From positions 4,820-68,819 of the forward strand of contig JAGWKM010000003.1 of the NCBI GenBank assembly GCA_028865305.1: DNA of 64,000 nucleotides. The letters are read 5' to 3'. Positions 1-64,000 of the stretch are shown here, one piece after another (the first letter of the stretch is position 1; the number at the start of each line of letters is the position of its first letter). Source of the DNA: Patescibacteria group bacterium (GTDB lineage Bacteria > Patescibacteriota > Minisyncoccia > UBA6257 > 2-01-FULL-56-20). The notes beneath the pieces were generated by a model. It saw only the letters and a program-made list of their open reading frames with translations, was not told the DNA's origin and made no database searches. A program made the translations under genes and the position numbers.

Positions 1-24
1 CCGATCAGCTTATCGTCTTATAAA

Positions 25-3000
25 GTGTTCGTTCAACCGTTCCAACCAAACTGGCTTTCGACGCAGCAGCTGATCAGCGCCGCTTCTTCATTGGTGGCGG
101 CTGGTTCCACGGCGACCCTTACGGTCCCGGTGGCAAGCTGCTTGACGCAAGTTGATGCCTGGTATGGTACGGCTCCGACGACTTTGCTCGACAGCAATCC
201 TTACCAGTATCCGAATGTGCCGTTTGTGATCTCTGCCGCGTTTACCCAGGCGCCGCTTTGCAGCAATCCGACGCCGACTTCGACGCCGCCGATCGCGAAT
301 ATCTCCGTCGAAAAGACGGTTGATAACGCGACACCGGATCAGGGCGACCTGATCAACTACGATATCACGGTCCGTTCATTCGGGCCGGCGACTTCGACTG
401 GGGTCACGGTGAGCGACCCGCTTCCGGCGGGATTGTCGCTTTTCGCCGTCCATACTTCCGTCGGCTCCTACTCGAGCTCGACGGGTATCTGGACGATCGG
501 CGATATGACCGCCCCTCGAGCCATTGAGTACCTGGAAATAGAAGCCAGGGTGACGGCGTCTCCGTGCACGACTGTTGCGAATACCGCGACGGTCAGCGAG
601 TCGCCGGACGAAGTGAATCAGGTTGGCATCGCAAATTCCACCGCGGCTATCACGGTGAACTGCGGCGGCCAGCCTGCCACGACAACGGCCGATCTCGCCA
701 TCGCGAAGACCGTTGATAATGCCAATCCCCACGAAGGGGATATGGTCCATTACACGCTGACGCTGACCGATTTCGGGCCGGCGTCCTCAACGGCTGCCTT
801 GGTGCATGACGCACTGCCGGCTGGCCTGACGTTCGTTTCCGCGGCTCCGTCGCAGGGAACGTATGTTTCAAGCACCGGCCAGTGGTATGTCGGGACGGTG
901 TTTCCGAACGCGACGGCCACCTTGGTTATTGCCGCGACGGTGAATGCCGGCACGGCAGGCCAGACGATCACGAACACTGCGATCGCGAGCGAGTCGAATT
1001 TCGACAATAATCCGTCGAATAACGCCTCATCGGTTTGTATCCTCGTGCAGGCAGGCGGTCCGCCGCCGACGCCGCACGCGGATCTCGCGGTCACGAAGGC
1101 AGTCGACCAGGCCAATCCGCACCATGGTGACACGATCCACTACGCCGTTACGGTAACCGACCTCGGGCCGGATGCCTCGACGGGCGCAGTGGCGACCGAC
1201 ACGCTGCCGGCGGGAGTGAGCTTCATTGCCGCCAGCACGTCGCTCGGCACTTATGCGAGTTCCACGGGTACGTGGACGATTGGCAGCCTCGGCGCAAGCT
1301 CCACGGCTACGCTCACCATCACGGCGAAGGTCACCGCTGCGGCGGGTTCTGTGATTACGAACACCGCGACGGTCGGCGGTTCTCCGAATGAGATCGACAA
1401 TTATCCGGGCAACAATACCGCGAGCGCGACCTTCACGGTCGCTTCCTGCGGCACCGGTTGCCAGAATATCGCCGATCTCGCCATCGCGAAGACCGTTGAT
1501 AATGCAACGCCTCGCCATGGCGACACGGTCCACTACCTGGTGACCGTGACGGATAACGGCCCTGCGACCTCAACGAATGTCACGGCGCACGATCTCTTGC
1601 CTTCGGGCTTGAGCTTCGTCTCCGCGAATCCTTCGGTCGGTTCCTATAACCTGAGTTCGGGCGAGTGGGATATCGGGAACGTCGGCACGAATGCCACGGC
1701 GACACTAGCCATCGCGGCTGTCGTTACGGCGGCGTCCGGCGCAACCGTCACGAATACCGCGACCGTCCAGGAATTGAGTTCGCTCGTTGATAACCCCGCG
1801 AACAATTCCTCCTCGGTTTCGATTGTCGTACAGCCTTCCGGCTGTCAAACGAATTGCGGCGGAGGACCAGCCGCCGATCTCGCTATCGCGAAATCGGTTG
1901 ACAACGCGGTGCCCCACGAAGGCGATACGGTTGCCTATACGGTTTCCGTAACCGATCAAGGTCCTGATGCGTCGACCAATGTTATCGCGAATGACCTCTT
2001 GCCTTCGGGCTTGAGTTTCGTATCGGCGACAACGTCCGTCGGCACATACGCAACCTCGACCGGCGCATGGACGATCGGCACGCTTATGCCGAACGCGACG
2101 GCCACCTTGGTCATTGCCGCGACGGTGAATGCCGGCACGGCAGGCCAGACGATCACGAACACTGCGACTGTCCAAGAATCGAATTCGATCGCGGATAACA
2201 ATCTCGCGAACAATTCTTCTTCGGTCTCGATCGCCGTGGTTCCGTCCGGAGTGGCTACTTCCACGGCTAACCTTTCAGTCGTGAAGACGGTCGATAACGC
2301 GAATCCGCAGCAAAATGCCGTGGTCCATTACACGATTACGGCAACCGCTTCGGGTCCCGCGACCTCGACCGGCGTCGTTGCGACGGATACCTGGCCTTCG
2401 GGCTTGGTATTCCTCAGCGCGACCACGACCCAGGGTTCCTACGCCAGTTCGACCGGTACCTGGAACGTCGGTGACATGACGGCGGCTTCAACGGCAACGT
2501 TGACGATCGCGGCCCAAGTCACGGCGAATCCCGGCACTGCGATTACGAATTTGGTTCTGATCGGCGAATCGACGAGCACCGTGAATCCAAACCCCAACAC
2601 CTCATCGACGGTGACGATCACCGTTGCCCAGCCGCCTTGCACCAGTAATTGCGGCGGTGGAGGAGGCGGTGGCGGTGGTGGAGGTGGCGGAGGAGGAGGC
2701 GGTGGCGGTGGTCCGCAATTTACGATCGCCATCAACAATGGAGCAAGCTCCACTTGTGATACCAATGCCACGCTTCAGCTTTACGCTACGGGCGCTTTCA
2801 CCATGCAGGTGTCAAACGATCCGAACTTCGCGTCTTCGAGCTCTTCCGGTTGGGTCCCTTATGCGACCACCATGTCGTGGACTTTAACCCCGGGAGCGGG
2901 AGCGAAGACGGTGTATGCGCGGTTCCGCGACGTGGGAGGCAACTCCATCGGCAGCGCGCAGGCGACCATCAATTTGCTTGCAAGCTGCTTCGTCCAATCG

Positions 3001-3381
3001 GGCACGCCGACTTCGACCGGCCAGGTCTTGGGTGCGCAGACAAGCTGCGGCCTCTACCTCGCCTCGTTTATCCATCCGGACCGGAAATACCTGAACATCC
3101 CGAGCGACGTCATGAAACTGCAGACCTTCCTCAATCAAAACCTGGGGACGACTCTGCCGATCACGGGCTACTATGGCTCCATGACCATCGCGGCGGTGAA
3201 CCAGTTCCAGCAAAAGTATTTCCCGACCGTACTTGCCCCGTGGGTTCCCTACGGACTGCCGAATTCAACTGATCCGACCGGCTATGTCTACATTACGACC
3301 CGCCGCTGGATCAATATGCTGGCCTGTCCGCAGCTGGACCTCCCGATCCCGACTCTGGTAGTCGATCAGGGCGGTAAGTAA
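25..3381 (+). CDS. Giant cell-surface protein, probably 5'-partial: six tandem DUF11-type repeat domains, 20xGly linker, C-terminal peptidoglycan-binding-like domain
   Basis: 1118-aa ORF. The frame stays open back to nt 1 and the first residues are not a signal peptide, so the gene likely continues upstream. A ~125-aa unit repeats six times with signature DLAIAKTVDNA.P..GD.V.Y.VTVTD.GP..ST.V...D.LP.GL.FVSA...G.Y....G.W.IG....ATATL.I.A.V. The C-terminal LQTFLNQNLG..LPITGYYGSMTIAAVNQFQQKY resembles PG_binding_1. Confidence 0.85.
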   Translation: MFVQPFQPNWLSTQQLISAASSLVAAGSTATLTVPVASCLTQVDAWYGTAPTTLLDSNPYQYPNVPFVISAAFTQAPLCSNPTPTSTPPIANISVEKTVDNATPDQGDLINYDITVRSFGPATSTGVTVSDPLPAGLSLFAVHTSVGSYSSSTGIWTIGDMTAPRAIEYLEIEARVTASPCTTVANTATVSESPDEVNQVGIANSTAAITVNCGGQPATTTADLAIAKTVDNANPHEGDMVHYTLTLTDFGPASSTAALVHDALPAGLTFVSAAPSQGTYVSSTGQWYVGTVFPNATATLVIAATVNAGTAGQTITNTAIASESNFDNNPSNNASSVCILVQAGGPPPTPHADLAVTKAVDQANPHHGDTIHYAVTVTDLGPDASTGAVATDTLPAGVSFIAASTSLGTYASSTGTWTIGSLGASSTATLTITAKVTAAAGSVITNTATVGGSPNEIDNYPGNNTASATFTVASCGTGCQNIADLAIAKTVDNATPRHGDTVHYLVTVTDNGPATSTNVTAHDLLPSGLSFVSANPSVGSYNLSSGEWDIGNVGTNATATLAIAAVVTAASGATVTNTATVQELSSLVDNPANNSSSVSIVVQPSGCQTNCGGGPAADLAIAKSVDNAVPHEGDTVAYTVSVTDQGPDASTNVIANDLLPSGLSFVSATTSVGTYATSTGAWTIGTLMPNATATLVIAATVNAGTAGQTITNTATVQESNSIADNNLANNSSSVSIAVVPSGVATSTANLSVVKTVDNANPQQNAVVHYTITATASGPATSTGVVATDTWPSGLVFLSATTTQGSYASSTGTWNVGDMTAASTATLTIAAQVTANPGTAITNLVLIGESTSTVNPNPNTSSTVTITVAQPPCTSNCGGGGGGGGGGGGGGGGGGGGPQFTIAINNGASSTCDTNATLQLYATGAFTMQVSNDPNFASSSSSGWVPYATTMSWTLTPGAGAKTVYARFRDVGGNSIGSAQATINLLASCFVQSGTPTSTGQVLGAQTSCGLYLASFIHPDRKYLNIPSDVMKLQTFLNQNLGTTLPITGYYGSMTIAAVNQFQQKYFPTVLAPWVPYGLPNSTDPTGYVYITTRRWINMLACPQLDLPIPTLVVDQGGK
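298..2640 (+). repeat. Six tandem DUF11-like coding repeats inside the surface protein gene
   Basis: (K/A)(T/S/A)VD(N/Q)A motif recurs six times at roughly 125-aa spacing. Repeats 2 and 5 share a 79-bp stretch with one mismatch (904-982 vs 2089-2167). Confidence 0.85.
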
Positions 3382-3388
3382 GATATTC

Positions 3389-3411
3389 AAAAACCCCGAA
3401 AGGGGTTTTTG
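3389..3411 (+). terminator. Intrinsic terminator after surface protein gene
   Basis: AAAAACCCC-GAAA-GGGGTTTTT hairpin with T-tract 8 nt after the stop codon. Confidence 0.8.
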
Positions 3412-3484
3412 AATTTAACGAAAACGGCCGCGCGCGGCCGGTCTCTTTGTTATAACGAATCGGCCCGCCGGAATCTGAAAATAT

Positions 3485-3514
3485 TTGCCATTTTCGATTA
3501 ATTAACCTTATACT
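3485..3514 (+). promoter_or_regulatory. Sigma70-like promoter TTGCCA-N18-TATACT
   Basis: Hexamers read directly, followed by AGGAGG (3524-3529) and ATG 3534. Confidence 0.55.
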
Positions 3515-3533
3515 CAAATAAGCAGGAGGCATC

Positions 3534-3848
3534 ATGCGATTCTTGACGTTCGGCCGGCGACCCCGGCTGGCGGGCAAAAAGGTGCAATTACTGAACGGAG
3601 AAATAATAAGGTTTTCGCTCGAAGATCTTGCGAACCCCGAGTTACAGGCCGGATTACAAGCCGGCAACGAAGGCCGCGGCGGGCACACGGAGGGAGATCG
3701 CTGGGATTCGCCGGCTTTCCAGCTTGGCTGGTGGCTGTACCTGTTTTGCGAAGGAAGGGTTTCGATTATTCCTTTCACAGGGAAAGACGTCCGCGCAGCG
3801 CTCGAGCAGTCCGGCATCCATCATTGCGGGTTGCGCGTGAAGGCATAA
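3534..3848 (+). CDS. Hypothetical protein (104 aa)
   Basis: Strong SD AGGAGG 4 nt before the ATG, C/G-rich third codon positions like neighbouring genes, own promoter and own terminator. No family recognised. Confidence 0.5.
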   Translation: MRFLTFGRRPRLAGKKVQLLNGEIIRFSLEDLANPELQAGLQAGNEGRGGHTEGDRWDSPAFQLGWWLYLFCEGRVSIIPFTGKDVRAALEQSGIHHCGLRVKA

Positions 3849-3860
3849 ATTTATCAATCG

Positions 3861-3882
3861 AGAGGCCTTGGGCCTCTTTTTT
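3861..3882 (+). terminator. Intrinsic terminator whose T-tract directly abuts the trmH-like start codon
   Basis: AGAGGCC-TTG-GGCCTCT followed by TTTTTT. The next base begins ATG 3883. Confidence 0.7.
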
Positions 3883-4389
3883 ATGAAGTTAACCGTCATC
3901 TTGCACAATATCCGCAGCGTCCATAATGTCGGTTCTATTTTCCGCACGGCGGACGGCGTCCGCGCGGAGAAAATTTATTTATGCGGCATCACGCCGACGC
4001 CGCTCGGCCGGTTCGGTAACATCCGCCCCGATTTGGCAAAAGTAGCGCTCGGTGCGGAACGCTCCGTGCCGTGGGAATATGCGAAGAGCACCATGGCGGC
4101 AGTCAAAAAATTAAAAAAAGAAGGTTATAGGATTTTTGCGCTCGAGCAGGCGGCCGGCTCGGTAGACATAGGGTCGTCCGCTCTCCGGATCCCGCTCTCC
4201 GGCTCCTGTCTCATCCTCGGCGACGAGATCCGCGGCCTGCCGCCGTCCATTTTGAAATTGGCGGATCGGATTCTTGAAATTCCCATGCGCGGCAGGAAGG
4301 AGTCGCTGAATGTTTCGGTTGCGTTCGGCATTGCAGCGTACGCATTCCTCAAAAAAGATGAACAAGCTAAAAACGGCAAAGGTCATTAA
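3883..4389 (+). CDS. SpoU/TrmH-family RNA 2'-O-methyltransferase
   Basis: MKLTVILHNIRSVHNVGSIFRTADG start and C-terminal LGDEIRGLP...IPMRGRKESLNVSVAFGIA are typical SpoU_methylase motifs. ATG 3883 is preferred over TTG 3868. Confidence 0.85.
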   Translation: MKLTVILHNIRSVHNVGSIFRTADGVRAEKIYLCGITPTPLGRFGNIRPDLAKVALGAERSVPWEYAKSTMAAVKKLKKEGYRIFALEQAAGSVDIGSSALRIPLSGSCLILGDEIRGLPPSILKLADRILEIPMRGRKESLNVSVAFGIAAYAFLKKDEQAKNGKGH

Positions 4390-4963
4390 AGCGCTCCGGG
4401 AAGGCGGGATGGGCGTAATGCCGACCGACACCATTTATGGCCTTGTGGGGTCGGCGCTCAACAAAAGGACGGTATACCGGCTGATCCGGCTGCGGCGCCG
4501 CGACTTAAAGAAACCATTCATCATCCTCATCTCTTCCGTGGGCGATCTGGAGTTATTTGATATAACTCCCGGCCGAAGGACGCAGGCATTACTCAAAATG
4601 TGGTGGCCGGGGAAGGTGAGCGTGATCATGCCGCTTAAAAGGGATCAGGGAATCAGGAGGGCATTCGCTTATTTGCACCGCGGGACCAACCGGTTGGCTT
4701 TTCGGTTGCCGAAGCCGGCATGGCTTAGGAATTTATTAAGTGAGACCGGACCGCTCGTTGCACCAAGCGCGAACCTGCCGGATAAGCCGGCGGTGAGGAC
4801 GGTGCGCGAGGCAAAAAAATATTTCGGGAATCGCGTCGATTTCTACTGGGACGCCGGCAAATTAGAGCGGAAACCTTCCGCGCTGGTTCGGATCGATGGG
4901 CGGGGCGTTACAGTCCTGCGTCCCGGAGCCGCGGCGGGAATCTCCGTATTAAAAAATCATTAA
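4358..4963 (+). CDS. tsaC: L-threonylcarbamoyladenylate synthase (TsaC/YrdC/Sua5 family)
   Basis: GGMGVMPTDTIYGLVGSA, KKPFIILI and LVAPSAN motifs. Start taken at MNKLKTAK, overlapping the trmH-like gene by 32 nt. Confidence 0.8.
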   Translation: MNKLKTAKVIKALREGGMGVMPTDTIYGLVGSALNKRTVYRLIRLRRRDLKKPFIILISSVGDLELFDITPGRRTQALLKMWWPGKVSVIMPLKRDQGIRRAFAYLHRGTNRLAFRLPKPAWLRNLLSETGPLVAPSANLPDKPAVRTVREAKKYFGNRVDFYWDAGKLERKPSALVRIDGRGVTVLRPGAAAGISVLKNH

Positions 4964-5047
4964 AAAAACAACCGCTTCATTGCGATCGCGCAATAAGCGG
5001 ACATTTTTGAATATGGTAGAATATTCATAATTCTTTATTTTTTTCTC

Positions 5048-5524
5048 ATGAAATCCATGCCAGTCATCATTTTCCTCTCGGCGGCGCTTGTGGTCCTCGT
5101 ACTGCTCTACCTGGGCTACCTTTTCTTTTTTCCGCACGTGAACCCGCCTCTTGTACAAAACGCGGTGATCATCGGGGACAATACGTTCGACGTGGAGATC
5201 GCTTCGACGACCATGGAAAAGACGCTGGGGCTTTCGGGGCGCAACGGGCTCGGCGCAAACCAGGGGATGCTTTTCATTTTCAGCGATCCGGGAGTGCAGC
5301 ACTTCTGGATGAAGGATATGAAGTTTTCGATTGACATTATCTGGATCTCGGATGACCGGGTGGCGGGGTTTGTGCAGAATGCGGCGCCGGAACCCGGCGT
5401 GCCGCTCTGGAACCTGCAGATCTATAATTCGCCGGATTCCGTGGATAAGGTGCTGGAAGTGGATGCGGGGACAGTGGCAAAAGACAACATCAAAATAGGG
5501 GACAGCGTGAGCGTGCGGAGTTGA
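5048..5524 (+). CDS. DUF192-domain protein with N-terminal membrane anchor
   Basis: LGLSGR...GMLFIF......FWMKDMKFSIDIIWI pattern is typical of DUF192 (COG1430). Confidence 0.7.
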   Translation: MKSMPVIIFLSAALVVLVLLYLGYLFFFPHVNPPLVQNAVIIGDNTFDVEIASTTMEKTLGLSGRNGLGANQGMLFIFSDPGVQHFWMKDMKFSIDIIWISDDRVAGFVQNAAPEPGVPLWNLQIYNSPDSVDKVLEVDAGTVAKDNIKIGDSVSVRS

Positions 5525-5591
5525 TCATTGGCCTTTTCGTCGGGGCAAGGGGAAATTGAGAAAAAGGAGTCGGAAAGAGTATAATGAAGGT

Positions 5592-6560
5592 ATGCTCCTC
5601 GATGACATCAAAAACTACGCCAAGCAGTTTGAATATGAACCGCTGGTCGAGAACGGGGCAAAACTGAAGAAATTCGGGAAATTTGTGGTCTGCGGGATGG
5701 GCGGATCGCACCTCGCGGCGGATATCCTGAAGGCCTGGCATCCGGAGGCGGATATCATCATCTGGCCGGGGTATGGTTTGCCGCGGCTGCACGACAAGGA
5801 CCTGAAGGAACGGTTGGTGATCGTAAGTTCCTATTCCGGCACGACGGAGGAGGCGATTGACGCTTTCGGCGCGGCCCGGGCGAAACATCTGGCGGTTGCG
5901 GTGATTGCCGCGCGCGGGAAGCTCATTAACCTGGCGCAGAAATTCAAAGTGCCCTACGTGCAGATGCCGGATTTCCACATGCAGCCGCGCATGGCGACCG
6001 GCTTGAGTTTGAAGGCATTACTCGCCGTGATGGGTGAAAAGGCCTGGCTTGCGGAAGCCAAGACGCTTGCAACGCAGCTCCATCCGGCGCGTGAAGAGCG
6101 GCGCGGGAAGGATCTTGCGAAGCGGCTTTTCGGCAGCGTGCCCGTCATTTACGCTTCAATGAAAAATGCGGCCATTGCGCACAACTGGAAAATCAAATTC
6201 AACGAAACCGGCAAAATCCCGGCGTTCGACAATTTCCTCTCGGAGATGAACCATAACGAGATGACCGGGTTTGATGCCAAGATGCGGACCGCGCCCTTGT
6301 CGCGCCATTTCCACTTCGTGTTCCTGAAGGATGGCATGGACGACCGGCGCATCACGAAACGGTTCGGCGTGCTCGAGCACTTGCTCCACGACCGCGGCTT
6401 CAAGGTGGAAATCGTGCTCCTCGAGGGAAAGACCGAGCTCCATAAGATTTTCAACGCGCTCGTTTTCGCCGACTGGACGGCGTACCATACGGCGAAGCTC
6501 TACGGCGTGGAAGCGGAGCAGGTGCCGATGGTGGAGGAGTTCAAGAAATCGATCGGCTAA
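5592..6560 (+). CDS. Bifunctional phosphoglucose/phosphomannose isomerase family protein (SIS domain)
   Basis: VVCGMGGSHLAADIL and VIVSSYSGTTEEAIDAF SIS motifs. C-terminal half matches the PGI/PMI family layout. Start chosen at MLLDDIKNY. Confidence 0.75.
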   Translation: MLLDDIKNYAKQFEYEPLVENGAKLKKFGKFVVCGMGGSHLAADILKAWHPEADIIIWPGYGLPRLHDKDLKERLVIVSSYSGTTEEAIDAFGAARAKHLAVAVIAARGKLINLAQKFKVPYVQMPDFHMQPRMATGLSLKALLAVMGEKAWLAEAKTLATQLHPAREERRGKDLAKRLFGSVPVIYASMKNAAIAHNWKIKFNETGKIPAFDNFLSEMNHNEMTGFDAKMRTAPLSRHFHFVFLKDGMDDRRITKRFGVLEHLLHDRGFKVEIVLLEGKTELHKIFNALVFADWTAYHTAKLYGVEAEQVPMVEEFKKSIG

Positions 6561-6575
6561 CCGTTCCTATACGTT

Positions 6576-7337
6576 ATGTCTGAATATTATAACCCGCACC
6601 GGGTTAAAAACTTGTTCAATCCGAAAAGCGAAGAGCCGTTCGTGGTGAGCCGGTCGGGCATCGATCTTTTTGTGCGCTGTCCGCGGTGCTTTTATATTGA
6701 TAAACGATTAGGTACGGCAAATCCTCCGGGTTTTCCTTTCAGTTTGAACTCGGCCGTTGACGCGCTGCTCAAGAAAGAATTCGATGCGCATCGCGCAAAG
6801 GGGCTTGCGCATCCGCTGATGAAGGCCTATGGCATTGAGGCGATTCCTTTCGCGCACCAAGAGCTCGACGCATGGCGGGATTCGCTCCGGCGCGGCATCA
6901 AATATCTCCATGAACCGACCAACCTCATGATCCGCGGCGGCGTCGATGATGTTTGGGTAAGTCCGGACGGCGAGCTCATCATCGCTGATTACAAGGCGAC
7001 CTCGAAAAACAAAGAAGTGACGCTTGATGCGGAATGGCAGGATGGCTACAAGCGGCAGATGGAAATTTACCAGTGGCTCTTCCGCAAGAACGGCTTCAAA
7101 GTTTCGGACACGGGCTATTTCGTCTATTGCAACGGCAACGCCGATAAAGAAGCGTTTGACGCAAAGTTGGAATTCGACATCAAATTGATTTCCTACAAAG
7201 GGAACGATGACTGGGTGGAGCAAACGATCTTTGATTTGCACGATTGCCTCATGTCGGAAACATTGCCGAAGCCCGGGGATGCCTGTGATTTTTGCGCATA
7301 TTACGATGCAAGAAAAGGATTGGAAGCCAAATTTTAA
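6576..7337 (+). CDS. PD-(D/E)XK nuclease family protein (Cas4/RecB-like, Cys-cluster)
   Basis: N-terminal CPRCFY, core GGVDDVWVSPDGELIIADYKATSK (D...D/E-X-K), QMEIYQWLF, and C-terminal CDFCAY give the four-Cys arrangement of Cas4/AddB-type nucleases. Confidence 0.7.
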   Translation: MSEYYNPHRVKNLFNPKSEEPFVVSRSGIDLFVRCPRCFYIDKRLGTANPPGFPFSLNSAVDALLKKEFDAHRAKGLAHPLMKAYGIEAIPFAHQELDAWRDSLRRGIKYLHEPTNLMIRGGVDDVWVSPDGELIIADYKATSKNKEVTLDAEWQDGYKRQMEIYQWLFRKNGFKVSDTGYFVYCNGNADKEAFDAKLEFDIKLISYKGNDDWVEQTIFDLHDCLMSETLPKPGDACDFCAYYDARKGLEAKF

Positions 7338-7707
7338 GAAGAAGATCGCCTGGACCAGCCACGCGCAGGCGAAAATGAAATTTTACAAGCTTTCCCGGCA
7401 GCGCGTGCTGCGCGTTTTGCACAGCCCGAAGAGGATCGAAGAGGGCGTCGCGCCGAAAACGGTTGCCGCAATGCAGCCCGCGTCGGTAAAAATGGCAAGA
7501 GTGCGCTCTTCGGGAGCGGCTCCGGAGGGGCGCCCAAGGGAAACCTGGAACCAGGAGCTCTGGGTTATGGTCGAAGATACGGCCAAAGAGAGGAAAATAA
7601 TAAGCGCCTGGAGGTATCCCGGCATGAGCAAGCCCCGAAGCGCCATAACGTTGGGCCATATGCGGCAGGAATTCGAAGAATACCAAAAGGGCGGCTTATC
7701 GGATTGA
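7306..7707 (+). CDS. Hypothetical protein (weak DUF4258-like N-terminus)
   Basis: IAWTSHAQAKMKFYKLSRQRVLRVLHSP resembles the H-A..rM..R.I motif of DUF4258. Start uncertain; it overlaps the upstream gene by 32 nt. Confidence 0.45.
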   Translation: MQEKDWKPNFKKKIAWTSHAQAKMKFYKLSRQRVLRVLHSPKRIEEGVAPKTVAAMQPASVKMARVRSSGAAPEGRPRETWNQELWVMVEDTAKERKIISAWRYPGMSKPRSAITLGHMRQEFEEYQKGGLSD

Positions 7708-7739
7708 TTCCGGCGCTATCGCATTTCCGCCGCGAGCCC

Positions 7740-7768
7740 TTGCCAAAAGGTTTATAATTTTCTATACT
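7740..7768 (+). promoter_or_regulatory. Promoter TTGCCA-N17-TATACT, 7 nt before the L25 ATG (near-leaderless)
   Basis: Hexamers read directly. There is no SD between the -10 and ATG 7776. Confidence 0.55.
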
Positions 7769-7775
7769 TTCTCCC

Positions 7776-8435
7776 ATGGACTTAGCGGTCAAAATGCGCG
7801 AAGGAGACGGCAAAAAAGCTTCCGCCCTGCGGCAGGAAGGTTTTATTCCGGCAGAACTCTACGGCCACGGGTTGAAGAACAAGCACCTGGCCGTTCCGGC
7901 GCGGGAGTTCAATAAAGTTTTCAAGGAAGCGGGAGAAAACACCGTGGTCACTTTGCATACCGGCGCGGAAAAGCATCCGGTTTTGATCTACGACGTGCAG
8001 CGCGACTTTTTGACGGGCGAAGTGGCGCACGTGGATTTTTACGCAGTGAAAATGGATGAGAAACTGAAGGCGAAGGTACCGCTCGAATTCACGGGCGAGG
8101 CGCCGGCCGTGCGCGAGAAGGGCGCAGTACTCAATAAATCGATGACGGAAATCGAAGTCGAGGCATTCCCGCAGGACCTGCCGCACCGGCTCGCGGTGGA
8201 CATTTCAGGGCTCGATGATTTTGGCAAGACCATTTACGTGAAGGATTTGGCGGTGCCGCGGGGCGTGGAAATTCTCGTGGAAGCGGAAACGGCCGTGATA
8301 ACCGCGACGGAGCCGATGAAGGAAGAGGAGGTGGCGGCGCCGGCGCCGGAAGCAGCCGTCGGCGAGGTGAAGGTGGAAACAGAGGAAAAGAAAGCCGAAA
8401 GGGCTGCCGAGAAGGAGGCAAAAGAAGAGAAGTGA
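7776..8435 (+). CDS. rplY: 50S ribosomal protein L25/Ctc with acidic/Lys-rich C-terminal tail
   Basis: LRQEGFIPAELYGHG...VLIYDVQRDFLTGEVAHVDFYAV is typical of bL25/Ctc. Confidence 0.9.
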   Translation: MDLAVKMREGDGKKASALRQEGFIPAELYGHGLKNKHLAVPAREFNKVFKEAGENTVVTLHTGAEKHPVLIYDVQRDFLTGEVAHVDFYAVKMDEKLKAKVPLEFTGEAPAVREKGAVLNKSMTEIEVEAFPQDLPHRLAVDISGLDDFGKTIYVKDLAVPRGVEILVEAETAVITATEPMKEEEVAAPAPEAAVGEVKVETEEKKAERAAEKEAKEEK

Positions 8436-8440
8436 TGAAA

Positions 8441-8482
8441 AACCGGCTCGAAGCGCCATCACGGCACTTCGGGCCGGTTTTT
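8441..8482 (+). terminator. Intrinsic terminator after rplY
   Basis: 17-bp imperfect stem AACCGGCTCGAAGCGCC / GGCACTTCGGGCCGGTT followed by TTTT. Confidence 0.75.
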
Positions 8483-8621
8483 ATAATCCGCGCGCGCGCG
8501 ATCTAGTAATCCATGTTTGTTGCGGGATTGAAATTCACTTCATGAAAGCGTAGCATTGAAGTAGATGATGGTCGATGGCATCGAAAAAGAAGCAATCGAA
8601 CAATTGGTTGCGAAACGCCAT

Positions 8622-8640
8622 ATGTCAAATATCTTGACAT
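8622..8640. promoter_or_regulatory. Perfect palindrome ATGTCAA-ATATC-TTGACAT, candidate operator of the HTH antitoxin
   Basis: 7-bp inverted repeat read directly. It lies just upstream of and overlaps the promoter region of the XRE-HTH gene. Confidence 0.5.
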
Positions 8641-8647
8641 TTTATGC

Positions 8648-8676
8648 TTGACTTTCTGACACTACCGGATTATCAT
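8648..8676 (+). promoter_or_regulatory. Promoter TTGACT-N17-TATCAT, 7 nt before ATG 8684 (leaderless mRNA predicted)
   Basis: Hexamers and spacing read directly. No SD present. Confidence 0.55.
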
Positions 8677-8683
8677 TGAAGCA

Positions 8684-9370
8684 ATGAGTAAGGAACTCTC
8701 CAAAATCATCAGGAAAATCCGCACTGGAAAAGGATTTTCCCAGCTTGAAATTGCGCAAAAACTTGGCATTTCGCGGCCTTCTTATATTGCAATCGAGCAA
8801 GGGAAACGGGAATTGACCCTTAAGGAGGCGCAGGCGCTGGCGCAGATTTTTGGCATGGACTTGAAAGAAATGGAAAAAGGATTGGCCCCCAACAGTGAGA
8901 AATACAAGCAGATGATTCTCGCGTACCTACGGGAGGCGGTACCGGCAGATGGGAGGATTCCCAAAACGAAACTGGCAAAACTGCTTTACCTGGCGGATTT
9001 CGCCTGGTTTTACGACCATTTAGAGAGCATGAGCGGCATGCCGTATCGCAAGTTCCAGTATGGACCGGTGCCGGATATCTATTTCCGCGTGATCGATGAG
9101 CTCTTTGGCGAGGGAAAAATCAAAATAGAAAACACGGAAGACGGGGCAATGCTGATTTCGGAAACAAGAGGCGGACGCCGCGATGAACTTCCCGCATTAA
9201 ATGCGGAAGAAAAGGAATTGATCAGAAAAATATCGAAAAAATGGAAAAACAAGCGGACGCAGGAAATCGTGGCGTTCACCCATAAGCAGTTGCCCTACAT
9301 GGTTTCGCATGATGATGAGATTATCCCTTATGAGGTGATCACCCAGGAAAATCCCGAAGATGTCTATTGA
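8684..9370 (+). CDS. XRE-family HTH fused to DUF4065 (Panacea/SocA-like) domain; candidate antitoxin
   Basis: N-terminal IRKIRTGKGFSQLEIAQKLGISRPSYIAIEQGKRELTL is a Cro/C1-type HTH. The C-terminal KTKLAKLLYLADFAWFYDHLESMSGMPYRKFQYGPVP matches the DUF4065 signature. Confidence 0.75.
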   Translation: MSKELSKIIRKIRTGKGFSQLEIAQKLGISRPSYIAIEQGKRELTLKEAQALAQIFGMDLKEMEKGLAPNSEKYKQMILAYLREAVPADGRIPKTKLAKLLYLADFAWFYDHLESMSGMPYRKFQYGPVPDIYFRVIDELFGEGKIKIENTEDGAMLISETRGGRRDELPALNAEEKELIRKISKKWKNKRTQEIVAFTHKQLPYMVSHDDEIIPYEVITQENPEDVY

Positions 9371-9752
9371 TTATGCCGTCATCATTGAAAAATTTGCCGA
9401 GCGCCACTATATAAAACGGTTTCAAAAGAAGTATAAAGGGGCGTGGGACGCAACGGTACGGGCCCTCATGCAGGAGTTCCGTGTTTTTGATGCCCTATTT
9501 GAGAAAAGCATTGCGGAAACGATTACGGATCGGGGAAGCGCAAAGGTTTGCAAGACCGAGTTCAAGATCTCCGGCACGCAGGAATCCCGGCATGGATCCG
9601 GAAACCGTTGCATTGTGGCAATAGAGAAGGAAACACGGGTCGTCCGCGTCCTTTTGGTTTATCATAAAAATGATTTGGGAGGCGAGAATGAAACGGCGCA
9701 GTGGAAGCAAATAATCAAGGAAAATTATCCGGAATATCGGGAATTGCTTTAA
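9360..9752 (+). CDS. Hypothetical 130-aa protein, candidate toxin partner of the Panacea-domain protein
   Basis: Start overlaps the upstream stop by 11 nt (translational coupling). Small basic protein; family not recognised. Confidence 0.55.
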   Translation: MSIDYAVIIEKFAERHYIKRFQKKYKGAWDATVRALMQEFRVFDALFEKSIAETITDRGSAKVCKTEFKISGTQESRHGSGNRCIVAIEKETRVVRVLLVYHKNDLGGENETAQWKQIIKENYPEYRELL

Positions 9753-9788
9753 CTTGGAATTTTGAAGCTCTGAACCTATGATGCGAAA

Positions 9789-10859
9789 TTATTCCGGCGC
9801 CAGATAATCCGGCCCGTACGTGGCTACGCTGGAACTGCCCGCTCTTGCTTCCATTTCATAGTAATACGGCATATTGACGGCGCTGTCGACAACCTGCAGC
9901 GAATAACGGGTGGTGGGCAGGTTCTTTTCGGTCAAAAACGGTTGCCAGGGGCCGCCGGGGTTTGGCGAGCGCATGATGATCAACGTATCAATCTGCGGCG
10001 GGAGGTTTTGCCAGCCGATTTCGATGCCCTGATACGCGTGCTGGACCCAGAAGATCGGCGAGCCGCTGGCGGCATAGGCAACGATTTGCACCTGCGGATT
10101 GTAGTAAGGCGTTCCGGAAGGGGAGGATGTTATTGGATATTGGCTATTAGTTGGCGAAGAACTGGGATTCTGGTCATCCGATGGGGGAGTCGGGTTCGGG
10201 GAGAAGTTGTTATTATTTTGGTTCGATGATGTCGTTTGCTGGTTGCTGGTTGCTGGTTGCTGGTTGCTGGTTGCTGGTCCGGGCGGCATTCCGGTGGTCG
10301 AGGTTGTCACGGCGGGCGTGATGAAGCCCGAAGTCCAAAGCGTTTGCTGGTCGCCGGTCGCCGACAGCTGGTTTCCCGCAAACTCAAGCGTCGTCGTCGC
10401 GCCAATCGGCAATTTCCCGACCTGTTGCGCCGAAATGGCCGTGACGGCGTAAACCGAACAGCGCTCATACCATTTGCCGAGCGCGATTTCCCGGTTGCCG
10501 GCCGAAAGTTCTCCGGAGGAAAGCAGGATTTCCCGCCAGAGCGTCCAGGTCGAACTCGTGGTCGGATGCATCAGGGCCGAACAGAAAAGATCGAGCGCGG
10601 CGGTTTCAGCCGGCAGGTTGGCCCATTGCACGATGAGCGAGTTGCCGGTTTTGAGGTGGCGGATGGTGAGCGAAATGGAAGGCGGCGGCGGAGGACCGGG
10701 AGGAGGTTGCTGCTCATTGCCGGCCACCGGCTGCTGGCTGCTTGTTGATCGAAAAAATGCCGATCCGCCGATGGCAAGAAAGAAGACGAGAAGCGCAAGG
10801 CCGAATCCGCCGATGGTGAAAAGGAAAAATTTTCGGGACATTTGTTTTTTATGGCGCAA
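9789..10859 (-). CDS. Membrane-anchored secreted protein with Pro/Ser/Thr/Asn/Gln-rich linker
   Basis: N-terminal TM segment FFLFTIGGFGLALLVFFLAIGG. Low-complexity PATSNQQPATSNQQTTSSNQNNNN is encoded by a 7-nt microsatellite. Confidence 0.65.
   Translation of the reverse strand: MRHKKQMSRKFFLFTIGGFGLALLVFFLAIGGSAFFRSTSSQQPVAGNEQQPPPGPPPPPSISLTIRHLKTGNSLIVQWANLPAETAALDLFCSALMHPTTSSTWTLWREILLSSGELSAGNREIALGKWYERCSVYAVTAISAQQVGKLPIGATTTLEFAGNQLSATGDQQTLWTSGFITPAVTTSTTGMPPGPATSNQQPATSNQQTTSSNQNNNNFSPNPTPPSDDQNPSSSPTNSQYPITSSPSGTPYYNPQVQIVAYAASGSPIFWVQHAYQGIEIGWQNLPPQIDTLIIMRSPNPGGPWQPFLTEKNLPTTRYSLQVVDSAVNMPYYYEMEARAGSSSVATYGPDYLAPE
10236..10277. repeat. Perfect heptanucleotide microsatellite (TTGCTGG)x6 inside a CDS
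   Basis: Six exact tandem units counted by hand. On the coding (minus) strand, CCAGCAA x6 encodes PATSNQQ twice. Confidence 0.95.
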
Positions 10860-10969
10860 TGGCTAACGACGCAGCGATGACGAGTGAACTCATTGTGTCA
10901 CTGCGCCATTAATTTGATGCTCTCTTCTATTTTACAATATTGCCATGCCGGTATGGTACAATGAACCAT

Positions 10970-11362
10970 ATGGACGACTTACCTCCGCTGATTTTGGTGG
11001 TGGACGACGAAGAGAACTTCCGTGAAATTTTCCGGACCAAGCTTACTGCGGCGGGCTTTCGCGTTGAGACAGCCGTGAACGGCGCGGAAGGGGTCCAGAA
11101 AGCGAAACAATTGAAGCCGAAACTGGTGCTTATGGACGTAAAGATGCCCGTGATGGATGGCGCGGCCGCAGCGCTTGCCTTGCGCGAGGATCCCGAAACA
11201 AGGAATGTCAAAGTGGCTTTTTTGACGAGCTTGGGCGACCCGCGGGCGGATATGCGGCCGGTTGATGACGCGTTTTCGAAGGATTTCGGCGCCGATCAGT
11301 ATCTCAAAAAGACCGATGACCTGGATATGCTCGCGGGCAAAGTGAAGGCATTGCTAGGATGA
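10970..11362 (+). CDS. Single-domain response regulator (CheY-like receiver)
   Basis: ILVVDDEENFREI...KPKLVLMDVKMPVMDG...KVAFLTSLGD receiver motifs. The extended -10 TGgTACAAT (10954-10962) favours leaderless ATG 10970; ATG 10961 is the alternative. Confidence 0.8.
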   Translation: MDDLPPLILVVDDEENFREIFRTKLTAAGFRVETAVNGAEGVQKAKQLKPKLVLMDVKMPVMDGAAAALALREDPETRNVKVAFLTSLGDPRADMRPVDDAFSKDFGADQYLKKTDDLDMLAGKVKALLG

Positions 11363-11457
11363 ACCCTGATAGCCGGTAATAATTTCTGAGTCGTATATAA
11401 TAAATAGGCCTTTGCCGTCCCGGGCGCGATCGCGGGATCCGGAGGTTTTAATTTGAA

Positions 11458-13875
11458 ATGCCGAATTCCGAACACCAAAACGATTCCGCCATTCCCACTA
11501 TCCTCGTTGTCCTTGGCGCCACGGGCGACCTGATGGCGAAAAAAATCGTCCCGGCGGTCTTTAATTTGCATGCCAAGAAGGAATTGCCGCCGAAGTTCGA
11601 ATTTGTCGGCGTTTCGCGGCGCGACTGGACGGATGAGGACTTCAGGAAACATGTCCGGGGGATTTTGGATGCGAAAGGCCTGGCATCCGATGTCCGGCGG
11701 ACGCCGGACATCGGATCATTTTTGGACTTGACCTGCTATCATCGGTTGGCTTTCGGCCAACTTGCCGATTATGCGGCGCTCAAGGAAAAACTGGAAAAAA
11801 TCGACGCGCGCTGGGGCGTTTGCACGAACAAGCTTTTTTATCTTTCCGTGCCGCCGCAATTCTACGATGAGATTTTCGAGAATCTGCATCGGAGCCATCT
11901 GACGGACCCGTGTTCGCCGGAAGAAGGGTGGACGCGCGTGATCGTCGAAAAACCGTTCGGCAGCGATGAAAAAACCGCGAAGCAGCTCGATGCCAAGCTC
12001 GCAAAGCTTTTTAAGGAAGAGCAAATTTACCGCATCGACCATTATTTGGCCAAGGAAATGCTGCAGAACATTTTGGCGTTCCGGTTTGAAAATAATCTTT
12101 TTGAAAATGAATGGAATGCGGAATTCATCGAACGCATCAATATCCGGATGTACGAGACAATTGGCGTGGAGGATCGCGGAGCGTTTTACGACGGCGTTGG
12201 CGCCCTGCGGGATGTCGGGCAAAACCATCTGTTGCAGATGCTTGCGCTCGTAACCATGGAGCGGCCTCTCCTTCATCAAGGCCGCGGAGAGCAAGCCGCT
12301 GGATTTGGCGCCGAAGCAGTGCGGGCGGCCCGTGCCGATATTTTGGAGCGGCTTGAAATTCCGACGCTGAAGCAGGCCGCCGACCGGTCGTTCCGGGCGC
12401 AGTATGACGGCTTTCAGCTGATTAAAGGTGTCGCTCCGGATTCCCAAACCGAAACCTATTTTAAGATCCTCGGTTTTCTGGACCATCCGCGCTGGGCCGG
12501 CGTGCCGATCTATATGGAAAGCGGCAAGCGGTTGCGGGAGGACGTGAATGAGATCGAAATCCTGCTTGGAGGCGGAAAAAATAAAGTGATTATCCAGATT
12601 GAACCGACGGAAAGCATCACGGTGGTTTTTTGTTCAAAAAAGCCGGGGCACGGATTCGAAACGGAAGAGCGCCGGCTGACATTTGATTTTCGCGAGGGTA
12701 AACCGCGGCCGCAATATACGGAAGAATACGAAAAGCTGATTCTGGATTGCATCGCCGGCGACCAGACGCTCTTCGTGTCGAGCCGCGAAATTGCCGCCAT
12801 GTGGAGGTTTACGGATCCGTTCAGCAAGGCGTGGAACAGGGAACAAGAGACGGGGAAAAGGGAAGTTACAGCCCTAAACCATTATCGACCCAATTCTGAT
12901 GAAATAATCATAAAAGCAGAAGAAAAGTTGAATTCCCTGTCCCTTGTCTCATGTTCCCTGTCTCTCGCCCTCATCGGCCTCGGCAAGATGGGCGCGAATC
13001 TTGCGCGGAACTTGCGCGAGCACGGCTGGCATGTCGTCGTATATAACCGCACCCCGGAGAAAACCGCAGAATTGGAAAAAGAAGGTTTCGAAGGCGCGCG
13101 GAGTCTGGAGGAGTTGGTCCGAAAGGTATCCCATTCTCCATTCTCCATTCCCCATTCTCCTCGGATGTTTTGGCTCATGGTGACCGCCGGCAAACCTGTC
13201 GACGACCTATTATCCAATCTCATGCCGTTGCTCAAGAGAGGCGATATCGTGATCGACGGCGGGAATTCGTTCTTTGAAGATTCCATGCGCCGCGCGAAAC
13301 TGCTCGAGAAAAAGGGCATAAAATTCCTTGATGCCGGCGTTTCCGGCGGGCCATCGGGTGCACGGAACGGCGCCTGCATGATGATCGGCGGCGACCGCGA
13401 GGCATTCGGAAAATTAGAGCCGCTCTTCCGCGACGGCTCGGTTCCGGGCGGCTATGCCTATTTCGGCAATGCTGGCGCGGGCCATTTCGTTAAAATGGTC
13501 CACAACGGCATCGAATATGGCATGATGCAGTCAATCGCGGAAGGGTTCGCGCTCATGAAGAAATCTCCGTTCAAATTGGACCTTGCACAGGTTGCGCGCA
13601 TTTATCAACATCAAAGCGTCATTGAATCGCGCCTCGTTGGCTGGCTCGAGAGCGGGTTCAAGGAGTTCGGTCAGGACTTGAAAAAAGTCTCCGGCACGGT
13701 GAATGCGACCGGCGAAGGCGAGTGGACCATAAAAACCGGCAAAAAATGGGGAATGAAACTCGCCGTGATCGAGGACGCTTTCAAATTTCGCATGAAATCA
13801 AAAAAGTCGCCGAGTTATATCGGTAAGATTTTATCGGCGTTAAGGAACCAGTTCGGCGGCCACTCCATAAAATAA
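11458..13875 (+). CDS. zwf: Fused glucose-6-phosphate dehydrogenase / 6-phosphogluconate dehydrogenase (short Gnd type)
   Basis: N-terminal half has LGATGDLMAKKIVPA, EKPFGSD and RIDHYLAKEMLQNILAFRFEN (G6PD). The C-terminal ~300 aa has LIGLGKMGANLARNL, VIDGGNS, LDAGVSGGPSGARNGACMMIGG and GAGHFVKMVHNGIEYGMMQ (6PGDH). One uninterrupted 805-aa ORF. Confidence 0.85.
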   Translation: MPNSEHQNDSAIPTILVVLGATGDLMAKKIVPAVFNLHAKKELPPKFEFVGVSRRDWTDEDFRKHVRGILDAKGLASDVRRTPDIGSFLDLTCYHRLAFGQLADYAALKEKLEKIDARWGVCTNKLFYLSVPPQFYDEIFENLHRSHLTDPCSPEEGWTRVIVEKPFGSDEKTAKQLDAKLAKLFKEEQIYRIDHYLAKEMLQNILAFRFENNLFENEWNAEFIERINIRMYETIGVEDRGAFYDGVGALRDVGQNHLLQMLALVTMERPLLHQGRGEQAAGFGAEAVRAARADILERLEIPTLKQAADRSFRAQYDGFQLIKGVAPDSQTETYFKILGFLDHPRWAGVPIYMESGKRLREDVNEIEILLGGGKNKVIIQIEPTESITVVFCSKKPGHGFETEERRLTFDFREGKPRPQYTEEYEKLILDCIAGDQTLFVSSREIAAMWRFTDPFSKAWNREQETGKREVTALNHYRPNSDEIIIKAEEKLNSLSLVSCSLSLALIGLGKMGANLARNLREHGWHVVVYNRTPEKTAELEKEGFEGARSLEELVRKVSHSPFSIPHSPRMFWLMVTAGKPVDDLLSNLMPLLKRGDIVIDGGNSFFEDSMRRAKLLEKKGIKFLDAGVSGGPSGARNGACMMIGGDREAFGKLEPLFRDGSVPGGYAYFGNAGAGHFVKMVHNGIEYGMMQSIAEGFALMKKSPFKLDLAQVARIYQHQSVIESRLVGWLESGFKEFGQDLKKVSGTVNATGEGEWTIKTGKKWGMKLAVIEDAFKFRMKSKKSPSYIGKILSALRNQFGGHSIK
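12934..12968. repeat. Heptad-periodic array (TCCCTGT-like x5) forming the zwf-gnd linker
   Basis: tccctgt cccttgt ctcatgt tccctgt ctctcgc read directly. Encodes SLSLVSCSLSLA. Confidence 0.8.
13129..13162. repeat. CTCCATT-family heptad array in frame inside the gnd half
   Basis: tcccattctccattctccattccccattctcctc encodes SHSPFSIPHSP. Confidence 0.9.
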
Positions 13876-13879
13876 AAAG

Positions 13880-13899
13880 GCGCCGCGGAGATGCGGCGC
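13880..13899. terminator. Bidirectional hairpin GCGCCGC-GGAGAT-GCGGCGC between convergent genes
   Basis: A-tract upstream on the plus strand, so a T-tract on the minus strand. Sits between the zwf-gnd stop and the minus-strand Zn-ribbon gene stop. Confidence 0.6.
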
Positions 13900-13912
13900 A
13901 GAGAAGCCGGGA

Positions 13913-14161
13913 TTAATCATCGGGCTCGGGGTCGTATGCTGTCTTGATCAGGTTCCAGTCCTGGGGAACCTGGCCAGCATTGGCCATGGCAGCCCTGCAG
14001 TTCGGGCAGTCGGGCGGAGTCGCTTCGGTCGGTTCGCGCATCAAAAAGATATGGCGCCGGCAGGAACTGCAATTCACCATGACCATGCCGACGGTGCTTT
14101 CGTATCCTTGCGCTACCCACACGGCTGCAGTAGGCGGCGGCCCTGCGAATTCAGTGATCAT
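13913..14161 (-). CDS. Small zinc-ribbon protein (82 aa)
   Basis: CSSC...CPNC cysteine pairs, followed on the minus strand by a hairpin and T-tract. No family recognised. Confidence 0.5.
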   Translation of the reverse strand: MITEFAGPPPTAAVWVAQGYESTVGMVMVNCSSCRRHIFLMREPTEATPPDCPNCRAAMANAGQVPQDWNLIKTAYDPEPDD

Positions 14162-14209
14162 ATTGTAAAGCTCCCGAGGGAATTGTAATCTTGGTAATAC
14201 CAGAGGTCA

Positions 14210-15634
14210 ATGGAACATAGGCATAAAAAAATCGCAATCCTCGGTTTCGGCAAAGAAGGATATTCGGCGCTCCGGTTTTTGCGGCGCGAACCGCGGTACC
14301 GGCATTCTGATATTTGGATCCTTGATAAGAATGAAAATATAAAGCTGCCCCGCGGCGTTTTTTCACAGCTCGGAGAACATTATCGGGAAGGCCTGGATCG
14401 CTTCGACCTCGTCATCCGTTCGCCGGGGATCTGTTATAAAGCATCAAACGCGACCAGTCCGACCAGAATCTTTTTCGAACATTGCCCGGCGCCGATCATC
14501 GGCGTGACGGGGACGAAGGGAAAGGGAACGACGTCAACGTTGATATATAAGATTCTGAGGGAATGGAGAATGGAGAATGGAGAATGGAATAAAGTTTTTC
14601 TCGTGGGGAATATCGGGAAACCGGCACTGGATATCCTGCCGAAATTGGATAAGAAATCAATTGTTGTCTATGAAATGTCGAGCTTCCAATTGGTCGACTT
14701 GAGACAGAGCCCGCATATCGCGGTGGCGCTCATGATCACTTCGGAACACCTTGATTGGCATAAGAACGTCAAAGAATATCGCGACGCGAAATCGAATATC
14801 GTGAGATACCAGCAAGCAAAAGATTTCGCAGTGTTGGCGCAGGATTATCCAGCAAGCCGGGCTTTCGCAAAATTGACTAAGACAAGCATTTTTTCATTCA
14901 CCCGAAGCGCTGCGCTAAAAAAGGATTATATCCGACGATCGTCCAATCTAATCCTTCGGGGCGCATGGGTTGAGGACGGCTGGTTCTACTTTTCGGATGG
15001 AAAAAAGAAGGAGAAAATTTGCGCGACGGCGGATCTGCAGATACCCGGCGAGCACAACTGGGAAAACGTCGGCGCGGCAATCACGGTGGCGAAGATTCTA
15101 AAAGTGCCGAACGGGGTCATTGCGGAAACGATCCGCAGGTTCAAAGGATTAGAGCACCGGCTCGAATTTGTCGCAAAAAAAGACGGAATCCGCTTCTACA
15201 ATGATTCATATTCCACGACGCCGGAAACGGCGATTGCCGCAATCAGAGCATTCAAGGAACCGAAAATCCTGATCCTCGGCGGTTCATCAAAGGGCAGTGA
15301 TTTCAGGGAATTGGGAGAGGTCATTTCGAAATCGGGCAGCATCCGGGGAATCATCGGGATCGGTGTCGAATGGAAAAGGATAAAGGAGGCAATTCCGACG
15401 CGAAGGCGGAAGGCCATTTCCGCAGATAGAATTTCGTCGCAGGCCGCCGGCCATGAATCAGCGATCCCGGTCGTCGAGAACTGCAAAACCATGAATCAGA
15501 TCGTCCGGGCCGCAAGAAAGCTCGCAAAACCGGGCGATGTAGTCCTCTTGTCGCCGGGTTGCGCCTCGTTCGGAATGTTTAAGAATTACAGCGACCGCGG
15601 CGTGCAGTTCAAGCGAGAGGTGAATGGTGTATAA
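14210..15634 (+). CDS. murD: UDP-N-acetylmuramoylalanine--D-glutamate ligase
   Basis: KIAILGFGKEGYS, GVTGTKGKGTTSTL, GLEHRLEFV and SPGCASFGMFKNYSDRG are classic MurD/Mur-ligase motifs. Confidence 0.9.
   Translation: MEHRHKKIAILGFGKEGYSALRFLRREPRYRHSDIWILDKNENIKLPRGVFSQLGEHYREGLDRFDLVIRSPGICYKASNATSPTRIFFEHCPAPIIGVTGTKGKGTTSTLIYKILREWRMENGEWNKVFLVGNIGKPALDILPKLDKKSIVVYEMSSFQLVDLRQSPHIAVALMITSEHLDWHKNVKEYRDAKSNIVRYQQAKDFAVLAQDYPASRAFAKLTKTSIFSFTRSAALKKDYIRRSSNLILRGAWVEDGWFYFSDGKKKEKICATADLQIPGEHNWENVGAAITVAKILKVPNGVIAETIRRFKGLEHRLEFVAKKDGIRFYNDSYSTTPETAIAAIRAFKEPKILILGGSSKGSDFRELGEVISKSGSIRGIIGIGVEWKRIKEAIPTRRRKAISADRISSQAAGHESAIPVVENCKTMNQIVRAARKLAKPGDVVLLSPGCASFGMFKNYSDRGVQFKREVNGV
14557..14590. 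repeat. GAGAATG-family heptad array in frame inside murD
   Basis: gagggaatggagaatggagaatggagaatggaat encodes REWRMENGEWNK just after the P-loop region. Confidence 0.9.
14921..14956. repeat. Family-C palindrome copy 1 (imperfect), in frame inside murD
   Basis: aaggattatatccgacgatcgtccaatctaatcctt encodes KDYIRRSSNLIL. It is related to the copies at 34854 and 57573. Confidence 0.75.
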
Positions 15635-15711
15635 TGAGAAAAATGGAAAATGTATAATGGAGAATGTGTAATGGGTTGACCCATTCTACATTCTTCGTTA
15701 TACATTCTACT
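15621..15711. repeat. Heptad-periodic hairpin element (purine arm / GGGTTGACCC centre / pyrimidine arm) between murD and gap
   Basis: tgaatggtgtataatgagaaaaatggaaaatgtataatggagaatgtgtaatgggtt | gacccattctacattcttcgttatacattctac. Contains the murD stop codon (TAA 15632-15634). Confidence 0.85.
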
Positions 15712-15721
15712 TGATTATCAA

Positions 15722-16765
15722 ATGGCTAAAACACGCATTGCAATCAACGGTTTTGGGCGGATCGGGCGGCTCTTTTTCCGGGCGGCGTTTGGATTGGAAA
15801 ATGTCGAGATTGTGGCCATCAATGACCTTGGCGACGTGGAAAATTTGGCCTATCTTCTGAAGTACGATACGGTGTACGGCCGGTATGGCAAGGCGGTGAT
15901 GGCTAAACCGGCGGCGGGCGGGGAACCGGGAACCCTGGAAGTGCAGGGAGCGCAGATAAAATTTTTACAGATAAAAGATCCGACCCAGTTGCCGTGGAAG
16001 GACCTCGCGATCGACATCGTGGTAGAATCGACCGGTTTGTTTGATTCCTATGAAAAATCAAAAGTGCATCTCGAAGCGGGCGCGAAGCGGGTCGTGATCA
16101 CGGCGCCGGCGAAGGATGCTGACGGTGATATGGGTAAAACGGTTTTGATCGGCGTGAATGAGGACCAGTTCAAGACCTGCCCGATCACCTCAAACGGTTC
16201 CTGCACAACGAACTCGGCCTCGCCCGTAATCCAGGTGCTTTCCGAAAATCCGGGTATCGTGAAGGCGACGCTTTCAACCGTGCATGCCTACACCGCGACG
16301 CAAAGTTTGGTGGACGGCCCGATCCGCGGCGGCCATGATTTCCGCAAGGGCCGCGCGGCGGCGCATAACACGGTGCCTGAAACGACGGGTGCCGCGATTT
16401 CCGTCGCTCGCGCGATCCCCGAACTGAAGGACAAGTTCGACGGCGTGTCGTTCCGCGTGCCGAACATCACCGGCTCGATTTCGGACATCACCTTTATTGC
16501 CAAGAGGCCGACGAGTGTCGAGGAGATCAACCAGATTCTGACCGATGCGGCAAATTCCGAGCGCTGGCAGGGGATCCTGAAAGTGACGACCGACCAGCTC
16601 GTCTCATCCGACATTATCGGCGAACCCTACGGCGCCATCGTACCGCTCGACCTTACGAAAGTCATCGATGGGGATCTCGTAAAAGTGTTAAGCTGGTACG
16701 ACAACGAGAGCGGGTACGTGAGCACATTGGTGAAACACATACAGAAGGTGGTCGAAGTACTTTGA
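15722..16765 (+). CDS. gap: Type I glyceraldehyde-3-phosphate dehydrogenase
   Basis: RIAINGFGRIGR, active-site SNGSCTTNS and WYDNESGY motifs. Confidence 0.92.
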   Translation: MAKTRIAINGFGRIGRLFFRAAFGLENVEIVAINDLGDVENLAYLLKYDTVYGRYGKAVMAKPAAGGEPGTLEVQGAQIKFLQIKDPTQLPWKDLAIDIVVESTGLFDSYEKSKVHLEAGAKRVVITAPAKDADGDMGKTVLIGVNEDQFKTCPITSNGSCTTNSASPVIQVLSENPGIVKATLSTVHAYTATQSLVDGPIRGGHDFRKGRAAAHNTVPETTGAAISVARAIPELKDKFDGVSFRVPNITGSISDITFIAKRPTSVEEINQILTDAANSERWQGILKVTTDQLVSSDIIGEPYGAIVPLDLTKVIDGDLVKVLSWYDNESGYVSTLVKHIQKVVEVL

Positions 16766-17000
16766 GGATATTTGAAATCAAAATACCATAATCCCGCAAA
16801 TCAGCCGCAACCCGGAGGGCTCTGGCCAAATGCGGCAATAGCTGCGTTCCAAGGAATCCGCAGTGCGCCCAGCACAGCGGATTTCTTGTGTCTTGTTCTT
16901 GCCGCATTTGACCGAGAGCGCGAGCGGAAGATTTTCGAGATGGGGGTCTGCTTTGCCGCCTGGATTCAAGTATGCCGGGGTGGAATAGAAAAGTCCGGTA

Positions 17001-17522
17001 TCAATTGTCCCTTGCCCATTTCTTTGCTCTTTCCGCAAGTGCATCAAGAAACTCGTGTTTCCCATGACTGTAGGATCGATAATCGTTCGGATATTTATTC
17101 AATAGTTTCTGCTTGAGCGCCTCGTATGCCTTAACTGTTTCAGGATGCGCGCGGAGGTAGTCGCGGATATTAAGAATACGCGGCACATGTTCATGGTTCT
17201 TTTTAAAGAAATGGATGTTATAGAGCTTAGTTTCTCCTCTAAATTTTTCGAGCAAGCGGCTATTCGGTTTTACATAATTCGAGCGGAATACATAACCCAG
17301 CTTTTCAAATTTCGTTTTAGCACGGTCAAGTGCATGAAATTCTTTGACGATAACAAGCATATCCACGATCGGCTTTGCACTCATGCCTTTTACCGATGTG
17401 CTGCCGACATGATGGATTTCCAGAGCCGCTTTGCCTAAAACTCGCTTAATTAATTTCTCTTGTATACGAAAACGCCGCTGCCAATTTGCGGTGTATTTTT
17501 CTACGGAGTAATTTCTTGTCAT
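17001..17522 (-). CDS. GrpB-family protein (nucleotidyltransferase-fold)
   Basis: IHHVGSTSVKGMSAKPIVDMLVIV ... RDYLRAHPETVKAYEALK is typical of the GrpB domain. Lies in an AT-rich region. Confidence 0.7.
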   Translation of the reverse strand: MTRNYSVEKYTANWQRRFRIQEKLIKRVLGKAALEIHHVGSTSVKGMSAKPIVDMLVIVKEFHALDRAKTKFEKLGYVFRSNYVKPNSRLLEKFRGETKLYNIHFFKKNHEHVPRILNIRDYLRAHPETVKAYEALKQKLLNKYPNDYRSYSHGKHEFLDALAERAKKWARDN

Positions 17523-18025
17523 GACTTAAATATTGGAATCTTTAATTCTTTCGCTTCTTTCTTTAAAAATTCTTGGATAATCCTGGTGTTTTGGAATTGC
17601 ATTTTATGAAAGGCATCTTTTTTGCGGTGAATAAAAAATTGGCGTTTGTGCTCTTGTATTGGCGGTGCAAGAAAAATTAGTTTGCTGGTTTTAATAAACC
17701 TTTTAGGATCAAGAAAGGCTGCTTCAAGTACAAATCCCTTTTTATGTTTCTTTATCTGCTTGGCAATGGTCGGATCGAGCGCCTTCCGCACATTTAAGAG
17801 CCCCGTGATGATATTTTTTTTCGTTCGTCTGCCAATTGCCTGATACGCTTCCGTGGTCGCCAAAAAATAAAAAGGGTGCTTCGGCAATATCTTGCCTTTT
17901 TGAGCGATGCTTCTGAAAGCATCCGCTTCAATGTGCGGTAATCTCAATTGCTTGGCGAGCTTGCGTGCCAACGCCGTTTTACCTGATCCGGGAACGCCAT
18001 AAACGATAATTCTCCTTTCTCTCAT
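17519..18025 (-). CDS. P-loop NTPase/kinase-like protein
   Basis: Walker A in IIVYGVPGSGKTALARKLA. 4-nt overlap with the downstream GrpB gene. AT-rich. Confidence 0.65.
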   Translation of the reverse strand: MRERRIIVYGVPGSGKTALARKLAKQLRLPHIEADAFRSIAQKGKILPKHPFYFLATTEAYQAIGRRTKKNIITGLLNVRKALDPTIAKQIKKHKKGFVLEAAFLDPKRFIKTSKLIFLAPPIQEHKRQFFIHRKKDAFHKMQFQNTRIIQEFLKKEAKELKIPIFKS

Positions 18026-18122
18026 TTCCGTTATTTTACCAAAGTTTTCTTCTAAATCTGAATTCGCAATAGCTTGTGAACTCGGATTTGGAGCGGGCGA
18101 CTTTCGTCGCCCGCCATTACTG

Positions 18123-18272
18123 TTAGAGTGTGAGTTCCATCGGAATTCCTTTGATTACTACGGTGCCCCTGCCCCTGCAGTCGCAGCATTGTCCTGGCTG
18201 GATGGGAACGCCGTCAACCACATACAGAATGCCAGTGCCGTTGCACCTGAAGCAGGTTACCCGTCGCGACAT
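18123..18272 (-). CDS. 49-aa DnaJ-type zinc-finger mini-protein
   Basis: Two CxxCxGxG motifs (CFRCNGTG, CCDCRGRG). GAGG lies 7 nt upstream of the ATG. A hairpin (18093-18114) follows on the minus strand. Confidence 0.5.
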   Translation of the reverse strand: MSRRVTCFRCNGTGILYVVDGVPIQPGQCCDCRGRGTVVIKGIPMELTL

Positions 18273-18337
18273 TGGAAAACCTCGGATCAGCTGGATGGGC
18301 TTCGGTCTTCTTTTTCCTCTCATCGAGTTTGCCCTTC

Positions 18338-18655
18338 CTAGAACGAAACTTGGGCGAAGCCCTTGCGGGTATGAGCTGAATAGTTGATCTCGATCGGCAC
18401 CTGCTCGAGGAGCACCTGATGCGGGCGAGGCTGTACGATTTTGCAAACCCCTCTGATGGAATACGCGCCACCTTCTTCGGCGCGGTAACGACCGATATTC
18501 GTTACGGCAACGAGAAGATGAGCCTCTTTCCCATTCCATTGGGTGGTAAAGCGCGGTCGTGGCGCTTCGCCGGGATAGTCCTCGTCGTGAAACAGGGATT
18601 CGGCTAGCAACCATCGGTCGGGGCCTTTTGTAATCTCTAAACGTTCGATCTGCAT
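18338..18655 (-). CDS. Hypothetical protein (105 aa)
   Basis: The second in-frame ATG is preceded by AGGAG at 5 nt. Transcribed from the minus-strand member of the divergent promoter pair. Confidence 0.5.
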   Translation of the reverse strand: MQIERLEITKGPDRWLLAESLFHDEDYPGEAPRPRFTTQWNGKEAHLLVAVTNIGRYRAEEGGAYSIRGVCKIVQPRPHQVLLEQVPIEINYSAHTRKGFAQVSF

Positions 18656-18761
18656 ATACTCTCCTAAAGTTTCCATTTGAGGCTGGAAACCATGGCCTTT
18701 TACCTATCCTCTTCGGTAGGCAACCCGCCTATACGGGCGGGAATTTCAAGGTTCTAGGCCT

Positions 18762-18805
18762 ATTTTACCATGCCCTTGACAAATGTCAAGCTACTATGCT
18801 AGAAT
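18762..18805. promoter_or_regulatory. Back-to-back divergent promoters sharing the palindrome TTGACAAATGTCAA
   Basis: Plus strand: TTGACA (18776-18781)-N18-TGcTAGAAT. Minus strand: TTGACA (complement of 18784-18789)-N16-TGgTAAAAT. Both have an extended -10. Confidence 0.6.
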
Positions 18806-18868
18806 ATGGACAGCTAAATCCTGAACCCGTATGGGCAGGTTCCCGCAAGGGATTTCAAAAGAAAGGAG

Positions 18869-19060
18869 ATGCGGGCAAGTGTATTCGCCGACACCAAAGG
18901 CGGAACCGAGTTCGGCCTCTGCAAGCTCGAAAATCGGCGGATGCTGACTGAAAATCAGATGCGCAAGGTAGCCGCCGATCACAAGTTCCGGTTCCTCGAG
19001 AGCGGCATCTTGTCCGTTCGCGACGGCCGAAGCGAAAGTTACATGATCGGCTGCTGCTGA
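18869..19060 (+). CDS. Hypothetical small protein (63 aa)
   Basis: Third codon positions are strongly C/G-biased like real genes here. Lies downstream of the plus-strand divergent promoter. SD spacing is poor (AAGGAG abuts the ATG). Confidence 0.35.
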   Translation: MRASVFADTKGGTEFGLCKLENRRMLTENQMRKVAADHKFRFLESGILSVRDGRSESYMIGCC

Positions 19061-19338
19061 TCGCGGGAGCGACCACTCGCTCCCTATGTATATATTCCTG
19101 ATCACGATCGAACTAGCCGCCGCAGTCGCATTCGGATATGTCTTTGGCTTGGCCATATGCATATGGCTGGACCACAGGCAATCCAAACGAAACCAGTAAG
19201 CGCAACAAGGGTTGAGGCCCCGACAAAAGACCTCCCGCAACTTCGGTTGCGGCTTCCACCAGAGGAGATAATCGAATCTTTTGCGGTGGGAGCTTGCACA
19301 GTCCCAAAATTCAACAGCACCTTAAAGGAGAAGAAATC

Positions 19339-19791
19339 ATGACGACGACCAGTTTGATCACCGGAACCGTGGCGGGCTTCGCGCTCGTCATTGACCCCGC
19401 CAACGAAAAGGGCAAGCGCGAGCGGATTGAATGTCCGGACTTCGCCTCGATAAAAGCTCGTGTTTTGCAGCTCCATCGGGAGAATGTCGCGGCCTACAAC
19501 GCCGATCCGCGGAACTACGACCCCATCGAGACGCATTACTTCACCCTCTACCGTCGCGACGACAACGGCGCGACCGAGGAGGATCAGGCCTTCGACCTGT
19601 CCGGCAATACTAACGTCGGCGATGCCGCGCACAAGAAGTTCTGCAAGTGCGGCAAGTCGAGCTGGTGGAAAAACCGCGAGGGATGGTCGCAGAGCCCGTC
19701 GTACACCTGCGAGGACTGCAACAAGCCGGAAGACGACGGCTACGGCGGCGACTTCAGCGACTACGATGGCGGCCAGGAGCGGGAATACTAA
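19339..19791 (+). CDS. Hypothetical acidic protein with CxC...CxxC cluster (150 aa)
   Basis: AAGGAG 8 nt upstream of ATG 19339, very high GC3, and a terminator-like hairpin with T-tract near 19829-19860. Confidence 0.6.
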   Translation: MTTTSLITGTVAGFALVIDPANEKGKRERIECPDFASIKARVLQLHRENVAAYNADPRNYDPIETHYFTLYRRDDNGATEEDQAFDLSGNTNVGDAAHKKFCKCGKSSWWKNREGWSQSPSYTCEDCNKPEDDGYGGDFSDYDGGQEREY

Positions 19792-20019
19792 CGCCGCTCC
19801 AAGCCGAGCTTGACCGGATTTGTCAGGCAACCGACCAGAAATGGCCGGTTTATTTTTTATTACATTCATCCGGAAATTGAGTATCAGGACCGGCGGGATT
19901 GCCGAATAATCCGGCTCTTTTTGCACATGCGGCTTTCTCCTTCTGGGGCGGGGTATGTTATTATTTTATGAACGGAGGAGCTGGGTTTTTTCGTAATGAA
20001 TTGGGCATTTATACGCAGC

Positions 20020-20135
20020 AGAATGGAGAATGCATAACCCTCTCCATTCTCCATTCTCCATTCTCCATTCTCCATTCTCCATTCTCCATTCTCCATTCTC
20101 CATTCTCCATTCTCCATTCTCCATTCTCCATTCTC
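20020..20135. repeat. Tandem array (CTCCATT)x13 with a short complementary GAATGGAGAATG arm upstream
   Basis: 13 exact units counted from 20042 to 20132. Ends 19 nt before the rpiB ATG. Confidence 0.95.
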
Positions 20136-20153
20136 TTTTTCTACTTCTCCACA

Positions 20154-20609
20154 ATGACCATTTTTCTCGGCGCGGACCATCGCGGCTTCCGCCTTAAAGA
20201 ACAATTGAAGGCAACCTTGAAGACCGACGGCTATAAGATCGAGGATCTCGGCGCGAACGAATACAACGGCAACGATGATTATCCGGACTATGCGCGCGCC
20301 GTCGCGCAGAAGGTGGGCGAGGCGCCGGAGGAGAACCGTGGGATTTTGATCTGCGGATCCGGCTCGGGCGTTGATATTGTGGCGAACAAGTTCAAGGGTG
20401 TGCGCTCGGTGCTCGCGATGTCTCCGGACCACGCGTACATGGCGCGGCACGATGATGACGTAAACGTGCTTGCGATCGCGTCGGATTTCACCGACGAGCC
20501 GGCGGCGCGGAGCATGATGCGGTCATTCCTCACGACGCCGTTTGCGAAGCTTGAAGACAGGTATACGAGGAGATTGAGGAAAATCGAGGAGATCGAGTCG
20601 GGAAAATAG
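20154..20609 (+). CDS. rpiB: Ribose-5-phosphate isomerase B (RpiB/LacAB family)
   Basis: MTIFLGADHRGFRLKEQL, ILICGSGSGVDIVANKFKGVRS and RHDDDVNVLAI motifs. Start set by homology at ATG 20154. Confidence 0.88.
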   Translation: MTIFLGADHRGFRLKEQLKATLKTDGYKIEDLGANEYNGNDDYPDYARAVAQKVGEAPEENRGILICGSGSGVDIVANKFKGVRSVLAMSPDHAYMARHDDDVNVLAIASDFTDEPAARSMMRSFLTTPFAKLEDRYTRRLRKIEEIESGK

Positions 20610-20631
20610 CAATGGCGGCCGGCCGGGAAAA

Positions 20632-21093
20632 TTATTTCCTTCTCGAAAAGTGGAAAAAGGCGTCGAGCCCCAGATACTGGCCGGCTTTGGCAAAGATGAT
20701 GATGAGGAGGCAGAGGATCAGGATTACGCCGTCGTTGATGAACTGCGCAAGCGTGAGGTTCGCGTAATGCACGACCGGCAAATAGCCGATGACGGTGAGC
20801 GCGATGCCGGCGGCCGAGGCGAGCGTGGTCAAAAAACCGACGGCGAGGCAGATGCCGGCGAGGAGGAACGCCCAGGACGAGAATGGGTGGAGCCAGGCCG
20901 TCGCGGCGGCATTCGAGGTATCCATGAACCGATAGAGCTGGCCGAAGGACTGTTTTTCAAGCTCCGGCACCAGGGATCCGTTCCAAAGGGTGCTCCAGCC
21001 GAGATAAAAGAAATCCAGGCCGAGCGCGACGCGGAGGAGGAAAACAAGGAACCGGAGGTGGTGCGGGAGTTTGGTGCCTTGCGGGAGGTTCAT
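20632..21093 (-). CDS. DoxX-like integral membrane protein
   Basis: Four predicted TM segments. FLLRVALGLDFFYLGWS resembles the DoxX N-terminal motif. Confidence 0.55.
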   Translation of the reverse strand: MNLPQGTKLPHHLRFLVFLLRVALGLDFFYLGWSTLWNGSLVPELEKQSFGQLYRFMDTSNAAATAWLHPFSSWAFLLAGICLAVGFLTTLASAAGIALTVIGYLPVVHYANLTLAQFINDGVILILCLLIIIFAKAGQYLGLDAFFHFSRRK

Positions 21094-21123
21094 TGTATAA
21101 TCAGTTTATCATATCCGATAGAT

Positions 21124-21240
21124 GACGGAGAACGGAGCATAGAGAATGGGGTATAGCATAGGTTGCCCATTCTCCATTCTTCGATCTCCATTCTCCGTTA
21201 TTCATTCTCCATTCTCCATTCTCCATTGCCCATTCTGCCT
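21124..21240. repeat. Heptad-periodic hairpin element in the divergent intergenic region
   Basis: gacggagaacggagcatagagaatgggg...ttgcccattctccattcttcgatctccattctccgttattcattctccattctccattctccattgcccattctgcc. Confidence 0.85.
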
Positions 21241-21244
21241 CCCC

Positions 21245-21760
21245 ATGGAAGATTATAAAAAACACTCGCTCGGACATCGGGCTTTCACCCGCTTCTTTTT
21301 CAAGAAGATCAGGCCGTTTATAGTCGTGCTTATTATCACGCTTGCGGCTTGGTACGCCGAACGCTGGGTGCCGTTCGTTTACGTCCCTTATGCCGACTAC
21401 GCCGTCATGCTGTTATGGGTAGTCACCCTGCTCGCCTTGCTCCTTACCTTTTTATACGCCTATCTGGAATACCGGTATTATACTTACACTTTCACCGATG
21501 AAGCATTCATCATCACCTACGGCTATATGGTGCGGAACGAGGTCGCGGCGGTGTACCACCAGATCCAGAACGTGAACCTTCGGCGGAGCGTGCTTGACCG
21601 GTTTATGGGCGTGAGCGAGGTCGTGATCCTGATGGCCGGCATCGACCGCGAGGACCGGAGGAACCAGATTTCACTGCCGGCAATCGGCAAGACGAAAGCG
21701 CGGATCGTCCAGAAAGAGCTGCTCCAGCGCGCGAGGAAACACTTCATGGTAAATTCCTGA
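21245..21760 (+). CDS. Membrane protein with bacterial PH domain (bPH_2/YdbS-like)
   Basis: Two N-terminal TM helices, then YTFTDEAFIITYGYMVRNEVAAVYHQIQNVNLRRSVLDRFMGVSEVVI, typical of bPH_2. Confidence 0.7.
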   Translation: MEDYKKHSLGHRAFTRFFFKKIRPFIVVLIITLAAWYAERWVPFVYVPYADYAVMLLWVVTLLALLLTFLYAYLEYRYYTYTFTDEAFIITYGYMVRNEVAAVYHQIQNVNLRRSVLDRFMGVSEVVILMAGIDREDRRNQISLPAIGKTKARIVQKELLQRARKHFMVNS

Positions 21761-21784
21761 TCTCTCATTTAAAAAGGAGAGATC

Positions 21785-22303
21785 ATGCCTCCTTGGCCAG
21801 CCATCATTCCCGTTTTCCTGCTTCAGGAGTTCGCTTCGGTTGCCGCGCTCCTCGCGTTCGCCTATGGTCACGGCGGGGATCTTTTGGCGCTCCATTTTGC
21901 CTGGGTCGCGGCGACCTTCGTTGACCTTTTCGCCGGATACCTGGTCGGGAAATGGCTTGGCGACCGGTTCCGGAATGCGCGCTTGAGACAATGGCTCCAG
22001 CGCTTCGCGGAAAAATGGCAGGGTCGGGTGGGCAAAAGCGGGCAGGCGCTGTCGCTCCTGTTTTTGGGGTTTCTTTTGTATCCGTATCTCGCCGCGTTCA
22101 TCGCGGCCTGGGCCGGCGTGTCGCTGAACGATGCGGTCTTTTACCTTTTGCTTGGCAATATCGCCTGGTACCTTTTCGCATGGGGCGCGGCCATCGGACT
22201 CACGGCTCTCGTGCCGAATTTCGAATGGCTGATCGTGGTCATCATCAGCCTTGCGATCGCATTGAGCGTGGTATTCGAGCGGATTCGCCGGAAGGTGTTT
22301 TAA
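21785..22303 (+). CDS. Polytopic membrane protein, family not recognised
   Basis: Hydrophobic 172-aa ORF with at least four TM segments. SD-like GGAGAG upstream. Confidence 0.6.
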   Translation: MPPWPAIIPVFLLQEFASVAALLAFAYGHGGDLLALHFAWVAATFVDLFAGYLVGKWLGDRFRNARLRQWLQRFAEKWQGRVGKSGQALSLLFLGFLLYPYLAAFIAAWAGVSLNDAVFYLLLGNIAWYLFAWGAAIGLTALVPNFEWLIVVIISLAIALSVVFERIRRKVF

Positions 22304-22304
22304 C

Positions 22305-22368
22305 GGGGAAAAAAGAAAAAAAGGAACAAAGGAAAAAGAGAACGGGATGTCTTCCTTTTTCTTCCTAT
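22305..22368. repeat. Purine-arm/pyrimidine-arm hairpin between convergent genes
   Basis: ggggaaaaaagaaaaaaaggaacaaaggaaaaagagaacggg atg tcttcctttttcttcc. Confidence 0.6.
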
Positions 22369-23954
22369 TTTACGTAGAACACGCTGCTGCTCGGCGTGCC
22401 TTTCGGAATTTCACCGGTCTCGTCAGGCAGAAGATAGGTGATATGGCGCGCCAGTTGCGTTGACGTAGTGAACGAATCGGTCACGAACATCACGGTTTCC
22501 GCCGGCACCGGAATGCCGCGCGCGATGACGCCGCCCGCTTCGACAACTACGTATTTCGGCTCACCCAGCGGCAAGGCGTTGATTTGGTTCCCGATCGCAA
22601 CGTAATCTGCGTTGAAAGCTCCCGGCACGTTTGAATTTTCGGCCCAGACGACGAAGTAATCATAGTAGGCATAAATCGCAACGGCCGCCAAAAAAACAGC
22701 CGCAATCACCGGAGGGAGCCATTGAAGACGATCTTTAAAAAAGACGGCCCTTAAGGATCGATACGCCCAAATGCCGCCGATGGCGGCAAAGATCACGGTT
22801 GGCGGCAGCATGAGAATCGACCGGAGCGCGTGCGGGATGCCTTCGTCCGACGCGGCGGCGGGAAGGAGCGCAAGGAGGAACCAGGAGAGGAGAAGCGAAG
22901 TGACAAATGACAAATGACTCATGACAAACGAACGCCTTGATTTCCAAAGCTGATAAATGCTCCAGATGATTCCGGTTATAAATAATATTCCCACGGGCCA
23001 CCAGAGTTCCGGCGCGCTCGCGATGTTCTGCCGCCAATTGTTGTCGCCGCGGACATTCAGCATAAGCAAAGTTTTCGCGACATTTGTCATGAAGTCGCCG
23101 ATCGGATTTTTCGCGTTGGTAACCGCAATTTGCGACGTCCTGCCGAAGAAATCACCGGGATGCTGGAGGAAGTAGACGCCGATCGGCAGGGCTATGATGA
23201 AAGCGGCGAAACAGAATAAAAGCATTTTTTTCCAAAAGCCCGGCGTTTTCCGGAAGAACGGGATGAAAAGCAAAAAGAGCAGGGGAGTGATGCGGTAGGC
23301 GATGTAGGTGTAAAAACCGAGGCCGTAGATGATGCCGGCGGAGATGATACAGAGCATGGAGAATGGAGAATGGAGAATGGAATATTCCCCGTTCAGTCCT
23401 CCGTCCTCCGTCCTCCGTCCTCGGAGCCCCTTCAGCAAAAAATACACTGCCCAAACGAGGCAAAGCGGCGCCAAAATTGCCCGGAATCCGATCCTCGAAA
23501 AAATGATATGCCAAAAACTGGTTGCGAGGAGAAAAGCGGAGAGGAGGGCAAGCACAGGACCCGGAAATTCGAACCCGGAGAATGGAATGCTGCCGGCTTC
23601 CGTTTCCGGGCTTCCGCTTTCCCTTTTTTTAAATAACTCCGCAACCAGGAAATACATTCCGAACACCGTGAGTATTCCCGCAATCGCCGCCGGCAGGCGG
23701 ACGACCCACGGCTCATGCCCGAACCATTTGATGAAAAAGACCAATATGTTCACGTAAAGCCCTTCCCGGCCGTTGTCCTCGACATAGAACGGCTGGAACG
23801 AAGCGGTGCCGTGGACGATTTCGAGCGCATTGTTGCCGTCCATCGCCTCGTCCGGATAAAGTCCCGGAGGTGTCGCCGTGATGTGATATAATCGAAGGAA
23901 GGCGGCAAATACAAGGATACCGACGAGCAGCAGAACTTTAATGCCGGTGCGCAT
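22365..23954 (-). CDS. Family-39 glycosyltransferase (ArnT/PMT-like)
   Basis: RLYHITATPPGLYPDEAMDGNNALEI N-terminal loop motif and more than 10 TM segments. Confidence 0.8.
   Translation of the reverse strand: MRTGIKVLLLVGILVFAAFLRLYHITATPPGLYPDEAMDGNNALEIVHGTASFQPFYVEDNGREGLYVNILVFFIKWFGHEPWVVRLPAAIAGILTVFGMYFLVAELFKKRESGSPETEAGSIPFSGFEFPGPVLALLSAFLLATSFWHIIFSRIGFRAILAPLCLVWAVYFLLKGLRGRRTEDGGLNGEYSILHSPFSMLCIISAGIIYGLGFYTYIAYRITPLLFLLFIPFFRKTPGFWKKMLLFCFAAFIIALPIGVYFLQHPGDFFGRTSQIAVTNAKNPIGDFMTNVAKTLLMLNVRGDNNWRQNIASAPELWWPVGILFITGIIWSIYQLWKSRRSFVMSHLSFVTSLLLSWFLLALLPAAASDEGIPHALRSILMLPPTVIFAAIGGIWAYRSLRAVFFKDRLQWLPPVIAAVFLAAVAIYAYYDYFVVWAENSNVPGAFNADYVAIGNQINALPLGEPKYVVVEAGGVIARGIPVPAETVMFVTDSFTTSTQLARHITYLLPDETGEIPKGTPSSSVFYVK
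22900..22930. repeat. CATTTGT-family heptads in frame inside the GT39 gene
   Basis: gtgacaaatgacaaatgactcatgacaaacg. The coding strand gives SFVMSHLSFVTS. Confidence 0.8.
23355..23423. repeat. Two adjacent heptad arrays (GAGAATG x3-4, then GTCCTCC x4) in frame inside the GT39 gene
   Basis: catggagaatggagaatggagaatggaatat ... gtcctccgtcctccgtcctccgtcctcg. The coding strand gives RRTEDGGLNGEYSILHSPFSM. Confidence 0.9.
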
Positions 23955-23980
23955 AGTACCAGTATAGCATCTATAAAATT

Positions 23981-24128
23981 ACTAATATCTAATTAATAAT
24001 TAATAACGAATGTCCAAGGTTAAATTTCCAACGGACATTCGGTCATTATCCATTCGTTATTAATTATTAATTAGAAATTTCCCCAACAATCCATTCGTTA
24101 TTAATTAGATATTATTAATTAGAAATTT
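23981..24128 (+). repeat. Family-A AT-rich palindromic element, copy A1 (full length)
   Basis: 22-bp perfect inverted repeat AATTAATAATTAATAACGAATG (23991-24012) / CATTCGTTATTAATTATTAATT (24051-24072) with a 38-nt loop. A third arm follows after AGAAATTTCCCCAACAATC. Confidence 0.9.
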
Positions 24129-24135
24129 ACCTCTC

Positions 24136-24552
24136 ATGGACCAGCCCCAATCTTTCGAACAGCGCCTCGAATCCGATATGCACCAGCTTGCGGAGCAGGT
24201 TGCGGCCCAGCGCGAACGGCCGGAAATGAAAGGCATGCGCGAGCAGGAGCTTTTAAAAGAGGCAATCCGTGCTTTTCCGGGCGTCCCGCGGCCGCCGCAG
24301 GAATTGAAAGCGCAAACATTGCCGCAATCGCCTTCGGCCGCCGCAATGAGCCCTTTGCCGGCCTACGCGCAATCCGCTTCGCCTGAAACAAAATTGGAGA
24401 TCGAGCACCTGATTGAGGTCGCGTTCAGCAAGGGAGTGGTCGAAGCATTCGCAGAGGCGGAAAAATCATCGTATTTCGTGGAGGACGCGCTTGTGGACGC
24501 CCTCGCCGGAAAGTTGTATCCGATTTTGCAAGCGAAAAAATTGATAAACTAA
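24136..24552 (+). CDS. Hypothetical protein (138 aa)
   Basis: ORF with coding-like composition directly upstream of pilC. No family recognised. Confidence 0.5.
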   Translation: MDQPQSFEQRLESDMHQLAEQVAAQRERPEMKGMREQELLKEAIRAFPGVPRPPQELKAQTLPQSPSAAAMSPLPAYAQSASPETKLEIEHLIEVAFSKGVVEAFAEAEKSSYFVEDALVDALAGKLYPILQAKKLIN

Positions 24553-24566
24553 TGTAATGGTCAGTC

Positions 24567-24600
24567 CATTTGTCATTTGTCATTTGTCATTTGTCATTTG
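24567..24600. repeat. Tandem (CATTTGT)x~5 immediately upstream of pilC
   Basis: catttgtcatttgtcatttgtcatttgtcatttg ends 7 nt before ATG 24608. Confidence 0.9.
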
Positions 24601-24607
24601 ATCACCC

Positions 24608-25684
24608 ATGGCTTCCCCCGGCTTTTTTTCAAAGATGTTCGACCGGATCTCCGTGCAGGAACGGATCAATTTCGCGCGGCATCTTTCGCTTGTCGTGAAA
24701 GCCGGACTCCCCGTTTTCCAGGGACTGAAGATCATCGAGGGGCAGACCGAATCGCCGGTCTTGAAGCGTGTCGTGCAAAGTTTGCTCGAAGACGTGCAAA
24801 ACGGGAAATTCCTTGCTGACGGCCTGCAGAAATTCGAGCACCTTTTCGGCGGTTTTTTCATCAACATTGTCCGCGTCGGCGAATCGAGCGGCACGCTTTC
24901 CAAAAACCTGCTCTACCTCGCCGACGAACTGAAGCGTTCCAAGGATCTCCAATCGAAGGTCCGTTCGGCGATGATTTATCCGATGGTCATTTTAGTCGCG
25001 ACGCTCGCGGTCGCCGGTTTCCTCACGTTTTATATTTTCCCCAAGCTTATTCCGGTCTTTTCCGGCATGAAGGTGCAGCTGCCGATCACGACCCAAATCC
25101 TTCTCAAATCCGTAAATTTCCTCCAGGCGGACGGATTGTATCTTTTGGCGGGAATCATCGTTTTTGCGATCTTCGTCCGCATCGTTTCGAAGCAGGTAAC
25201 TTTCGTGAAGTATTTCCTGAGCCAGGTCTTGTTTTTCATTCCGGTCGTTTCAAACCTCACGGTCAGCGTCAATATGGTGAACTTTACGCGCGTGCTCGGT
25301 TTGCTTTTGAAAAGCGGCGTGAAGATCGTCGAGGCGATCCAGATCACCGGATCCACTTTCAGCAATCTTGTCTATCAGCGGTTCCTGGTTGAGGCGGCGG
25401 AGGAGATTAAGAAAGGCGGCCAGCTCGGGCTTTTCATTGTCAAATACAAGCGTTATTTCCCGCCGCTCGTTTCCGGCATGGTGCAGATCGGCGAGAGCAC
25501 CGGCAATCTTGAGGAAAACCTGGAATACCTTTCCACATATTACGACGAGGAAGTGGATGCGAAGCTGCATGCCCTGACTTCGCTCATCGAGCCGATCATG
25601 CTGCTCTTCATGGGCGGCCTCGTGGGATTCGTGGCGTTGTCGATCATCACGCCCATATATTCAATTTCATCAGGAATCCAGTAA
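24608..25684 (+). CDS. pilC: Type II secretion / type IV pilus platform protein (GspF/PilC family)
   Basis: Duplicated T2SSF architecture: ERINFARHLSLVVKAGLPVFQGL ... and a second half with GESTGNLEENLEYLSTYYDEEVD. Three TM segments. Confidence 0.85.
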   Translation: MASPGFFSKMFDRISVQERINFARHLSLVVKAGLPVFQGLKIIEGQTESPVLKRVVQSLLEDVQNGKFLADGLQKFEHLFGGFFINIVRVGESSGTLSKNLLYLADELKRSKDLQSKVRSAMIYPMVILVATLAVAGFLTFYIFPKLIPVFSGMKVQLPITTQILLKSVNFLQADGLYLLAGIIVFAIFVRIVSKQVTFVKYFLSQVLFFIPVVSNLTVSVNMVNFTRVLGLLLKSGVKIVEAIQITGSTFSNLVYQRFLVEAAEEIKKGGQLGLFIVKYKRYFPPLVSGMVQIGESTGNLEENLEYLSTYYDEEVDAKLHALTSLIEPIMLLFMGGLVGFVALSIITPIYSISSGIQ

Positions 25685-25734
25685 TGAGTTGTCGTCCTGG
25701 GCCTGGCCCGGATCCAGGGCGTTGAAAAATGACT

Positions 25735-25885
25735 GATTAATAATATCTAATTAATAACGAATGGATTGTTGGGGAAATTTCTAATTAATAATTAATAATT
25801 AATAACGAACGCCTAATGCTCGAATGTCCATCAGACATTTCTCCTTGGATATTCGTTTTAATTATTAATTAGACATTATTAATTT
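25735..25885 (-). repeat. Family-A element, copy A2 (inverted relative to A1)
   Basis: ttaataatatctaattaataacgaatggattgttggggaaatttctaattaataattaataattaataacgaa...attcgttttaattattaattag. The head is the reverse complement of the A1 tail. Confidence 0.88.
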
Positions 25886-25948
25886 CAAACCTCGATCCCG
25901 GCCTGCCTGCCGGACAGGCATGCTCGGAGACCGGGATGACAGAATAAT

Positions 25949-27703
25949 ATGGAATTCAGAAAAGCCACCTCCCTCATCGATCTCATCATCGCCATTGCCA
26001 TCATCGCCCTCCTCTTCGGCGGCGTCTATCTGGTGTACTTTTCCATTATCTCGGCGGCAACGAACGTCGGGGCGCGGACGGCAGCAAGCGAAGCGATTGG
26101 GAACGAATTGGAGATGATCAGAAACCTTCCTTATGCGGATGTCGGCACGGTGGGAGGAATTCCGGCGGGCGTCATCCCGCAGAACCGGACGAGCACGATC
26201 AATAACTTCACGATTGCGCTCCGAACGACGGTGTTCAATATCCACGATCCGTATGACGCCGCCTCCGGCAGCGTGCCGAATGCCGACTACAAGCTCGTGA
26301 CCGTGACGGCCAGCTGCCCCACGTGCGTGCATTTCGTTCCGATGGGCATCACGACTACCGTGGCGCCGCCGAACCTCCAGGCGGCCGCGGCGCAAGGCGG
26401 CGTTATCATCGTGAATGTGCTCGATGGGAACGGCATCGGCGTTCCGGGCGCAGAGGTGCAGGTGGTGAACGCTTCCGTCACGCCTTCCATCGATCTTACC
26501 GATTTCACGAACGCAAGCGGCATCCTCGAATTGCTTGGCGTTCCCACGAGCACGCAGGGATATTACCTTTCGGCGACAAAACCTGGATGGTCCCTCGATC
26601 AAACCTACGCGCCGGGCTCGCTCGGCAGTTCGACGCCGGTGAGCCCGAACGTCACGGTGGCGTCGCAGACAATCTCGAGCGTTTCGTTTTCTATCGATGC
26701 CCTGAGCCAACTTACCGTTCAGACGCTTACGGACCGCTGCGTGTCCGTGGGGAGCGAGCCATTTACGGTGACCGGTTCGAAACTGATCGGCACGTCGCCG
26801 GATATTTTCAAATTTTCCACAAGTTCCGAAACAAATGCGAGCGGTACGGTGACCTTTTCCCCGATCGAATGGGATTCTTATAATCTGGCGCTTGCCGATG
26901 CCGCCCGGGATGTCGCGGGTACCATCCCGTTCAATCCGGTGGCCATGAGTCCGAGTTCGAGCCGGCTTTTCCAATTCATTTTACGGCCGGCGGCAAACCC
27001 TTCGCTCCTTGTGACCGTCCAGGATGCGGCGACCGGCGCCGGAATCCCGAATGCGACGGCAACGGTTTCTTCAAATGGTTATTCGGCGGCGCTCGTCACT
27101 AGCCACGCGGTCTTTTCGCAAACCGATTGGTCCGGCGGGCAATACGCAAGCCAATCCGGCGGTATCAACGCGAACGTGTCCGGCGCTTTGTCGCTCGCGC
27201 TGAACGCTTCCGGAACTTATAATACCGGTTCGACGGAATGGCTCATTTCAAACACCTTCGATGTCGGCGGAACCAGTTCGACGTTCAATACCATTTCGTC
27301 GAATCCGGCATCAGAGCCGCCTTCGACCGGCGCGGGCAGTTTGGAATTCCAGGTCGCCGCGAATAATGACAACGCCACGTGGCATTTTATAGGCCCGGAC
27401 GGAACCGCAAATACTTATTTCACAACCGGCACGAGCACCTTGCCCGCCTCGCTCGCCGGCAACCGCTATTTTCGCTACGAAGTTTTCATGAGCACCCAGG
27501 ATACCAATAATACGCCGACACTCGATTCGGTGACTTTTGATTTCACCGCCAATTGCGTTCCGCCGGCACAGGTGCTTTTCACCAACCTGCCGACCGGTTC
27601 ATACACGGTCGACGTGCAGGCGCCCAATTATCAGGAAACTACCTCCAGTGTGAGCATAGGGGCAGGGGAGCAGTCAACGACGATCCAGATGGCGCATTTG
27701 TAG
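25949..27703 (+). CDS. Giant pilin/pseudopilin-like protein with CarboxypepD_reg-like and beta-rich domains
   Basis: N-terminus MEFRKATSLIDLIIAIAIIALLFGGVYLV resembles a prepilin-type hydrophobic helix. VNVLDGNGIGVPGAEVQVVN...TNASGILEL is a carboxypeptidase-regulatory-like fold motif. Confidence 0.65.
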   Translation: MEFRKATSLIDLIIAIAIIALLFGGVYLVYFSIISAATNVGARTAASEAIGNELEMIRNLPYADVGTVGGIPAGVIPQNRTSTINNFTIALRTTVFNIHDPYDAASGSVPNADYKLVTVTASCPTCVHFVPMGITTTVAPPNLQAAAAQGGVIIVNVLDGNGIGVPGAEVQVVNASVTPSIDLTDFTNASGILELLGVPTSTQGYYLSATKPGWSLDQTYAPGSLGSSTPVSPNVTVASQTISSVSFSIDALSQLTVQTLTDRCVSVGSEPFTVTGSKLIGTSPDIFKFSTSSETNASGTVTFSPIEWDSYNLALADAARDVAGTIPFNPVAMSPSSSRLFQFILRPAANPSLLVTVQDAATGAGIPNATATVSSNGYSAALVTSHAVFSQTDWSGGQYASQSGGINANVSGALSLALNASGTYNTGSTEWLISNTFDVGGTSSTFNTISSNPASEPPSTGAGSLEFQVAANNDNATWHFIGPDGTANTYFTTGTSTLPASLAGNRYFRYEVFMSTQDTNNTPTLDSVTFDFTANCVPPAQVLFTNLPTGSYTVDVQAPNYQETTSSVSIGAGEQSTTIQMAHL

Positions 27704-27802
27704 AAAGTGGGGACCAGCAAACAGCGATAAGAAAACAATTCTGGATTCATTCATTTTACTTTTTTTCCCGCTCCCCGCTCCCTGGTTCTTATTGTCTCCC
27801 TG

Positions 27803-28504
27803 CTACATCTCCGCTTCCGCTGCTTCGGTTTCGATCAGTCCCGTGATTTTTTCCGCAACCTGTTCCGGCGCGTCCACGGGGATATTCGGCCGGTCGCCGG
27901 GACGGAAATGCGCAAATTCGCCGGTGCGGACCGCATTTTTTCCGAAATTGGTTGAGGTCATTTTCGGATGTATCACGCTCACGATGATGTGGTCCTTTTT
28001 TAATTCTTCGCGGGCGGTGAGCGAGATAGCATTCAACGCGTATTTCGTGGAGGCATAGGCGCCGAGGTTCGGGAAATAATTTTTCGAAACGCGCGAGCTT
28101 ACGTTCAAAATCATGCCTCCGCCCTGCCGCCGCATGATCGGGATCGCAAGCTGCATCGCGCGGAGGACGCTTACCACGTTCAGTTCAAGAATATCCCTAT
28201 ATCTTTCGATATCCACGGATTCGATCGGCCCGTACAGGCCCTGCCCGGCGTTATTGATCAGGATATCGATCCGGCCGTATTGGCCCATGGCCGCATCGAT
28301 CATTTTCCGGATATCATCCGGCTTCCGCAGGTCTGCCGGCACCGCAAGCGCATCCGGCAGCTCGTCCACCAGCTTTTTCAAGGTATCCGCCGACCGTGCT
28401 GCCAAAACCGTTTTCGCGCCTTTAGCCGCCAGCAGCTTTGCCGTCGCGAGCCCGATCCCTTGCGAAGCACCAGTGATGACAATCACTTTGCCTTTGATTT
28501 GCAT
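27803..28504 (-). CDS. Short-chain dehydrogenase/reductase (SDR)
   Basis: KVIVITGASQGIGLATAKLLAAKGAK (TGxxxGxG), NNAG and YASTKYAL (YxxxK) motifs. Start set at MQIKGK. Confidence 0.88.
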   Translation of the reverse strand: MQIKGKVIVITGASQGIGLATAKLLAAKGAKTVLAARSADTLKKLVDELPDALAVPADLRKPDDIRKMIDAAMGQYGRIDILINNAGQGLYGPIESVDIERYRDILELNVVSVLRAMQLAIPIMRRQGGGMILNVSSRVSKNYFPNLGAYASTKYALNAISLTAREELKKDHIIVSVIHPKMTSTNFGKNAVRTGEFAHFRPGDRPNIPVDAPEQVAEKITGLIETEAAEAEM

Positions 28505-28587
28505 ATGCCTATTATACGCATCTCCCCGGAAATCCGGTGAAGCAATAAAAAATCGCCCGAACCGGATCGGGCGACCGAAAGAGCCAT

Positions 28588-29598
28588 TCAGCGTTTGGGG
28601 ACTTCGTGCGCTTCGAGCGCCTGGCGGTACTTCTCGATGGAGTAGAGTTCGAAAGCGTCGCCGCACATGAAGACGGCAACGATATTACCGTCTTTGTTCC
28701 GGAGCCGTTCCCAGGCGCCGGGTGTGCGCCGTTCATTTTTGAGAAATTTCTCAAGGGCGACTCTTGCGCCGCCGGAAGTCGGACCGCCGTGGATGCCTGC
28801 AATCGCGAGCTCCCAGCTGCTCCGGTAGGCCTCGGCCTGGCGGATTTCTACTAGGTTTACATTGGCGTTCGATGTGTCGCCGATGATTTTCGAAAGGGGA
28901 ACTTGCGAGAGGCGGCTCATCGTGCGCATACCGGGCACCGGATTGCCTTCGGCGCAGTAGCCGGCAACCACCGTAATCGGAGCCGTGAAGCTGATGGCTG
29001 CTCCGATGTGGCCGCACGTGCCCAAAGTGCCGGCGTAAACAGTCATCTTTTCCCGGGTTTGTTCCCAGGCGGGGGTAATGTGATATATTAAATGCCCTTT
29101 GATGTTGTCCGGATTCGAATATTGGCCGATATAGCGGCAGCCCTTTTCCTGGCCTCTTAAACAGGCCTGCTGCATGGCGGTCGCTTCCCCGGGCAGGTCG
29201 CGGCATTTCACGAGCTCGAGGTCGGCACCGATATCCGCGAGTTCGCGGAGCCGGTCCTCTTTTGTTTTTGGCATATCTGCCGGAACGAAAAGGACTGCTT
29301 TGAGGCCGCGATGCTGCGCAAAGATGGCTTCGCATTTCGCCGTATTGCCGGAGGAAGAATCGGTGATTGTGTGGACGCCGTCAAGTTCGCCGCGCATTTC
29401 GGCTTCGTGGAACATGTGGAATACGGCTGGGTGCTTGAGCGATTGCAGTGGCCATTCGAAAGCGGCCTGCGCGTATATCTTCACTCGATCTTTCGACGGA
29501 AACGGGTTTAGCTCGGGCGGCAACTGGATGAGCGGAACGGGCGGAAGATGGCGCGGATCAAGATAGGCAGTCGGACTTTCGAAAACGTTGTTTTGCAC
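28588..29598 (-). CDS. PLP-dependent enzyme, tryptophan-synthase-beta superfamily (fold type II)
   Basis: SLKHP (candidate PLP lysine) and ITDSSSGNTAKCEAIFAQHRGLKAVLFVP are typical of the cysteine-synthase/threonine-synthase-like PALP fold. Confidence 0.65.
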   Translation of the reverse strand: MQNNVFESPTAYLDPRHLPPVPLIQLPPELNPFPSKDRVKIYAQAAFEWPLQSLKHPAVFHMFHEAEMRGELDGVHTITDSSSGNTAKCEAIFAQHRGLKAVLFVPADMPKTKEDRLRELADIGADLELVKCRDLPGEATAMQQACLRGQEKGCRYIGQYSNPDNIKGHLIYHITPAWEQTREKMTVYAGTLGTCGHIGAAISFTAPITVVAGYCAEGNPVPGMRTMSRLSQVPLSKIIGDTSNANVNLVEIRQAEAYRSSWELAIAGIHGGPTSGGARVALEKFLKNERRTPGAWERLRNKDGNIVAVFMCGDAFELYSIEKYRQALEAHEVPKR

Positions 29599-29660
29599 GC
29601 TGTGCTCCTTTTTAGATGGACTGCTTTCCTTCTACTCCGAAAACAGAAGGAAAGCAAGGG

Positions 29661-30728
29661 TTATTCCGTCCTCTGTTTCCGATCCTCGGTTCTCCGCAAA
29701 ATGCAGAACGGCGTCATCTCATCGGATTGGCCGAGGGGATTGTCGCGAAAAGCTTTTTCTATGAACGCCTCTGAAGGTGCGCCGCTCGTTTTGCCGAGCG
29801 AAAACGCGCCGCGGTAGTTTGCATCGAGGATGACCGCTTCGCAACCGATTGCTTTCTTGATGCGCCGCGCGGCGCCCTTCGGGTCATCCGGCGCGAGTTT
29901 CACCGAGTGCGCGTATTCCAAAATCAAAAATGACATCGGGCAATCGATGGACTTCGCGCGCAAACCGCAGATGCGATAGAACATTCCCTTAATGCCGAAC
30001 GGCCGCGTGATGGCGGATACGGCGGCGGCGAAAAGGACGCGCGGCACGCCGGCTTCTTCGATGAAGGCCTGCATCGCGATCGATGTCCCGTGGCCGAAAC
30101 CGCGGAAATTGCCCGAACCGTAATAATTTCCGACGCGGCCCGCCAAAAAGCGGGCGAGCCTGGTCGGTTTGATGGTACTCATGTCGACGACCCGGCCCTG
30201 GGTGATGGTGAGCGCTTTTTCGCTTACAAAAACAATATCGCCGGGCTTCACATAAGGTTGCACATATTTTTCGATGAGCGGCAGGATGTCGGTGTCTTTC
30301 GCCGTGATGAGCCGCGTGCGGACCGGCAGGCGTTCATAGGTAACGCCATCGACGCCGATCTCGATCTGTTTTCCCGGGTTGGGCCGGAATTCGCCGGTTG
30401 GTTCGATTACCGTTATCCGGCGGCCACCGGAAACCGGCCCGCCAAAAGAAACCTCTTCACCGCGAAACAAGGCGAATAATTTTTCGATGAGCGCGCGGAT
30501 TGCCGCCGGGCTTTCATTCAATTTCGCCCGCGAGGAGAGCAATTCCGTTGCTTCCATGTAAAGGATGTGTGCCTCGTCGACGCGGAGCGCGGAAAAGGCC
30601 GCTTCAGCAGCCGGGGCGTCGCGGTCGGCTAGCGCCTGTACGGCCGCCGAGCCGTCTGGGTGCGGAAGATAGGCGATAGTGAGTCCGGTTTGCGTCTTGA
30701 AATCGGTATAGGTCTGGGTTTTTTCCAT
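29661..30728 (-). CDS. CofE-like (F420-0:gamma-glutamyl ligase family) protein with ~110-aa N-terminal extension
   Basis: LPVRTRLITAKDTDILPLI...KPGDIVFVSEKALTITQGRVV resembles the CofE/F420_ligase core. Confidence 0.55.
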   Translation of the reverse strand: MEKTQTYTDFKTQTGLTIAYLPHPDGSAAVQALADRDAPAAEAAFSALRVDEAHILYMEATELLSSRAKLNESPAAIRALIEKLFALFRGEEVSFGGPVSGGRRITVIEPTGEFRPNPGKQIEIGVDGVTYERLPVRTRLITAKDTDILPLIEKYVQPYVKPGDIVFVSEKALTITQGRVVDMSTIKPTRLARFLAGRVGNYYGSGNFRGFGHGTSIAMQAFIEEAGVPRVLFAAAVSAITRPFGIKGMFYRICGLRAKSIDCPMSFLILEYAHSVKLAPDDPKGAARRIKKAIGCEAVILDANYRGAFSLGKTSGAPSEAFIEKAFRDNPLGQSDEMTPFCILRRTEDRKQRTE

Positions 30729-30818
30729 AACAAAGGAATTATAGCAGATAAAAAGGTTGATTTGACCAATTTGCGGCAGGATAATATCATTCCGATAGGA
30801 ACTTATCGAGATAAATTT

Positions 30819-31259
30819 ATGAAAAAATCAAAAGATTTCATGGGCTCGGTCAGCATGATGCATGGCAAGCTCCATATGGTAAAGATCACGGAGGCGCGGA
30901 AGGACTACGAGGGCTCCATCACGATCGACCGCGATTTGGTGGAAGCTGCCGGCATGACGGACCATCAATACGTGGTCATCACGAACCGCACCAACAAGGG
31001 CAAGTTTTGGGAGACCTACGTGATGTACGGCAAGGCGGGGAGCGGCGAGATCTGCGCCAACGGTTCGGCGGCGTGGCATTTCCGCCCGGGCGACAAGGTG
31101 ATCATCATCGCGAGGACGGACGTGCCATACGCAAAACGGCTTTCGGTCCGCCCGCGTTCAGTTCTTGTGAACGAAAAAAACCAGGTCAAGGAAATCAGGA
31201 CCTACAACCTCAAAAACCATACGTTCACTTCGGAACGTTTCACGCCCAAGCCGAAATGA
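30819..31259 (+). CDS. panD: Aspartate 1-decarboxylase
   Basis: MHGKLHMVKITEARKDYEGSITIDRDLVEAAGM...NGKFWETYVMYGKAGSGEICANGSAAWHFRPGDKVIIIA aligns by eye with E. coli PanD, including the GS processing site. Exact start uncertain (30819 or 30840). Confidence 0.85.
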   Translation: MKKSKDFMGSVSMMHGKLHMVKITEARKDYEGSITIDRDLVEAAGMTDHQYVVITNRTNKGKFWETYVMYGKAGSGEICANGSAAWHFRPGDKVIIIARTDVPYAKRLSVRPRSVLVNEKNQVKEIRTYNLKNHTFTSERFTPKPK

Positions 31260-31277
31260 GCAGGGTTCCGTCCGCCG

Positions 31278-31310
31278 GCGCCTTCCGAAACCAGGAGGGC
31301 GCTTTTTTTT
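31278..31310 (+). terminator. Intrinsic terminator after panD
   Basis: GCGCCTTCC-GAAACCA-GGAGGGCGC followed by T8. Confidence 0.8.
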
Positions 31311-31446
31311 CACTCTCCAAACTTAAAACCGCGCCCATAAGGGTGCGGATGAAGTTTGGTCCCGCCGGCGCTTTGGCCGGTGGGACGCCGCCCATCCGGG
31401 GCGGCGAAGAGGGAGAAGATACCCCGTCCGTGAGGGCGGGGTATCT

Positions 31447-31926
31447 TCATTTCAATTCCGCCGATTCTTTTTCCAGCCGTTCCGAAACATTCATCTTGCG
31501 CAGGATAAAGAGCAATACCGCGATAAGCAGCGCTGAAACCGTGGCAAACTGCAAAAGGCCGGCGCCCGCGAGGATGCCGACCGCGGCGGTGAGCCAGACG
31601 AGGGCGGCGGTCGTCACGCCGTGCGGATGGTCGTTCGATTTGATGATGAGCCCGGCGCCGAGGAAGCCGATGCCGACGACGACATTCGCGATGACCTGCA
31701 GGAAGCCGCTGTTGTGCGCGAGGATATCGGTGAGATTCGTCGAATCAAGGGCGGTCAAATAGGGAAGCATGAGTCCGGCCATGGTGAAAAGCGCCGCGCC
31801 GCCCGCGACGAGCATTTCGGTCCGCACGCCGGCTTCCTTGCGGACGAGTTCCCGCTCGACGCCCAAAATGGCGCCGAGGACGAGCGCGACGACAAAGCGG
31901 AAAAGCATTTGTCCAAGAGTGAGCAT
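31447..31926 (-). CDS. MgtC/SapB-family membrane protein
   Basis: LVLGAILGVERELVRKEAGVRTEMLVAGGAALFT is the MgtC signature. Confidence 0.8.
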   Translation of the reverse strand: MLTLGQMLFRFVVALVLGAILGVERELVRKEAGVRTEMLVAGGAALFTMAGLMLPYLTALDSTNLTDILAHNSGFLQVIANVVVGIGFLGAGLIIKSNDHPHGVTTAALVWLTAAVGILAGAGLLQFATVSALLIAVLLFILRKMNVSERLEKESAELK

Positions 31927-32009
31927 GGGTTGTTTTTATTATTATAACAAATCATATTCATAGCTGAATAAAAAAGCCACGTTTCCGCGGCGATTACCGG
32001 ATCCGGAAC

Positions 32010-32381
32010 CTATGCCGGCTTTGCGGCATTTTTTCCTTGTTCAAGCGTCCGGAGATAATATTCGGCGAGAGCCCTTGCGAAGCTGTGTCGCAGGGCGTTG
32101 CAATTTTTTCCATCCCTGCAGGCCAGCGTATGTCCGCTGAATCCAAATATTCCAAAGCAGCTTTCCCCATCGTCTTCTTTGATGAAGTTCGCCACCTCGA
32201 CGGCTTCTTTTGGACTCTCGATGATAAAAACAATATCAGTGGCAGTATATTTGGGCCCGCTACAGTTTTTACCTCGGAAGCTATGATCTTCGAGGGCGCT
32301 CACGAAACTCTGCGGTTTTACCGGGATTCGTTGCTTACAAATTGAGCAAGTACCTGCTCGCTTCAGCTTCGGTATTGGCAT
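32010..32381 (-). CDS. Hypothetical protein (123 aa)
   Basis: AGGAGC 4 nt upstream of ATG 32381. No family recognised. Confidence 0.45.
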   Translation of the reverse strand: MPIPKLKRAGTCSICKQRIPVKPQSFVSALEDHSFRGKNCSGPKYTATDIVFIIESPKEAVEVANFIKEDDGESCFGIFGFSGHTLACRDGKNCNALRHSFARALAEYYLRTLEQGKNAAKPA

Positions 32382-32432
32382 ATAAGCTCCTGGAGCCATG
32401 ATACTCTTCTAGTTATTGGACGGTCAATCCGG

Positions 32433-32460
32433 TTGCGTTTCTCGCAATATTTGCTATGAT
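32433..32460 (+). promoter_or_regulatory. Promoter TTGCGT-N16-TGcTATGAT for the aspS leader
   Basis: Hexamers and the extended -10 read directly. Confidence 0.55.
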
Positions 32461-32461
32461 G

Positions 32462-32638
32462 GACGTAATAGGATAGCGAGGTGGACGCCGCTAACGACGG
32501 CTTGGCTGGATGGGGGAATGTAAAAAGGCCCGGCGACATAACGCCCGGCGAAGTAAGGTGGCACCGCGGTCCGAACGCCAGATCGCCCTTACAAAGTCAT
32601 CGAGTCGAGGTGATTTTGTAAGGGCGTTTTGTTTTCTA
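32462..32638 (+). promoter_or_regulatory. T-box riboswitch leader of aspS with terminator
   Basis: T-box sequence AAGTAAGGTGGCACCGCGG (32551-32569). Terminator GCCCTTACAAA...TTTGTAAGGGC plus GTTTTGTTTT (32585-32634). GAC triplets at 32484 and 32496 are specifier candidates. Confidence 0.75.
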
Positions 32639-32722
32639 GTAGAATGTAGAAAGTAGAAGGTAGAAAGGTAGTCTGCTCATTCTCCATCTTCCATTCTCCA
32701 TCTTCCATTCTCCATCCTACTT
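32638..32722. repeat. Heptad-periodic hairpin element between the T-box terminator and the aspS start
   Basis: tagaatgtagaaagtagaaggtagaaaggtagtctgctcattctccatcttccattctccatcttccattctccatcctac. Confidence 0.85.
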
Positions 32723-32733
32723 TTTACCCCCTT

Positions 32734-34146
32734 ATGCAACGAACTCACATTGCGGATATAATTAAAGAAGAAGGCAAGACGGTGACTCTCGCCGGCTGGG
32801 TGCATGCGCGGCGCGACCACGGCAAACTGGTTTTCATCGACTTGCGCGACCGGAGCGGCATCGTGCAGGTGGTTTTCGGGCCGGATGTCGCCGGTGCTTC
32901 GGAGCTGCGGTTGGAATATGTCATCAAAGTGAAGGGCGAAGTGAAAAAGCGGCCGCCGTCGATGGTGAATGACAAGATCCCGACCGGCGCCTTCGAGATC
33001 GGCGCGACGGAATTGGAAATCCTGAACCGGTCCGGTGAAATGCCGATCCCGGTCGATACCGACGGCTTCGACATCAACGAAGAGCGGCGGCTGCAGTATC
33101 GCTATCTCGACCTGCGCCGCGAACGGTTAAAAAACAACATCATCGCGCGGCACAAGGTCATCAAATTCATCCGTGATTTCTTGGCGGAGCGCGGCTTTAT
33201 TGAAATCGAAACGCCGAACCTTTCAAAATCGACGCCCGAAGGCGCGCGCGATTACCTCGTGCCGTCGCGCATCCAAAAAGGGAATTTTTATGCCTTGCCG
33301 CAATCGCCGCAGCAGTATAAGCAGCTTTTGATGGTGGCCGGGCTCGAAAAATATTTCCAAATTGCGCGTTGTTTCCGCGATGAGGACACGCGCGGCGACC
33401 GCCAGCCGGAATTCACCCAGCTCGATTTCGAGATGAGCTTCGTTGCGCGCGAAGACGTGATGGCGCTGAACGAGGAACTTTTGATCGCTATCGTCAAAAC
33501 GTTATATCCGCAGAAAAAAATCCAGGAAATCCCGTTCCCGCGCATCAGCTATGCGGAAGCGATGCAAAAATACGGCACCGACCGGCCGGACATGCGGAAA
33601 GATAAAAATGATCCGGATTTATTGGCATTTTGCTGGGTCATCGATTTCCCGTTTTTTGAAAAAGTGAAAGCGGATGCCGCGCACTCCGAAGCCTCGGCGC
33701 AGGAGTGGACGTTTACCCACAATCCGTTTTCGGCACCCAAACCGGAATTTATGGCGGATTTGCTTGCAAAGAAAAATATCCCGGACATTCTGACGACGCA
33801 GTACGATGTCGCGATGAACGGTTTGGAAGTCGGCGGCGGCAGCATCCGCAACCATCAGCCGGAAGCGCTCGAAGCGGTGTTCGAAATTATGGGTTTCAAA
33901 AAAGAGCGGATCTATGCGAACTTCGGCCACATGCTCGAGGCCTTGAGTTTCGGCGCGCCGCCGCACGGCGGGATTGCGTGGGGGCTCGACCGTTTGGTAT
34001 CATTACTGCAAAACGAGCCGAACATCCGCGAGGTGATCGCGTTCCCGAAGACTGGCGACGGCCGCGACCCGATGATGGGTTCGCCCGCAGAGGTCGAGGA
34101 GAAACAATTGAAGGAGTTGGGCATCGAAATAAAAAAGAAATCGTAG
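32734..34146 (+). CDS. aspS: Aspartate--tRNA ligase, short form lacking the GAD insertion
   Basis: OB-fold start GWVHARRDHGKLVFIDLRDRSG, motif 2 FQIARCFRDEDTRGDRQPEFTQLD and motif 3 GGGSIRNH...GIAWGLDRL. Only 470 aa. Confidence 0.92.
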   Translation: MQRTHIADIIKEEGKTVTLAGWVHARRDHGKLVFIDLRDRSGIVQVVFGPDVAGASELRLEYVIKVKGEVKKRPPSMVNDKIPTGAFEIGATELEILNRSGEMPIPVDTDGFDINEERRLQYRYLDLRRERLKNNIIARHKVIKFIRDFLAERGFIEIETPNLSKSTPEGARDYLVPSRIQKGNFYALPQSPQQYKQLLMVAGLEKYFQIARCFRDEDTRGDRQPEFTQLDFEMSFVAREDVMALNEELLIAIVKTLYPQKKIQEIPFPRISYAEAMQKYGTDRPDMRKDKNDPDLLAFCWVIDFPFFEKVKADAAHSEASAQEWTFTHNPFSAPKPEFMADLLAKKNIPDILTTQYDVAMNGLEVGGGSIRNHQPEALEAVFEIMGFKKERIYANFGHMLEALSFGAPPHGGIAWGLDRLVSLLQNEPNIREVIAFPKTGDGRDPMMGSPAEVEEKQLKELGIEIKKKS

Positions 34147-34222
34147 AATAGTTAATCGTAGAATGTATAATGGAGAATGAAGAACGTATAATGGGTTAAC
34201 CCATTCTCCATTCTCCATTTCC
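34144..34222. repeat. Heptad-periodic hairpin element (centre GGGTTAACCC) between aspS and ndk
   Basis: tagaatagttaatcgtagaatgtataatggagaatgaagaacgtataatgggtt | aacccattctccattctccatttcc. Contains the aspS stop TAG and ends at the base before the ndk ATG. Confidence 0.9.
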
Positions 34223-34807
34223 ATGAAACATCCCAAAGAAGAACTTACGTTTGCGATGGTGAAACCGGATGGCGTGCGGAAAGGTTTGACGGGTGAAATC
34301 ATCAAACGCTTTGAGCAGCGCGACCTGAAAATTGTGGCGCTTGAAATGTTCACGCCGAGCGTGAAGCAGATCGATGACCATTATCCGAAAGACGAGGCCT
34401 GGATCCGCCGGCTTGGCCAGAAATCGCTTTCGACCTATGAGAAATATGGCATTGATCCGGTGAAAGAATTGGGCACCGCGGATGACCTTGAAATCGGCAA
34501 GAGCGTCCGTAAGTGGCTGATCGATTACATGACCTCCGCGCCGCTCGTGAAAATGGTGGTGCAGGGGATCCATGCCGTGGATGTGGTCCGGAAGATCGCG
34601 GGGCCGACGCTGCCGTACAAGGCTGAAGTCGGCACGATCCGCGGCGATTTTTCGATTGATTCGCCGCTCCTTGCAAACAGCGAAAAACGAGCCGTGATGA
34701 ATCTTATTCACGCCTCCGAAACGCCCGAGGAGGCCGCGCATGAAATCGAGCATTGGTTTGGCAAAATAAAGCTGAATGAATACAAAAGGTTCGGCGTGGA
34801 CGAATAA
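34223..34807 (+). CDS. ndk: Nucleoside-diphosphate kinase (long form with insertion)
   Basis: ELTFAMVKPDGVRKGLTGEIIKRFE, GTIRGDFS and NLIHASE (active-site His) motifs. Confidence 0.88.
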   Translation: MKHPKEELTFAMVKPDGVRKGLTGEIIKRFEQRDLKIVALEMFTPSVKQIDDHYPKDEAWIRRLGQKSLSTYEKYGIDPVKELGTADDLEIGKSVRKWLIDYMTSAPLVKMVVQGIHAVDVVRKIAGPTLPYKAEVGTIRGDFSIDSPLLANSEKRAVMNLIHASETPEEAAHEIEHWFGKIKLNEYKRFGVDE

Positions 34808-34853
34808 AGCGCTCGGATATCGGATAAAAGATTAAAATTTTATTAAAATATTC

Positions 34854-34885
34854 GGATTAGATTCGACGATCGTCGGATATAATCC
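34854..34885. repeat. Family-C palindrome copy 2 (intergenic, upstream of the NUDIX gene)
   Basis: ggattagattcgacgatcgtcggatataatcc. Confidence 0.8.
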
Positions 34886-34892
34886 TTTTGAC

Positions 34893-35402
34893 ATGGAACT
34901 CGATCCGCGGTTACATTTTGTAGTGGTGACGGGGATTGTGGCGAAGTTGGAAAATGGGACGCCAAAATTCCTGATCGCGAAGCGCGCACCGACGGAAAAA
35001 GCGTTCCCGAACAAATGGACCGTGCCGGGCGGCAAGCTCGTGCGGACCGAATATGAAAATTTGCCCAAGCGGCCGTATGTGGAAGGCCAGAAGCCGAGCG
35101 AGGCGCCGCAGTGGTATAACCTGGTTGAATGGGTGTTGCGGAAGGAAGTGATGGAAGAAGTGAACGTCGAAATCGAATCGCCGAAATATCTGACTGATCT
35201 TGTCTTTATCCGCCCCGACGGTTATCCCGTCGCCACGCTTTCCTATTGGGCGATGTACAAATCCGGAGACCCCAAGCCGGGCAAGGATTTAACGGAGGTG
35301 GCCTGGGTCACCGCCGCCGAGGCGAAGCAGCATGACATGATAGAGGGCATTCCGGAGGAAATCGCGGAGGTGGAGAGGATAATTGTAGAACGTATAATGT
35401 AG
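34893..35402 (+). CDS. NUDIX hydrolase
   Basis: WTVPGGKL ... LRKEVMEEVNVEI form a Nudix box split by an insertion. Confidence 0.7.
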   Translation: MELDPRLHFVVVTGIVAKLENGTPKFLIAKRAPTEKAFPNKWTVPGGKLVRTEYENLPKRPYVEGQKPSEAPQWYNLVEWVLRKEVMEEVNVEIESPKYLTDLVFIRPDGYPVATLSYWAMYKSGDPKPGKDLTEVAWVTAAEAKQHDMIEGIPEEIAEVERIIVERIM

Positions 35403-35416
35403 AATGTAGAATGGGA
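35383..35416. repeat. Purine-type half-arm of a heptad palindrome (left flank of 4HB cassette 1)
   Basis: ttgtagaacgtataatgtagaatgtagaatggg. Contains the NUDIX stop TAG. Confidence 0.8.
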
Positions 35417-35438
35417 TTAAAAAATTATTAAATAACTT

Positions 35439-35467
35439 TTGCAGACTTCAGATCCACATGCTATGAA
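35439..35467 (+). promoter_or_regulatory. Cassette-borne promoter TTGCAG-N17-TATGAA, 6 nt before ATG 35474 (leaderless)
   Basis: Read directly. Homologous in position to the promoter of the second cassette (38887-38914). Confidence 0.55.
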
Positions 35468-35473
35468 TGGCAT

Positions 35474-35881
35474 ATGGCAACTCAAAAAATTGAACAATTT
35501 ACCGATCTCAACGCATGGAAAGAATCTCACAAATTAGCCTTATTTGTTTATAAAGCAACAAAAATCTTCCCCAAGGAAGAAATGTTTGGGTTAGCGAACC
35601 AGATGAGACGGGCCGCCGTCTCGATCACTTCAAATATTGCTGAAGGATTCGGAAGGCGAAGCAGCAAGGAAAAGCTCCAGTTTTATTATCTTTCCAAGGG
35701 TTCTTTAAACGAAGAAAAGAACCAGCTTTTAATATCCCGTGATGTCGGATATTTGGAAAACGATCTTTTTACAGAAGGTATGAAGCAAGCCAATATTGCG
35801 GATCAATTATTACAAGGATTAATTCGTTCTGCGGCATTGAGGACTGGCTCTTATTTCCGTAATAATACCTCCAGCCACTGA
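35474..35881 (+). CDS. Four-helix-bundle protein (23S rRNA intervening-sequence protein / Avd-like family), copy 1
   Basis: FTDLNAWKESHKLALFVYKATKIFPKEEMFGLANQMRRAAVSITSNIAEGFGRRS.KE...FYYLSKGSLNE is the TIGR02436/PF05635 signature. AT-rich. Confidence 0.85.
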   Translation: MATQKIEQFTDLNAWKESHKLALFVYKATKIFPKEEMFGLANQMRRAAVSITSNIAEGFGRRSSKEKLQFYYLSKGSLNEEKNQLLISRDVGYLENDLFTEGMKQANIADQLLQGLIRSAALRTGSYFRNNTSSH

Positions 35882-36459
35882 ACGCCCCGCAATTCCTGCA
35901 GCCCATTTTTGACGATGATAAATTTTCCAGCCAGTTCTTCTATATCTTTTTGAGAGTAGAAATAAAACATCCTTTTTCCAAACTTGTCCTCCTTCAATAT
36001 TTTTTCGTAATTATCCTTATGCTTTAAAGAAATGCGCATTGCGCCGCCTTCATTAAGTGCCGCATATGAATGCGCCAGGATCTCTTTCAAGCTTTCCTTT
36101 GGTACATGAAGCAGCGAAGCAAAGGCAAAAATTATATCCAAACCATCCGGGAAAAAAAAGTTTTCTATGTCCGCAACCTCAAACCGGCCGTTTGGCACTT
36201 TCCTTTTGGCGAGCGCAATCATCCCTTCGGAAATATCTATGCCTAGATAATCATTCGTTTCCTTGATAATTTCCTCTGTGTCCCTGCCATTCCCGCAGCC
36301 GATTTCCAGAATTTTCGGATTTATTTTATCTACAAGCTGAAAGGTTTCTCTTATATCAGAAATCCGCACTCCTATTTCATCAAATTTGGCAGCGAGCTGA
36401 TGCGCGCTATTATTGTAAGCATCAACCGTTTGCGATTTTTCCTCCTGAAAATTATTCAT
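35851..36459 (-). CDS. Class I SAM-dependent methyltransferase
   Basis: ILEIGCGNGRDT (motif I) and LDIIFAFASLLH. Its 3' end overlaps the 4HB gene by 31 nt (convergent). AT-rich. Confidence 0.8.
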   Translation of the reverse strand: MNNFQEEKSQTVDAYNNSAHQLAAKFDEIGVRISDIRETFQLVDKINPKILEIGCGNGRDTEEIIKETNDYLGIDISEGMIALAKRKVPNGRFEVADIENFFFPDGLDIIFAFASLLHVPKESLKEILAHSYAALNEGGAMRISLKHKDNYEKILKEDKFGKRMFYFYSQKDIEELAGKFIIVKNGLQELRGVQWLEVLLRK

Positions 36460-36506
36460 GATTTTCAACTGAATATGGGATGAAACGTAGAATACAAAAA
36501 GAGTCC

Positions 36507-36540
36507 GCCCATTATACATTCTCCATTATACATTCTTCCT
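36507..36540. repeat. Pyrimidine-type half-arm of a heptad palindrome (right flank of 4HB cassette 1)
   Basis: gcccattatacattctccattatacattcttcc. Contains the prfA stop (TAA on the minus strand, 36526-36528). Confidence 0.8.
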
Positions 36541-37260
36541 TTCCAAAAACGCTTTCACGATGGGATCCATATCACCTTCTAAAATCTTTTCAATATTATG
36601 CCATTTTTTGCCGATGCGGTGGTCGGTGATGCGATCGTCGGGGAAGTTGTAAGTGCGGATTTTTTCGGAGCGGTCGGCGGAGCCGATTTGCTCGCGGCGG
36701 AGGTCGGTGACGGAACCGGTGGCCCGTTGCTGTTCGATCTCCCAGAGCTTGGCGCGCAGGATGTCGAGCGCCTTTTCGCGGTTTGCGTGTTGGGAGCGTT
36801 CTTCACGCGAGCTGACGACGATGCCGGTGGGTTTGTGCAGGATGCGCACGGCAGTTTCCACTTTGTTGACGTTTTGGCCGCCAGGGCCGCCGGCGCGCGA
36901 GAAAGTGACTTCGAGGTCGTTCGGATTGATGTTCACTTCGCGCGCCTCGACGATCGGCAAGACCGCGACCGAGGCCGTTGAAGTGTGCACGCGCCCGGAT
37001 TTTTCGGTCGAGGGCACCCGCTGTACGCGATGCACGCCGGATTCATATTGGAAGGCCTCATAGCTGCCCTGGCCTTCGATTTCCGCCACGAGAGATTTGA
37101 ACCCGTTCAAGGTGCTTTCATTTTTATCGAGAACCGAAAACCGCCAGCCGCGTTTAGCCGCATAGCGCTGGTACATCCGACCCAGGTCTCCGGCAAAAAG
37201 CGACGCCTCATCGCCGCCCGCCCCCGCCCGGATTTCAAGAATAAGCTTGTTGGTGGTCAT
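36526..37260 (-). CDS. prfA: Peptide chain release factor 1-type protein lacking N-terminal domain 1
   Basis: Starts at [26 protein letters not shown], which aligns with E. coli RF1 around residue 107. Has the [17 protein letters not shown] (PxT-type tripeptide), [20 protein letters not shown] (GGQ) and [15 protein letters not shown] motifs. Confidence 0.8.
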
Positions 37261-37298
37261 TTGAGCATTATGATATCTAAAATCTATAATTTCGGCAA

Positions 37299-37324
37299 CA
37301 AAAAAATCCCTCACGGGGAGGGAT
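37299..37324 (-). terminator. Intrinsic terminator (minus strand) between the membrane protein gene and prfA
   Basis: The minus strand reads ATCCCTCC-CCGT-GAGGGAT followed by TTTTTTT. Confidence 0.75.
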
Positions 37325-37346
37325 GGGATTGTAAACGACCGGATAT

Positions 37347-38075
37347 TCAACTTTCTTCCGGCTTGGCCGCGAAACATGGCGCAGTTTCTCTTTTCGGTTT
37401 GCCTTCGGTCGCGGCGAAAAGCATCCGCTCGACCCTGCGCTTCAGGAGATGCGCGGTTGCGAGGAAAAAAACCGTGATGCCGATCAAGCTCCACAGCAGC
37501 TTTGGCTCCGCCGGAAAAAACAATCCAAGCAAAGCAAAGGATGCCATTTTGAGGAGGTTGCCGGCGAGGAGCGAGCGGTATGCCCGCCACTCATCCAATT
37601 TGAAATTCAAAGCATAATTTACGCCGACCGGGATACAGCCGGGATAGAGGCCGAAGAAGAACAGCGGCCGGTAATAGCGGGCCGATCTTCTTGCGGCTGC
37701 TGTGTCGAGCGTGCCGACGGGTTTCGGCACGTAGCGGTTATCAAGCCAGCGCAGGACGCCGTGCAATTTCCGGATCCACGAAGAGGAGATCCTTTTCGGA
37801 TTGGCCCGCCTCATCCACGAGAACAGCGGGAAATACGAAAAGGTGTCATAGCTGCTGCAAGCGGCCGCCATGCAAAACGCCGTCGGGCTCGCGAAACCGT
37901 GGAGCCGCCAGAATCCGAGTGATGCTTCGCCGTTCACAAACGTGAGGAGAAGGTTCAATCCATATTTTGCATGGATGCTGAAAGCGGCAACGACGGCCGC
38001 AAGCGCCGCGATGGAGATAGCGGTCCAGATTCTCATTGCCGTTTTCGGCACAAGTCCTCCTAAGATTGGAATCAA
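37347..38075 (-). CDS. Polytopic membrane protein, family not recognised
   Basis: 242-aa hydrophobic ORF followed by a terminator. Start may be at internal Met 38036. Confidence 0.55.
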
Positions 38076-38120
38076 GAAAACTGGTTGTAAGTATAGAAGA
38101 TATTGTTTAAAATATCCATT

Positions 38121-38879
38121 ATGATTTCATTTTCGGGCGTGACGAAGTCCTATGGCAAAGGCAAAAAGCTACGGACCGTGGTGGACGATTTCACGCTGGA
38201 TGTCGACGTGCCGATTTTCGGCTTTTTAGGGCAAAACGGGGCTGGGAAGACGACTATCATGAAAATGACGGTAGGATTGCTCATGCCGACTGCGGGAACG
38301 ATCGGGATTGACGGCGTCCCGTCGCAAAGCGCCGCGGCAAAGTCCAAAATTGGCTTCATGCCCGAAACACCGTATTTTTATGAGCGGATGACGGGAATTG
38401 ATTTCCTGCGGTTCTGCGATGAACTGTATGGCAGCCCCGAAAAGGACCATCGGGGGCGCTACGAAACCATTCTGAAAAAAGTCGGCATTTTCGAGGCGCG
38501 CAGCCAGGAGATCCGCACCTATTCAAAGGGCATGCGCCAGCGGTTGGGGTTTGCGCAAGCGCTCGTGAACGATCCGGAATACCTGTTTTTGGATGAGCCG
38601 CTCGACGGCCTGGATCCGCTCGGCCGGCGCGAGATGAAGGCGGTGATGTTGCGGCTGAAAAGCGAAGGCCGGAAGATTTTTCTCAATACCCACATCCTCT
38701 ATGATGTCGAAGAGATCTGTGACGAGGTGGGTATCATTCACGAAGGGAAATTATTATACGCCGGCGGCGTGAAGGAATTTTGCGCGGGGAAGCCGCTCGA
38801 GGAGCGGTTTGTGGAAACGGTCACGGGTGCGAAGAATGGAGTACGGAGAATGGAGAATGAATTATTAAAAATTCATTAA
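38121..38879 (+). CDS. ABC transporter ATP-binding protein
   Basis: Walker A GQNGAGKTT, signature YSKGMRQRLGFA and Walker B LFLDEPLDGLD. The C-terminal tail GAKNGVRRMENELLKIH is encoded by a heptad array plus the cassette edge. Confidence 0.88.
   Translation: MISFSGVTKSYGKGKKLRTVVDDFTLDVDVPIFGFLGQNGAGKTTIMKMTVGLLMPTAGTIGIDGVPSQSAAAKSKIGFMPETPYFYERMTGIDFLRFCDELYGSPEKDHRGRYETILKKVGIFEARSQEIRTYSKGMRQRLGFAQALVNDPEYLFLDEPLDGLDPLGRREMKAVMLRLKSEGRKIFLNTHILYDVEEICDEVGIIHEGKLLYAGGVKEFCAGKPLEERFVETVTGAKNGVRRMENELLKIH
38829..38866. repeat. GAGAATG-type purine arm at the left flank of 4HB cassette 2
   Basis: gcgaagaatggagtacggagaatggagaatgaatt. Confidence 0.8.
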
Positions 38880-38886
38880 ATAACAT

Positions 38887-38914
38887 TTGCAAATTAAAAC
38901 GCACATGCTATGAC
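38887..38914 (+). promoter_or_regulatory. Cassette-borne promoter TTGCAA-N16-TATGAC, 6 nt before GTG 38921 (leaderless)
   Basis: Read directly. The flanking sequence ATTAAATAAC.TTTGCA......CACATGCTATGA is shared with cassette 1. Confidence 0.55.
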
Positions 38915-38920
38915 GAAGAT

Positions 38921-39289
38921 GTGGAAAATAGAATCAAAAAGTTTACCGATCTCAACGCATGGAGAGAAGCCCATAAGCTTGTTTTGTATATTTATAGAAT
39001 TACAAGGTCGTTTCCTAAAGAGGAAATTTTTGGTTTAACAAATCAAATGAGACGGGCAGCTGTATCTATAACTTCAAATATTGCAGAGGGATTTGGAAGA
39101 CGCAGTTTTAAGGACAAAGCACGGTTTTATTATTTGGCAAAGGGATCGATAAACGAAGAGAAAAATCAAATTTTGATTTCTCATGACATCGATTATTTAT
39201 GCGATGCTGAATTTCAGGAAGGTATACAGCAGGCTGACATTGCAGATCAACTTTTACAGGGTTTAATTAATTCAACAGAAAAAGGATAA
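38921..39289 (+). CDS. Four-helix-bundle protein (23S rRNA IVS / Avd-like family), copy 2
   Basis: FTDLNAWREAHKLVLYIYRITRSFPKEEIFGLTNQMRRAAVSITSNIAEGFGRRS. Paralogue of the 35474 gene with high identity by eye. AT-rich; GTG start. Confidence 0.85.
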   Translation: MENRIKKFTDLNAWREAHKLVLYIYRITRSFPKEEIFGLTNQMRRAAVSITSNIAEGFGRRSFKDKARFYYLAKGSINEEKNQILISHDIDYLCDAEFQEGIQQADIADQLLQGLINSTEKG

Positions 39290-39290
39290 T

Positions 39291-39354
39291 GATGGAGGTG
39301 GAATTGGGGTGATTTTATCCCATTCTCCATTCTCCATTCTCTATCCTCCATCCC
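39291..39354. repeat. Heptad hairpin / pyrimidine arm at the right flank of 4HB cassette 2
   Basis: gatggaggtggaattggggtgattttatcccattctccattctccattctctatcctccatccc ends at the base before ATG 39355. Confidence 0.8.
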
Positions 39355-40119
39355 ATGCGCAACATCTGGATTATCGCCAAAAACACTTTTAAGCTTGAGA
39401 TCAAAGACCGCATCTGGATCGGCATCCTGGTCTTCGGCATTTTTTACGTCGTGCTCACCTTGTTCCTTTCCGACCTGGTCCTCCGCGAACTGCCCATGGT
39501 GAAAAGTTTCGGCCTTACCGGCATTTATTTCTTCAACGCGATCGTGGCGCTTTTCCTCGGCACGACGTCGTTCTACAAAGATGTGGACCGCAAGACGGTT
39601 TACTTCATCCTATCGAAGCCGGTGTCGCGCGCGCAGTTTCTGGCGGGAAAATTCCTCGGGCTCTGCCTGCTGCTTTTCGTCACGACCGCCATTTTGGCCG
39701 TCGGCTATTTGGCCGTCATCGCCTGGAATGGCGGCGGGTTTGACGCGATCGGTTTGCTTGCGATTGCGATGCAATTCTTGGAAATGGCGCTTTTTGTGGC
39801 GTTCGCGATTTTCGTCTCGACGTTTTCGAGCTCGCTGCTTTCGATCGTTTACACCTCCGCCGTTTTTTTCCTCGGCCATATCGTGAGCGCGCTTCTCGCT
39901 GATGCGCGCGAACTTGGCCTCGGCGGCATCCAATATTTCTTCGTGCAGGTTTTGTATTACGTATTCCCGAACCTTGAGAAATTCGACCTCCGCGGCATGG
40001 CAGTGCATGCCGTCGCGCTGCCCGGCGATGCATTCGTGCTGGCGCTCATTTACGCCGCCGCATATATCGCGCTGCTCTTAATGGCAAGCATGTGGGTGTT
40101 TGAGAAGAAAGAGATTTGA
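39355..40119 (+). CDS. ABC-2-type transporter permease
   Basis: Six TM segments. Position and size fit a permease partner of the 38121 ATPase. Confidence 0.7.
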   Translation: MRNIWIIAKNTFKLEIKDRIWIGILVFGIFYVVLTLFLSDLVLRELPMVKSFGLTGIYFFNAIVALFLGTTSFYKDVDRKTVYFILSKPVSRAQFLAGKFLGLCLLLFVTTAILAVGYLAVIAWNGGGFDAIGLLAIAMQFLEMALFVAFAIFVSTFSSSLLSIVYTSAVFFLGHIVSALLADARELGLGGIQYFFVQVLYYVFPNLEKFDLRGMAVHAVALPGDAFVLALIYAAAYIALLLMASMWVFEKKEI

Positions 40120-40128
40120 TGTGAATGA

Positions 40129-40214
40129 CTAATTAATAATTAATAACGAATGCCCAATATCGGAATGCCCAACGGATATTATGCATTGGACATTCGTTAT
40201 TAATTATTAATTAG
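40129..40214. repeat. Family-A element, copy A3 (hairpin module only)
   Basis: Perfect 24-bp inverted repeat CTAATTAATAATTAATAACGAATG / CATTCGTTATTAATTATTAATTAG with a 38-nt loop. Confidence 0.9.
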
Positions 40215-40233
40215 ACATTAGCCATTTCAAAAA

Positions 40234-41085
40234 ATGTCCGCCATTTTTTATCGCACCACCGCCCTCATCCTCCTTCTCCTCGCCGTCACTTCCGCCCAGT
40301 TTTATTACGACGTCGCGAAGCTGCCCGGCGTCCGATGTTCTTCCGCCGACCGCGACTGCCAGACGGTGTTTTCGCCCGAGGCCATCCGCCTCATCGACCT
40401 CGGCTTCAACGCAACCATCGGCTCATTCCTCTGGGCCGGCACCATGCCGGAGATTTTGGACCTCTTTTTAAACGATAAAACCGAATATATTCCCGATGTC
40501 CGCTATATAAACGCGGTCGACCCGAAGCTCAGCTATCCGTACGCGTTTTCAGTGCTCACGTTGCCGGCCATTTCAACGGCCACGTATCCGCAGGCGATCA
40601 CCGAAGCGCAACGGATCGGCGAGCGGGGATTGTTGCACGCCGACCCGGACTGGCGTATTCCGTATTACATGGCCATCAATTATTTCCTTGAGCTGAAGGA
40701 CGGCGAGGATGCCTTGAAATATTTCGATATTGCCGCACAGACGCCGGGCATTCCGGATTTCGCCAAACGGTTCGCGGAAAATTTCGGCATCGGCGCGAAC
40801 GACCGGAAGAAGGTGGAAGAACTTTGGGCAACCATCCGCGACTCGACAAACGATCCGGATACGAAAGCGCGCGCGCAGGCGTATATCGACCGGTTGCAGA
40901 TATTCGATTATCTGGAGGCCGCGGCGAAAGTTTATAAGCAGCGCTTCGGTTCGTGGCCGGCCGCGCCGCAAGTTATGGCGGATAAAGGCATCATCCCGTT
41001 CGTGCCGCAGGACCCGTTCGGTTATACGTTTATCATCAATAAAGACGGTTCGGCGGGAATAAATGTGAATAAGTATCCGGGGTAG
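40234..41085 (+). CDS. Membrane-anchored hypothetical protein (helical-repeat-like)
   Basis: N-terminal TM ALILLLLAVTSA. The remainder is helix-rich with no recognised motif. Confidence 0.55.
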   Translation: MSAIFYRTTALILLLLAVTSAQFYYDVAKLPGVRCSSADRDCQTVFSPEAIRLIDLGFNATIGSFLWAGTMPEILDLFLNDKTEYIPDVRYINAVDPKLSYPYAFSVLTLPAISTATYPQAITEAQRIGERGLLHADPDWRIPYYMAINYFLELKDGEDALKYFDIAAQTPGIPDFAKRFAENFGIGANDRKKVEELWATIRDSTNDPDTKARAQAYIDRLQIFDYLEAAAKVYKQRFGSWPAAPQVMADKGIIPFVPQDPFGYTFIINKDGSAGINVNKYPG

Positions 41086-41229
41086 CGAGCGGTTTCAGGT
41101 TCGTGATTTTCAATCAATGATCAATGAGCCAGTGCTTCAATTGGAGACTGAAAATTGAAAAATAAAATATTCTCCAATAAAAATGCCCGGGCGTGCGGCT
41201 CGGGCAGGAGAGTGGAGGAATAACGGGAG

Positions 41230-41592
41230 TCAGGCATTTTGGCATACGGGAACGCCTTCGGGCCGCGGCGCCGTCCATTCGACTTCGGATCCGTCTGGAA
41301 GGACGAAAACATTCGTGCCGCCGGCGTTGTAGGCCACGGTTGGGAAATCGAAGCCCCGCTCCCTCAGAAAACAGTGTATCTCCGGGCCAAAGCAACCGTC
41401 TCTCACGCTTTGGCAATAGTTCGTTTGCAGTCGCCTTATGAAGGAAACCGCGATATCATCGTAGCGTTGATAGTTGAATTCGCCGCGACGAGAGAGCCCT
41501 TGGCCGATGCATATACCATGGATCACCGCGAGAAATTGCGCGACCGCTTCTCCGCGCGACCCTTTTCCAAACCGTTTCGGCAACCGTTCCAA
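41230..41592 (-). CDS. Hypothetical protein (120 aa)
   Basis: TTG start preceded by GAGGAG at ~10 nt. Terminator-like hairpin downstream on the minus strand. Confidence 0.4.
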   Translation of the reverse strand: MERLPKRFGKGSRGEAVAQFLAVIHGICIGQGLSRRGEFNYQRYDDIAVSFIRRLQTNYCQSVRDGCFGPEIHCFLRERGFDFPTVAYNAGGTNVFVLPDGSEVEWTAPRPEGVPVCQNA

Positions 41593-41680
41593 TTTTATTT
41601 TTCTCCTCAGAAAAAAAATTTGGTGCTACTTCATTTATAACCGCCGTCGTTTCATTTGTCAAAAGAATCGCGTGTTCAGC

Positions 41681-41755
41681 TTTGGGATTTGGTCATTGGG
41701 ATTTGGGATTTGGTTAGGTCAATTAGGTCGATTAGAGTAATTAGATTAATTAGCC
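41681..41755. repeat. Degenerate heptad-periodic tract (TGGGATT ... TTAATTA)
   Basis: tttgggatttggtcattgggatttgggatttggttaggtcaattaggtcgattagagtaattagattaattagcc. Confidence 0.7.
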
Positions 41756-41800
41756 GAACTCCATCAGGGGTTCATCGAAGCACATGCTATAATGAACCCC

Positions 41801-43633
41801 ATGTCTTTGCTTTGGAGCTACATCCGGCGTTATAAAAAGACGCTTGCGCTCACCCTGGCCCTTGCAATGGTGAACACCGTGTTTTCGCTCGTCGACCCGC
41901 AGATTTTCCGCATCATCGTCGATGATTACATCACAAAAATCGGCCAGATTTCACGGGGCGATTTCATCCGCGGCGTCCTGCTCCTCCTCTTCGCCTCCGT
42001 CGGCGCCGCGCTCATCTCGCGCATCGCAAAAAACTTTCAGCAGTATTACGAGAATGTCGTGACCCAGCGCGTTGGTACCGAGCTCTACGCCTACAGCGTG
42101 AAACACTCCTTCTCCTTGCCGTACGCCGTCTTCGAGGACCAGCGCTCCGGCGAACTGCTCCAAAAGCTCCAAAAGGCGCGGCTCGACAGCCAGCAGCTTA
42201 TCTTGAGTTTCATTGACATCGTGTTTGTGGCGCTCGTCGGCATCGTCGCGGTTCTCGCATACGCGTTCTATGTGCATTGGCTGATCGGCCTGCTTTATTT
42301 CCTCATCATCCCGATCCTTGGCGGCGTCCTCTTTTTCCTCGGCCGCAAAATCAAATCCATCCAGAAAAGCATCGTCGTTGAATCCGCAAACCTCGCCGGT
42401 TCCACCACCGAAACGCTCCGCAACGTCGAGCTCGTGAAAAGTTTGGGGCTCGATGACCAGGAAACGCGGCGGCTGAATGCGGTGAACGACAAAGTGCTCC
42501 AGCTCGAGCTCTCAAAGCTCACCGTCATCCGCAAGTTAAGCTTCACGCAAGGCACCATCGTGAACGCCATGCGGTCGCTCATCCTTTTCACGATGCTTTA
42601 TCTCATTTTCCTCGGCCACGTGTCGCTCGGCGAATTCCTCACGCTCTGGTTCTATTCGTTCTTTATCTTCCAGCCGCTCGGCGACATCGGCACCGTGGCG
42701 GCGCAATACCAGGAGGCGAAAGGCAGTTTGGAAAAGTTAAAGGAAATCTTGACGATACCGCCGGAGGAAAAGCCGGGCAATCCGGTGGATGTCGGTCAGT
42801 TGAAATCAATCCAGTTCCAAAACGTTGAATTCAGTTATCAGAGCAATTCCGTGCCGGCGGTGAAAAACATCAATCTCGAAATCCGGAGCGGCGAAACCGT
42901 CGCCTTCGCCGGCTATTCAGGTTCCGGCAAAACAACACTCGTGAAATTACTCGTCGGGCTCTACCGGTCAACGAAAGGGGACATCATGATAAACGGCGTC
43001 CGCGGCCTCGACATCGACTTCGATCTTTTGCGCCGCCGCATCGGCTACGTTTCGCAGGAAACGCAACTCTTCGCCGGCACGTTGCGCGAGAATCTATTAT
43101 TCGTCCAGCCCGACGCAACCGATGAAGATTGCTGGGAAGCGTTACGCGCGGCGTCAGTCACCGGCATCGCCGACCGCCCTCCGGTCGTGTTTGGGGTAGG
43201 CGGCGGGAAAGGTTTGGAAACCCGCATCGGCGAAGGTGGCATCAAAATATCCGGTGGCGAACGGCAGCGGCTTGCCATCGCGCGCGCCCTTTTGCGCAAA
43301 CCCGATTTGATCATCTTCGATGAAGCAACGTCGAGCTTAGATTCCATCACCGAGCGCTCCATTACAAAAACCATTAAAGACATCGCCGCTTCGCGTCCGA
43401 ATCTCATCACCGTCATGGTCGCGCACCGCCTCTCGACGATCTCCCACGCCGACGAAATCTACGTCCTCCAAAAAGGCAGTATCCTCGAGCACGGCCCCCA
43501 CGAAAAAATCCTCAAGCACAAAGACGGCCTCTATACCGCACTCTGGAAAGAGCAAAGCGGCGGAGGAGGGGAAGAGCGCGATGAAGTTGAAGACCGCCTT
43601 CCCCGCGTTGAAACCACCAAGCAGGGAGTATAA
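41801..43633 (+). CDS. ABC exporter, fused permease/ATPase (MsbA-like type I)
   Basis: Six-TM N-terminal half, then GYSGSGKTTL, ISGGERQRLAIARAL and LIIFDEATSSLD. The extended -10 aTGcTATAAT (41785-41793) favours leaderless ATG 41801 over ATG 41792. Confidence 0.88.
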   Translation: MSLLWSYIRRYKKTLALTLALAMVNTVFSLVDPQIFRIIVDDYITKIGQISRGDFIRGVLLLLFASVGAALISRIAKNFQQYYENVVTQRVGTELYAYSVKHSFSLPYAVFEDQRSGELLQKLQKARLDSQQLILSFIDIVFVALVGIVAVLAYAFYVHWLIGLLYFLIIPILGGVLFFLGRKIKSIQKSIVVESANLAGSTTETLRNVELVKSLGLDDQETRRLNAVNDKVLQLELSKLTVIRKLSFTQGTIVNAMRSLILFTMLYLIFLGHVSLGEFLTLWFYSFFIFQPLGDIGTVAAQYQEAKGSLEKLKEILTIPPEEKPGNPVDVGQLKSIQFQNVEFSYQSNSVPAVKNINLEIRSGETVAFAGYSGSGKTTLVKLLVGLYRSTKGDIMINGVRGLDIDFDLLRRRIGYVSQETQLFAGTLRENLLFVQPDATDEDCWEALRAASVTGIADRPPVVFGVGGGKGLETRIGEGGIKISGGERQRLAIARALLRKPDLIIFDEATSSLDSITERSITKTIKDIAASRPNLITVMVAHRLSTISHADEIYVLQKGSILEHGPHEKILKHKDGLYTALWKEQSGGGGEERDEVEDRLPRVETTKQGV

Positions 43634-43858
43634 ATAAACTTTTCCATTAGAGAAGGCGGCCTTCTCATTGTCTTCTCATCCCAGCCCTCGAGCTAGGATC
43701 CAGAAGTTGGTGTCGTCATTCCGGACTTGCCGTGCCCACCATAGTCCGACGACGGCGGGATCCTGGATCCAGTGCTCGCTCCGTCGTTTGAATTTCCCTC
43801 CACGAAGGCGTACGAGGTTTTCGAAGAAAAACGGCTGGAAGCATGATATTATGAAGAT

Positions 43859-44476
43859 ATGAAAAGGTGGTCGACGGTGGTTTCGGCGGTAATAATTTTG
43901 GTAGTTGGGGCGCTGTTCATGGCGCGGTTTTTGGGCGGATCGGAAGATGCTTGGATTTGCGTGAATGGGCAGTGGGTGGAGCACGGGCATCCGTCGGCGC
44001 CGCAGCCGTCGAGTGGGTGCGGGAATCCGGCGTCGGCGGGAGCGAACGACCCGAAAAATGCGACTTACTTGATCGAGAACCAACCCGTGGCGTTGGCGGG
44101 CGGCCGAGCTGAAACGGAGATTGCGCCAGGGTCAGCTTCGAAATTGGTTACGCAATATTTCGGCAATGAGGCGATGGGCGATTTAAACGGCGATGGCCTG
44201 CCGGACGCAGCTTTCATTTTGACGCAGACCGACGGCGGTAGCGGTATATTCTATTACGTGGCCGTGGCGCTTGGGCTTTCGGGCGGCGGCTACCATGGGA
44301 CGGACGCGGTTTTCCTTGGCGACCGGATTGCGCCGCAATCGACCGAGATCAAAAACGGAGTTTTGACCGTGAACTACGCGGACCGGAAACCGACTGATCC
44401 GATGACGGCGGCGCCGAGCGTCGGCATTTCGAAATATTTGAAAGTGGTGGATGGCCAATTAGTTGAAATGCAATAG
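43859..44476 (+). CDS. Membrane-anchored hypothetical protein
   Basis: N-terminal TM VVSAVIILVVGALFMA. TGaTATTAT lies 6 nt upstream of the ATG (leaderless pattern). Confidence 0.55.
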   Translation: MKRWSTVVSAVIILVVGALFMARFLGGSEDAWICVNGQWVEHGHPSAPQPSSGCGNPASAGANDPKNATYLIENQPVALAGGRAETEIAPGSASKLVTQYFGNEAMGDLNGDGLPDAAFILTQTDGGSGIFYYVAVALGLSGGGYHGTDAVFLGDRIAPQSTEIKNGVLTVNYADRKPTDPMTAAPSVGISKYLKVVDGQLVEMQ

Positions 44477-44540
44477 GAAGAGTGGTATCCTTTCTCTTGT
44501 GTCACCCCTATGAACCGCCGGTTCGGGGGAGTTGTGTGTT

Positions 44541-44637
44541 GGGGAAGAAGAAGGAATACAGAAGGAAGAAGGAATATTTCAAATTCTATATTCTCGATTC
44601 CATTCCTTATTCTTTTTTCCTCGTTCTTTCTTCTTTT
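44541..44637. repeat. GAAGGAA / TTCCTTC heptad-periodic hairpin upstream of uvrA
   Basis: ggggaagaagaaggaatacagaaggaagaaggaatatttcaaattctatattctcgattccattccttattcttttttcctcgttctttcttctttt. Confidence 0.75.
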
Positions 44638-44645
44638 AAAGAAAC

Positions 44646-47201
44646 ATGCGCGATAAAATTACAATCAAAGGGGCGCGAGAGCACAATCTAAAGAACGTTA
44701 ATCTCGAGATTCCGCGCGATAAAATGGTCGTTTTCACGGGGCTTTCGGGCTCGGGCAAATCGAGCTTGGCTTTTGATACGATCTTCGCGGAGGGCCAGCG
44801 GCGGTATATCGAGTCGCTTTCGGCGTACGCGCGGCAGTTTTTGGGTCGGCTCGACAAGCCGGACGTGGATGACATTGAAGGGCTGTCGCCCGCGATTTCG
44901 ATCGACCAGAAATCGCATTCGGCGAACCCGCGTTCGACCGTCGCGACCATCACGGAAATTTACGATTATCTCCGCGTGCTCTTCGCGCGCGCCGGCAAGC
45001 CATTCTGCCCGCGTTGCGGCCGGGAGATCAAAAAGATGACGAACGAGGAGATCGTCGATATTGCGATCGATATTTCCGAGGAGAATGGAGGACGGAGAAT
45101 GGAGAGTGGATTGGTTTCCAAGAAAACGCTTGGTAAAAATCTGCTGATCCTTGCGCCGGTCGTCCGCGGGCGAAAAGGGGAGTATTACCAGATGCTCTAT
45201 GATTTCCTGAATGCCGGGTTCAGCGAGGTGCGCATCGACGGCAAATTCCATTCGTTGCGCGACCGGGTTGAATTGAGCCGCTACAAATCGCACGACATTG
45301 ACCTCGTGATCGACCGCATGCCGGCCGGGATGAATTTCAAAGACAAGGACAACCGCCTGCGCCTCGCTGAAGCGATCGAGTCGGGCATCAAGTACGGCAA
45401 CGATGTCGTGACAATCATCACCGACAAGGAAGTTTCGCTTTCGGCAAAGTTCACCTGCCCGCACGACGGTTTTTCATTCCCCGAAATCGAGCCGCGCCTG
45501 TTTTCGTTCAATAGTCCCTACGGCGCGTGCCCGGAATGCCATGGTTTGGGCGTGAAAGATATTTGGTCGGATGAGATATGCCCGGTCTGCGAAGGCAAGC
45601 GTTTGCGCGAAGAGAGTCTGAATGTGCTCGTCAACGATAAAAGCATCGTGATGGTGACGGCGCTTTCCATCGAGCGGGCGTATGAGTTTTTCAGCAAGAT
45701 GAAATTCGCGACGGCATCGATGGCGGAGGTCGCGGAAACGCCTCTCCGCGAGATCAAGAGCCGGCTGAAGTTCATGATCGACGTCGGCTTGGAATACCTG
45801 ACGCTCGACCGCAAGGCCGGAACGCTTTCCGGCGGCGAGGCGCAGCGCATCCGGCTGGCGTCGCAAATCGGTTCGCGGCTTGTCGGCACGCTCTATATTT
45901 TGGATGAACCGACGATCGGCCTCCATCAGCGCGACAATTTGAAACTGATCCAGACCTTGCAGGAGCTGCGCGATTTGGGGAACACGATCGTGGTCGTTGA
46001 GCACGATGAAGACACGATCCGCGCGTCGGATTATTTGGTCGACGTCGGGCCCGGAGCCGGCGTGCATGGCGGCAGGATCGTGGCGGCCGGGCCGGTGCCG
46101 GAAATTTTGAAAGATTCGAAGCAGGACTCGCTTACCTTGCAATATCTGCGCGGCAAGAAATTCATCGAGGTGCCCGATGAGCGTCGCAAAATCGATTCGA
46201 AGCGCGAGCACCTGAAGATCCGCGGCGCGCACGCGAACAACCTGAAAAATATAAACGTAGATATTCCGCTCCGGCGTTTTACGGCCGTGACTGGCGTCTC
46301 GGGCAGCGGCAAGTCATCGCTCGTGTACGATGTGCTCTATGAAGCCGTGGCGGCGAAATTAAACCGAACGAAAGCGCCCCCCGCGAAAGCATCTTCCATC
46401 CTCGGCCTGGAATATATTAACCGCATCATAAACATCGACCAGGCCGCGATCGGCCGCACGCCGCGCTCAAATCCGGCGACGTACGTCGGCGCCTGGACGC
46501 ACATCCGCGACCTTTTCGCCTCAACCGAAGACGCCCGCGTGCGCGGCTACAAGCCCGGCCGGTTCAGCTTCAACGTGCCCGGCGGCCGCTGTGAAAACTG
46601 CGAAGGCCACGGCACGATCGCGATTGAGATGCACTTCCTGCCGACCGTCTACGTCACCTGCGATATCTGTAAGGGCAAGCGCTTCGACCGCGAGACGCTC
46701 GAAGTCGAATACAAGGGGAAAAATATCTACGACATTTTACGGATGACGATCGAGGAAGCCGTGAAGTTCTTCGAAGACATCCCGTGGCTCTATGAAAAAC
46801 TCACCATCTTGGAAGAGGTTGGCTTGGGCTATCTTGAACTTGGCCAATCAGCCACGACGCTCTCCGGCGGCGAAGCCCAGCGCATCAAGCTCTCGGCCGA
46901 ACTCGGCAAGCGCGACACGCGCCGCACGTTGTATTTATTGGACGAGCCAACCACCGGCCTCCATTTCGCCGACATCGACCAGCTCATCAAAGTCCTGCAA
47001 CGTTTAGTTGATCGCGGTAACACCGTCGTCGTGATTGAACACAATTTAGACGTGATAAAAACCGCCGACTGGGTAATTGATTTAGGCCCCGAAGGCGGCG
47101 AGCGAGGAGGCCAGATAATAGCCACGGGAACCCCCGAAGAAATAGCAAGGAAGAAAGGCAGTTTCACAGGGGAATACCTAAGGAAAACATTACAGAAGTA
47201 A
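44646..47201 (+). CDS. uvrA: Excinuclease ABC subunit A (short, 851 aa)
   Basis: [35 protein letters not shown], the Zn modules CPRCG / CPECHG / CENCEG...CDICKG, and two ABC signatures LSGGEAQRI. Confidence 0.93.
45078..45110. repeat. GAGAATG-family heptads in frame inside uvrA
   Basis: gaggagaatggaggacggagaatggagagtgga encodes [11 protein letters not shown]. Confidence 0.85.
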
Positions 47202-47280
47202 TTTCGTCATCTACGCGCAGCGCCCGTCATAGCTTTAGCGGGCGGGAAAACGGGGATCCACGCTTTGAATAAAGGACCAA

Positions 47281-47310
47281 GTGACAATATTTCCATCGGT
47301 GCTATAATTG
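47281..47310 (+). promoter_or_regulatory. Promoter GTGACA-N16-gTGcTATAAT
   Basis: Perfect -10 with extended TG, upstream of the 41-aa ORF. Confidence 0.5.
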
Positions 47311-47329
47311 GTTTTAGCGAGGTGATGGT

Positions 47330-47455
47330 ATGCTCCTGTTGGGTTTCGGATTCCCGATCCTGGTCATCTTGTTGGCTCTGAACTGGGCGTGGCCGCGCCG
47401 CGATCGTTTTTCGGAATCTCGTCTGATGGAACATTTTATGGGTCCGCTGAGGTAA
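47330..47455 (+). CDS. 41-aa hydrophobic peptide (single TM plus basic tail), not in the ORF track
   Basis: GAGGTG 5 nt upstream of the ATG. Translates to MLLLGFGFPILVILLALNWAWPRRDRFSESRLMEHFMGPLR. Terminator at 47497-47524. Confidence 0.4.
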   Translation: MLLLGFGFPILVILLALNWAWPRRDRFSESRLMEHFMGPLR

Positions 47456-47496
47456 TAAAAATATCGAAAGCGAGACACGCATGACTCCTGAATTTG

Positions 47497-47524
47497 CCCG
47501 GCTCTTGCAGCCGGGATTTTTATT
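47497..47524 (+). terminator. Intrinsic terminator
   Basis: CCCGGC-TCTTGCA-GCCGGG followed by ATTTTTATTT. Confidence 0.7.
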
Positions 47525-47538
47525 TGATTACGAAGAGC

Positions 47539-47567
47539 TTGACGCGTTATTCATTTATTACTATAAT
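47539..47567 (+). promoter_or_regulatory. Near-consensus promoter TTGACG-N17-TATAAT
   Basis: Read directly, ~50 nt upstream of ATG 47620. Confidence 0.7.
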
Positions 47568-47619
47568 TAATTCAGGCCTTTAGAAACTTTTTTGGTCAGA
47601 AGGTCAGAAAGGAAGAGTT

Positions 47620-47889
47620 ATGAGATATCGGGGGTTTGTAGTCGGCTCTGAAACGAGGCCCGGCGGACGTCTTGTTTGGAAAGTGAGGATAAAGGACGCC
47701 GGCAGCCCCTATGATGGCCAGAAGTTCACCGTGGCTTCGATTCACGGCGGACTTGAGCTCGCACGGGGGCTGAACGTTACCTTCGTCCTCGGGACCGTGG
47801 ATGACGAGACTGAGCAAAAAGTCATACGAGCCGTTGATGTGCGCCTGGAAGGAATTCCGGACGCGAAACCGCAACAGGACGAGCACTAG
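47620..47889 (+). CDS. Hypothetical 89-aa beta-rich protein, first gene of the AAA+ operon
   Basis: GAAAGGAAGAG upstream. 33-nt gap to the AAA+ gene. No family recognised. Confidence 0.6.
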   Translation: MRYRGFVVGSETRPGGRLVWKVRIKDAGSPYDGQKFTVASIHGGLELARGLNVTFVLGTVDDETEQKVIRAVDVRLEGIPDAKPQQDEH

Positions 47890-47922
47890 GCCGGAAAGTC
47901 AAAAGGTCAGAAGGGGAATGAA

Positions 47923-49608
47923 ATGGAAAAAAAGAATGGAAAGGGGTGGCAGCCGCTCATCGCGACCGTGGAGCGGATCCAGGACGTAGAATTTCACCCT
48001 GGGCAAATATTCACGGATTTCAGCGGCTCCGAGTTTGCAATTACCGACCAGAAAGAAGGGATGGGGTTCAGGGTTGGCATGCTTTTATCAGCCAAGCCGG
48101 ACAACACTTTGAGAGGTGAAATCCTTAGGGCAAAAAAAATTGTAGTCGTTGGATTTCTCTCGGGTGGGCAACCCGTAGTCCAAATTGACGATGGATTCAT
48201 TGCCGGTTTGACCAGTGATACCATCGGCACATTCAAGATCATCGGCCAGTTTGGTATATCGGCCACGGTGAACGCCGGCGGCAAACGCTTCAACGCTTTT
48301 TTACCCAAAGACCTCGCGGTCGCCGTGGGCGACAGGGTGGCAGTCGATTTATCCGATCCGCAAAAGCCGAGAATCACGGGGAAAGTTGATCCGGATATGC
48401 GATCATCCGGTGGCGCCGCAAGGACTTCGACACCGCGGCTCAACCGGCAGCTCGACCCGACCCATGTCGGTTTTGATGCTGAAAAGCTTGAAACCGATCT
48501 CTCCAAGCGTATCGTCGGCCAGGCCGAAGCCATCAGGCAGGTGGTGAATATTTACCAGACCTATCTGGCAGGCATGGCCGCTTCCGGGCATCCCATCGGG
48601 AATTTCCTTTTTCTCGGGCCGACCGGCACCGGGAAAACCCGCCTCGTGGAGGCAACCGCCGAATCGTTCGTGGGTGACATGCGAGCGGTCGTTAAGATCG
48701 ACTGCGCGGAGTTCCAGCATAGCCACGAGATTGCGAAACTTATCGGCTCGCCCCCGGGATACCTCGGGCATCGCGAAACGCACCCGTTGCTTTCCCAGGA
48801 GGTGCTGAACCAGTATCACACCGAGAAAGTGAAAATCAGCTTTGTCCTTTTCGACGAAATCGAAAAGGCGAGCGACGCCCTCTGGAATCTCCTCTTGGGG
48901 ATTCTCGACAGGGCGACCCTCACGCTCGGCGACAACCGGCGCGTGGATTTTTCCCGGGCGATAATCTTCATGACGAGCAATCTCGGCGCGGCGGAAATGA
49001 GCAACATCCTCCGGCCGAACGTTGGGTTCGCCGCGGGAGAGATTGAACGCAAAGCTGCCGCCGGCATCGCGAATGAAAAATTGAACGTAAAGATCGGCAA
49101 CGCCGGCATCGCGGCTGCCCGCCGGAAATTCACGCCTGAGTTCATGAACCGCATCGATAAGACCGTGGTATTCCGGCCCCTCGGCGAACCCGAGCTCCGG
49201 AAGATCCTCGCGCTCGAGCTGAATATCATCCAGCAGCGGATTTTCAATTCGGCAAGCAGCGCCCCGTTCGTATTTTCATGCACGGAGACCGCGGAGGATT
49301 TTCTCCTGCGCGAAGGCACCGACATGAAATACGGCGCGCGCCACTTGAAACGGGCAATCGACCACAATCTGGTCCATCCGCTTTCAAACCTCATCGCGAC
49401 CAGGCAGGTGTGCGGCGGGGATTTGATCCGAGTGGATTTTGACGGGGATACCCGACGACTGACCTTCTTCAAGGAAGCCGAGGATATGCCCGCCTATGCC
49501 ATGGTGCAGCTGGTGGACACTTCCATCACGCCGCCGCGCGGAACCTTCTCTTCGGGCGCGATAGCCGATCCACCAAATGCGGCAAACGCCCGCGGCGAGC
49601 GCCGCTAG
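47923..49608 (+). CDS. Single-ring AAA+ ATPase of the ClpA/ClpB D2 type with an unrecognised ~190-aa N-terminal region
   Basis: RIVGQAEAIRQVVN...PIGNFLFLGPTGTGKTRLVEATAE, IGSPPGYLGH, VLFDEIEKA, IIFMTSNLG and FTPEFMNRIDKTVVFRPL match the AAA_2/ClpB_D2 layout. No D1 ring, no Clp N-domain. Confidence 0.8.
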   Translation: MEKKNGKGWQPLIATVERIQDVEFHPGQIFTDFSGSEFAITDQKEGMGFRVGMLLSAKPDNTLRGEILRAKKIVVVGFLSGGQPVVQIDDGFIAGLTSDTIGTFKIIGQFGISATVNAGGKRFNAFLPKDLAVAVGDRVAVDLSDPQKPRITGKVDPDMRSSGGAARTSTPRLNRQLDPTHVGFDAEKLETDLSKRIVGQAEAIRQVVNIYQTYLAGMAASGHPIGNFLFLGPTGTGKTRLVEATAESFVGDMRAVVKIDCAEFQHSHEIAKLIGSPPGYLGHRETHPLLSQEVLNQYHTEKVKISFVLFDEIEKASDALWNLLLGILDRATLTLGDNRRVDFSRAIIFMTSNLGAAEMSNILRPNVGFAAGEIERKAAAGIANEKLNVKIGNAGIAAARRKFTPEFMNRIDKTVVFRPLGEPELRKILALELNIIQQRIFNSASSAPFVFSCTETAEDFLLREGTDMKYGARHLKRAIDHNLVHPLSNLIATRQVCGGDLIRVDFDGDTRRLTFFKEAEDMPAYAMVQLVDTSITPPRGTFSSGAIADPPNAANARGERR

Positions 49609-49630
49609 ACCTTGTTTTTAAGCAGATTTT

Positions 49631-49659
49631 GCCTCCGGCACCCGTCGGAGGCATTTTTA
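49631..49659 (+). terminator. Intrinsic terminator after the AAA+ gene
   Basis: GCCTCCG-GCACCCGT-CGGAGGC followed by ATTTTTAT. Confidence 0.75.
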
Positions 49660-49703
49660 TCATCCGCTTCTTTTTGGGAATATTTTGCATTATATTTAGG
49701 AAC

Positions 49704-50966
49704 GTGAAACGCAAGGATTACAAAAAACTGCCGGAGACGCCGGGCGTTTATCTCATGAAAGATACCGGCGGCAAAATCCTCTATGTCGGCAAAGCGGGCA
49801 ACCTGCGCCGGCGGGTTTCAAGCTATTTTGAACGGCCCCATGACGTGCGGATCGAGAAACTGGTAAGCAAGATAGCGAGCATCGATTTTGAAGAAACCGA
49901 TTCGACCCTTGAAGCCCTGATCCGCGAAGCCCGGCTCATCCGCGAACTCACACCGCCCTTCAACGTGAAGGAAAAAGACGATAAGAGTTTTTTATACATC
50001 GAGATCACGAAGGAAAAATTTCCCCGCGTGCTTTTGGCGCGCGGGCATGATGTAGGAACAGGAAACAGGAAACCGGGAACAGGGAACCTATTTGGGCCGT
50101 TTACCTCGGCAACGGGCGCGCGAGAGGCATTGCGGATTTTAAGGAGAATTTTCCCGTGGAGCACGCACGAAACCGAAGGGAAAAGCGGAAAGAAAAAAGA
50201 AAAAAGGGCGTGCTTCGATTACGAACTCGGTCTTTGCCCCGGAACCTGCATCGGCGCCATCAGCGAGCGGGAGTATAAAAAGAACATTGCCCATCTGAAG
50301 CTCTTCCTCGAGGGCAAGAAAAAAAAGCTGATCGCCGCGCTCGAAAAAGAAATGGCGGCGGCGGCCAAAACTATGGAATTCGAAAAAGCGGCAAAACTGC
50401 GCGGCCAGGTTTTTGCGTTGAAGCACATAAGAGATACGGCACTGATGGGGAAAGAGGAGAATGGAGAATGGAGGACGGAAAATGGAACAAGGTTTCGCAT
50501 CGAGGGCTACGACATATCGAATATTTCCGGCACTGCAGCCGTGGGGTCGATGGTGGTTTTCGAAAATGACCAGCCGGATAAAAATGAATACAGGAAGTTC
50601 AAAATAAAAACGGTATTCCAACCCAACGATGTCGGTATGCTCACGGAAATGCTTGAGCGGCGTTTTCGCCATTCTCCCGTTCTCCGTTCTCCGTTCTCCA
50701 TTTTGCACCCATGGCCTCTCCCCGGCCTCATCCTCATCGACGGCGGTTTGGCGCAGGTGAATGCGGCAAACAAAGTGCTGCTCCGCGCCGGGCTGAAAAT
50801 ACCGGTCGTCGGTATCGCGAAAGGCCCGGAACGGAAGCGGAACGACATCATCGGCCTCGTGCCGAAGGGCGTAAAAAAGGAAACACTGATCCGGGTGCGG
50901 AACGAGGCGCACAGGTTCGCGATCAGTTATCACAAAAAATTGAGAGGCGTAAACGCGCTGCATTGA
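49704..50966 (+). CDS. uvrC: Excinuclease ABC subunit C, short form without the C-terminal (HhH)2
   Basis: GIY-YIG PGVYLMKDTGGKILYVGKAGNLRRRV, UVR motif MEFEKAAKLRGQVFAL, and endonuclease part IEGYDISNISG ... RVRNEAHRFAISYH. GTG 49704 chosen because TTG 49629 lies inside the upstream terminator. Confidence 0.88.
   Translation: MKRKDYKKLPETPGVYLMKDTGGKILYVGKAGNLRRRVSSYFERPHDVRIEKLVSKIASIDFEETDSTLEALIREARLIRELTPPFNVKEKDDKSFLYIEITKEKFPRVLLARGHDVGTGNRKPGTGNLFGPFTSATGAREALRILRRIFPWSTHETEGKSGKKKEKRACFDYELGLCPGTCIGAISEREYKKNIAHLKLFLEGKKKKLIAALEKEMAAAAKTMEFEKAAKLRGQVFALKHIRDTALMGKEENGEWRTENGTRFRIEGYDISNISGTAAVGSMVVFENDQPDKNEYRKFKIKTVFQPNDVGMLTEMLERRFRHSPVLRSPFSILHPWPLPGLILIDGGLAQVNAANKVLLRAGLKIPVVGIAKGPERKRNDIIGLVPKGVKKETLIRVRNEAHRFAISYHKKLRGVNALH
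50054..50087. repeat. GGAACAG-family heptads in frame inside uvrC
   Basis: aggaacaggaaacaggaaaccgggaacagggaacc encodes GTGNRKPGTGN. Confidence 0.85.
50454..50488. repeat. GAGAATG-family purine array in frame inside uvrC
   Basis: gaggagaatggagaatggaggacggaaaatggaac encodes [11 protein letters not shown]. Confidence 0.85.
50668..50703. repeat. Complementary pyrimidine array in frame inside uvrC
   Basis: gccattctcccgttctccgttctccgttctccattt encodes HSPVLRSPFSIL. Roughly complementary to the 50454 array ~180 nt upstream. Confidence 0.85.
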
Positions 50967-51074
50967 CGAAGAGAACGGCGGTTTGCCTTTGGAAGCATCT
51001 TGCGGCCGTGTCGCTTCCGGACGACGCACACGGTCCTTCCGCACCCAAAAACCTTGACACTTCGTAAAAAAAAC

Positions 51075-51506
51075 ATGGATTCTCCTAAGAAAAATGGTGG
51101 GATATGGGACATGGGACATGGAAAGCCGTTCCTCGACGGACCGGAGCCTTCGGACACGCTCGCTCCCCGGATTCTGCATTGCATTGAAGATCGCGAGCGG
51201 CGGGATTTGCGCATGAAAATGGCCGTCTTTGGGGCAATGTTCATGGGTTCGCTTTCGGCGGCCGTTGCCGGTTTTTTGAATTTCGGGGCCCAGGTTTCGC
51301 AGTCCGGCTTTTTATCATTCGCCTCACTTTGGTTTTCTGATTTTTCGGCGGCCATTGCCAATTGGTCTGACATGCTCTCTTCAATGGTGGAATCATTTCC
51401 GGCCTTGCCCGCGGCATTGGTCCTGGGCGGCGTTGCGTTTGCAGCTTGGTCGGCCGGGAAGCTGGTTTCTGAAATAACCCTCATGCGGATGCACCGGCTG
51501 TCATGA
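51075..51506 (+). CDS. Hypothetical membrane protein
   Basis: Two or three TM segments. 4-nt overlap with the next gene. Confidence 0.5.
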   Translation: MDSPKKNGGIWDMGHGKPFLDGPEPSDTLAPRILHCIEDRERRDLRMKMAVFGAMFMGSLSAAVAGFLNFGAQVSQSGFLSFASLWFSDFSAAIANWSDMLSSMVESFPALPAALVLGGVAFAAWSAGKLVSEITLMRMHRLS

Positions 51507-51964
51507 AAAACTTCCTCGAATCAAAAAATGTCCGCGCCGTTATTTTTATCCTCGGCGGCATTGCGGCAGCCCTTTTGGTATTCAGCGCCGGCGTGGCGGT
51601 CGGCGAGCGTAAAGCGATTTTCTCGGCGGCATGGGGAAAAAATTATGGCCGGTTCTTTTTTACCGCGGGACCGCCGCCGGGCGCGATCGGCGTCATGGTC
51701 CAGCGCGGGCCCTGGAACACCCATGGCGTGGCCGGCCAGGTCATTGATGTTTCAAGTTCATCGTTCATGGTGAAGGATCCGGACAACGACGAACGGTCGA
51801 TCGCGATCACGTCGGGCACGGTCATCCGCGATGCGAACCAGGTGATTCCGCTCGATAACATCGATCCCGGATACCAGGTGGTCGTCATCGGGCAGCCGAA
51901 CGCAAGCGGCCAGGTCGAGGCGAGATTCGTAAGAGTGTTTGAAGTGTCGAGTTCGCCGCAATAA
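51503..51964 (+). CDS. Membrane-anchored small beta-barrel-like protein (DUF5666-like pattern)
   Basis: N-terminal TM, then GQVIDVSSSSFMVKD......ITSGTVIRD.......NIDPGYQVVVIGQPNASGQVEARFVRV. Paralogue-like to the 56418 gene. Confidence 0.55.
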   Translation: MKNFLESKNVRAVIFILGGIAAALLVFSAGVAVGERKAIFSAAWGKNYGRFFFTAGPPPGAIGVMVQRGPWNTHGVAGQVIDVSSSSFMVKDPDNDERSIAITSGTVIRDANQVIPLDNIDPGYQVVVIGQPNASGQVEARFVRVFEVSSSPQ

Positions 51965-51967
51965 CCC

Positions 51968-53812
51968 ATGTCCAAATTCAAATTATTCATCAAATCGCAT
52001 CGGGTTGCCTCGATCATCGTCCTTATCGTTGCCCTTGCCGGTTGCTATTACTGGTACCGCAGCGCGCAAAGCGCTTCGGCGCCGGCACGGTATGTAGTTG
52101 CCGCGGCCAAGCCGGGAACCGTGATTGCCTCGGTGCAGGGGAGCGGCCAGGTGGATTCGGTGACATCGATCAACGTGAACCCCCAGGTGACGGAGACGGT
52201 GACCGGCGTTTACGTCCAGCCCGGCGATTACGTCCGCGCCGGCCAGCTATTGGTACAGCTCGATCCGACGAATGAACAAAAGGCCCTGCGGCAGGCGGAG
52301 CTTTCGCTGCAGTCAGCCCAAATATCACTTTCCAAACTGCAGGAGGCGCCTGCCACGACCACGCTCGTCCAGGATCAAAATGCCGTTACGCAGGCAGAAG
52401 ACCAATTGAACACCGCCTCCGCAACACTCCAAAGGGATTATCAGTCGGGTTTTGATACTTTGACCGCCACATTCACCGACCTGCAGAATATCATCACCGG
52501 CGTCCAGAATTTCGTTCAGGGCGCTGACGTGAATAAGATCCAGGCCGATCCGGATGCCTATGTGAACCTGATGCCGAATTACCTAACCGCGCAAGCTCTG
52601 CCGTATCGCAACAACATTTATTCCGCATTCCAAACGGCAACCGCGGCATACCAAAACAACCTGGTTGATTTCCACGCCGCAGACCGGAATTCAAGTCCGG
52701 CAATCATCGATGCGCTCCTTGCGGAAACGGCGAGTACCGCGAAGAATATTTCAAATAGCGTGAAATCGGTGAAGGATCTCCTGAATTTCGTCGTCAATAA
52801 CTATCCATCTTCCTCAAGCACCAACCCGCTGCCGCAGGTCACGAACACGTATCAAACGAATTTCGGCAATTATACAAATACGATCAACACCGATATTTCG
52901 AATCTGCTCGGCGCTCAAAATACGATTTCGTCCGACAAGACCGCAATTAAAAATGCCCAGCTTTCGCTGAATGAAGCGCAAAATACGCTCACGGCGCTCT
53001 TGGCTGGCCCCGATACGCTTGATGTGCAATCACAGAACATTTCGATTCAGCAACAGCAGCTTTCCCTGCAAACGGCCCAGCAGAATCTGGACAATACTTC
53101 GATCCGTGCGCCGATTTCCGGCGTGATTTCCGCCGTGAGCGCCGTGGCGGGAGAAAGCGTAGCTTCGCCGGCAGTGACCATGGTTGGCTCGGATAAGGTG
53201 GCGGAAGTGACGTTGAACGAAGTGGATGCGGCGAAAGTGAGCTTGGGCCAGCAAGCGGCGCTGAGTTTCGACGCGCTGCCGAATCTGTCGCTCGCGGGGA
53301 AAGTAGTGGAAGTGGATCCGGTCGGCACCGTGTCGCAGGGCGTCGTGAATTACAACGTGAAGATCAGTTTTGCGAGCGCGGCTTCCGCGACGAGCACGGA
53401 CCAAGTGAAGCCCGGCATGAGCGTGACGGCGAATATCATAACGCAAGCCGACCAGAATGTGGTGACCGTGCCGAACTCGGCGTTGCTTACCGTCGGTTCG
53501 CAAAAATTCATCATGGTACCGGCTTCACCGCTATCGGCCGAAGAATTGGCGTCCAGCTCCGCCGTCGGGATTGAACTCGCGGCGGCACCGGTACGTGTTC
53601 CGGTCGCAACGGGAATTTCAAACAGCAACGTGACTGAGATCACATCCGGTTTGAATGTCGGCGACCAATATATAGCAAGGACCATTTCAGGTTCCGCCGG
53701 AACGGGCGGGGCGGGAACGAATGCGCTGCGCACGCTTGGCGGCGGCGCAGGCGGAGCATTCTTCGGAGGCGGCGCGGTCCGAGTCGGCGGAGGAGGACGT
53801 GTTGGCGGATGA
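51968..53812 (+). CDS. HlyD/MacA-type periplasmic adaptor (membrane fusion protein) with long coiled coil and Gly-rich tail
   Basis: Lipoyl-like VYVQPGDYVRAGQLLVQLD ... IRAPISGVISAV, and a beta-barrel/MP domain VKPGMSVTANI. Long Q/N/T-rich helical hairpin. Confidence 0.8.
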   Translation: MSKFKLFIKSHRVASIIVLIVALAGCYYWYRSAQSASAPARYVVAAAKPGTVIASVQGSGQVDSVTSINVNPQVTETVTGVYVQPGDYVRAGQLLVQLDPTNEQKALRQAELSLQSAQISLSKLQEAPATTTLVQDQNAVTQAEDQLNTASATLQRDYQSGFDTLTATFTDLQNIITGVQNFVQGADVNKIQADPDAYVNLMPNYLTAQALPYRNNIYSAFQTATAAYQNNLVDFHAADRNSSPAIIDALLAETASTAKNISNSVKSVKDLLNFVVNNYPSSSSTNPLPQVTNTYQTNFGNYTNTINTDISNLLGAQNTISSDKTAIKNAQLSLNEAQNTLTALLAGPDTLDVQSQNISIQQQQLSLQTAQQNLDNTSIRAPISGVISAVSAVAGESVASPAVTMVGSDKVAEVTLNEVDAAKVSLGQQAALSFDALPNLSLAGKVVEVDPVGTVSQGVVNYNVKISFASAASATSTDQVKPGMSVTANIITQADQNVVTVPNSALLTVGSQKFIMVPASPLSAEELASSSAVGIELAAAPVRVPVATGISNSNVTEITSGLNVGDQYIARTISGSAGTGGAGTNALRTLGGGAGGAFFGGGAVRVGGGGRVGG

Positions 53813-53853
53813 CCTTTCTGTCATGCTGATGCTCTGCCGAAGAATCTTATCTG

Positions 53854-53998
53854 AAATTTCTAATATCTAATTAATAATTAATAACGAATGTCTAAAGTTA
53901 AATTTCCAACGGACATTTGGCATTACACATTCGTTATTAATTAGTCATTATTAATTAGATATTTCCCCAACAACACATTCGTTATTAATTAGAAATTT
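53854..53998 (+). repeat. Family-A element, copy A4 (full length)
   Basis: gaaatttctaatatctaattaataattaataacgaatg...cattcgttattaattag...atttccccaacaacacattcgttattaattagaaattt. Confidence 0.9.
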
Positions 53999-54040
53999 GG
54001 AGCGTTATTGATTGATTACCCGGCGCAAAACCAACGAGCG

Positions 54041-54763
54041 ATGAAAAATATTATTGATTGCAAAAACATCCAAAAGACTTACGGCGCAGGCGACACGGCG
54101 ACCGTGGTCCTGAAGGGCGTAACGTTCTCCGTAAAGGAGGGGGAGTTTGTGGCGATCATGGGGCCGTCCGGTTCCGGCAAATCAACGTTGATGCACATCA
54201 TCGGCTGTCTCGATACGCCGACCGGCGGGGAATATTTGATTGACGGCAGGGATGTTTCCAAGTTAAGCGATGACGAACTTGCCGATATCCGTCGCGAGAA
54301 GATCGGTTTCGTCTTCCAGGCGTTTAATCTTTTGCCGCGAACGACTGTCCTGCGGAATGTTTCGTTGCCGCTCATTTATGAAGGTGTCGAGAAAACGAAA
54401 CGCGAAGGGATTGCCGAAAGGGCATTGGCCGATTCCGCTTTTCCGCAGAAATTTTGGTACCACCATTCAAACCAGCTTAGCGGCGGTATGATGCAGCGCG
54501 TGGCGATCGCCCGGTCGCTCGTCAATAATCCGGCGCTCATTTTGGCGGACGAGCCGACCGGCAACCTGGATTCAAAGACCGGCGAGACCGTCCTCGGTAC
54601 GTTCCAAAACCTGAATGAGAAGCAAGGCAAGACGATCGTCTTGATCACCCATGAGCGCTATGTCGCCGAACACGCCGACCGGATCATCCATATTTTAGAC
54701 GGGAAGATCGTGCAGGAGGAGTCGAATGGCGTGCACCAGAGGAAAGCGACAATCAATGTCTAA
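54041..54763 (+). CDS. MacB/LolD-type ABC transporter ATP-binding protein
   Basis: GPSGSGKSTLMHIIG, LSGGMMQRVAIARSL and LILADEPTGNLD. Confidence 0.9.
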   Translation: MKNIIDCKNIQKTYGAGDTATVVLKGVTFSVKEGEFVAIMGPSGSGKSTLMHIIGCLDTPTGGEYLIDGRDVSKLSDDELADIRREKIGFVFQAFNLLPRTTVLRNVSLPLIYEGVEKTKREGIAERALADSAFPQKFWYHHSNQLSGGMMQRVAIARSLVNNPALILADEPTGNLDSKTGETVLGTFQNLNEKQGKTIVLITHERYVAEHADRIIHILDGKIVQEESNGVHQRKATINV

Positions 54764-54906
54764 TGTCTAATTAATAATTAATAACGAATGTGTAAAGTTA
54801 AATTTCCAACGGACATTCGGACATTATCCATTCGTTATTAATTATTAATTAGATATTTCCCCAACAATCCATTCGTTATTAATTAGGCATTATTAATTAG
54901 AAATTA
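54758..54906 (+). repeat. Family-A element, copy A5 (full length; overlaps the ATPase stop codon)
   Basis: gtctaatgtctaattaataattaataacgaatg...cattcgttattaattattaattag...atttccccaacaatccattcgttattaattaggcattattaattag. Confidence 0.9.
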
Positions 54907-54909
54907 CGT

Positions 54910-56154
54910 ATGACGACCAGCGATATTTTTGAAGAAACTTATTCAGCCGTGACGGTCAATAAGGTCAGATCGGGCTTAACGATGCTCGGCATCGTGATCG
55001 GCATCGCTTCGGTGATCGCCTTGACCGCCGTCGGCCAGGGCGCCCAAAGTTCGATCCAGTCAAGCATTCAATCGCTTGGCTCGAACCTGCTCATCGTAAT
55101 GCCGGGCGCTTCGAAATCATTCGGTTCCACGGTGAGTGCGGGTCTCGGCAGTGCTGAAACGTTAACGCCGGATGATGCCACGGCCATCAGTCAATTGCCC
55201 GGCGTGAGCGCCGTCGCGCAAGAAGTGAGCGGCCGCTATCAGGTCGTCTACGCAGGCACCAACACGAACGTCAGCGTTCTCGGCACCACGTCCGCTTATC
55301 CCATCGTGCGCAACGTACAGATCGACCAGGGAAATTTCATCACCGACCAGGATGTCGCCGAATCGAACCGTATTGCGGTAATCGGCCCGACCGTTTTGCA
55401 AACATTATGGAATCCGTCAGGCAATGCGACAGCCACGCCCGACATGGCAATCGGCCAGATGATCCGCATCAAAGGTGTTGATTTTACCGTTATCGGCGTG
55501 ACAGTTTCAAAAGGCGGCACCGGCTTCAATAACCAGGACAATATGATTTACGTGCCGCTCTCAACCGCCCAGCATTATCTCATTGGAAACAGTTCTTATA
55601 TCACCGAAGCCGACGTGGAGGCCCAGGATGCGCAATCAATGACGAACGTGCAGGATGAAATTACGCAGCTTTTACTCCAGCGGCACAATATCAGCGACCC
55701 GACGCAAGCCGATTTCAACGTACTGAACCAGGCGGATATCGTCGCGGCCGCTTCATCTGTTACTGGAACTTTCACGACTTTGCTTGCCGCGATCGCCGGC
55801 ATTTCGCTCCTCGTCGGCGGCATCGGCATCATGAACATGATGCTCACGACCGTCACCGAGCGAACGCGCGAAATCGGCTTGCGCAAGGCGATTGGCGCCA
55901 AGCGGCACGATATCACGATGCAATTCCTGGCCGAATCCGTTACGCTCACGTTCGGTGGCGGCGCTATTGGCATTATCCTCGGTTGGCTTGGCGCAATCGC
56001 GATATCTTCGTTCACCGGTACCGCAACAACCATTTCGCTCGGTTCGATCATTTTGGCTTTCTGTGTCTCTGCCGGAATCGGGATCGTGTTCGGCTATTAT
56101 CCGGCAAGGCGGGCGGCAGGGCTGAATCCGATAGAAGCTCTGAGATATGAGTGA
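54910..56154 (+). CDS. MacB-type ABC transporter permease (FtsX family with large extracytoplasmic domain)
   Basis: TM1, then a ~230-aa MacB_PCD-like domain, then three TMs with the FtsX motif RTREIGLRKAIGAKR. C-terminal PIEALRYE. Confidence 0.88.
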   Translation: MTTSDIFEETYSAVTVNKVRSGLTMLGIVIGIASVIALTAVGQGAQSSIQSSIQSLGSNLLIVMPGASKSFGSTVSAGLGSAETLTPDDATAISQLPGVSAVAQEVSGRYQVVYAGTNTNVSVLGTTSAYPIVRNVQIDQGNFITDQDVAESNRIAVIGPTVLQTLWNPSGNATATPDMAIGQMIRIKGVDFTVIGVTVSKGGTGFNNQDNMIYVPLSTAQHYLIGNSSYITEADVEAQDAQSMTNVQDEITQLLLQRHNISDPTQADFNVLNQADIVAAASSVTGTFTTLLAAIAGISLLVGGIGIMNMMLTTVTERTREIGLRKAIGAKRHDITMQFLAESVTLTFGGGAIGIILGWLGAIAISSFTGTATTISLGSIILAFCVSAGIGIVFGYYPARRAAGLNPIEALRYE

Positions 56155-56234
56155 AATGTTCCTGGCATCCCGAACTTGCTGCATCCGCCATGGCTTTAGC
56201 GAGGGCGGAGCCCGGGATCTAGAGCGTTCACATG

Positions 56235-56388
56235 ACTAATTAATAATATCTAATTAATAACGAATGCATTGTTGGGGAAATTTCTAATTAATAATATCTA
56301 ATTAATAACGAATGAATAATGTTCGAATGTCCGTTGGAAATTTAACCTTGGACATTCGTTATTAATTATTAATTAGATATTAGAAATT
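56235..56388 (-). repeat. Family-A element, copy A6 (inverted relative to A4/A5)
   Basis: ctaattaataatatctaattaataacgaatgcattgttggggaaatttctaattaataatatctaattaataacgaatg...cattcgttattaattattaattag. Confidence 0.9.
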
Positions 56389-56417
56389 ACAAAAGGTCGT
56401 CGATACAGAAACAAATT

Positions 56418-56870
56418 ATGAAAAAATCAACAGTCATTATCATTGCAGTTGTCTTCGCCGTAGCCGCTTTCGTGGCTGGCATGTTCTACGGCAAATCCTC
56501 AACTGCGGTTTCGCCGCAGGCAGCTTTGAATGGCAACGGCGGCACATTCACGCGCCGGTTCGCGGCAGGCGGGGCTGCGGGTGCGGCAAATATCATCGCC
56601 GGACAGATCATTTCGGAAAACGGCCAAAGCGTGACCATCCAATTGCCGGACGGTAATTCGCAGGTTGTTTATTTCTCACCATCAACCGAGATCACGATGG
56701 TGAAAGTAGCTTCCGGAACGGCAAGCGCCCTCGCCGTTGGCACCGACATCATCGTGACGAGCAGCACCAAAGATTCAAGCGGCGTCGTCACGGCGAATGC
56801 TATCCAAGTTCGCCAAGGAGGTGCCGGGGGCATGCTCTATCGCGTCGGCGCAGGAATAAATGGCGGTTAA
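56418..56870 (+). CDS. Membrane-anchored small beta-barrel-like protein (DUF5666-like pattern)
   Basis: N-terminal TM, then GQIISENGQSVTIQLPDGNSQVVYFSPSTEI....LAVGTDIIVTSSTKDSSGVVTANAIQV. Confidence 0.55.
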   Translation: MKKSTVIIIAVVFAVAAFVAGMFYGKSSTAVSPQAALNGNGGTFTRRFAAGGAAGAANIIAGQIISENGQSVTIQLPDGNSQVVYFSPSTEITMVKVASGTASALAVGTDIIVTSSTKDSSGVVTANAIQVRQGGAGGMLYRVGAGINGG

Positions 56871-56983
56871 CGCGTTAATGCTGCTTTTGAATCAAGATCC
56901 CGTTTTTTGCTCTGGTCGGGCCAAAAACGGGATTTTCAATGAAGAATAATTGTGTTTTCCATTGGTAAATTTAAGATTGATTT

Positions 56984-57586
56984 ATGCGACGGAGACTGTT
57001 TTTCGCTTTAAATGTGGACGAGCGGACGAAGGAAGCGATCCAAAAATCGATTGCAGGCTTAAGGCCGGAATTCGACCGCCGGTTCCGTTTTGTGCCGCCG
57101 GAAAACTGGCATATCACTGTTTCATTTCTGGGGGCGCAGGATAACGGGCGGCTGACGAACATCATGAGGGCGGCAAAGGAAGCGGCAAAACATTTTGAAC
57201 CGATGGTCGTAACGTTCGAGCGGCTGCAATTCGGGCCGGATGACCGCCATCCGCGGATGATCTGGATGGCAACCGACCAGGGCACTTCGGGGCAAATCGG
57301 GGAATTGAAGGGTGAACTCGAGGCCCGGCTTGCCGGGAACGGCGTCTCCTTCGAACGCGAATCGCGGCCGTTTGCGGGGCATATCACTTTGGCGCGGACT
57401 TCCCGAAACGGAACTATGTCCGATGCCGGCAGAACGGTACCGGGCACCGTCCCATTTCAGGCGGGACCCCTTCACCTAAAATGCACAATTGATAGTATAG
57501 ATTTAATGGAATCAGAATTGAAAAAGAGCGGCTCGGAATATGCAATTTTGCAGAACTTTCACTTAGCAGGAAGCAGCGAGGATTAG
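56984..57586 (+). CDS. thpR: RNA 2',3'-cyclic phosphodiesterase (ThpR/LigT, 2H family)
   Basis: Two H-x-T/S-x motifs, WHITVSFLG and GHITLAR, at canonical spacing. Confidence 0.8.
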   Translation: MRRRLFFALNVDERTKEAIQKSIAGLRPEFDRRFRFVPPENWHITVSFLGAQDNGRLTNIMRAAKEAAKHFEPMVVTFERLQFGPDDRHPRMIWMATDQGTSGQIGELKGELEARLAGNGVSFERESRPFAGHITLARTSRNGTMSDAGRTVPGTVPFQAGPLHLKCTIDSIDLMESELKKSGSEYAILQNFHLAGSSED

Positions 57587-57618
57587 ATTCGACGGTCGTC
57601 GAATCTAATCCTCGCTGC
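57573..57618. repeat. Family-C palindrome copy 3: perfect 22-bp arms, 2-nt centre
   Basis: GCAGCGAGGATTAGATTCGACG-GT-CGTCGAATCTAATCCTCGCTGC. Contains the thpR stop TAG (57584-57586). Confidence 0.95.
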
Positions 57619-57668
57619 CGGCCGCTTCCCGCTCTCGCTAAAATTTGTTAAACTTACAGAACTGACCT

Positions 57669-58946
57669 GTGAAAAAACGAGTCCTTGAAATCACCATCGT
57701 CGCGGTTCTTGGTGTTGCCCTCCTCGGCAGCGGTTTTTGGCTTGGCTGGACGACGGGCCGGAAATATCCGACGAATCTCGTGATCACGGGAGTAGGTTCG
57801 AGCACCTTGGCGCAGGCATCGAGCGTTGCCGATTTCAGCATCTTTTGGCAGGCCTGGCAGGATATCAACGACCTCTATCTTCGGAATCCCGATATTTCAA
57901 GCACGGCAAAGGTTTATGGCGCCGTGAATGGGTTGGTGCAGTCGCTTGGCGACCCCTACACCGAATTCTTCGCTCCGGCGGACAGCCAGCAGTTTCAGCA
58001 GAACATTCAGGGCAGCTTCGGCGGCATCGGCGCGGAGCTTGGCGGCAACCTGGCAAACGAGATTGTCATAATCGCCCCGCTCAAGGGTTCGCCGGCGGAG
58101 GCGGCCGGTTTGAAACCTGGCGACATCATCCTTGGCGTGAACGGCAGCTCGACCGCAGACATGACGGTTGACCAGGCGGTAATGTTGATCCGCGGTCCGG
58201 TCGGGCAAAAAGTGACCCTGACCATCGGCCGCACCGGCTGGAATGCTCCGAAAGATTTCACCATCACCCGCCAGACCGTCCAAGTGCCGCTCGTCGATTT
58301 TGAGATGAAAGGGGACATCGCGCATATTTCCGTCCACCAATTCGACCAGGAAACGGGGCGGCAGTTTTACAATGCCCTCGTGCAGGCGGTGAACCATAAC
58401 GCGAAGGGGATCGTGCTTGACCTCCGCGGCGATCCGGGCGGCTATCTGGAAGTCGCCGTGGAGCTCGCGGGTTATTTCCTGAAACCGGGATCGCTCGTTG
58501 TGAAGGAAGTTGGCCGCGCGGTGCCGGAGCAGGATTTTACGTCTTCCGGCAACGGGGCGCTCGCGAACCTGCCGATGGCGGTTCTGATCGACAGCGGTTC
58601 GGCTTCGGCATCGGAGATCCTTGCCGGTGCGCTGCACGATGACCGGAAAATTCCGCTTGTCGGCACAAAGAGTTTCGGGAAAGGAACGGTGCAGGAATTG
58701 GAGCAGCTTTCCGACGGTTCATCGATCAAAATAACGGTTGCGCATTGGGTCATGCCGTCCGGCCTCATAATCGACCATAAGGGCATCATGCCGGATTACG
58801 CCGTGACGCTTACCGACCAGGATATCCAGAGCAAAAATGACACGCAGCTCGCGAAGGCCCTCCAGGTAGTGCAGGCGGAAATAGACGGCAAGCCGCTGCC
58901 AACGCCGACACCTGTATCAAGCACGGCATCGTCGAGTTCATCGTAG
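57669..58946 (+). CDS. S41-family C-terminal processing peptidase (PDZ-containing)
   Basis: GIGAELG, PDZ motif LKPGDIILGVNG, GIVLDLRGDPGGYL and SASASEILAGAL. GTG start, N-terminal TM. Confidence 0.88.
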   Translation: MKKRVLEITIVAVLGVALLGSGFWLGWTTGRKYPTNLVITGVGSSTLAQASSVADFSIFWQAWQDINDLYLRNPDISSTAKVYGAVNGLVQSLGDPYTEFFAPADSQQFQQNIQGSFGGIGAELGGNLANEIVIIAPLKGSPAEAAGLKPGDIILGVNGSSTADMTVDQAVMLIRGPVGQKVTLTIGRTGWNAPKDFTITRQTVQVPLVDFEMKGDIAHISVHQFDQETGRQFYNALVQAVNHNAKGIVLDLRGDPGGYLEVAVELAGYFLKPGSLVVKEVGRAVPEQDFTSSGNGALANLPMAVLIDSGSASASEILAGALHDDRKIPLVGTKSFGKGTVQELEQLSDGSSIKITVAHWVMPSGLIIDHKGIMPDYAVTLTDQDIQSKNDTQLAKALQVVQAEIDGKPLPTPTPVSSTASSSSS

Positions 58947-59009
58947 AATGTATAAAGCGGAATGTATAATGGTTTACCCCCTCTGCTTTCTACGTTATAC
59001 ATTCTGCCC
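58943..59009. repeat. Heptad-periodic hairpin element between the S41 peptidase gene and rplI
   Basis: gtagaatgtataaagcggaatgtataatggtttaccccctctgctttctacgttatacattctgccc. Contains the peptidase stop TAG. Confidence 0.85.
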
Positions 59010-59018
59010 ATAAACGAT

Positions 59019-59468
59019 ATGAAAATTATATTACTGGCAGATGTACGGAATATTGGCAAGCGCCACGAAGTCAAGGACGTCGCTGACGGTTATGCGCGGA
59101 ATTTCCTGTTCCCGAATAATTTAGCGGAGCCAGCGACGCCGGGTGCGTTGAAGAAATTGGAGACATTAAAAGCGGCGCATGATAAGGAAGAAAAAGAATT
59201 AATCGTACATTTGGAAGGGATCAAGCGGAAACTCGAGAGCACGAAAATCGAATTCGAATTAAAGGCGGATGAAAAGGGGAGCGTGTTCGGCGCGGTGAAC
59301 AAGGAGTCGATCTTGAAAGCACTTCGGGAACATGATTTCATCACGAAAGAGCGCGTGGAGATTGAGCTGAAGTATCCGATCAAGGAGTTTGGGGAACACA
59401 AGGTGAAGGTGGATCTGAAAAAAGGCGTCACAGCGGAGCTCAAAATCCTCGTGCGCGCGAAGGGATAG
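59019..59468 (+). CDS. rplI: 50S ribosomal protein L9
   Basis: [36 protein letters not shown] is the bL9 N-terminal signature. Confidence 0.92.
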
Positions 59469-59513
59469 GGAATCGCCGGAAATAGTAAGTTCAGATCAAT
59501 GTCTATTATAGGC

Positions 59514-59543
59514 TTGACAAATGTAGAATAGTCATGCTATATA
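59514..59543 (+). promoter_or_regulatory. Promoter TTGACAAATGT...-N18-TATATA
   Basis: The TTGACAAATGT core and ATGCTA before the -10 are shared with the 18776 promoter. AGGAGG at 59567-59572, ATG at 59583. Confidence 0.6.
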
Positions 59544-59582
59544 TTTATCTAGTATTAATTTACGTCAGGAGGTTCTAAGAGT

Positions 59583-59906
59583 ATGGGAACTAAGGAGGGA
59601 GACAAGGTTCTCCGGTTCGCATTGAACGGGCACGAACTGACCGTCTACGTGAACACCGATCCCAACGAAGCAGAAAAGTGTAGCATCTGCGGCGCCGTCC
59701 CGGAGGGCGAGCAAAACGAAGTCCTCGTATTTACCTACGAAATCGCCGAAATGGATGAGGATGGTGTGCATCTTCCTCTGGAAGGCGAACTCTTCGAAGC
59801 CGTGAAATCCAAGATCGACAGCACTGGGTTTTTCGGCAAGGCGTTCTGCCTGGACTGCTACGATGAGCAGGACGACCGCTTCCATCGCGAAATCGAAAAT
59901 GACTGA
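59583..59906 (+). CDS. Hypothetical acidic CxxC...CxxC protein (107 aa)
   Basis: Strong promoter, SD and terminator. CSIC and CLDC pairs. No family recognised. Confidence 0.6.
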   Translation: MGTKEGDKVLRFALNGHELTVYVNTDPNEAEKCSICGAVPEGEQNEVLVFTYEIAEMDEDGVHLPLEGELFEAVKSKIDSTGFFGKAFCLDCYDEQDDRFHREIEND

Positions 59907-59930
59907 TGGGCATATTCGAAAAACCATCGA

Positions 59931-59962
59931 GCGGCATCACCCTATGGGGATGCCGCTTTTTA
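59931..59962 (+). terminator. Intrinsic terminator
   Basis: GCGGCATC-ACCCTATGGG-GATGCCGC followed by TTTTT. Confidence 0.75.
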
Positions 59963-60076
59963 TTTCAAAAACCATTCGAGGTGCGACGACGGCCTTCGTA
60001 TTCTTTCTTTTTTTTGGCGTGGAAACGGTAACTCTGGCTTTTTCAGACGGATTACCCGGCGTGACGACCATAATTT

Positions 60077-61243
60077 TCACGCGGCCGACAGCGGTTTCAA
60101 AATGCCGCACCTGTCTTTTATTTCCGTTCCCACAGCTTCGCTGATATTCCTATAGCCGTCTTGCTTTAATAATCTCACGAGGCCTTTATTGATTCTTTTC
60201 ACGGCCATCGGGCCGCCGTAGATGAGGCCTGTTACCATTTGCACGAGCGACGCGCCGGCTTTGATCTTTTCATACGCATCTTCGGCGGTGAAAACGCCGC
60301 CGAGGCCGATCAGGGTATACTTGCCTTTTGTTTTTTCATAAATATGCCGGACGATGTTTGTCGAGAGGTCCCGCATGGGCCGGCCGGAAATGCCGCCTTC
60401 GGGAATGGCATTCAATTGTTCGGCGGACGACCTCAGGTTCAGGATGTCGCGACGTTTGGAAAGGTTCGCGACTACGAAACCGTCAATGAGTTGGATGTTC
60501 TTATTATACTTTTCAACAACAGCCAGAATATCATCCACTTCTTTTATCGTGAGATGGCTTGAGATTTTCAAAAACACCGGGCCGTATTTTTTTTCTTTCG
60601 CAATCGCGACAAGCAAGCTGTCGAGCATCCAAGGATTCTGGAACGTGCAGCCATCCGCCGCGTTTGGGCAGGAAATATTCAGCGTCACATAACTGAAATA
60701 TTGCGCAAGCTGCCGATAGGTGAGCGCATAATCCTCGACCGATTTATCGCCCTTGATGTCCGCGCGGTTCGTCTTCGCGATGTTGATGCCGATAGGGAAC
60801 GCCCGGGCATTCGCCGCCTGCTGGAAATCGGATACCGAAAGCGACTGCATTTTCCGCTCCACGGCATCCGCGCCTTCATTTTTCAAACCATAATAGACGA
60901 TGAGCGACTGGTCTTTCGGCAATCGTGCGAGCCGTTTGCCGGAATTGCCCTCGTAGGGAAGATGGGTGATGGCGCCGACCTCCATAAAGCCGAAGCCGAC
61001 CGAAGGCATGATTTTCGTCAGGTGGACTTCCTTATCGAATCCGGCGCCGAGGCCGATTGGGTTGGCAAAATGGATACCGCGGACCGTGGTTTGCAGTGCC
61101 GGATGTTCATAGCGGCAAAAAGCGGCCACCAGACGGCGTCCTAAAGAAAAATTTCCCAGCGTTTCTCCAATAGACCCGACAAAATCATGGACTTTTTCCG
61201 GGTCGAATTTAAAAAAAATCGGTTTGAGGATGGATTCATACAT
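60077..61243 (-). CDS. pyrD: Quinone-dependent dihydroorotate dehydrogenase (class 2)
   Basis: N-terminal membrane-association helix, then NPIGLGAGFDK, GFGFMEVGAIT, NISCPN and GGVFTAEDAYEKIKAGASLVQ. Confidence 0.9.
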   Translation of the reverse strand: MYESILKPIFFKFDPEKVHDFVGSIGETLGNFSLGRRLVAAFCRYEHPALQTTVRGIHFANPIGLGAGFDKEVHLTKIMPSVGFGFMEVGAITHLPYEGNSGKRLARLPKDQSLIVYYGLKNEGADAVERKMQSLSVSDFQQAANARAFPIGINIAKTNRADIKGDKSVEDYALTYRQLAQYFSYVTLNISCPNAADGCTFQNPWMLDSLLVAIAKEKKYGPVFLKISSHLTIKEVDDILAVVEKYNKNIQLIDGFVVANLSKRRDILNLRSSAEQLNAIPEGGISGRPMRDLSTNIVRHIYEKTKGKYTLIGLGGVFTAEDAYEKIKAGASLVQMVTGLIYGGPMAVKRINKGLVRLLKQDGYRNISEAVGTEIKDRCGILKPLSAA

Positions 61244-61538
61244 ACAATCTTATTCTAGCTTTTACTGCATTTATTTCAAATTTCATTAAATAGTCATTAA
61301 ATGAAATTTGACTTTGAATTTAGGGTCACTAACCTGGAAAATAAAGTCGAAAAATAAGCCATTTTCATATAACATGACCCTGGAAAATCTGGTTCAAATG
61401 AACCGGAAGCAATTCCTGCCGCTCGAGGATAAATGGACGATGGATTTGCAATATTAGGCAGCAAACTCGACGAATTGCTTCGTGATATAAGAGAGAAGAA
61501 TAAACGGGCGGAGAAATTGGAAGGAGCCGTATTGTAAT

Positions 61539-61576
61539 AAAAAATCGGATGCTCCCTTTGGATATCCGAAATTTTT
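61539..61576. terminator. Bidirectional hairpin downstream of rpmA
   Basis: AAAAAA-TCGGAT...ATCCGA-AATTTTT, 2 nt from the rpmA stop. Confidence 0.6.
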
Positions 61577-61577
61577 C

Positions 61578-61853
61578 TTACGCCATCACGCTGACTACCG
61601 TTGCCCTTCTTGGCGAGCCGTCGAATTTTGTCTTGGTTTTTGACGAAAACTTTACAATGCCATTCTTGCCGGCGTAGAGTGTGTCGTCGCCCGCGCGGAT
61701 GACATTCGCGCCCGGCAGGTATTTCGTGCCGCGCTGACGGAGGATAATCTGGCCGACGAGCGCCTTCTGGCCGTCATTGATCTTGACGCCAAGGCGCTTT
61801 GCGATGGAATCGCGGCCTAATTTTGTTGAACCGATAGCTTTAGTATGGGCCAT
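61578..61853 (-). CDS. rpmA: 50S ribosomal protein L27
   Basis: MAHTKAIGSTKLGRDSIAKRLGVK...GQIILRQRGTKYLPGANV is the bL27 signature. Start set at MAHTK. Confidence 0.92.
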   Translation of the reverse strand: MAHTKAIGSTKLGRDSIAKRLGVKINDGQKALVGQIILRQRGTKYLPGANVIRAGDDTLYAGKNGIVKFSSKTKTKFDGSPRRATVVSVMA

Positions 61854-61856
61854 TGC

Positions 61857-61923
61857 GGGGAGAATGAAGAATGAAGAACGAAAAATGGGTAAACCATTCT
61901 GCCTTCTCCAATCTACTTTCTGC
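61857..61923. repeat. Heptad-periodic hairpin element immediately upstream of rpmA (minus strand)
   Basis: ggggagaatgaagaatgaagaacgaaaaatgggtaaaccattctgccttctccaatctactttctgc. Confidence 0.85.
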
Positions 61924-61952
61924 AATAATGAACCAGTCAATTCTATGCTACA

Positions 61953-62705
61953 ATGACCTCAATGTCAACTACGAACAAGCTTATTTTGGACATAGAAACC
62001 ATCGGCGAAGATTTCGATTCCCTGGACCAGGCGACCCGGGAAAACCTGACCCGGTGGATCAAAAAAGATTCGGAAAACGAAGATGAATACCAGCGGGCGC
62101 TTAAAGACCTGAAGGACGGGCTCGGTTTTTCGCCGTTGACGGGCGAGATCGTCGCGATCGGCGTGCTCGATTTCCATAAAAACGAAGGCGGCGTCTATTA
62201 TCAAGCGCCCGGACAGAAAAGTGATAGGGAGCAAGGAACAGGGAACAAGGAGTTGAAAGAAAACGGGATTATTTTCAAAGCAATGACCGAGGAGGAAATG
62301 CTTCGGAAATTTTGGGAGCTTGCGGCGCGGTACCAGGTTTTCATCACGTTCAATGGCCGCGCGTTTGACGTGCCATTTTTAATGGTCCGTTCCGCGATCC
62401 ACGGCATCCGGCCGACGAAAGACCTCATGCGCGGCCGGTATTTATATCAAAACAATCCGGAGGCGCTTCATATTGATCTTGCCGAGCAATTAAGCTTTTA
62501 TGGCGCCGTCCGCCGGAAGGGAAGCCTGCATCTCTGGTCGCGCGCGTTCGGCATAGAAAGCCCAAAGTCCGGAGGCGTGACCGGAGATGATGTAGGCCCG
62601 ATGTTCAAGAAGAAAAAGTTTCTGGAAATAGCAAAGTACAATGTGGGCGATCTGCGGGCGACGAGAGAATTGTATGCAAAGTGGGAGCAATATCTATCAT
62701 TTTGA
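61953..62705 (+). CDS. RNase H-like 3'-5' exonuclease (PolB-exonuclease-related family)
   Basis: LILDIETIG (Exo I), FITFNGRAFDVPFL (Exo II) and YNVGDLRATRELY (Exo III-like). Confidence 0.7.
   Translation: MTSMSTTNKLILDIETIGEDFDSLDQATRENLTRWIKKDSENEDEYQRALKDLKDGLGFSPLTGEIVAIGVLDFHKNEGGVYYQAPGQKSDREQGTGNKELKENGIIFKAMTEEEMLRKFWELAARYQVFITFNGRAFDVPFLMVRSAIHGIRPTKDLMRGRYLYQNNPEALHIDLAEQLSFYGAVRRKGSLHLWSRAFGIESPKSGGVTGDDVGPMFKKKKFLEIAKYNVGDLRATRELYAKWEQYLSF
62225..62252. repeat. GGAACAG-family heptads in frame inside the exonuclease gene
   Basis: atagggagcaaggaacagggaacaaggag encodes DREQGTGNKE. Confidence 0.8.
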
Positions 62706-62711
62706 TTGGGC

Positions 62712-62807
62712 GGAAGCGGACGCGGCATTTTGAAACCTTCTGGCAGGCATGCTGCAAATCAGGAAGGAACATGGCTGACAGTGGTTTCAAAGTGCCGCGC
62801 CCGCTTC
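62712..62807. repeat. Long imperfect inverted repeat (25-bp arms, 45-nt loop) containing GGTTTCAAAGTGCCGC
   Basis: ggaagcggacgcggcattttgaaacc ... ggtttcaaagtgccgcgcccgcttc, with two mismatches. Confidence 0.8.
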
Positions 62808-62837
62808 TGGCCGCTACTTATTTTATTCTGTACAAAA

Positions 62838-62868
62838 GAAAACCCGCCTTTTAGGCGGATTTTCTTTG
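62838..62868. terminator. Bidirectional terminator hairpin
   Basis: AAAACCCGCC-TTTTA-GGCGGATTTTCTTT. Overlaps the stop of the minus-strand gene. Confidence 0.7.
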
Positions 62869-63756
62869 CTGCTGATGGTTCAGCGCGTTCGCTAACGGAC
62901 TGGCGGTCGCGGTCGAAGCATTCGGTGCGGGAGCGTGGTTGCTCACGAAACTGATGGTCGGTTGGACCGGAGCCACAGGAGCCGGAGCGGGCTTTTTGCT
63001 GCTCTTAGCCGATACCGCCGCCGGTTCTTCATTGCCGCCGCGTCCCCAGATAAGGATCGCAATCATCGCAAGCAGGATTACGCCGATGATGATAGCGGGC
63101 AAACGGTTGCCGCCGAAGATCGACGAGGCCACTGCCGCGCCCTGCGCCGCCGGCTGGTTTTGGGCCGGTTGCGTCAGATCCTGTACGGATGGCAAAAGCG
63201 AACCAGAATTCAGGCCTTCGGAGCCATTCCGGGCTGCCGGTGCGGCTGACGGCGAAGGGTTATTCACGGCGACAAGCGGTGCTTGGCCGGCGGATGCGGC
63301 CGGCGTTTCGTTCTGTGCCAAAGCCGAACCCGTACCGTTTTGCATGGAGATCAAAACCGCCGCGAGCGAATTCTCAATGCCGGAAAGCGATTTTGCAATC
63401 ACGGGGCCGTTCTCGGCCAGGAATTGAGGGTTGCTTTGCATGGCATTTTGCAAGCTGACGAGCGTCGTCGCGAGCGACGAAAGCGCCGCGTTGAGCGCCG
63501 CAGCATCAGCCGCGGAAATGTCCGTCGCTGCCGGTTGGGCCGCCGGAGTAATTGCCGCGGTAACCGGGGATTCCGCCGCCGCGCCCAAGTCCTGCCCCTG
63601 CTGCAGCTCGAGAAGCTGTAATTTGGCTTTCATAAGCTGCAACTGTTGCTGGAGGGTCGCTTGGTCGGCCGGCGCGGTTTGCGCATGAGCCAAAGCTATA
63701 GATCCAAAGCTCATCAATGCAAGGGAAAGGAAAATCGAAACAAGTAATTTTTTCAT
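62851..63756 (-). CDS. Secreted Ala/Gln-rich protein with signal peptide and C-terminal TM anchor
   Basis: MKKLLVSIFLSLALMSFGSIALAHA signal peptide. C-proximal LPAIIIGVILLAMIAILIW TM segment. Confidence 0.65.
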   Translation of the reverse strand: MKKLLVSIFLSLALMSFGSIALAHAQTAPADQATLQQQLQLMKAKLQLLELQQGQDLGAAAESPVTAAITPAAQPAATDISAADAAALNAALSSLATTLVSLQNAMQSNPQFLAENGPVIAKSLSGIENSLAAVLISMQNGTGSALAQNETPAASAGQAPLVAVNNPSPSAAPAARNGSEGLNSGSLLPSVQDLTQPAQNQPAAQGAAVASSIFGGNRLPAIIIGVILLAMIAILIWGRGGNEEPAAVSAKSSKKPAPAPVAPVQPTISFVSNHAPAPNASTATASPLANALNHQQQRKSA

Positions 63757-63803
63757 GGATGTTGGTAAAGTTTAATTGCAAGGAGGCTTATACCCGGACG
63801 AAG

Positions 63804-63905
63804 ATAATGTCTAATGGCAAATGGCTAACGAATGTTCCAATGGTGGAAATGTCCGATATCAGACATTTAAGCATTTTTTCCGTTCGTTAGGCATGGGACA
63901 TTTTT
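63804..63905. repeat. Degenerate, GC-richer relative of the family-A element (A7)
   Basis: gtctaatggcaaatggctaacgaatg ... cgttcgttaggcatgggacatt. Same CTAACGAATG/CGTTCGTTAG arm core and GACATT/AATGTC motifs. Confidence 0.6.
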
Positions 63906-64000
63906 CATTCTCTCCGCGCGGGTACAAGCCTCTGACGGCCTTTCAAAAATTTGGCTGTCAAAGAGCTCTGGATGTAATTGTTAAGTCGGCTAATTCCAGT

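Follow-up and report, generated by a model that had tools for sequence, protein, structure and literature searches.

Arrays of heptanucleotide repeats are a long-known feature of cyanobacteria, Xanthomonas and Beggiatoaceae, where they go by the names STRR or long SSRs. The cyanobacterial STRR (short tandemly repeated repetitive sequences), reportedly described by Mazel et al. in 1990, a work to which PMC4692102 and PMC2858038 refer, are said to consist of tandem 7-nt units that form few families per genome, occur at many loci and lie mostly between genes, but are also tolerated in functional genes such as that of RNase P RNA. Coding repeats of the Borg type reportedly have unit lengths divisible by three. 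According to Mrazek 2007, as referred to in PMC4679880, heptanucleotides outnumber all other classes of long SSRs in the majority of prokaryotic genomes, and a polymerase-slippage hypothesis has been put forward for them. For heptamer repeats, a preference for about four units and for non-coding DNA has been reported (PMC4692102), coding inserts of the Xanthomonas and Nostoc repeats being outside that analysis. The TAACTGA arrays comprise 2-6 copies and are patchily distributed, with one unit common to unrelated phyla (PMC4679880).

Here, we analyse a 64,000-nt stretch of DNA (the window) from a Paceibacterota/Patescibacteria metagenome-assembled genome, representing a tiny uncultured bacterium, together with related genes from other genomes. 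The original prediction, made from the window alone, was that of a repeat family inserted in frame into housekeeping genes. Our favoured reading, which we hold to be probable, is that these are STRR-like heptanucleotide repeats which selection thins out within genes and which afterwards decay into linkers. In this setting, a known kind of "junk" repeat would be a steady supply of novel protein loop sequence in essential enzymes.

Results

Abundance and distribution of the arrays

Heptanucleotide SSR arrays are unusually dense in this Patescibacteria lineage. At a score of at least 10, the window holds 30 arrays of period 7 against 0.1 in composition-matched shuffles, while other periods (4-6 and 8-13) yield 0-4 arrays each, and laxer scoring gives 47 period-7 arrays. 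Matches to GGAGAATGGAGAATGG with at most two mismatches number 49 (0.08 expected). As originally proposed, the same units build the intergenic hairpins and the coding arrays, one unit family being found at no fewer than 17 loci of the window, and the composite variant GGAG[G/T]ACGGAGAATGG is common to uvrA, uvrC and the ABC gene. Array length ranges from 2.4 to 13.6 units in the window and reaches 57 units elsewhere, with unit number peaking at about four for coding and non-coding arrays alike. Since array density is about nine times higher in non-coding than in coding sequence (20 in 11.3 kb versus 10 in 52.7 kb), the coding copies are a tolerated minority and genes are not their home.

All ten coding sites named in the original prediction are present at their coordinates and in frame within ORFs, and Pfam assigns the hosts as claimed (a G6PD and 6PGD fusion, Mur ligase, PMT_2, UvrA, UvrC and a PolB-like exonuclease). 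The translations are ENGEWRM-type or HSPFSIL-type peptides, matching the anticipated MENGEWR- and SILHSPF-like products. It was also correct that the tandem units listed are stop-free in six frames and CATTTGT only in the orientation used in the GT39 gene; in the window, stop-containing units occur only outside genes or in a stop-free orientation, and genes contain both array orientations. ORF-neutrality as a special adaptation is not supported, since 50% of all possible heptamers, and 55% at the GC content of the window, are stop-free on both strands. Nor is the idea of clean 21-nt triplets: net coding inserts measure 18, 24, 24, 24 and about 39 nt, and as these are not multiples of 21, simple whole-unit slippage is insufficient to explain them.

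Arrays within coding sequence

The claim that the arrays are lineage-specific insertions in conserved proteins was borne out by comparison with orthologues for UvrA, MurD, the third UvrC site, Gnd and the exonuclease. In the zwf-gnd fusion gene (plus strand), itself an ancestral fusion, a purine arm of the GGAACAG family at 12828-12864 encodes part of the Zwf C-terminal loop and inserts about 7 aa relative to 12 fusion orthologues. It is 78% complementary to a pyrimidine arm of the degenerate CTGTTCC family at 12933-12969 (fold z=-6.2), which encodes the Zwf-Gnd interdomain linker SLSLVSCSLSLA, a linker no longer than in orthologues. The array first reported at 12934-12968 has to be redescribed as a degenerate GGAACAG-family array forming the 3' arm of this inverted pair. 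Further downstream, a CCATTCT array at 13129-13162 (plus strand; peptide SHSPFSIPHSP) adds 8 aa to Gnd that are missing from 12 of 12 fusion orthologues and from 4e21 and 8ihe. The murD array (GAGAATG x4, 14557-14590, plus strand) encodes REWRMENGEWN and adds 6 aa relative to 3lk7 directly after the P-loop helix, and the GGAACAG-family array of the PolB-like exonuclease gene (62225-62252, plus strand; peptide DREQGTGN) inserts exactly 8 aa relative to two orthologues.

The GT39 gene, on the minus strand, carries a CATTTGT array (gene sense) at 22900-22930 with the peptide SFVMSHLSFVT, placed in a family-wide hypervariable loop where relatives have SSMSHVAF or SSLSHVPF. An inverted pair at 23352-23422 in the same gene reads, in mRNA sense, GGAGGAC x4, loop, CATTCTC x4, encodes RGRRTEDGGLNGEYSILHSPFS and folds with z=-4.2 and -3.1; in L082 and L083 this loop holds other heptad pairs. 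Two coding arrays were absent from the original list, namely a GGAGTAC/GGAGAAT array in the C-terminal tail of an ABC ATPase (38833-38859, plus strand; NGVRRMENE) and a TTGCTGG x6.1 array (10236-10278, minus strand) that encodes PATSNQQ twice; it lies in the low-complexity linker of a hypothetical protein with a membrane anchor. The majority of coding arrays stand alone, and such single arrays show no structure on folding.

The genes uvrA and uvrC carry further copies, all on the plus strand. The GGAGAAT/GGAGGAC array of uvrA (45078-45110) encodes an 11-aa peptide in a loop that is 17 aa longer than in 2r6f and hypervariable, from about 4 to more than 40 aa, in 58 Patescibacteria (CPR) orthologues; the uvrA of L072 has a different heptad array in the same loop. 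In uvrC, a GGAACAG-family array in linker 1 (50054-50087) encodes VGTGNRKPGTGN and a GGAGAAT/GGAGGAC array in linker 2 (50454-50488) encodes an 11-aa peptide, both being predicted coil with pLDDT <50. A CCGTTCT/CCATTCT array (50668-50703) encodes RHSPVLRSPFSIL in a variable loop of the RNase H domain, with 8 aa more than 8b0q and a modelled coil between helix and strand. The original list had also lacked a weak fourth uvrC site at 50176-50206. That arrays map to loops holds for uvrC, uvrA and GT39, where the sites are hypervariable, and a model of moderate confidence places the three uvrC arrays in coil that separates secondary-structure elements.

Leader and intergenic hairpins

The main home of the arrays is the 5' leader or intergenic space, where paired arrays form hairpins of fixed polarity, with the purine arm 5' and the pyrimidine arm adjoining the start codon. 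The pyrimidine arm adjoins the ATG at 9-10 genes of the window, including the minus-strand L27 gene, and the same polarity prevails 7 to 1 in metagenome loci on unrelated contigs. It is also kept inside genes, at zwf-gnd, GT39b and sites 2 and 3 of L082. Folds of the inverted pairs have z=-3 to -7. A Shine-Dalgarno (SD)-like motif precedes just 10 of 56 genes, and the pyrimidine arm occupies the SD place; purine arms contain TAGAAT/TATAAT.

The long arrays at 20041-20135, 21167-21236 and 61861-61882 lie in such 5' leaders, outside coding sequence. On the plus strand, the hairpin between murD and the GAPDH gene (15635-15720) has its purine arm 5' and its pyrimidine arm ending 12 nt before the ATG (z=-6.9). 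The rpiB leader (20018-20135) combines a short purine arm with TCTCCAT x13.6, which stops 18 nt short of the ATG at 20154; the long arm alone is unstructured (MFE 0). The leader of the bPH_2 gene (21134-21236) combines a purine arm with degenerate CCATTCT x10, whose end is separated by 8 nt from the ATG at 21245. The T2SS-F gene is preceded by a CATTTGT x4.9 array (24567-24600) that stops 7 nt short of its ATG. Upstream of the aaRS ATG at 32734, a GTAGAAT arm and a CATCTTC/CATTCTC arm (32638-32716) lie downstream of a true terminator-like hairpin (32584-32626). The NDK leader hairpin (34139-34224; z=-3.0) has a purine arm with TAGAAT/TATAAT followed by a CCATTCT arm adjoining the ATG at 34223, and in the ABC-2 permease leader hairpin (39290-39353; z=-3.4) the CCATTCT arm adjoins the ATG at 39355. 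The uvrA leader (44547-44636) has a degenerate purine arm and a pyrimidine arm immediately before the ATG at 44646. On the minus strand, the L27 gene carries a hairpin in its 5' UTR (61859-61909) that has, in gene sense, the purine arm 5' and the pyrimidine arm ending 5 nt before the ATG, with a TTGACA-N17-TAGAAT promoter upstream.

Heptad arrays in other genomes

Period 7 was also the commonest among 80 CPR loci of related genomes, with 53 arrays against 6-20 for other periods. Twenty of the 53 (38%) fall in uvrC, which makes up 8% of the DNA surveyed; they use the same linkers, most frequently linker 2, and their units are lineage-specific. Where no array was detectable, in 62 uvrC genes, the linkers still show lag-7/14/21 autocorrelation (z=5.8), a value reached in 0 of 500 codon shuffles. 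In the three nearest relatives of the GT39 gene, each from an independent assembly, the same GT39 loops hold 9, 4 and 5 arrays built of different units. Genes of other metagenomic organisms, among them TIM and HypF, contain exact GAGAATG x4 in frame, and the TIM array overlies an older homologous segment common to relatives. All copies seen in about 90 genomes keep the frame, and between species whose proteins are about 70% identical the coding arrays are not conserved. L084, the one second sample of the same strain, is identical over the L27 leader array and shows no copy-number polymorphism there.

Discussion

Under the reading we favour, each genome would prefer a single unit or a small set of related ones (here GGAGAAT, GGAGGAC, GGAACAG and relatives) and carry them at many loci in blocks of about four. 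The arrays would most likely arise by replication slippage or by template switching that starts at short matches, probably with copying between arrays. Within genes, a filtered minority would persist that keeps the frame and has no stop codon in its actual orientation; where many orthologues or a model allow comparison, the survivors sit in length-tolerant loops or interdomain linkers. The coding arrays are presumably translated into ENGEWRM- or HSPFSIL-type peptides, and with time point mutation would turn them into ordinary-looking hypervariable linker sequence. Through such decay, heptad arrays would time and again supply these proteins, UvrC foremost, with new loop and linker sequence. Some features go beyond this outline: the peak at about four units is not what plain birth-death slippage predicts, the occurrence of one unit at many loci needs dispersal or a sequence-specific step, and the fixed polarity of hairpins inside genes hints at RNA-level selection that a purely neutral reading ignores.

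One alternative is that a small mobile palindromic element made of heptads, comparable to MITE, REP or the Rickettsia RPE, inserts as a hairpin, single arrays being half-elements or decayed copies. Many arrays are indeed well-folding inverted pairs, one unit family is spread genome-wide, pairs occupy orthologous loops in genes of two genomes, the 24-nt insert recurs three times, and RPEs, as outlined in PMC10969869, show that in-frame palindromic inserts exist. We nevertheless think this unlikely, as the zwf-gnd arms are separated by 68 nt of conserved coding sequence and so are not a single insertion, most coding arrays are single and unstructured, copies share no ends, length or loop, and the spread of unit numbers is typical of tandem repeats. 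The MITE-like label of the original prediction is not supported: no fixed ends were seen, nor terminal inverted repeats on single arrays, and no transposase, RAYT or reverse transcriptase was found among the ORFs of the window. About equally improbable, in our estimation, is that the arrays are functional nucleic-acid elements whose coding copies are selected too, leader hairpins acting in mRNA stability or SD-independent translation, purine arms offering -10-like boxes and inter-domain hairpins pausing ribosomes. The gene-relative polarity of the leaders, the pyrimidine arm in the SD place, the TAGAAT/TATAAT boxes, the retention of polarity and arm complementarity by coding pairs whose units differ between genomes, and the proposal of TAACTGA heptamers just before start codons as regulator sites (PMC4679880) all speak for it, and from sequence a regulatory role of the leader arrays is plausible. 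Inside genes, however, arrays are depleted, are not conserved between species, run in both orientations and, where single, are unstructured.

Much weaker is the case for contingency loci, in which genes such as uvrA, uvrC and murD would be switched on and off by frameshifts whenever a unit is added or lost, for example to give a reversible mutator state. A unit of 7 nt inherently breaks the frame, arrays are enriched in uvrC and present in uvrA too, and for other bacteria phase variation driven by SSRs is firmly documented (PMC2651432). We consider it very unlikely here: hosts include expected essential genes (murD, the aaRS leader), the arrays occupy linkers in the middle of genes, away from the 5' end, about four often imperfect units should rarely slip, and not one copy in the approximately 90 genomes is out of frame, while uvrC is enriched because it has three unconstrained linkers. 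Long arrays do break assemblies, as 27 of 92 GAGAATG arrays of metagenome contigs sit at contig ends, but an assembly or sequencing artefact is hardly credible for coding arrays of 28-36 nt, which are shorter than a read, keep the frame and recur in independent NCBI, ENA and JGI assemblies. L084, from another sample, is moreover identical throughout one array, that of the L27 leader.

Comparison with known systems

Like the cyanobacterial STRR, the arrays described here are tandem 7-nt units of few dispersed families, mostly intergenic and partly within genes. They differ in phylum and units, in the many in-frame and, judging from the ORFs, translated copies in housekeeping proteins, and in the paired inverted arrays of fixed polarity beside start codons. 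With the GGGAATC and GGGGA(C/T)T repeats of Xanthomonas and Nostoc (PMC4692102) they have in common dispersed heptamers, a preference for about four units, a non-coding excess near ORF ends and a genic minority, and some units of the lineage (GGGACAT, GGGACGA, AGGGTTT, GGGATTT) are likewise G3N4. The dominant unit here, GGAGAAT, has GG tracts only and several units are without G runs, so that G-quadruplex formation is not a general explanation. The TAACTGA repeats of marine Beggiatoaceae, cyanobacteria and Bacteroidetes (PMC4679880) also lie a few nucleotides before start codons, and GAGAATG resembles them in its wide occurrence, on contigs spanning GC 0.30 to 0.69; TAACTGA, however, contains stop codons and is essentially intergenic, and neither paired-arm hairpins nor in-frame coding copies are described for it there. 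The Borg-element tandem repeats (PMC9879509) are similarly fast-evolving, locally born and add disordered protein segments, whereas the unit here is 7 nt, which gives a peptide period of 7 aa per 21 nt and means that single-unit changes break the frame. The RPE (Ogata et al. 2000, as presented in PMC10969869) share with our arrays in-frame repeat DNA in unrelated conserved genes, compatibility with the fold and a family-specific peptide, but in that account measure 100-150 bp with a defined consensus, in contrast to tandem 7-mers without fixed length or ends. The closer analogy is with the cyanobacterial STRR and other heptanucleotide repeats, and with the Rickettsia RPE for the in-frame aspect.

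Array census and reading frames

The window has a GC content of about 53% and, according to Pfam scans, an ordinary bacterial gene content, and the relatives of its UvrC at 64-71% identity belong to Paceibacterota/Minisyncoccia. Across it, TRF and a lag-7 scan detected 30-47 arrays of 7-nt units repeated head-to-tail in 2.4-13.6 copies each. At a score of at least 10, there were 30 period-7 arrays compared with 0.1 in shuffled sequences and 0-4 arrays for periods 4-6 and 8-13, while laxer scoring gave 47 arrays compared with 0-7 for the same other periods; an excess at period 14 is a harmonic of period 7. The units form a dispersed family: GGAGAATGGAGAATGG, allowing at most two mismatches, has 49 matches at a minimum of 17 loci (0.08 expected), and the composite variant GGAG[G/T]ACGGAGAATGG is common to three genes. 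The block size is about four units in coding and non-coding arrays alike. The ten sites reported in the original prediction were all recovered, in frame, within genes of the claimed identities and encoding the named peptides. The arrays are real, strongly non-random and general.

Counted with refined gene starts, 20 arrays reside in the 11.3 kb of non-coding DNA and 10 in the 52.7 kb of coding DNA, which corresponds to a 9-fold difference in density (1.77 versus 0.19 per kb), and units containing stop codons (TAATTAA, GTAGAAT and AATGTCT) were found only between genes. No Rfam family matched anywhere in the window, and no transposase, RAYT or reverse transcriptase was found among the ORFs of its 64 kb. 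As a contrast case, the window also holds an ordinary in-frame GGC/GGT-rich triplet repeat (2651-2711), inside an 1118-aa protein (25-3381) with six DUF11 repeats and a peptidoglycan-binding domain.

Because 7 and 3 have no common factor, all three frames of one strand of an array encode the same cyclic heptapeptide, which by translation is ENGEWRM for GAGAATG and HSPFSIL for its complement. The units had been described as free of stop codons, and this is correct, including that CATTTGT is open solely in the orientation used within the GT39 gene. As a special property, however, stop-freeness was rejected: 50% of all heptamers, and 55% at the GC content of the window, are stop-free on both strands, so that being stop-free acts as a filter and is no sign of design.

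Coding arrays as loop insertions

Comparison with orthologues bore out the proposal that the coding arrays are insertions, as extra residues were found in UvrA, MurD, UvrC, Gnd, the PolB-like exonuclease and a Zwf loop. Against solved orthologues, the arrays add 17 aa in UvrA (2r6f), 6 aa in MurD (3lk7), 8 aa in UvrC at site 3, the RNase H domain loop (8b0q), and 8 aa in Gnd (4e21). None of 12 Zwf-Gnd fusion orthologues has the HSPFSIPH insert that the window has in Gnd, and relative to them the Zwf loop insert amounts to about 7 aa. The exonuclease insert is exactly 8 aa relative to two orthologues. In 30 Paceibacterota UvrC proteins, three length-variable linkers coincide exactly with the three uvrC arrays. 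All three arrays are placed in coil between secondary-structure elements in an AlphaFold model of UvrC (mean pLDDT 64.8), two of them at pLDDT below 50. Among 58 orthologues, the length of the loop at the UvrA site varies between about 4 and more than 40 residues. The further idea that clean blocks of 3n units (21 nt) had been inserted is contradicted by the net insert lengths of 18, 24, 24, 24 and about 39 nt, which are multiples of 3 but not of 21, and was discarded.

The zwf-gnd gene (11458-13875) encodes one fused protein of 805 aa. We rejected the array as the creator of this fusion, since at least 13 protein clusters at the 50% identity level have representatives (730-808 aa) that are fused without an array; the fusion is ancestral and the array is not its source. 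UvrA (44646-47201) lacks the insertion domain of about 105 residues of Geobacillus UvrA, and in the alignment with 2r6f query residue 313 pairs with chain residue 313, after which query residue 307 pairs again with chain residue 419. Additionally, nucleoside diphosphate kinase (NDK; 34223-34807) carries about 45 extra aa, inserted after position 56 of the profile and before position 57; a heptad origin was considered for it and dismissed, as no periodicity is visible.

Arrays in other genomes

Period 7 outnumbers every other repeat period in 80 genome loci around uvrC, which cover 1.18 Mb and many CPR lineages, with 53 arrays compared with 6-20. Although uvrC represents 8% of this DNA, it contains 20 of the 53, compared with 0, 4 and 3 arrays of periods 6, 9 and 12. 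The uvrC arrays of other CPR mostly cluster at the positions of linker 1 and linker 2, and their units are lineage-specific (e.g. AAACTAC, AATTTCC and GAATTAG), as are the units across 83 other loci. The density is patchy, with almost no arrays in the closest uvrC relatives and ten times the average in the window. For uvrA, three arrays were found in 144 kb, one of them at the loop used in the window.

Further, a periodic signal is present in uvrC linkers that have no detectable arrays. In 62 uvrC genes, left after removal of 14 genomes with detectable arrays, linker DNA has identities of 0.302, 0.299 and 0.307 at lags 7, 14 and 21, compared with a background of 0.26-0.28 for the majority of the remaining lags not divisible by 3. 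Against codon shuffles the signal has z=5.8, with none of 500 shuffles reaching the observed value, and it is absent from the UvrC protein core. It is what decayed arrays have left behind.

The closest relatives of the GT39 protein have inserts in the same four loops as the protein of the window. The DNA of these relatives comes from three independent assemblies, spans 6.3, 16.6 and 14.7 kb and holds 12, 11 and 9 period-7 arrays, respectively. Inside GT39 itself there are 9, 4 and 5 of these arrays, built from the units GGGACAT, GGGACGA/TGTCCCC, AGCGACA/CATGTCG, GAGGCCA and ACTCCGG. These contigs also hold long perfect arrays of CATTTGT (at least 17 copies, L081 6133-6253, running off the contig end) and AGGGTTT (eight copies, L083 7038-7093).

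Exact GAGAATG in four copies occurs in more than 120 JGI contigs with GC contents from 0.30 to 0.69, where the arrays reside in frame within genes for triosephosphate isomerase (TIM), DUF4147/MOFRL, amidohydrolase, HypF, fucose pyrophosphorylase and others. The 80 of these contigs that were scanned are rich in heptads, with 200 period-7 arrays compared with 2-28 for other periods. Up to 57 GAGAATG copies were observed in metagenome loci, and 27 of 92 GAGAATG arrays are located at contig ends, indicating that the repeats break assemblies. In the TIM gene of another Paceibacterota (L132, 2746-3564), a perfect CATTCTC array lies over an older homologous segment (ILHSKFYILN and the like), which is kept in diverged form in relatives and missing from two of them; arrays can thus persist and diverge. 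At another position, this TIM has a second insert of 10 aa, PARRSFGTGG.

Between species, copy number and units vary freely. One second sample of the strain (ENA ERZ27237554) is 100% identical to the window over the L27 gene, its promoter and its leader hairpin (61570-62000), and has an rve-family IS upstream of the L27 promoter where the window has the exonuclease gene. This is a strain-level rearrangement that left the array unchanged. Exact-protein look-ups with rpiB and NDK and a flank search of JGI metagenomes returned no further copies of the strain.

Leader hairpins and start regions

Many of the intergenic arrays occur as inverted pairs with a folding stability well beyond that of shuffled sequences, including the element 3' of murD (z=-6.9) and the hairpins at 34139-34224 (z=-3.0) and 39290-39353 (z=-3.4). 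In leaders the polarity is fixed, with the purine arm, in which TAGAAT or TATAAT is often present, on the 5' side and the end of the pyrimidine arm, (CATTCTC)n, no more than about 20 nt from the start codon. This order is seen at the genes for GAPDH, rpiB, bPH, T2SS-F, aaRS, NDK, ABC-2 and uvrA, and on the minus strand the L27 gene has the same arm polarity in its own sense. In unrelated metagenome contigs, ORFs start within 30 nt after the CATTCTC orientation seven times and after the GAGAATG orientation once.

The coding pairs follow the same purine-then-pyrimidine order in the sense of the gene. Such pairs fold with z=-6.2 at the zwf-gnd junction, z=-3 to -4 at GT39 site 2 (23352-23422, minus strand), and z=-5.2 and -4.6 at sites 2 and 3 of the GT39 relative in L082. 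As the zwf-gnd arms flank 68 nt of conserved coding sequence, they represent two events, not a single inserted hairpin.

We also considered the heptad hairpins as intrinsic terminators, which is not supported, as a T-run is absent; a terminator-like hairpin that does have a T-run (32584-32626) precedes a heptad element, so the latter is not the terminator. The L27 gene has a TTGACA-N17-TAGAAT promoter ahead of the entire hairpin, which places the hairpin in the 5' UTR. A Shine-Dalgarno (SD)-like motif occurs within 25 nt upstream in 10 of 56 genes of the window. Taken with the fixed polarity, this scarcity suggests that the hairpins may be an unstudied candidate leader element. Several genes of the window have TATAAT or TAGAAT 6-10 nt ahead of the ATG, pointing to mRNAs that have no leader or a very short one. 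The repeat unit GTAGAAT/GAGAATG itself resembles a -10 box (TATAAT/TAGAAT) plus one base.

The window includes two PF05635 genes (23S rRNA intervening-sequence protein, an Avd-like four-helix bundle; 35474-35881 and 38921-39289), which have in common the upstream block ATTAAATAAC..TTTGCA-N17-CACATGCTATGA. The second has a purine arm on one side (38833-38859) and a pyrimidine arm on the other (39320-39351) and is placed as if inserted into the loop of a heptad hairpin. Within the window, the arrays appear in association with PF05635 genes. Additionally, an AT-rich palindromic intergenic element is present in six copies in this 53% GC genome (23976-24128, 25774-25889, 40124-40226, 53853-53965, 54755-54906 and 56227-56393). 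The two arms read CTAATTAATAATTAATAACGAATG and CATTCGTTATTAATTATTAATTAG. The element is 7-periodic too, yet its family is distinct from the GAGAATG arrays, and it matches nothing in Rfam.

Possible origin and significance

The arrays may arise by slippage or template switching seeded by short matches. Candidate seeds lie at the UvrA site, where relatives have ENK/ENG, and at uvrC site 2, where they have SDNE/SENE, residues that GAGAAT-like DNA could encode. Copying between arrays may also take part, and selection would then retain only in-frame, stop-free events in tolerant loops. Coding depletion, loop location and decay are observed. We hold it possible, if rather unlikely, that in Patescibacteria a sequence-specific templated process writes genome-specific heptamer blocks of about four units, often as transcription-oriented purine/pyrimidine pairs, with the intergenic copies serving as functional SD-independent leaders and the coding copies as a major ongoing source of new loop and linker peptide in essential proteins. 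The writer would be either ectopic template switching between arrays or a dedicated activity, and fossil heptad arrays would then make up a large part of the hypervariable linkers in UvrC and other CPR proteins.

A repeat whose unit is not a triplet would be expected either to be eliminated from genes or to serve as an on/off switch. Here, a 7-nt repeat resides in frame in enzymes of repair, the cell wall and central metabolism in a bacterium with a minimal genome, and lineages differ in the heptads that have recolonised the same loops. The lag-7/14/21 signal in linkers that lack a visible repeat provides a specific mutational explanation, open to testing, for lineage-specific insertions in the loops of Patescibacteria proteins. 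In practical terms, the arrays affect CPR annotation by breaking assemblies, shifting predicted gene starts and lowering domain-model scores.

Comparison with known repeat systems

The label of a MITE-like insertion is not supported. MITE, REP and RPE elements have a defined consensus and fixed termini or terminal inverted repeats, whereas in the window each locus has arms and loops of its own length and sequence, and the single coding arrays are unstructured. Any short target-site duplications would be hidden by the repeats themselves. An rve IS is present in the population but is unrelated in sequence. In-frame insertion into unrelated conserved genes, as known for Rickettsia RPEs (PMC10969869), is nevertheless a feature that the window arrays have too. 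Phase-variable contingency loci have out-of-frame on/off length alleles, typically in surface or restriction genes. The hosts here are housekeeping genes, and the assembled copies are all in frame. In Borg-type coding tandem repeats the unit is divisible by 3, unlike the 7-nt unit of the window. The G-quadruplex heptamer repeats need four or more G3 tracts per array (PMC4692102), which the window's arrays, minor units apart, lack: by inspection, the main unit GGAGAAT has GG tracts only, CATTTGT, GTAGAAT and TAATTAA have none, and G3 tracts are limited to the minor units GGGATTT and TGGGACA and to units of the relatives.

The closest likeness is to STRR-type heptanucleotide repeats, which form a dispersed unit family per genome with different families between genomes and are over-represented in non-coding DNA near gene ends; the window arrays match on both counts, abutting start codons. 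According to Mrazek 2007, as cited in PMC4679880, most prokaryotic genomes contain more long SSRs with heptanucleotide units than of any other class, and a contact length of 7 nt for the polymerase has been proposed. The heptamers of Xanthomonas and Nostoc prefer four units and sites near ORF ends (PMC4692102). The literature searched contained no paper that deals with heptamer repeats of Patescibacteria or with the unit GAGAATG. The arrays belong to a known kind, that of STRR-like heptanucleotide repeats, and bear on the old question of how STRR-type heptamers arise and spread; what is new is their frequent, recurrent in-frame occupation of housekeeping-protein loops in Patescibacteria, together with the polar leader hairpins.

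Follow-up and report, generated by a model that had tools for sequence, protein, structure and literature searches.

Polar hairpins of 7-base repeats fill gaps between genes in a tiny uncultured CPR bacterium: the arm beside the following start codon is ATG-free and G-poor, and the arm beside the preceding stop codon is rich in ATG and stops. These heptad hairpins are a novel version of already known heptamer repeats and not a Shine-Dalgarno (SD) mimic. The explanation we favour, at roughly even confidence, is that they are fast-evolving tandem-heptanucleotide palindromes whose polarity is filtered by SD-less start selection. The elements may have a function in coupling or processing.

Heptad elements in the window and genome-wide

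Arms and arrays in the window (the whole 64,000-nucleotide stretch analysed) were located by TRF and inverted-repeat detection, and genes were identified by Pfam profile matches (Table 1). The profile coordinates backed the gene identities and most of the ten start codons. Residues 1-47 of L9 matched profile positions 1-47, which fits the rplI start; profile position 1 fell at residue 2 of L27 (rpmA) and at residue 3 of RpiB, and position 2 of the GAPDH profile fell at residue 5 of gap. The ndk start was not confirmed by Pfam, the NDK match starting only at residue 96. Genome-wide gene calls came from a crude codon-usage ORF caller, and part of these starts are wrong.

Table 1. Heptad elements and one terminator in the window. 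Hairpin strength is from RNAfold against 200 dinucleotide shuffles.
Feature	Position	Strand	Parts and neighbouring codons	Folding
Intrinsic terminator GAGGCC...GGCCUC + U6	3861..3885	+	SpoU/TrmH-like gene ATG 3883	-13.8 kcal/mol, z -2.8
murD-gap element	15629..15720	+	GTATAAT heptad with murD stop TAA 15632-15634; purine arm 15635-15676 and pyrimidine arm 15679-15720 around loop GGGTTGACCC; gap ATG 15722, 1 nt away	-34.3 kcal/mol, z -6.3; beats all 200 shuffles
rpiB upstream element	20020..20135	+	short purine arm AGAATGGAGAATG, then (TCTCCAT)13.6 at 20041-20135; ATG 20154, 18 nt past array end	z -6.5
bPH-gene upstream element	21122..21236	+	divergent spacer; arms 21122-21154 and 21169-21201; pyrimidine array 21167-21236, unpaired beyond arm; ATG 21245, 8 nt away	-39.7 kcal/mol, z -3.7; beats all 200 shuffles
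pilC upstream lone array (CATTTGT)4.9	24567..24600	+	ATG 24608, 7 nt away	no hairpin, z +0.23
aspS upstream element	32638..32716	+	purine arm (GTAGAAN) 32638-32671; pyrimidine arm (CATTCTC/CATCTTC) 32678-32716; ATG 32734, 17 nt away	z -1.9
aspS-ndk element	34139..34224	+	aspS stop TAG 34144-34146 in GTAGAAT heptad; loop GGGTTAACCC; pyrimidine arm 34201-34224 runs into ndk ATG 34223, distance 0 nt	z -3.1; beats all 200 shuffles
NUDIX-side purine half-arm	35379..35416	+	NUDIX stop TAG 35400-35402; partner arm 1.09 kb off
Cargo between half-arms	35417..36506		PF05635 gene 35474-35881 (+); methyltransferase gene 35851-36519 (-)
prfA-side half-arm	36507..36540	-	pyrimidine on + strand, purine on prfA sense strand; prfA stop TAA 36526-36528 (-)
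ABC ATPase-permease element	38833..39351	+	purine arm 38833-38859 and pyrimidine arm 39320-39351, split by second PF05635 cassette (4HB gene 38921-39289); permease ATG 39355, 3 nt away	no hairpin
uvrA upstream element	44545..44633	+	(AGAAGGA)-type purine arm and T/C-rich arm; stem ends about 12-13 nt before ATG 44646	-27.0 kcal/mol, z -2.9; equalled by one of 200 shuffles
S41 peptidase-rplI element	58941..59008	+	stop TAG 58944-58946 in GTAGAAT heptad; loop GGTTTACC; rplI ATG 59019, about 10 nt after pyrimidine arm	z -3.8; beats all 200 shuffles
rpmA upstream element	61857..61927	-	divergent spacer; sense pyrimidine arm 61861-61887; ATG 61853, 7 nt away	-25.5 kcal/mol, z -4.9; beats all 200 shuffles

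All ten pyrimidine arms or arrays that a sequence-only reading had placed 0-19 nt before start codons were present as described, at 0-18 nt, and the five stop codons it had assigned to purine arms all lay inside heptads of GTATAAT or GTAGAAT type. The predicted hairpins were strong at gap (two 42-nt arms, 76% complementary by inverted-repeat search), rpmA, rplI, bPH and ndk, but weak at aspS and absent at pilC and the ABC permease. Despite its z score, the rpiB element formed just a 13-bp hairpin at the 5' end; the remainder of the 95-nt array was unpaired and the centroid was unfolded. In the sister species, a hairpin of unrelated heptads abuts the same place at the rpiB ATG. The terminator at 3861-3882, for which the same geometry had been claimed, does run into an ATG but is an ordinary GC-stem/U-tract terminator without heptads.

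Period 7 prevailed among tandem repeats genome-wide (470 of 1551 TRF rows). In co-directional spacers, 25 of 51 sense-pyrimidine arrays lay within 10 nt of a start codon (6.7 expected) and 2 of 51 within 10 nt of a stop, and sense-purine arrays lay within 10 nt of a stop in 28 of 48 cases (9.3 expected). The placement claimed earlier is thus far from random (Fisher p = 3e-8): the elements lie exactly between stop and start, and neither the random orientation nor the random distance that would have spoken against the sequence-only reading was observed. Sense-pyrimidine arrays contained 3.7% G, had an ATG in only 1 of 51 cases and were stop-free in 47 of 51; the sense-purine arrays held 79 ATG and 89 stops in total.

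Heptad palindromes had the purine arm first in a ratio of 28:1 (binomial p = 1e-7), adjacent arrays showed the same chirality at 30:1, and scoring by G/C content gave 23:0 in the organism's own core contigs. Since an R-Y palindrome is identical on both strands, this bias is one of chirality rather than of orientation to genes. The statement that the purine arm always lies 5' of the downstream gene is therefore true but automatic on both strands, and much of the claimed orientation is strand-symmetric chirality. True gene polarity was seen only in the loops of the sister species, where an asymmetric loop was sense-oriented in 13 of 13 cases, and weakly in arm lengths: sense-pyrimidine arrays had a longer median (31 nt) than purine arrays (28.5 nt; p = 0.04), and 11 of the former vs 4 of the latter reached 42 nt or more. 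The sister species also has reversed-chirality families (AATCCTT and AATTTTC, 7 palindromes), with ATG in neither arm; all seven kept one chirality per family. Non-heptadic palindromes were likewise R-Y biased (67 vs 36) and were enriched in convergent spacers.

Both this genome and a relative (G014) have a heptad hairpin, G-rich arm first, after the 16S 3' end, and the sister species has a G-rich heptad array there. Heptad elements occupied almost every ribosomal-protein operon junction, so they cannot be efficient terminators. Because of these junctions, and because in at least four cases in the window (gap, bPH, aspS and rpmA) the entire hairpin lay downstream of the best promoter candidate, the elements are very probably transcribed. 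At aspS, a canonical terminator (32584-32626) precedes the element and the candidate -10 TAGAAT is its first heptad; TAGAAT lies upstream of the entire rpmA hairpin, and TGTATAAT at about 21097 lies upstream of the bPH element. The proposal of a strand-selected RNA structure was not supported: among 50 repeat-bearing co-directional spacers, the sense strand folded better in 23 and the antisense strand in 26, and G-U pairs were fewer in sense (158 vs 212).

Start selection and unit turnover

The 16S rRNA ends in GGAUCAAUUAAACA and has lost the CCUCC of the usual anti-SD. This end was conserved in most of 17 relatives of the same order, and CCUCC occurred in 0 of 17. SD-like motifs preceded 10.5% of core genes vs 7.0% in a control window, and no SD enrichment at starts was found in the organism's own contigs. 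The SD is indeed absent before the ten genes, as had been noted, but because the 16S rRNA has no anti-SD and SD motifs are not enriched, this is the rule for every gene and not a property of the hairpins. TAnAAT-N6-ATG was found at 53 genes, and many genes look leaderless by this promoter signature.

In the 45 nt upstream of repeat-free starts, ATG was rarer than CAT (375 vs 490, p = 1e-4), and the same region in the sister species gave 235 vs 283 (p = 0.04). No ATG/CAT asymmetry was found after stop codons. Upstream of starts with repeats the counts were 30 vs 127. ATG depletion before starts is thus general and occurs without repeats too.

Judged from the genomes compared, repeat units turn over fast between species. 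(CCATTCT)3 is present in 120 copies here and was absent from 117 of 120 further genomes in this order; the sister species has AGGGTAT/CCCTAAA units instead. Of 114 conserved gene junctions, repeats were confined to this genome at 15 and to the sister species at 14; in the empty state the spacer measured -14 to about 30 nt. Elements took the place of 4-nt overlaps and 7-nt gaps between coupled genes, and the genes were kept. Both orthologous spacers were occupied in 9 cases vs about 4.8 expected (one-sided p = 0.02), by unrelated sequences in the two species.

Explanations of the polarity

In the favoured explanation, the elements would be the CPR form of the heptamer simple-sequence repeats of cyanobacteria, Beggiatoaceae and other bacteria. 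Arrays probably arising by slippage or copying would grow or insert as palindromes in originally tiny stop-to-start spacers and be carried within operon mRNAs and 5' leaders. Their polarity would stem from the host's way of choosing start codons, and so reflect selective filtering rather than an inbuilt function. A ribosome without anti-SD would depend on leaderless mRNAs and SD-independent initiation, so that an AUG just upstream of the true start would be a liability. Selection would retain only arrangements in which the start-touching arm is AUG-free, stop-free and G-poor, and hence cannot fold alone. The complementary arm, with an ATG at 7-nt intervals and stop codons in more than one reading frame, would be displaced to the opposite end of the spacer, where it overlaps and provides the stop of the preceding gene.

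Several observations weigh against such a filter. It acts only at starts, yet the same chirality is shared by the arms at the 16S end and by those around the PF05635 cassettes, which are likewise G-rich arm first; PF05635 is the 23S rRNA intervening-sequence protein, a four-helix bundle. One chirality per reversed sister family fits copying of a master element equally well, the purine arm still puts AUGs 30-60 nt upstream of the start, and the excess of shared occupancy and the 13/13 sense loops hint at function or directional insertion.

A translational-coupling device is possible but unlikely. The stem would bring the upstream stop, at its 5' base, beside the downstream AUG at its 3' base; a terminating ribosome would melt the stem base and re-initiate on the freed AUG-free arm, and internal cistrons would be expressed in an organism unable to use SD pairing. 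The positions of stops in or beside purine arms (28/48) and of AUGs beside pyrimidine arms (25/51) suit this, as do the lack of anti-SD and SD use, the substitution for overlaps and short spacers without gene loss, the occupancy of nearly every ribosomal-protein operon junction in both species, and the co-occupancy of orthologous spacers above chance. Stop-to-start bridging, however, was predicted no more often with repeats (17 of 42 spacers) than without (57 of 171 spacers of 40-200 nt), and the sense strand folded no better. Several elements also lack a gene in the same direction upstream (the rpmA and bPH spacers are divergent, aspS follows a terminator and promoter), and long arrays (rpiB, C242:8900, C309:14341) are mostly unpaired.

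That the elements are RNase III-type processing sites, true punctuation possibly derived from mobile hairpins akin to rRNA intervening sequences (IVS), we consider improbable. Cutting of the stems would separate cistrons and yield short-leader mRNAs suited to a leaderless-type ribosome. The stems span 20-40 bp, a core contig carries an RNase III gene, and there is a heptad hairpin after the 16S 3' end. Some copies hold a PF05635 gene in the loop: at two sites in the window, and also on contigs C47 and C253, such genes are placed exactly between a purine and a pyrimidine arm, and the family is known from RNase III-excised IVS of 23S rRNA (PMC4990558). A heptamer-repeat 5'-UTR hairpin of Haemophilus influenzae is also processed by RNase III (PMC12721329), but its chirality is opposite. 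Moreover, many stems are just 73-81% complementary, the sense strand is not favoured, and RNase III cuts inside stems would leave 10-20 nt leaders, not leaderless ends.

More doubtful is a compact terminator-plus-promoter module, to which we give little credence. Hairpin and pyrimidine tail would end the upstream transcript, and -10-like heptads of the purine arm (TATAAT or TAGAAT here, TATAGT for the sister species) would start a new one in the loop, with the pyrimidine arm alone as unstructured leader. At gap, ndk, rplI and three ribosomal-protein junctions, TATAAT/TAGAAT heptads adjoin the loop, TATAGTGAA is in sense orientation in 8 of 8 cases in the sister species, the copies on the antisense strand are TATAAC at gap and rplI, and the longer sense-pyrimidine arrays would fit. 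Against it, TAnAAT showed no sense/antisense asymmetry (28 vs 29) and that of TATAAT (12 vs 5) was not significant; elements lack a U-tract and canonical terminators occur elsewhere; many purine arms have no TAnnnT-type heptad; and the best -10 lay upstream of the whole hairpin in the four cases above.

Sequestration or mimicry of SD/anti-SD sequences by the GGAG-rich arm, as proposed in the sequence-only reading, is scarcely credible: the commonest purine unit does have GGAG each 7 nt and the pyrimidine arm CTCC, but the reading is contradicted because CCUCC is missing from the 16S rRNA of the host and its 17 relatives, SD motifs are not enriched in its own contigs, and heptads of the sister species and of other families lack GGAG.

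Related systems and PF05635 cassettes

REP/BIME sequences and bidirectional intrinsic terminators are, like the elements here, intergenic imperfect palindromes, and the A-tract and U-tract of terminators give the same purine-first chirality. The heptad elements differ in having no U-tract and no conserved REP sequence, in not being enriched in convergent spacers (3/24) and in lying inside a ribosomal-protein operon. We know of no description of long heptanucleotide SSRs or cyanobacterial STRRs with the stop-to-start placement, fixed chirality and palindromic pairing seen here. As summarized in PMC4679880, these repeats share a strong over-representation of period 7 (Mrazek et al. 2007) and many, mostly non-coding units, with polymerase slippage proposed as origin.

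The TAACTGA direct repeats of marine Beggiatoaceae, some Cyanobacteria and Bacteroidetes (MacGregor 2015, PMC4679880) are also tandem 7-nt units oriented to start codons, the largest class ending 1 nt upstream. No RBS can be recognised before most of the genes that follow them, some arrays extend into the end of the preceding ORF, and they are present in ribosomal-protein operons; a role in translational control was proposed (PMC4679880). That system has one unit, directly repeated apart from one inverted pair, and its host 16S retains a canonical anti-SD, whereas here more than 100 species-specific units form mostly purine/pyrimidine palindromes from stop to start in a host without anti-SD.

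In the H. influenzae hmw1A 5'-UTR, (ATCTTTC)n forms one arm of a long leader hairpin in a host with RNase III, and the repeat number changes fast (PMC12721329). It is a single phase-variable adhesin locus, in contrast to hundreds of housekeeping junctions here; its pyrimidine repeat is the 5' arm, and the second arm is no repeat.

23S rRNA IVS with an S23p/PF05635 ORF (Coxiella, Leptospira; PMC4990558) share the long stem with a four-helix-bundle gene in the loop, an arrangement found four times here. IVS sit in helix 25 or 45 of 23S rRNA, whereas the elements here sit in protein-gene spacers and most copies are gene-free. The NUDIX-prfA spacer, split by cargo in this genome, holds an intact, cargo-free hairpin in the sister species.

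Placement and chirality of the heptad elements

The bin to which the window (C243:4820-68819) belongs (2.0 Mb, 388 contigs) was composite. Its core of 29 contigs (830 kb), the window among them, carried orthologs of the same-genus genome G001 and acted as one CPR genome; "the organism" refers here to these core contigs, and its relatives were CPR genomes of 0.5-1.3 Mb. Heptad arrays numbered 52 per 100 kb in the core contigs versus 8 in the remaining contigs, and genes with Shine-Dalgarno (SD) sequences made up 30% in the non-core contigs versus 10.5% in the core. The non-core part (~1.16 Mb) was SD-using and had few heptads, and ~174 kb of small bin contigs aligned mutually at 65-95% identity. 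When alleles with and without elements were sought, no contig homologous to the window contig was found within the bin. Genes were called with a home-made codon-usage ORF caller.

An element is a palindrome of tandem 7-nt repeats between genes, with a purine arm, a loop and a pyrimidine arm. Ten genes of the window (gap, rpiB, bPH, pilC, aspS, ndk, ABC permease, uvrA, rplI and rpmA) had been described as starting 0-19 nt behind a pyrimidine-rich arm or array with no SD motif between, and the sequence reads so in all ten. The stop codons of murD, aspS, NUDIX, prfA and the S41 peptidase gene, which had been assigned to the purine arm, each lay inside a GTATAAT or GTAGAAT heptad of that arm. The gene names were confirmed by Pfam and most of the start codons were supported: the L9 N-domain aligned from residue 1 at 59019, and L27, RpiB, GAPDH and ABC-2 within 1-5 residues. 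The start of ndk was without Pfam confirmation. Its product matched the NDK profile in two stretches, the best of them beginning only at residue 96, which points to an insertion in its N-terminal half that may derive from repeats. As determined by RNAfold, the hairpins of gap (-34.3 kcal/mol, z -6.3), rpmA, rplI, bPH and ndk beat every shuffle, and that of uvrA (z -2.9) was equalled by one. The aspS hairpin was weak, rpiB had only a 13-bp stem followed by ~100 nt of unpaired array, and no hairpin was found for pilC and the ABC permease.

A genome-wide census, the check that the sequence-only reading had called for, showed that neither the orientation of the arrays nor their distance from the genes was random. 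In co-directional spacers, sense-pyrimidine arrays lay at most 10 nt from a start in 25 of 51 cases and from a stop in 2 of 51, and purine-rich arrays lay at most 10 nt from a stop in 28 of 48; uniform placement within the spacers would give 6.7 (pyrimidine/start) and 9.3 (purine/stop). An unbiased palindrome search recovered 28 heptadic palindromes with the purine arm first and one with the pyrimidine arm first. Adjacent skewed arrays gave a ratio of 30:1, and a count by G/C content in the core contigs 23:0. Since a purine-pyrimidine palindrome reads purine-then-pyrimidine on both strands, the statement that the purine arm is 5' of the downstream gene is true for any gene direction, and what can vary is the palindrome's chirality, not its orientation to genes. 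True polarity relative to genes was present but weaker. Sense pyrimidine arrays exceeded purine arms in length (median 31 vs 28.5 nt, p = 0.04) and were more homogeneous, and arrays of at least 42 nt comprised 11 sense pyrimidine versus 4 purine arrays. In the sister species G001, the asymmetric loop motifs TA[TG]AGTGAA and GCGGAA pointed in the sense direction in all 13 co-directional spacers. "Lone" arrays, considered as a separate orientation test, were mostly pyrimidine arrays that had expanded next to a degenerate purine arm and are thus not independent of the palindromes.

The contact with both codons is explained by comparison with the sister species, of which 463 kb were read. Among 114 conserved junctions, repeats were present in both species at 9, here only at 15, in the sister only at 14 and in neither at 76 (co-occupancy odds ratio 3.3, one-sided p = 0.02); 29 of the 38 repeat-bearing orthologous junctions were therefore occupied in one species only. 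Where only one species carried an element, the spacer of the other measured -14 to ~30 nt, including 4-nt overlaps, indicating that the elements fill formerly tiny spacers. Hairpins of unrelated sequence stood upstream of rpiB and after prfA in both species. In G001 the first TAGGGTA heptad often supplied the stop codon as its TAG, and 0-4 nt separated the C-rich arm from the ATG.

Start selection and the origin of the polarity

In the Rfam SSU alignment, the 16S rRNA fitted the model through GGAUCA and continued with AUUAAACA in place of CCUCCUU, so that its 3' tail is GGAUCAAUUAAACA and lacks the CCUCC anti-SD. Most of 17 other genomes of the family or order shared this tail, a few differed, and CCUCC was present in none. 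SD sequences were not enriched upstream of the starts of core genes. Replacement pairing with the new tail was rejected, as no k-mer of TGTTTAATTGATC was enriched there either. Because the core as a whole shows no SD enrichment, the ten window genes follow a rule common to all genes in lacking an SD. The ribosome offers no counterpart to the GGAG/CTCC of the arms, and the proposal that the arms sequester or mimic SD or anti-SD sequences is refuted by the 16S tail and the lack of SD enrichment. For CPR bacteria, no description of such elements or of anti-SD loss was found in the open-access literature.

The 5' half of the 16S gene occupied 1740 nt for model positions 9-873, implying an insertion of ~870 nt; insertions are common in CPR rRNA genes. 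A heptad hairpin with the G-rich arm first directly followed the 16S 3' end in the organism and in G014, a further relative, and a G-rich heptad arm or array lay just after it on contig C44 of G001 (16S-downstream loci L084, L085). The units were unrelated among these three genomes, and other relatives had a non-heptad hairpin at this place.

A leaderless-mRNA signature, TAnAAT exactly 6 nt before the ATG and often with TGn upstream, was found at 53 genes. C was preferred at -1 and -2, with CC at -2/-1 in 112 of 606 core genes. As a general trait, both genomes avoid ATG ahead of their starts: in repeat-free windows upstream of starts, ATG and CAT numbered 375 vs 490 here (p = 1e-4) and 235 vs 283 in the sister species (p = 0.04), and no such asymmetry was observed in repeat-free windows downstream of stops. 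Repeat-bearing windows followed the same rule more strongly (ATG vs CAT, 30 vs 127 upstream and 98 vs 37 downstream). Sense pyrimidine arrays contained 3.7% G, with an ATG in 1 of 51 and no stop in 47 of 51; the purine arrays held 79 ATG and 89 stops.

The simplest reading of the polarity is origin at a high rate followed by AUG filtering. Repeat palindromes would arise frequently, and an AUG-rich arm beside a genuine start would not be tolerated by an SD-less ribosome, so that only one chirality would survive in ATG-bearing families. A universal G-arm-first chirality was ruled out by two reversed families of the sister species, AATCCTT...AAGGATT and AATTTTC...GAAAATT, whose seven palindromes have no ATG in either arm. 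Chirality was uniform within each family, and the G-rich arm came first also after the 16S 3' end and around cassettes with PF05635 genes, which fits master-element copying as well as selection.

The choice of start codons inside operons without SD pairing is an open question in bacteria. This organism is an extreme case, with no anti-SD, a clear leaderless promoter signature and measurable avoidance of upstream AUG. The repeat palindromes amount to a natural experiment, in which hundreds of recent insertions before essential genes would have been sorted by selection, and their polarity would thus show what an SD-less ribosome tolerates beside a start codon.

Candidate roles in the transcript

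What we say on the function of the heptad elements, we infer. A processing or coupling role is possible. The element stems measured 22-55 nt with 73-100% complementarity, an RNase III gene was identified (251 bits), and the stems are probably transcribed, which together would suit an RNase III-processed hairpin. At four genes (gap, bPH, aspS and rpmA) the entire hairpin lay downstream of the best -10 candidates, which would place both arms in the 5' leader; at gap, TGTATAAT at the murD stop was homologous to the G001 gap promoter. In Haemophilus influenzae, RNase III targets a 5'-UTR hairpin with heptamer repeats, and a change in repeat number even requires transcription and RNase III (PMC12721329).

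Genes of PF05635 (23S rRNA intervening-sequence protein, a four-helix bundle) were found exactly between purine and pyrimidine arms. Elsewhere, members of this family are known from 23S rRNA, in hairpin elements that RNase III excises (PMC4990558). The cassettes do not fit the 23S rRNA intervening-sequence type, which sits in helix 25 or 45, as those of the window lie between protein genes. The flanking palindromes belonged to three different heptad families, and both window cassettes shared the left-end sequence attaaaaa(a)tt(c)attaaataac.tttgca. A further PF05635 gene adjoined the 5' end of the 16S gene.

A wider proposal is that heptad hairpins punctuate operons in the whole anti-SD-replaced CPR order: the stem would juxtapose stop and start or be cut by RNase III, ribosomes specialised for leaderless initiation would then express operon-internal genes, and the repeats would permit rapid rebuilding at any junction. 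We regard this as unlikely.

Among the hairpins considered, a G+C-rich stem followed directly by a U-tract, the mark of an intrinsic terminator, was found only at the ordinary terminator adjoining the ATG of the SpoU-type methylase gene, and a consensus scan gave no match inside the heptad elements of 15500-35450. Heptadic hairpins were located in 20 co-directional, 3 convergent and 1 divergent spacers, approximately the genome baseline of 80/10/10%. In the S10/spc-type ribosomal-protein operon, a palindromic repeat element of 66-213 nt occurred at nearly every gene junction, which argues against efficient termination; the orthologous junctions of the sister species also had palindromic elements. 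Predicted bridging of stop and start (both at most 10 nt from one stem base) was no more common in repeat spacers (17 of 42, 40%) than in other spacers of 40-200 nt (57 of 171, 33%). A promoter in the purine arm was likewise rejected (TAnAAT, 28 sense vs 29 antisense; TATAAT, 12 vs 5, not significant).

Strand-selected RNA folding was not borne out. In 50 repeat-bearing co-directional spacers folded with RNAfold, the sense strand was more stable in 23 and the antisense strand in 26 (Wilcoxon p = 0.34), with 158 G-U pairs in sense vs 212 in antisense. Of the sequence-only reading, the existence and polarity of the elements hold and their transcription is very probable; its SD/anti-SD part is refuted, and its strand-selected folding is not supported.

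Among published descriptions, the TAACTGA heptamer repeats of Beggiatoaceae (MacGregor 2015) come closest; they are start-oriented, end 1 nt upstream without an RBS, in some cases overlap the end of the upstream ORF and are present in ribosomal-protein operons (PMC4679880). The arrays here are similarly start-oriented and end a few nt away without an RBS. They differ in that the unit is not TAACTGA, and in their palindromic arrangement, fixed chirality, many species-specific units and anti-SD-less host. If the hairpins are coupling or processing devices, they would represent a new way to organise polycistronic expression; if not, they still provide rules for CPR gene finders, as long ATG-rich, stop-free repeats mislead start calling.

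Repeat families and features

Period 7 prevailed among the tandem repeats with 470 of 1551 TRF rows, and period 14 accounted for 135 more. The 181 distinct 7-nt units included GGAGAAT, GTAGAAT, TAATTAA and GGAACAA. As in heptanucleotide simple-sequence repeats (LSSR/STRR type), the 7-nt unit stood far above other periods, and unit and copy number changed fast between relatives. For example, (CCATTCT)3 had 120 matches here and none in 117 of 120 other genomes of the order. No Rfam family was matched in the window. REP/BIME elements have a conserved REP sequence that ends in GTAG/CTAC and are accompanied by a RAYT transposase gene. Here GTAG is present in the GTAGAAT heptads, and the diversity of the repeat families is too great for one REP sequence.

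Coordinates of features (C, contig; L, locus; positions without a contig or locus name are those of the window)
Feature	Location	Remark
PF05635 cassette	35417-36506	NUDIX/prfA
PF05635 cassette	38860-39319	ABC ATPase/permease
PF05635 cassette	C47:~19786-20250	L092
PF05635 cassette	C253	L093
Further PF05635 gene	C236:20135-20440	
ndk gene	34223-34807	
Leaderless signature, examples	upstream of 29661-30728 (-), 31447-31926 (-)	
Intrinsic terminator	3861-3882	
AT-rich palindrome family	23976-24128, 25774-25889, 40124-40226, 53853-53965, 54755-54906, 56236-56393	
Third palindromic family, examples	C78:1892-2140, C215:14755-14948, L035:8400-8530	
16S rRNA 3' end	C184:1-413	L072
16S rRNA, continued by C184	C236:20418-22482	5' half, 20418-22157
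Heptad hairpin after 16S 3' end	C184:426-496	
Heptad hairpin after 16S 3' end	C40	in G014
RNase III gene	C309:13138-13797	
Ribosomal-protein operon	C48:4685-12556	

The sister species was equally heptad-rich (193 period-7 rows in 463 kb), with other units (AGGGTAT, CCCTAAA). The C-rich arm of its main family, (CCCTAAA)n (loci L045, L060, L067), equals the plant-type telomere heptamer, which is probably a coincidence. A second palindrome family, AT-rich (CTAATTAATAATTAATAACGAATG ... CATTCGTTATTAATTATTAATTAG), occupied the same sort of stop-to-start spacers, and some orthologous junctions in the sister species carried a heptad hairpin instead. A third palindromic spacer family, around TGTCATCCCGG...CCGGGATGACA, was common to both species.

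Follow-up and report, generated by a model that had tools for sequence, protein, structure and literature searches.

The AT-rich 112-nt palindrome of 7-base words described here is a gene-less, selfish-looking repeat with about 80 copies between the genes of a tiny uncultured host, and heptad-armed palindromes of this kind are common in Patescibacteria. With moderate confidence, we regard it as one of a heptad-armed foldback class of lineage-specific, gene-less palindromic DNA repeats that occupy gene junctions in a Paceibacteria-like lineage of Patescibacteria. No description of an AT-rich heptad-armed palindromic unit was found in the literature searched, and Rfam at gathering score gave no match across the whole window, the 64,000-nucleotide stretch of DNA analysed; a known repeat family was matched only by the GC hairpins adjoining the units, which are of the NTS/SRM type. 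It is best read as a lineage-specific variant among the REP-, NIME- and MITE-like repeats that spread without target duplication.

Elements in the window

An earlier sequence-only reading had listed six copies and a degenerate seventh, and all are found where it placed them (Table 1). The 7-nt periodicity of the arms is confirmed, as are the long perfect stems (23-25 consecutive pairs in A1, A3 and A5), and A5 is predicted to fold into an uninterrupted stem with a free energy of -44 kcal/mol (z = -6.9). The arm TAATTAATAATTAATAACGAATG has 17 matches at up to three mismatches in the window and none in 100 shuffles. Each of the three gaps in the set of HlyD, ABC ATPase and MacB permease genes is indeed filled by an element, and the outermost heptad of A5 includes TAA at 54761-54763, the stop codon of the ATPase gene, bearing out the overlap that had been noticed. 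A6 is placed between a stop codon and a conserved AAGGTCG leader (five genomes compared). A7 is of an older or GC-richer type, such as occurs in the relative L080.

Table 1. Palindromic elements and adjoining GC hairpins in the window
Feature	Position	Strand	Description
A1	23977..24128	+	Full 112-nt unit and half-unit between divergent genes; nhmmer 145.5 bits; 25 consecutive stem pairs
NTS/SRM-like GC hairpin abutting A2	25690..25722	+	TGTCGTCCTGGGCC..GGCCCGGATCCAGG; CGTCAT-type end distal to the unit; DNA fold, motif compared with PMC11893778
A2	25731..25885	-	Half-unit and full unit, loop reversed, downstream of a PilC-like T2SSF gene; nhmmer 143.4 bits
Mirror-image NTS/SRM-like GC hairpin, other side of A2	25890..25941	-	..CCGGGATGACA; DNA fold
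A3	40124..40228	-	Single unit between an ABC-2 permease gene and its neighbour; nhmmer 71.4 bits; 24 consecutive pairs
SRM-like GC hairpin left of A4	53819..53847	+	TGTCATGCTGATGCTCTGCCGAAGAATC; homologous hairpin at the corresponding L083 site
A4	53853..54001	+	Unit and half-unit in the HlyD-ATPase gap; nhmmer 140.8 bits; orthologous L083 site has the family
A5	54755..54906	+	Unit and half-unit in the ATPase-permease gap; nhmmer 145 bits; 29-bp stem (RNA fold)
SRM-like GC hairpin, long loop, left of A6	56163..56226	+	
A6	56234..56390	-	Half-unit and unit in the permease-DUF5666 gap; nhmmer 152 bits
A7	63804..63908	+	Diverged relative; TAATGTC/TAATGGC heptads around the same TAACGAATG..CGTTCGTTA core; nhmmer 22.3 bits, E = 1.2e-4

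Architecture and common origin

The basic unit is a two-arm palindrome of 112 nt, in which four heptads and TAACGAATG (a 37-nt arm) are followed by a 38-nt loop and the mirror arm. The left part of the founder reads AAATnTC TAATATC TAATTAA TAATTAA TAACGAATG and the right part, beyond the loop, CATTCGTTA TTAATTA GAnATTA TTAATTA GAnATTT; within the heptads TAAT is invariant and the remaining three nucleotides vary. The element had been described as arm, loop, inverted arm, spacer and third arm, of which the palindrome stands, while the spacer and third arm prove to be an attached half-unit confined to a subfamily and joined through a constant junction, CCCCAACAA (GAAATTTCCCCAACAAnnCATTCG), with 14 copies at unrelated loci on seven contigs. 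The proposal that each element offers three protein-binding sites ending in CGAATG depends on this third arm. Head-to-tail tandem arrays of two to four units also occur, with a constant CCCCGA spacer whose junction is found six times on five contigs. Sizes range from 112 to 155 bp, and the fixed junctions show that composite forms, both unit plus half-unit and head-to-tail multimers, are themselves copied between places.

Arms are 84.9% identical among copies and loops 69.2%, and nearest-neighbour copies are 73-96% identical. Once oriented by the loop, all 53 well-preserved units carry the alpha and beta heptad variants in the same order, and this shared left/right arm asymmetry points to one origin: the 80 or so units, at 68 intergenic loci, descend from a single asymmetric founder of 112 nt.

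That the arms arose by independent slippage of heptanucleotide microsatellites which merely happen to form hairpins is extremely improbable, and as the sole explanation it is already contradicted. The genome and its relatives are rich in heptad arrays of differing words, the number of heptads differs slightly among copies, and the arms of an orthologous four-helix-bundle cassette have changed word in situ (GTAGAAT versus GAAGGAA); slippage may still shape the arms. However, independent slippage cannot give 53 units with one loop, one core and one asymmetry, nor do fixed composite junctions recurring at unrelated loci fit it; the arms consist of four different heptads in fixed order rather than a homogeneous array. 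Cyanobacterial STRR sequences are heptanucleotide tandem repeats. Heptamer arrays are also described in Xanthomonas and Nostoc (PMC4692102). These bacterial repeats resemble the present family in being intergenic arrays of 7-nt words but differ in that ours are short (four heptads), consist of heterogeneous words in fixed order, face each other as mirror images across a conserved core, and were copied together with it as one defined unit of 112 nt. The suggested kinship with the GAGAATG hairpins holds, in that several heptad-armed palindrome families coexist in the genome.

Genomic distribution

The copies had been thought confined to pilus and efflux neighbourhoods (the gene at 24608-25684 matches Pfam T2SSF), which the genome-wide nhmmer census contradicts: the family numbers about 81 units, spread over 68 loci of the 23 contigs (0.74 Mb) that make up the host part of the bin, with every large host contig represented, and it is not a pilus- or efflux-gene-specific signal. 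The bin contained no strain variants. Local clustering is mild (adjacent occupied junctions number 10, where 4.6 +/- 2.0 would be expected; P = 0.015). All 68 loci are intergenic, with flanking genes taken from crude ORF calls made for this analysis. The units sit tightly between stop and start codons, at sites where coding sequence stays undisrupted, and all three reading frames of either arm contain stop codons. Tandem, divergent and convergent junctions number 47, 10 and 7, against a background of 482, 154 and 152, and there is no preference of orientation, as the loop runs with transcription in 24 cases and against it in 28.

Mobile-element models

The sequence-only reading had placed the element among MITE-, REP- or Correia-like repeats; the general kind is right, the copies being palindromes of common origin that are scattered over the genome and strictly limited to intergenic sites in one lineage, but the specific models fail. 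A classical Correia-type MITE, that is, a non-autonomous derivative of a DDE transposon with terminal inverted repeats and target-site duplication, is suggested by the size, the long inverted arms, the dozens of dispersed intergenic copies, the contig breaks that fall at copies, and two rve-type genes on host contigs; Correia elements and other bacterial MITEs further share the abundance, the proximity to starts and stops and the potential to form dsRNA. We nevertheless consider this very improbable. Target-site analysis of the flanks of 53 units gave matching k-mers at shuffle level (k=4, 12 versus 8.5 +/- 2.3; k=5, 4 versus 2.4), with no TA or other duplication, and internal heptad periodicity sets the units apart from those elements. 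The transposase search was equally negative: the rve genes lack matching ends, DDE_Tnp_1 matches lie only on small contigs free of element copies, and no autonomous transposase-bearing element with such ends occurs on the host contigs. Furthermore, copies at different loci always differ in sequence, the sole pair at 100% being one locus read at two contig ends.

Mobilisation of REP/REPIN doublets by a RAYT (Y1/HUH) transposase, which we judge still less probable, would accommodate intergenic, hairpin-forming inverted doublets without target-site duplication, and with REP/BIME and REPIN sequences the family shares species-specific sequence, tandem and composite arrangements, and arms more conserved than the centre. 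One RAYT-like gene is present (C158:9299-9976), which scores 38 bits with Pfam Y1_Tnp and, against a cut-off of 80, 51.5 bits with NCBIfam REP_Tyr_transpos. However, it goes with another palindrome: GAAGACCGTCTTCGAAGACGGTCTTC (GAAGACCGTCTTC) palindromes flank it, a separate family with 38 copies in the genome G000 and 131 in its congener G001, and its contig carries no TAATTAA unit. Nor are the 37-nt, heptad-built arms of the AT-rich unit like the short (20-40 nt), imperfect palindromes with a GTAG head that typify REP sequences.

Comparison with relatives and host function

The element was missing from 40 relatives examined, and its core pattern occurs 35 times in G000, whereas of the family's other 124 genomes 122 have none and two a single match each. 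The A4 site of L083, whose ATPase is 88% identical, carries a member of the family; L080 shares the core but has TAATGTC arms; G001 combines a homologous loop with CCAATTT arms; and L082 has short empty spacers in the same operon. Corresponding gene junctions in relatives hold palindromes of other heptads, or nothing, and arm type is uniform inside one genome and different between genomes. By our reading, some palindrome is also present in G001 at about 21 of the 22 syntenic junctions, against some 26-37% of junctions overall.

That nearly all of these junctions are occupied in a congener as well counts against a selfish repeat, as it could mean that the host needs a hairpin there. Host-selected operon punctuation, in which transcribed stems would serve as RNase III sites, insulators or stabilisers and the sequence family would be incidental, is the most serious rival, albeit an unlikely one. 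Stems 16-29 bp long make good dsRNA substrates, the genome has an rnc gene directly downstream of a unit, the units fit tightly between stop and start codons, and the syntenic palindromes persist despite different sequences. Yet the transcribed strand shows no sign of preserved pairing: G·U to A·C counts are 20:27 in the AT-rich family and 184:216, 304:297 and 57:87 in all hairpins and in the heptad hairpins of G000 and G001, giving no G·U excess in the family or in the approximately 470 hairpins of the two genomes, and arm mismatches are mostly identical 3-nt bubbles inherited by every copy. Units lie in either orientation, with divergent and convergent junctions near their background proportion, the promoter and terminator scan stayed at shuffle level, the same operon of the close relative L082 makes do with hairpin-free spacers of 17-37 nt, and the copies have sequence and asymmetry in common beyond structure.

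It seems rather improbable to us that the arms are arrays of sites at which a DNA-binding protein (nucleoid, partition or regulator) recognises TAATnnn heptads, and that selection for this binding maintains the family. Arms far more conserved than loops, an invariant TAAT beside a variable 3-nt part, and one arm type per genome, differing between genomes as under co-evolution with a reader protein, would all be expected. No candidate protein was found, however, the 7-bp spacing is out of helical phase, and the same pattern is expected of any repeat that needs its ends for copying.

Adjoining GC hairpins and mode of spread

[quoted passage not shown] GC hairpins matching the described NTS/SRM family (PMC11893778) adjoin 29 of 136 unit flanks against 64 of 950 background flanks with a strict detector, more being visible by eye, and their CGTCAT end is always distal to the unit. 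Like NIMEs, the units are non-coding, intergenic and ~110-150 bp long, form multi-unit arrays without target-site duplication and cluster around some genes. Often, though far from always, small GC hairpins of the class CGTCAT + ATYCCnnn..nnnGGRAT + CYRG frame them in mirror image. Unlike NIMEs, the present unit forms a long palindrome of its own, with arms of 7-nt periodicity, its host is a Patescibacterium, and about half of the units lack an adjoining GC hairpin, which also weighs against our reading. A NIME-like mosaic would be expected to have a cognate Ssn nuclease gene (GIY-YIG, cd10448) flanked by the hairpins; the only candidate here is an 89-aa single-domain GIY-YIG gene (C242:57387-57656), whose best PDB relatives are UPF0213 proteins and beside which no clear SRM was seen.

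We infer a copy mechanism that leaves no duplication, most likely recombination or gene conversion into junctions already holding related palindromes or NTS/SRM-like GC hairpins, as has been proposed for the neisserial mosaic elements; nuclease-driven, hairpin-dependent insertion is the alternative. One arm type would take over inside a genome, and related genomes would see their arms replaced but keep the junction and part of the core. The constraint acts on the DNA, in the arm sequence, and not on a sense-strand RNA hairpin. If expression is affected at all, for instance because RNase III cuts the 16-29-bp stems once transcribed, this would be a by-product.

Four-helix-bundle genes between heptad arrays

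A mobilising enzyme was not found, which counts against this reading, and four-helix-bundle (PF05635) proteins are not known to have transposase activity. The units may be gene-less counterparts of, and derived from, cassettes in which a gene of this rRNA-IVS type lies between inverted heptad arrays. Seven of the eight PF05635 genes on host contigs are so placed, one of them inside 16S rDNA. As in rRNA intervening sequences with a PF05635 ORF, the genes lie between inverted repeats, here heptad arrays resembling the arms of the gene-less units, although the units themselves carry no gene and lie outside rRNA. The densest cluster of units surrounds one PF05635 gene (C47:31132-31497); its adjoining arms have a polarity opposite to that of canonical cassettes, so it cannot be called a master copy. 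The unit loop and the ORF start of one homologue, L120, have the low-complexity motif AATGTCCAATG in common. All three sampled homologues of the C47 gene (L120-L122, 68-71% identical) are flanked by inverted heptad arrays, of the types CCAATTT, TCTAATT and GACAAAT.

Results

The AT-rich palindrome constitutes a real, well-defined and lineage-specific repeat family. The six clear copies (A1-A6) and one diverged relative (A7) that the sequence-only reading had recognised in the window are all found where it placed them, and the 23-nt arm occurs there 17 times with at most three mismatches, against none in 100 dinucleotide shuffles. Folded as RNA, A5 forms an uninterrupted 29-bp stem (-44 kcal/mol, z = -6.9), and A2 with its flanks, folded as DNA, gives z = -5.1. 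Pfam places a PilC-like T2SSF gene next to A1 and A2, and a HlyD/ABC ATPase/MacB permease set around A4-A6. The proposed overlap with the ATPase stop codon is also borne out, nucleotides 54761-54763 being the TAA of A5's outermost heptad (7-nt word), and units are thus able to rewrite gene ends.

Alignment of 53 well-preserved units in loop orientation, with heptads read outward from the core, yields a 112-nt two-arm consensus. The arms are in register, but their heptad variants are ordered differently on the left and on the right, so that most copies carry the same 3-nt bubbles outside a 16-bp perfect stem. This asymmetry is linked to loop orientation in all copies aligned, and therefore points to one founder rather than to local slippage. 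The spacer and third arm, earlier taken as part of the architecture, are only partly upheld: an attached arm is present but is not part of the basic unit, being a half-unit joined on the beta side via the constant junction GAAATTTCCCCAACAAnnCATTCG, which occurs 14 times on seven contigs. Tandem arrays run head-to-tail with a constant CCCCGA spacer, and the constancy of these composite junctions indicates that composites have themselves propagated or were produced by a site-specific process. Pairwise identity averages 79.5% (arms 84.9%, loop 69.2%); nearest-neighbour copies are 73-96% identical, the sole identical pair being one locus read at two contig ends.

An HMM built from the window copies and run on the contigs of the source bin G000 (1.99 Mb, 388 contigs) returned 153 strand-hits, which resolve into 81 units at 68 loci on 23 contigs, or about one locus per 11 kb. 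Although the element had appeared confined to pilus and efflux neighbourhoods, this distribution makes the family genome-wide and not limited to such genes. With gene positions taken from crude ORF calls made for this analysis, all 68 loci are intergenic, and the gap between a unit and the adjacent start or stop is often 0-15 nt. The loci are mildly clustered (10 adjacent occupied junctions versus 4.6 ± 2.0 expected, P = 0.015). Units also disrupt assemblies, as four contig ends fall within one.

The 23 unit-bearing contigs amount to 744 kb and form a single tight tetranucleotide cluster with the window contig inside it; this host cluster holds 87 heptad palindromes, versus three in much of the remaining bin, which differs in composition. 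Because of this cluster, and the restriction of heptad palindromes to it, the host genome is probably about 0.8 Mb, as in relatives. The 2-Mb bin itself is probably mixed, with some 0.74 Mb (the 23 contigs and a few similar ones) grouping with the window contig; relatives range from 0.5 to 1.3 Mb.

Target-site duplications at the unit ends give no signal over shuffled flank pairings, and neither strain variants nor empty sites are found within the bin. Neither of the two rve genes on host contigs has ends matching the unit, while the DDE_Tnp_1 matches lie on small contigs without any copy of it. The missing duplication signal and the lack of a transposase with matching ends argue against a Correia-type MITE. 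One RAYT-like Y1 gene (C158:9299-9976, outside the window) is present, and the units could be viewed as its REPINs; this is argued against by the different palindrome, GAAGACCGTCTTCGAAGACGGTCTTC, that flanks the gene. The GAAGACCGTCTTCGAAGACGGTCTTC palindrome is a family of its own (38 in G000, 131 in the same-genus genome G001), and together with the RAYT-like gene it looks like a separate REP/RAYT-type system.

A function in transcripts was likewise considered. Loop orientation shows no preference relative to flanking genes (24 same, 28 opposite), the occupied junctions comprise 47 tandem, 10 divergent and 7 convergent ones, near background (482/154/152), and a promoter and terminator consensus scan of the efflux operon stayed at shuffle level. 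Were a sense-strand hairpin under selection, stem mismatches on that strand would be expected to be G·U rather than A·C. The sense-strand G·U:A·C ratio of 20:27 in the TAATTAA family shows no G·U excess, and wider sets gave 184:216 (all G000 hairpins), 304:297 (G001) and 57:87 (G000 heptad-type). These counts, and the lack of any Rfam match at gathering scores across the whole window, argue against a selected structured RNA. RNase III, which is encoded in G000, could cleave transcribed stems; selection for cleavage is not visible. Its gene, rnc (C309:13168-13563), lies directly downstream of a TAATTAA unit (C309:12968-13079), and the orthologous gap in G001 contains an AATTTTC-type heptad hairpin.

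Many units adjoin a GC hairpin, either on one flank or on both as mirror images, for example TGTCATCCCGGGC..GACCCGGGATCCAGG and TGTCATCCTGAGC..GAAGGATC, with the CGTCAT-type end always distal to the unit. By a strict detector, 29 of 136 unit flanks carry such a hairpin, versus 64 of 950 background flanks. The motif class matches the Neisseria NTS/dRS3 sequence (CGTCATTCCCGCGMAVGCGGGAATCYRG = NTS) and the ‘Ssn-related motif’ as described in PMC11893778, where small GIY-YIG nucleases that act on single strands have both NTS and Ssn-related motifs as targets. An 89-aa single-domain GIY-YIG gene outside the window (C242:57387-57656), with UPF0213 proteins as best PDB relatives (1zg2, 1ywl), encodes a candidate partner of the hairpins, a putative Ssn-type protein. 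The closest described layout to units with GC hairpins is that of neisserial intergenic mosaic elements (NIMEs), in which RS units have flanking dRS3 hairpins (PMC1797815). GC hairpins also occur throughout G000 and G001 (TGTCATCCCGGGC..CCCGGGATCCAGG; TGTCATCCTGAGC..GAAGGATC; in G001 TGTCATTCCCGCGAAGGCGGGAATCCAC), solitary, in mirrored pairs or around heptad palindromes.

The TAATTAA element is absent from 40 relatives, G001 included. Its core pattern, with 35 occurrences in G000, is absent from 122 of 124 other species genomes of the GTDB family and gives single hits in the other two; exact-pattern scans of public genome and metagenome contig collections (two patterns each) found no match. 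In the literature searched, we found no description of heptanucleotide or palindromic repeats in CPR, Patescibacteria or Parcubacteria. The whole of G001 (753 kb) was also compared at syntenic junctions, where, on our own reading of the comparison, about 21 of 22 unit-bearing G000 junctions hold some palindrome in G001 as well. The fillers there are other heptads (AATTTTC, GGGTATA/CCCTAAA, TACGAAT, TTAATCC) or GC hairpins only, while long inverted repeats overall occupy only 23-26% of junctions and 32-37% of gaps of at least 40 nt. A G001 family has a loop, AATGTCCAATGATTTAATTTCCAATTGGACATT, homologous to that of G000, on arms of CCAATTT/CCAATAT heptads.

The three efflux-operon gaps were further compared in four contigs reached via MacB ATPase homology (L080-L083, see table, with ATPase identities). 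The G000 copy most similar to the L083 element (89%) is not the one at the corresponding site, so that vertical descent and re-insertion both fit. The permease-DUF5666 junction has five different fillers in five genomes, all following the stop codon and preceding a conserved AAGGTCG leader. From the gap and loop comparisons, relatives retain the sites and some of the core, whereas arm words agree within a genome and vary from one genome to another. The short leader itself, AAGGTCG...ATG (window 56391-56417), precedes the DUF5666 gene and is conserved in five genomes, with orthologous sites in L080, L081, L082 and G001; upstream of it, as far as the preceding stop codon, each has a different palindrome or nothing.

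Features of the repeat family, its companions and the orthologous gaps
Feature	Location	Description	Basis or score
Unit, left arm		AAATnTC TAATATC TAATTAA TAATTAA TAACGAATG	53-unit consensus
Unit, loop		TCCAA..AAATTTCCAAyGGACATTCGGACATTAnnC	53-unit consensus
Unit, right arm		ATTCGTTA TTAATTA GAnATTA TTAATTA GAnATTT	53-unit consensus
GC hairpins	window 25690-25722, 25890-25941, 53819-53847, 56163-56226	small, oriented	
PF05635 cassettes	window 35383-36540 and 38829-39354; C47:19850-20265, C47:31132-31497, C253:1442-1741, C328:25086-25319		
L083	A4 site	TAATTAA family, GC hairpins both sides	ATPase 88%; 81.5 bits
L080	A4 and A6 sites	same TAACGAA..CGTTA core, TAATGTC arms, like A7	ATPase 86%
L081	efflux-operon gaps	other heptad or octad palindromes	ATPase 86%
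L082	efflux-operon gaps	short empty spacers, 17-37 nt	ATPase 85%

Heptad arms also enclose genes. G000 has eight genes for four-helix-bundle (4HB, PF05635, rRNA-IVS-type) proteins, all on host contigs, and seven of them lie between inverted heptad arrays, each cassette having a word of its own. The first window cassette (35383-36540) additionally holds an opposite-strand gene; its G001 orthologue (c3:2820-3360) has the same 4HB gene (61% aa) and GAAGGAA arms in place of GTAGAAT, so an element can exchange the word of both its arms jointly at an unchanged site. The gene at C47:31132-31497 sits within the densest TAATTAA cluster, with four units upstream and a unit and partial arms downstream; the first heptad of that downstream unit supplies the gene's stop codon. 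We do not call it a master copy, since the adjoining arms have polarity opposite to that of canonical cassettes. All three sampled homologues of its protein (68-71%) are encoded between inverted heptad arrays (CCAATTT, TCTAATT and GACAAAT types). The evidence supports, and does not prove, the gene-less units as counterparts of the 4HB cassettes. One of the eight PF05635 genes (G000 C236:20075-20464) lies with flanking inverted repeats inside the 16S rRNA gene, inserted after GCAAGTCGAACGG as an intervening sequence, and G001 has a PF05635 gene at the same position (c44:17247-17558).

Discussion

Our analysis shows that the family is a repeat at the DNA level that seeks out gene junctions, leaves no target duplication and keeps NIME-like company; it is best classed among the heptad-armed palindromes of Patescibacteria, as a gene-less member. 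We tentatively propose a wider model, itself rather improbable, in which the AT-rich units, the other heptad-armed palindromes, the PF05635 cassettes (those in rRNA genes included) and perhaps the NTS-like hairpins would belong to one undescribed Patescibacteria element system. In this speculative model, a hypothetical machinery would read inverted 7-nt-word arrays at the DNA level, insert copies of them at gene junctions with no target duplication, and swap the arm word genome-wide, both arms and all copies changing together while the site is kept.

The prevailing view is that ultra-small bacteria have shed their spare DNA; in this genome, by contrast, long palindromes occupy about a quarter of the gene junctions, and a single family contributes some 80 units in 0.74 Mb. 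With sites and core kept and arms replaced between close relatives, the family offers a concrete system for the transposase-free spread of small palindromic repeats, and it opens the question of what role the widespread 4HB ‘IVS’ genes, and NTS-like hairpins outside Neisseria, may play. The G000 host contigs additionally carry perfect or near-perfect, almost loopless palindromes of up to 2 x 69 bp (e.g., C244:15476-15617, C219:17223-17330 and C47:28792-28895), built of graded GTATAAG/GTATAAA/GTATAAT heptads whose variant gradient is mirrored exactly across the arms.
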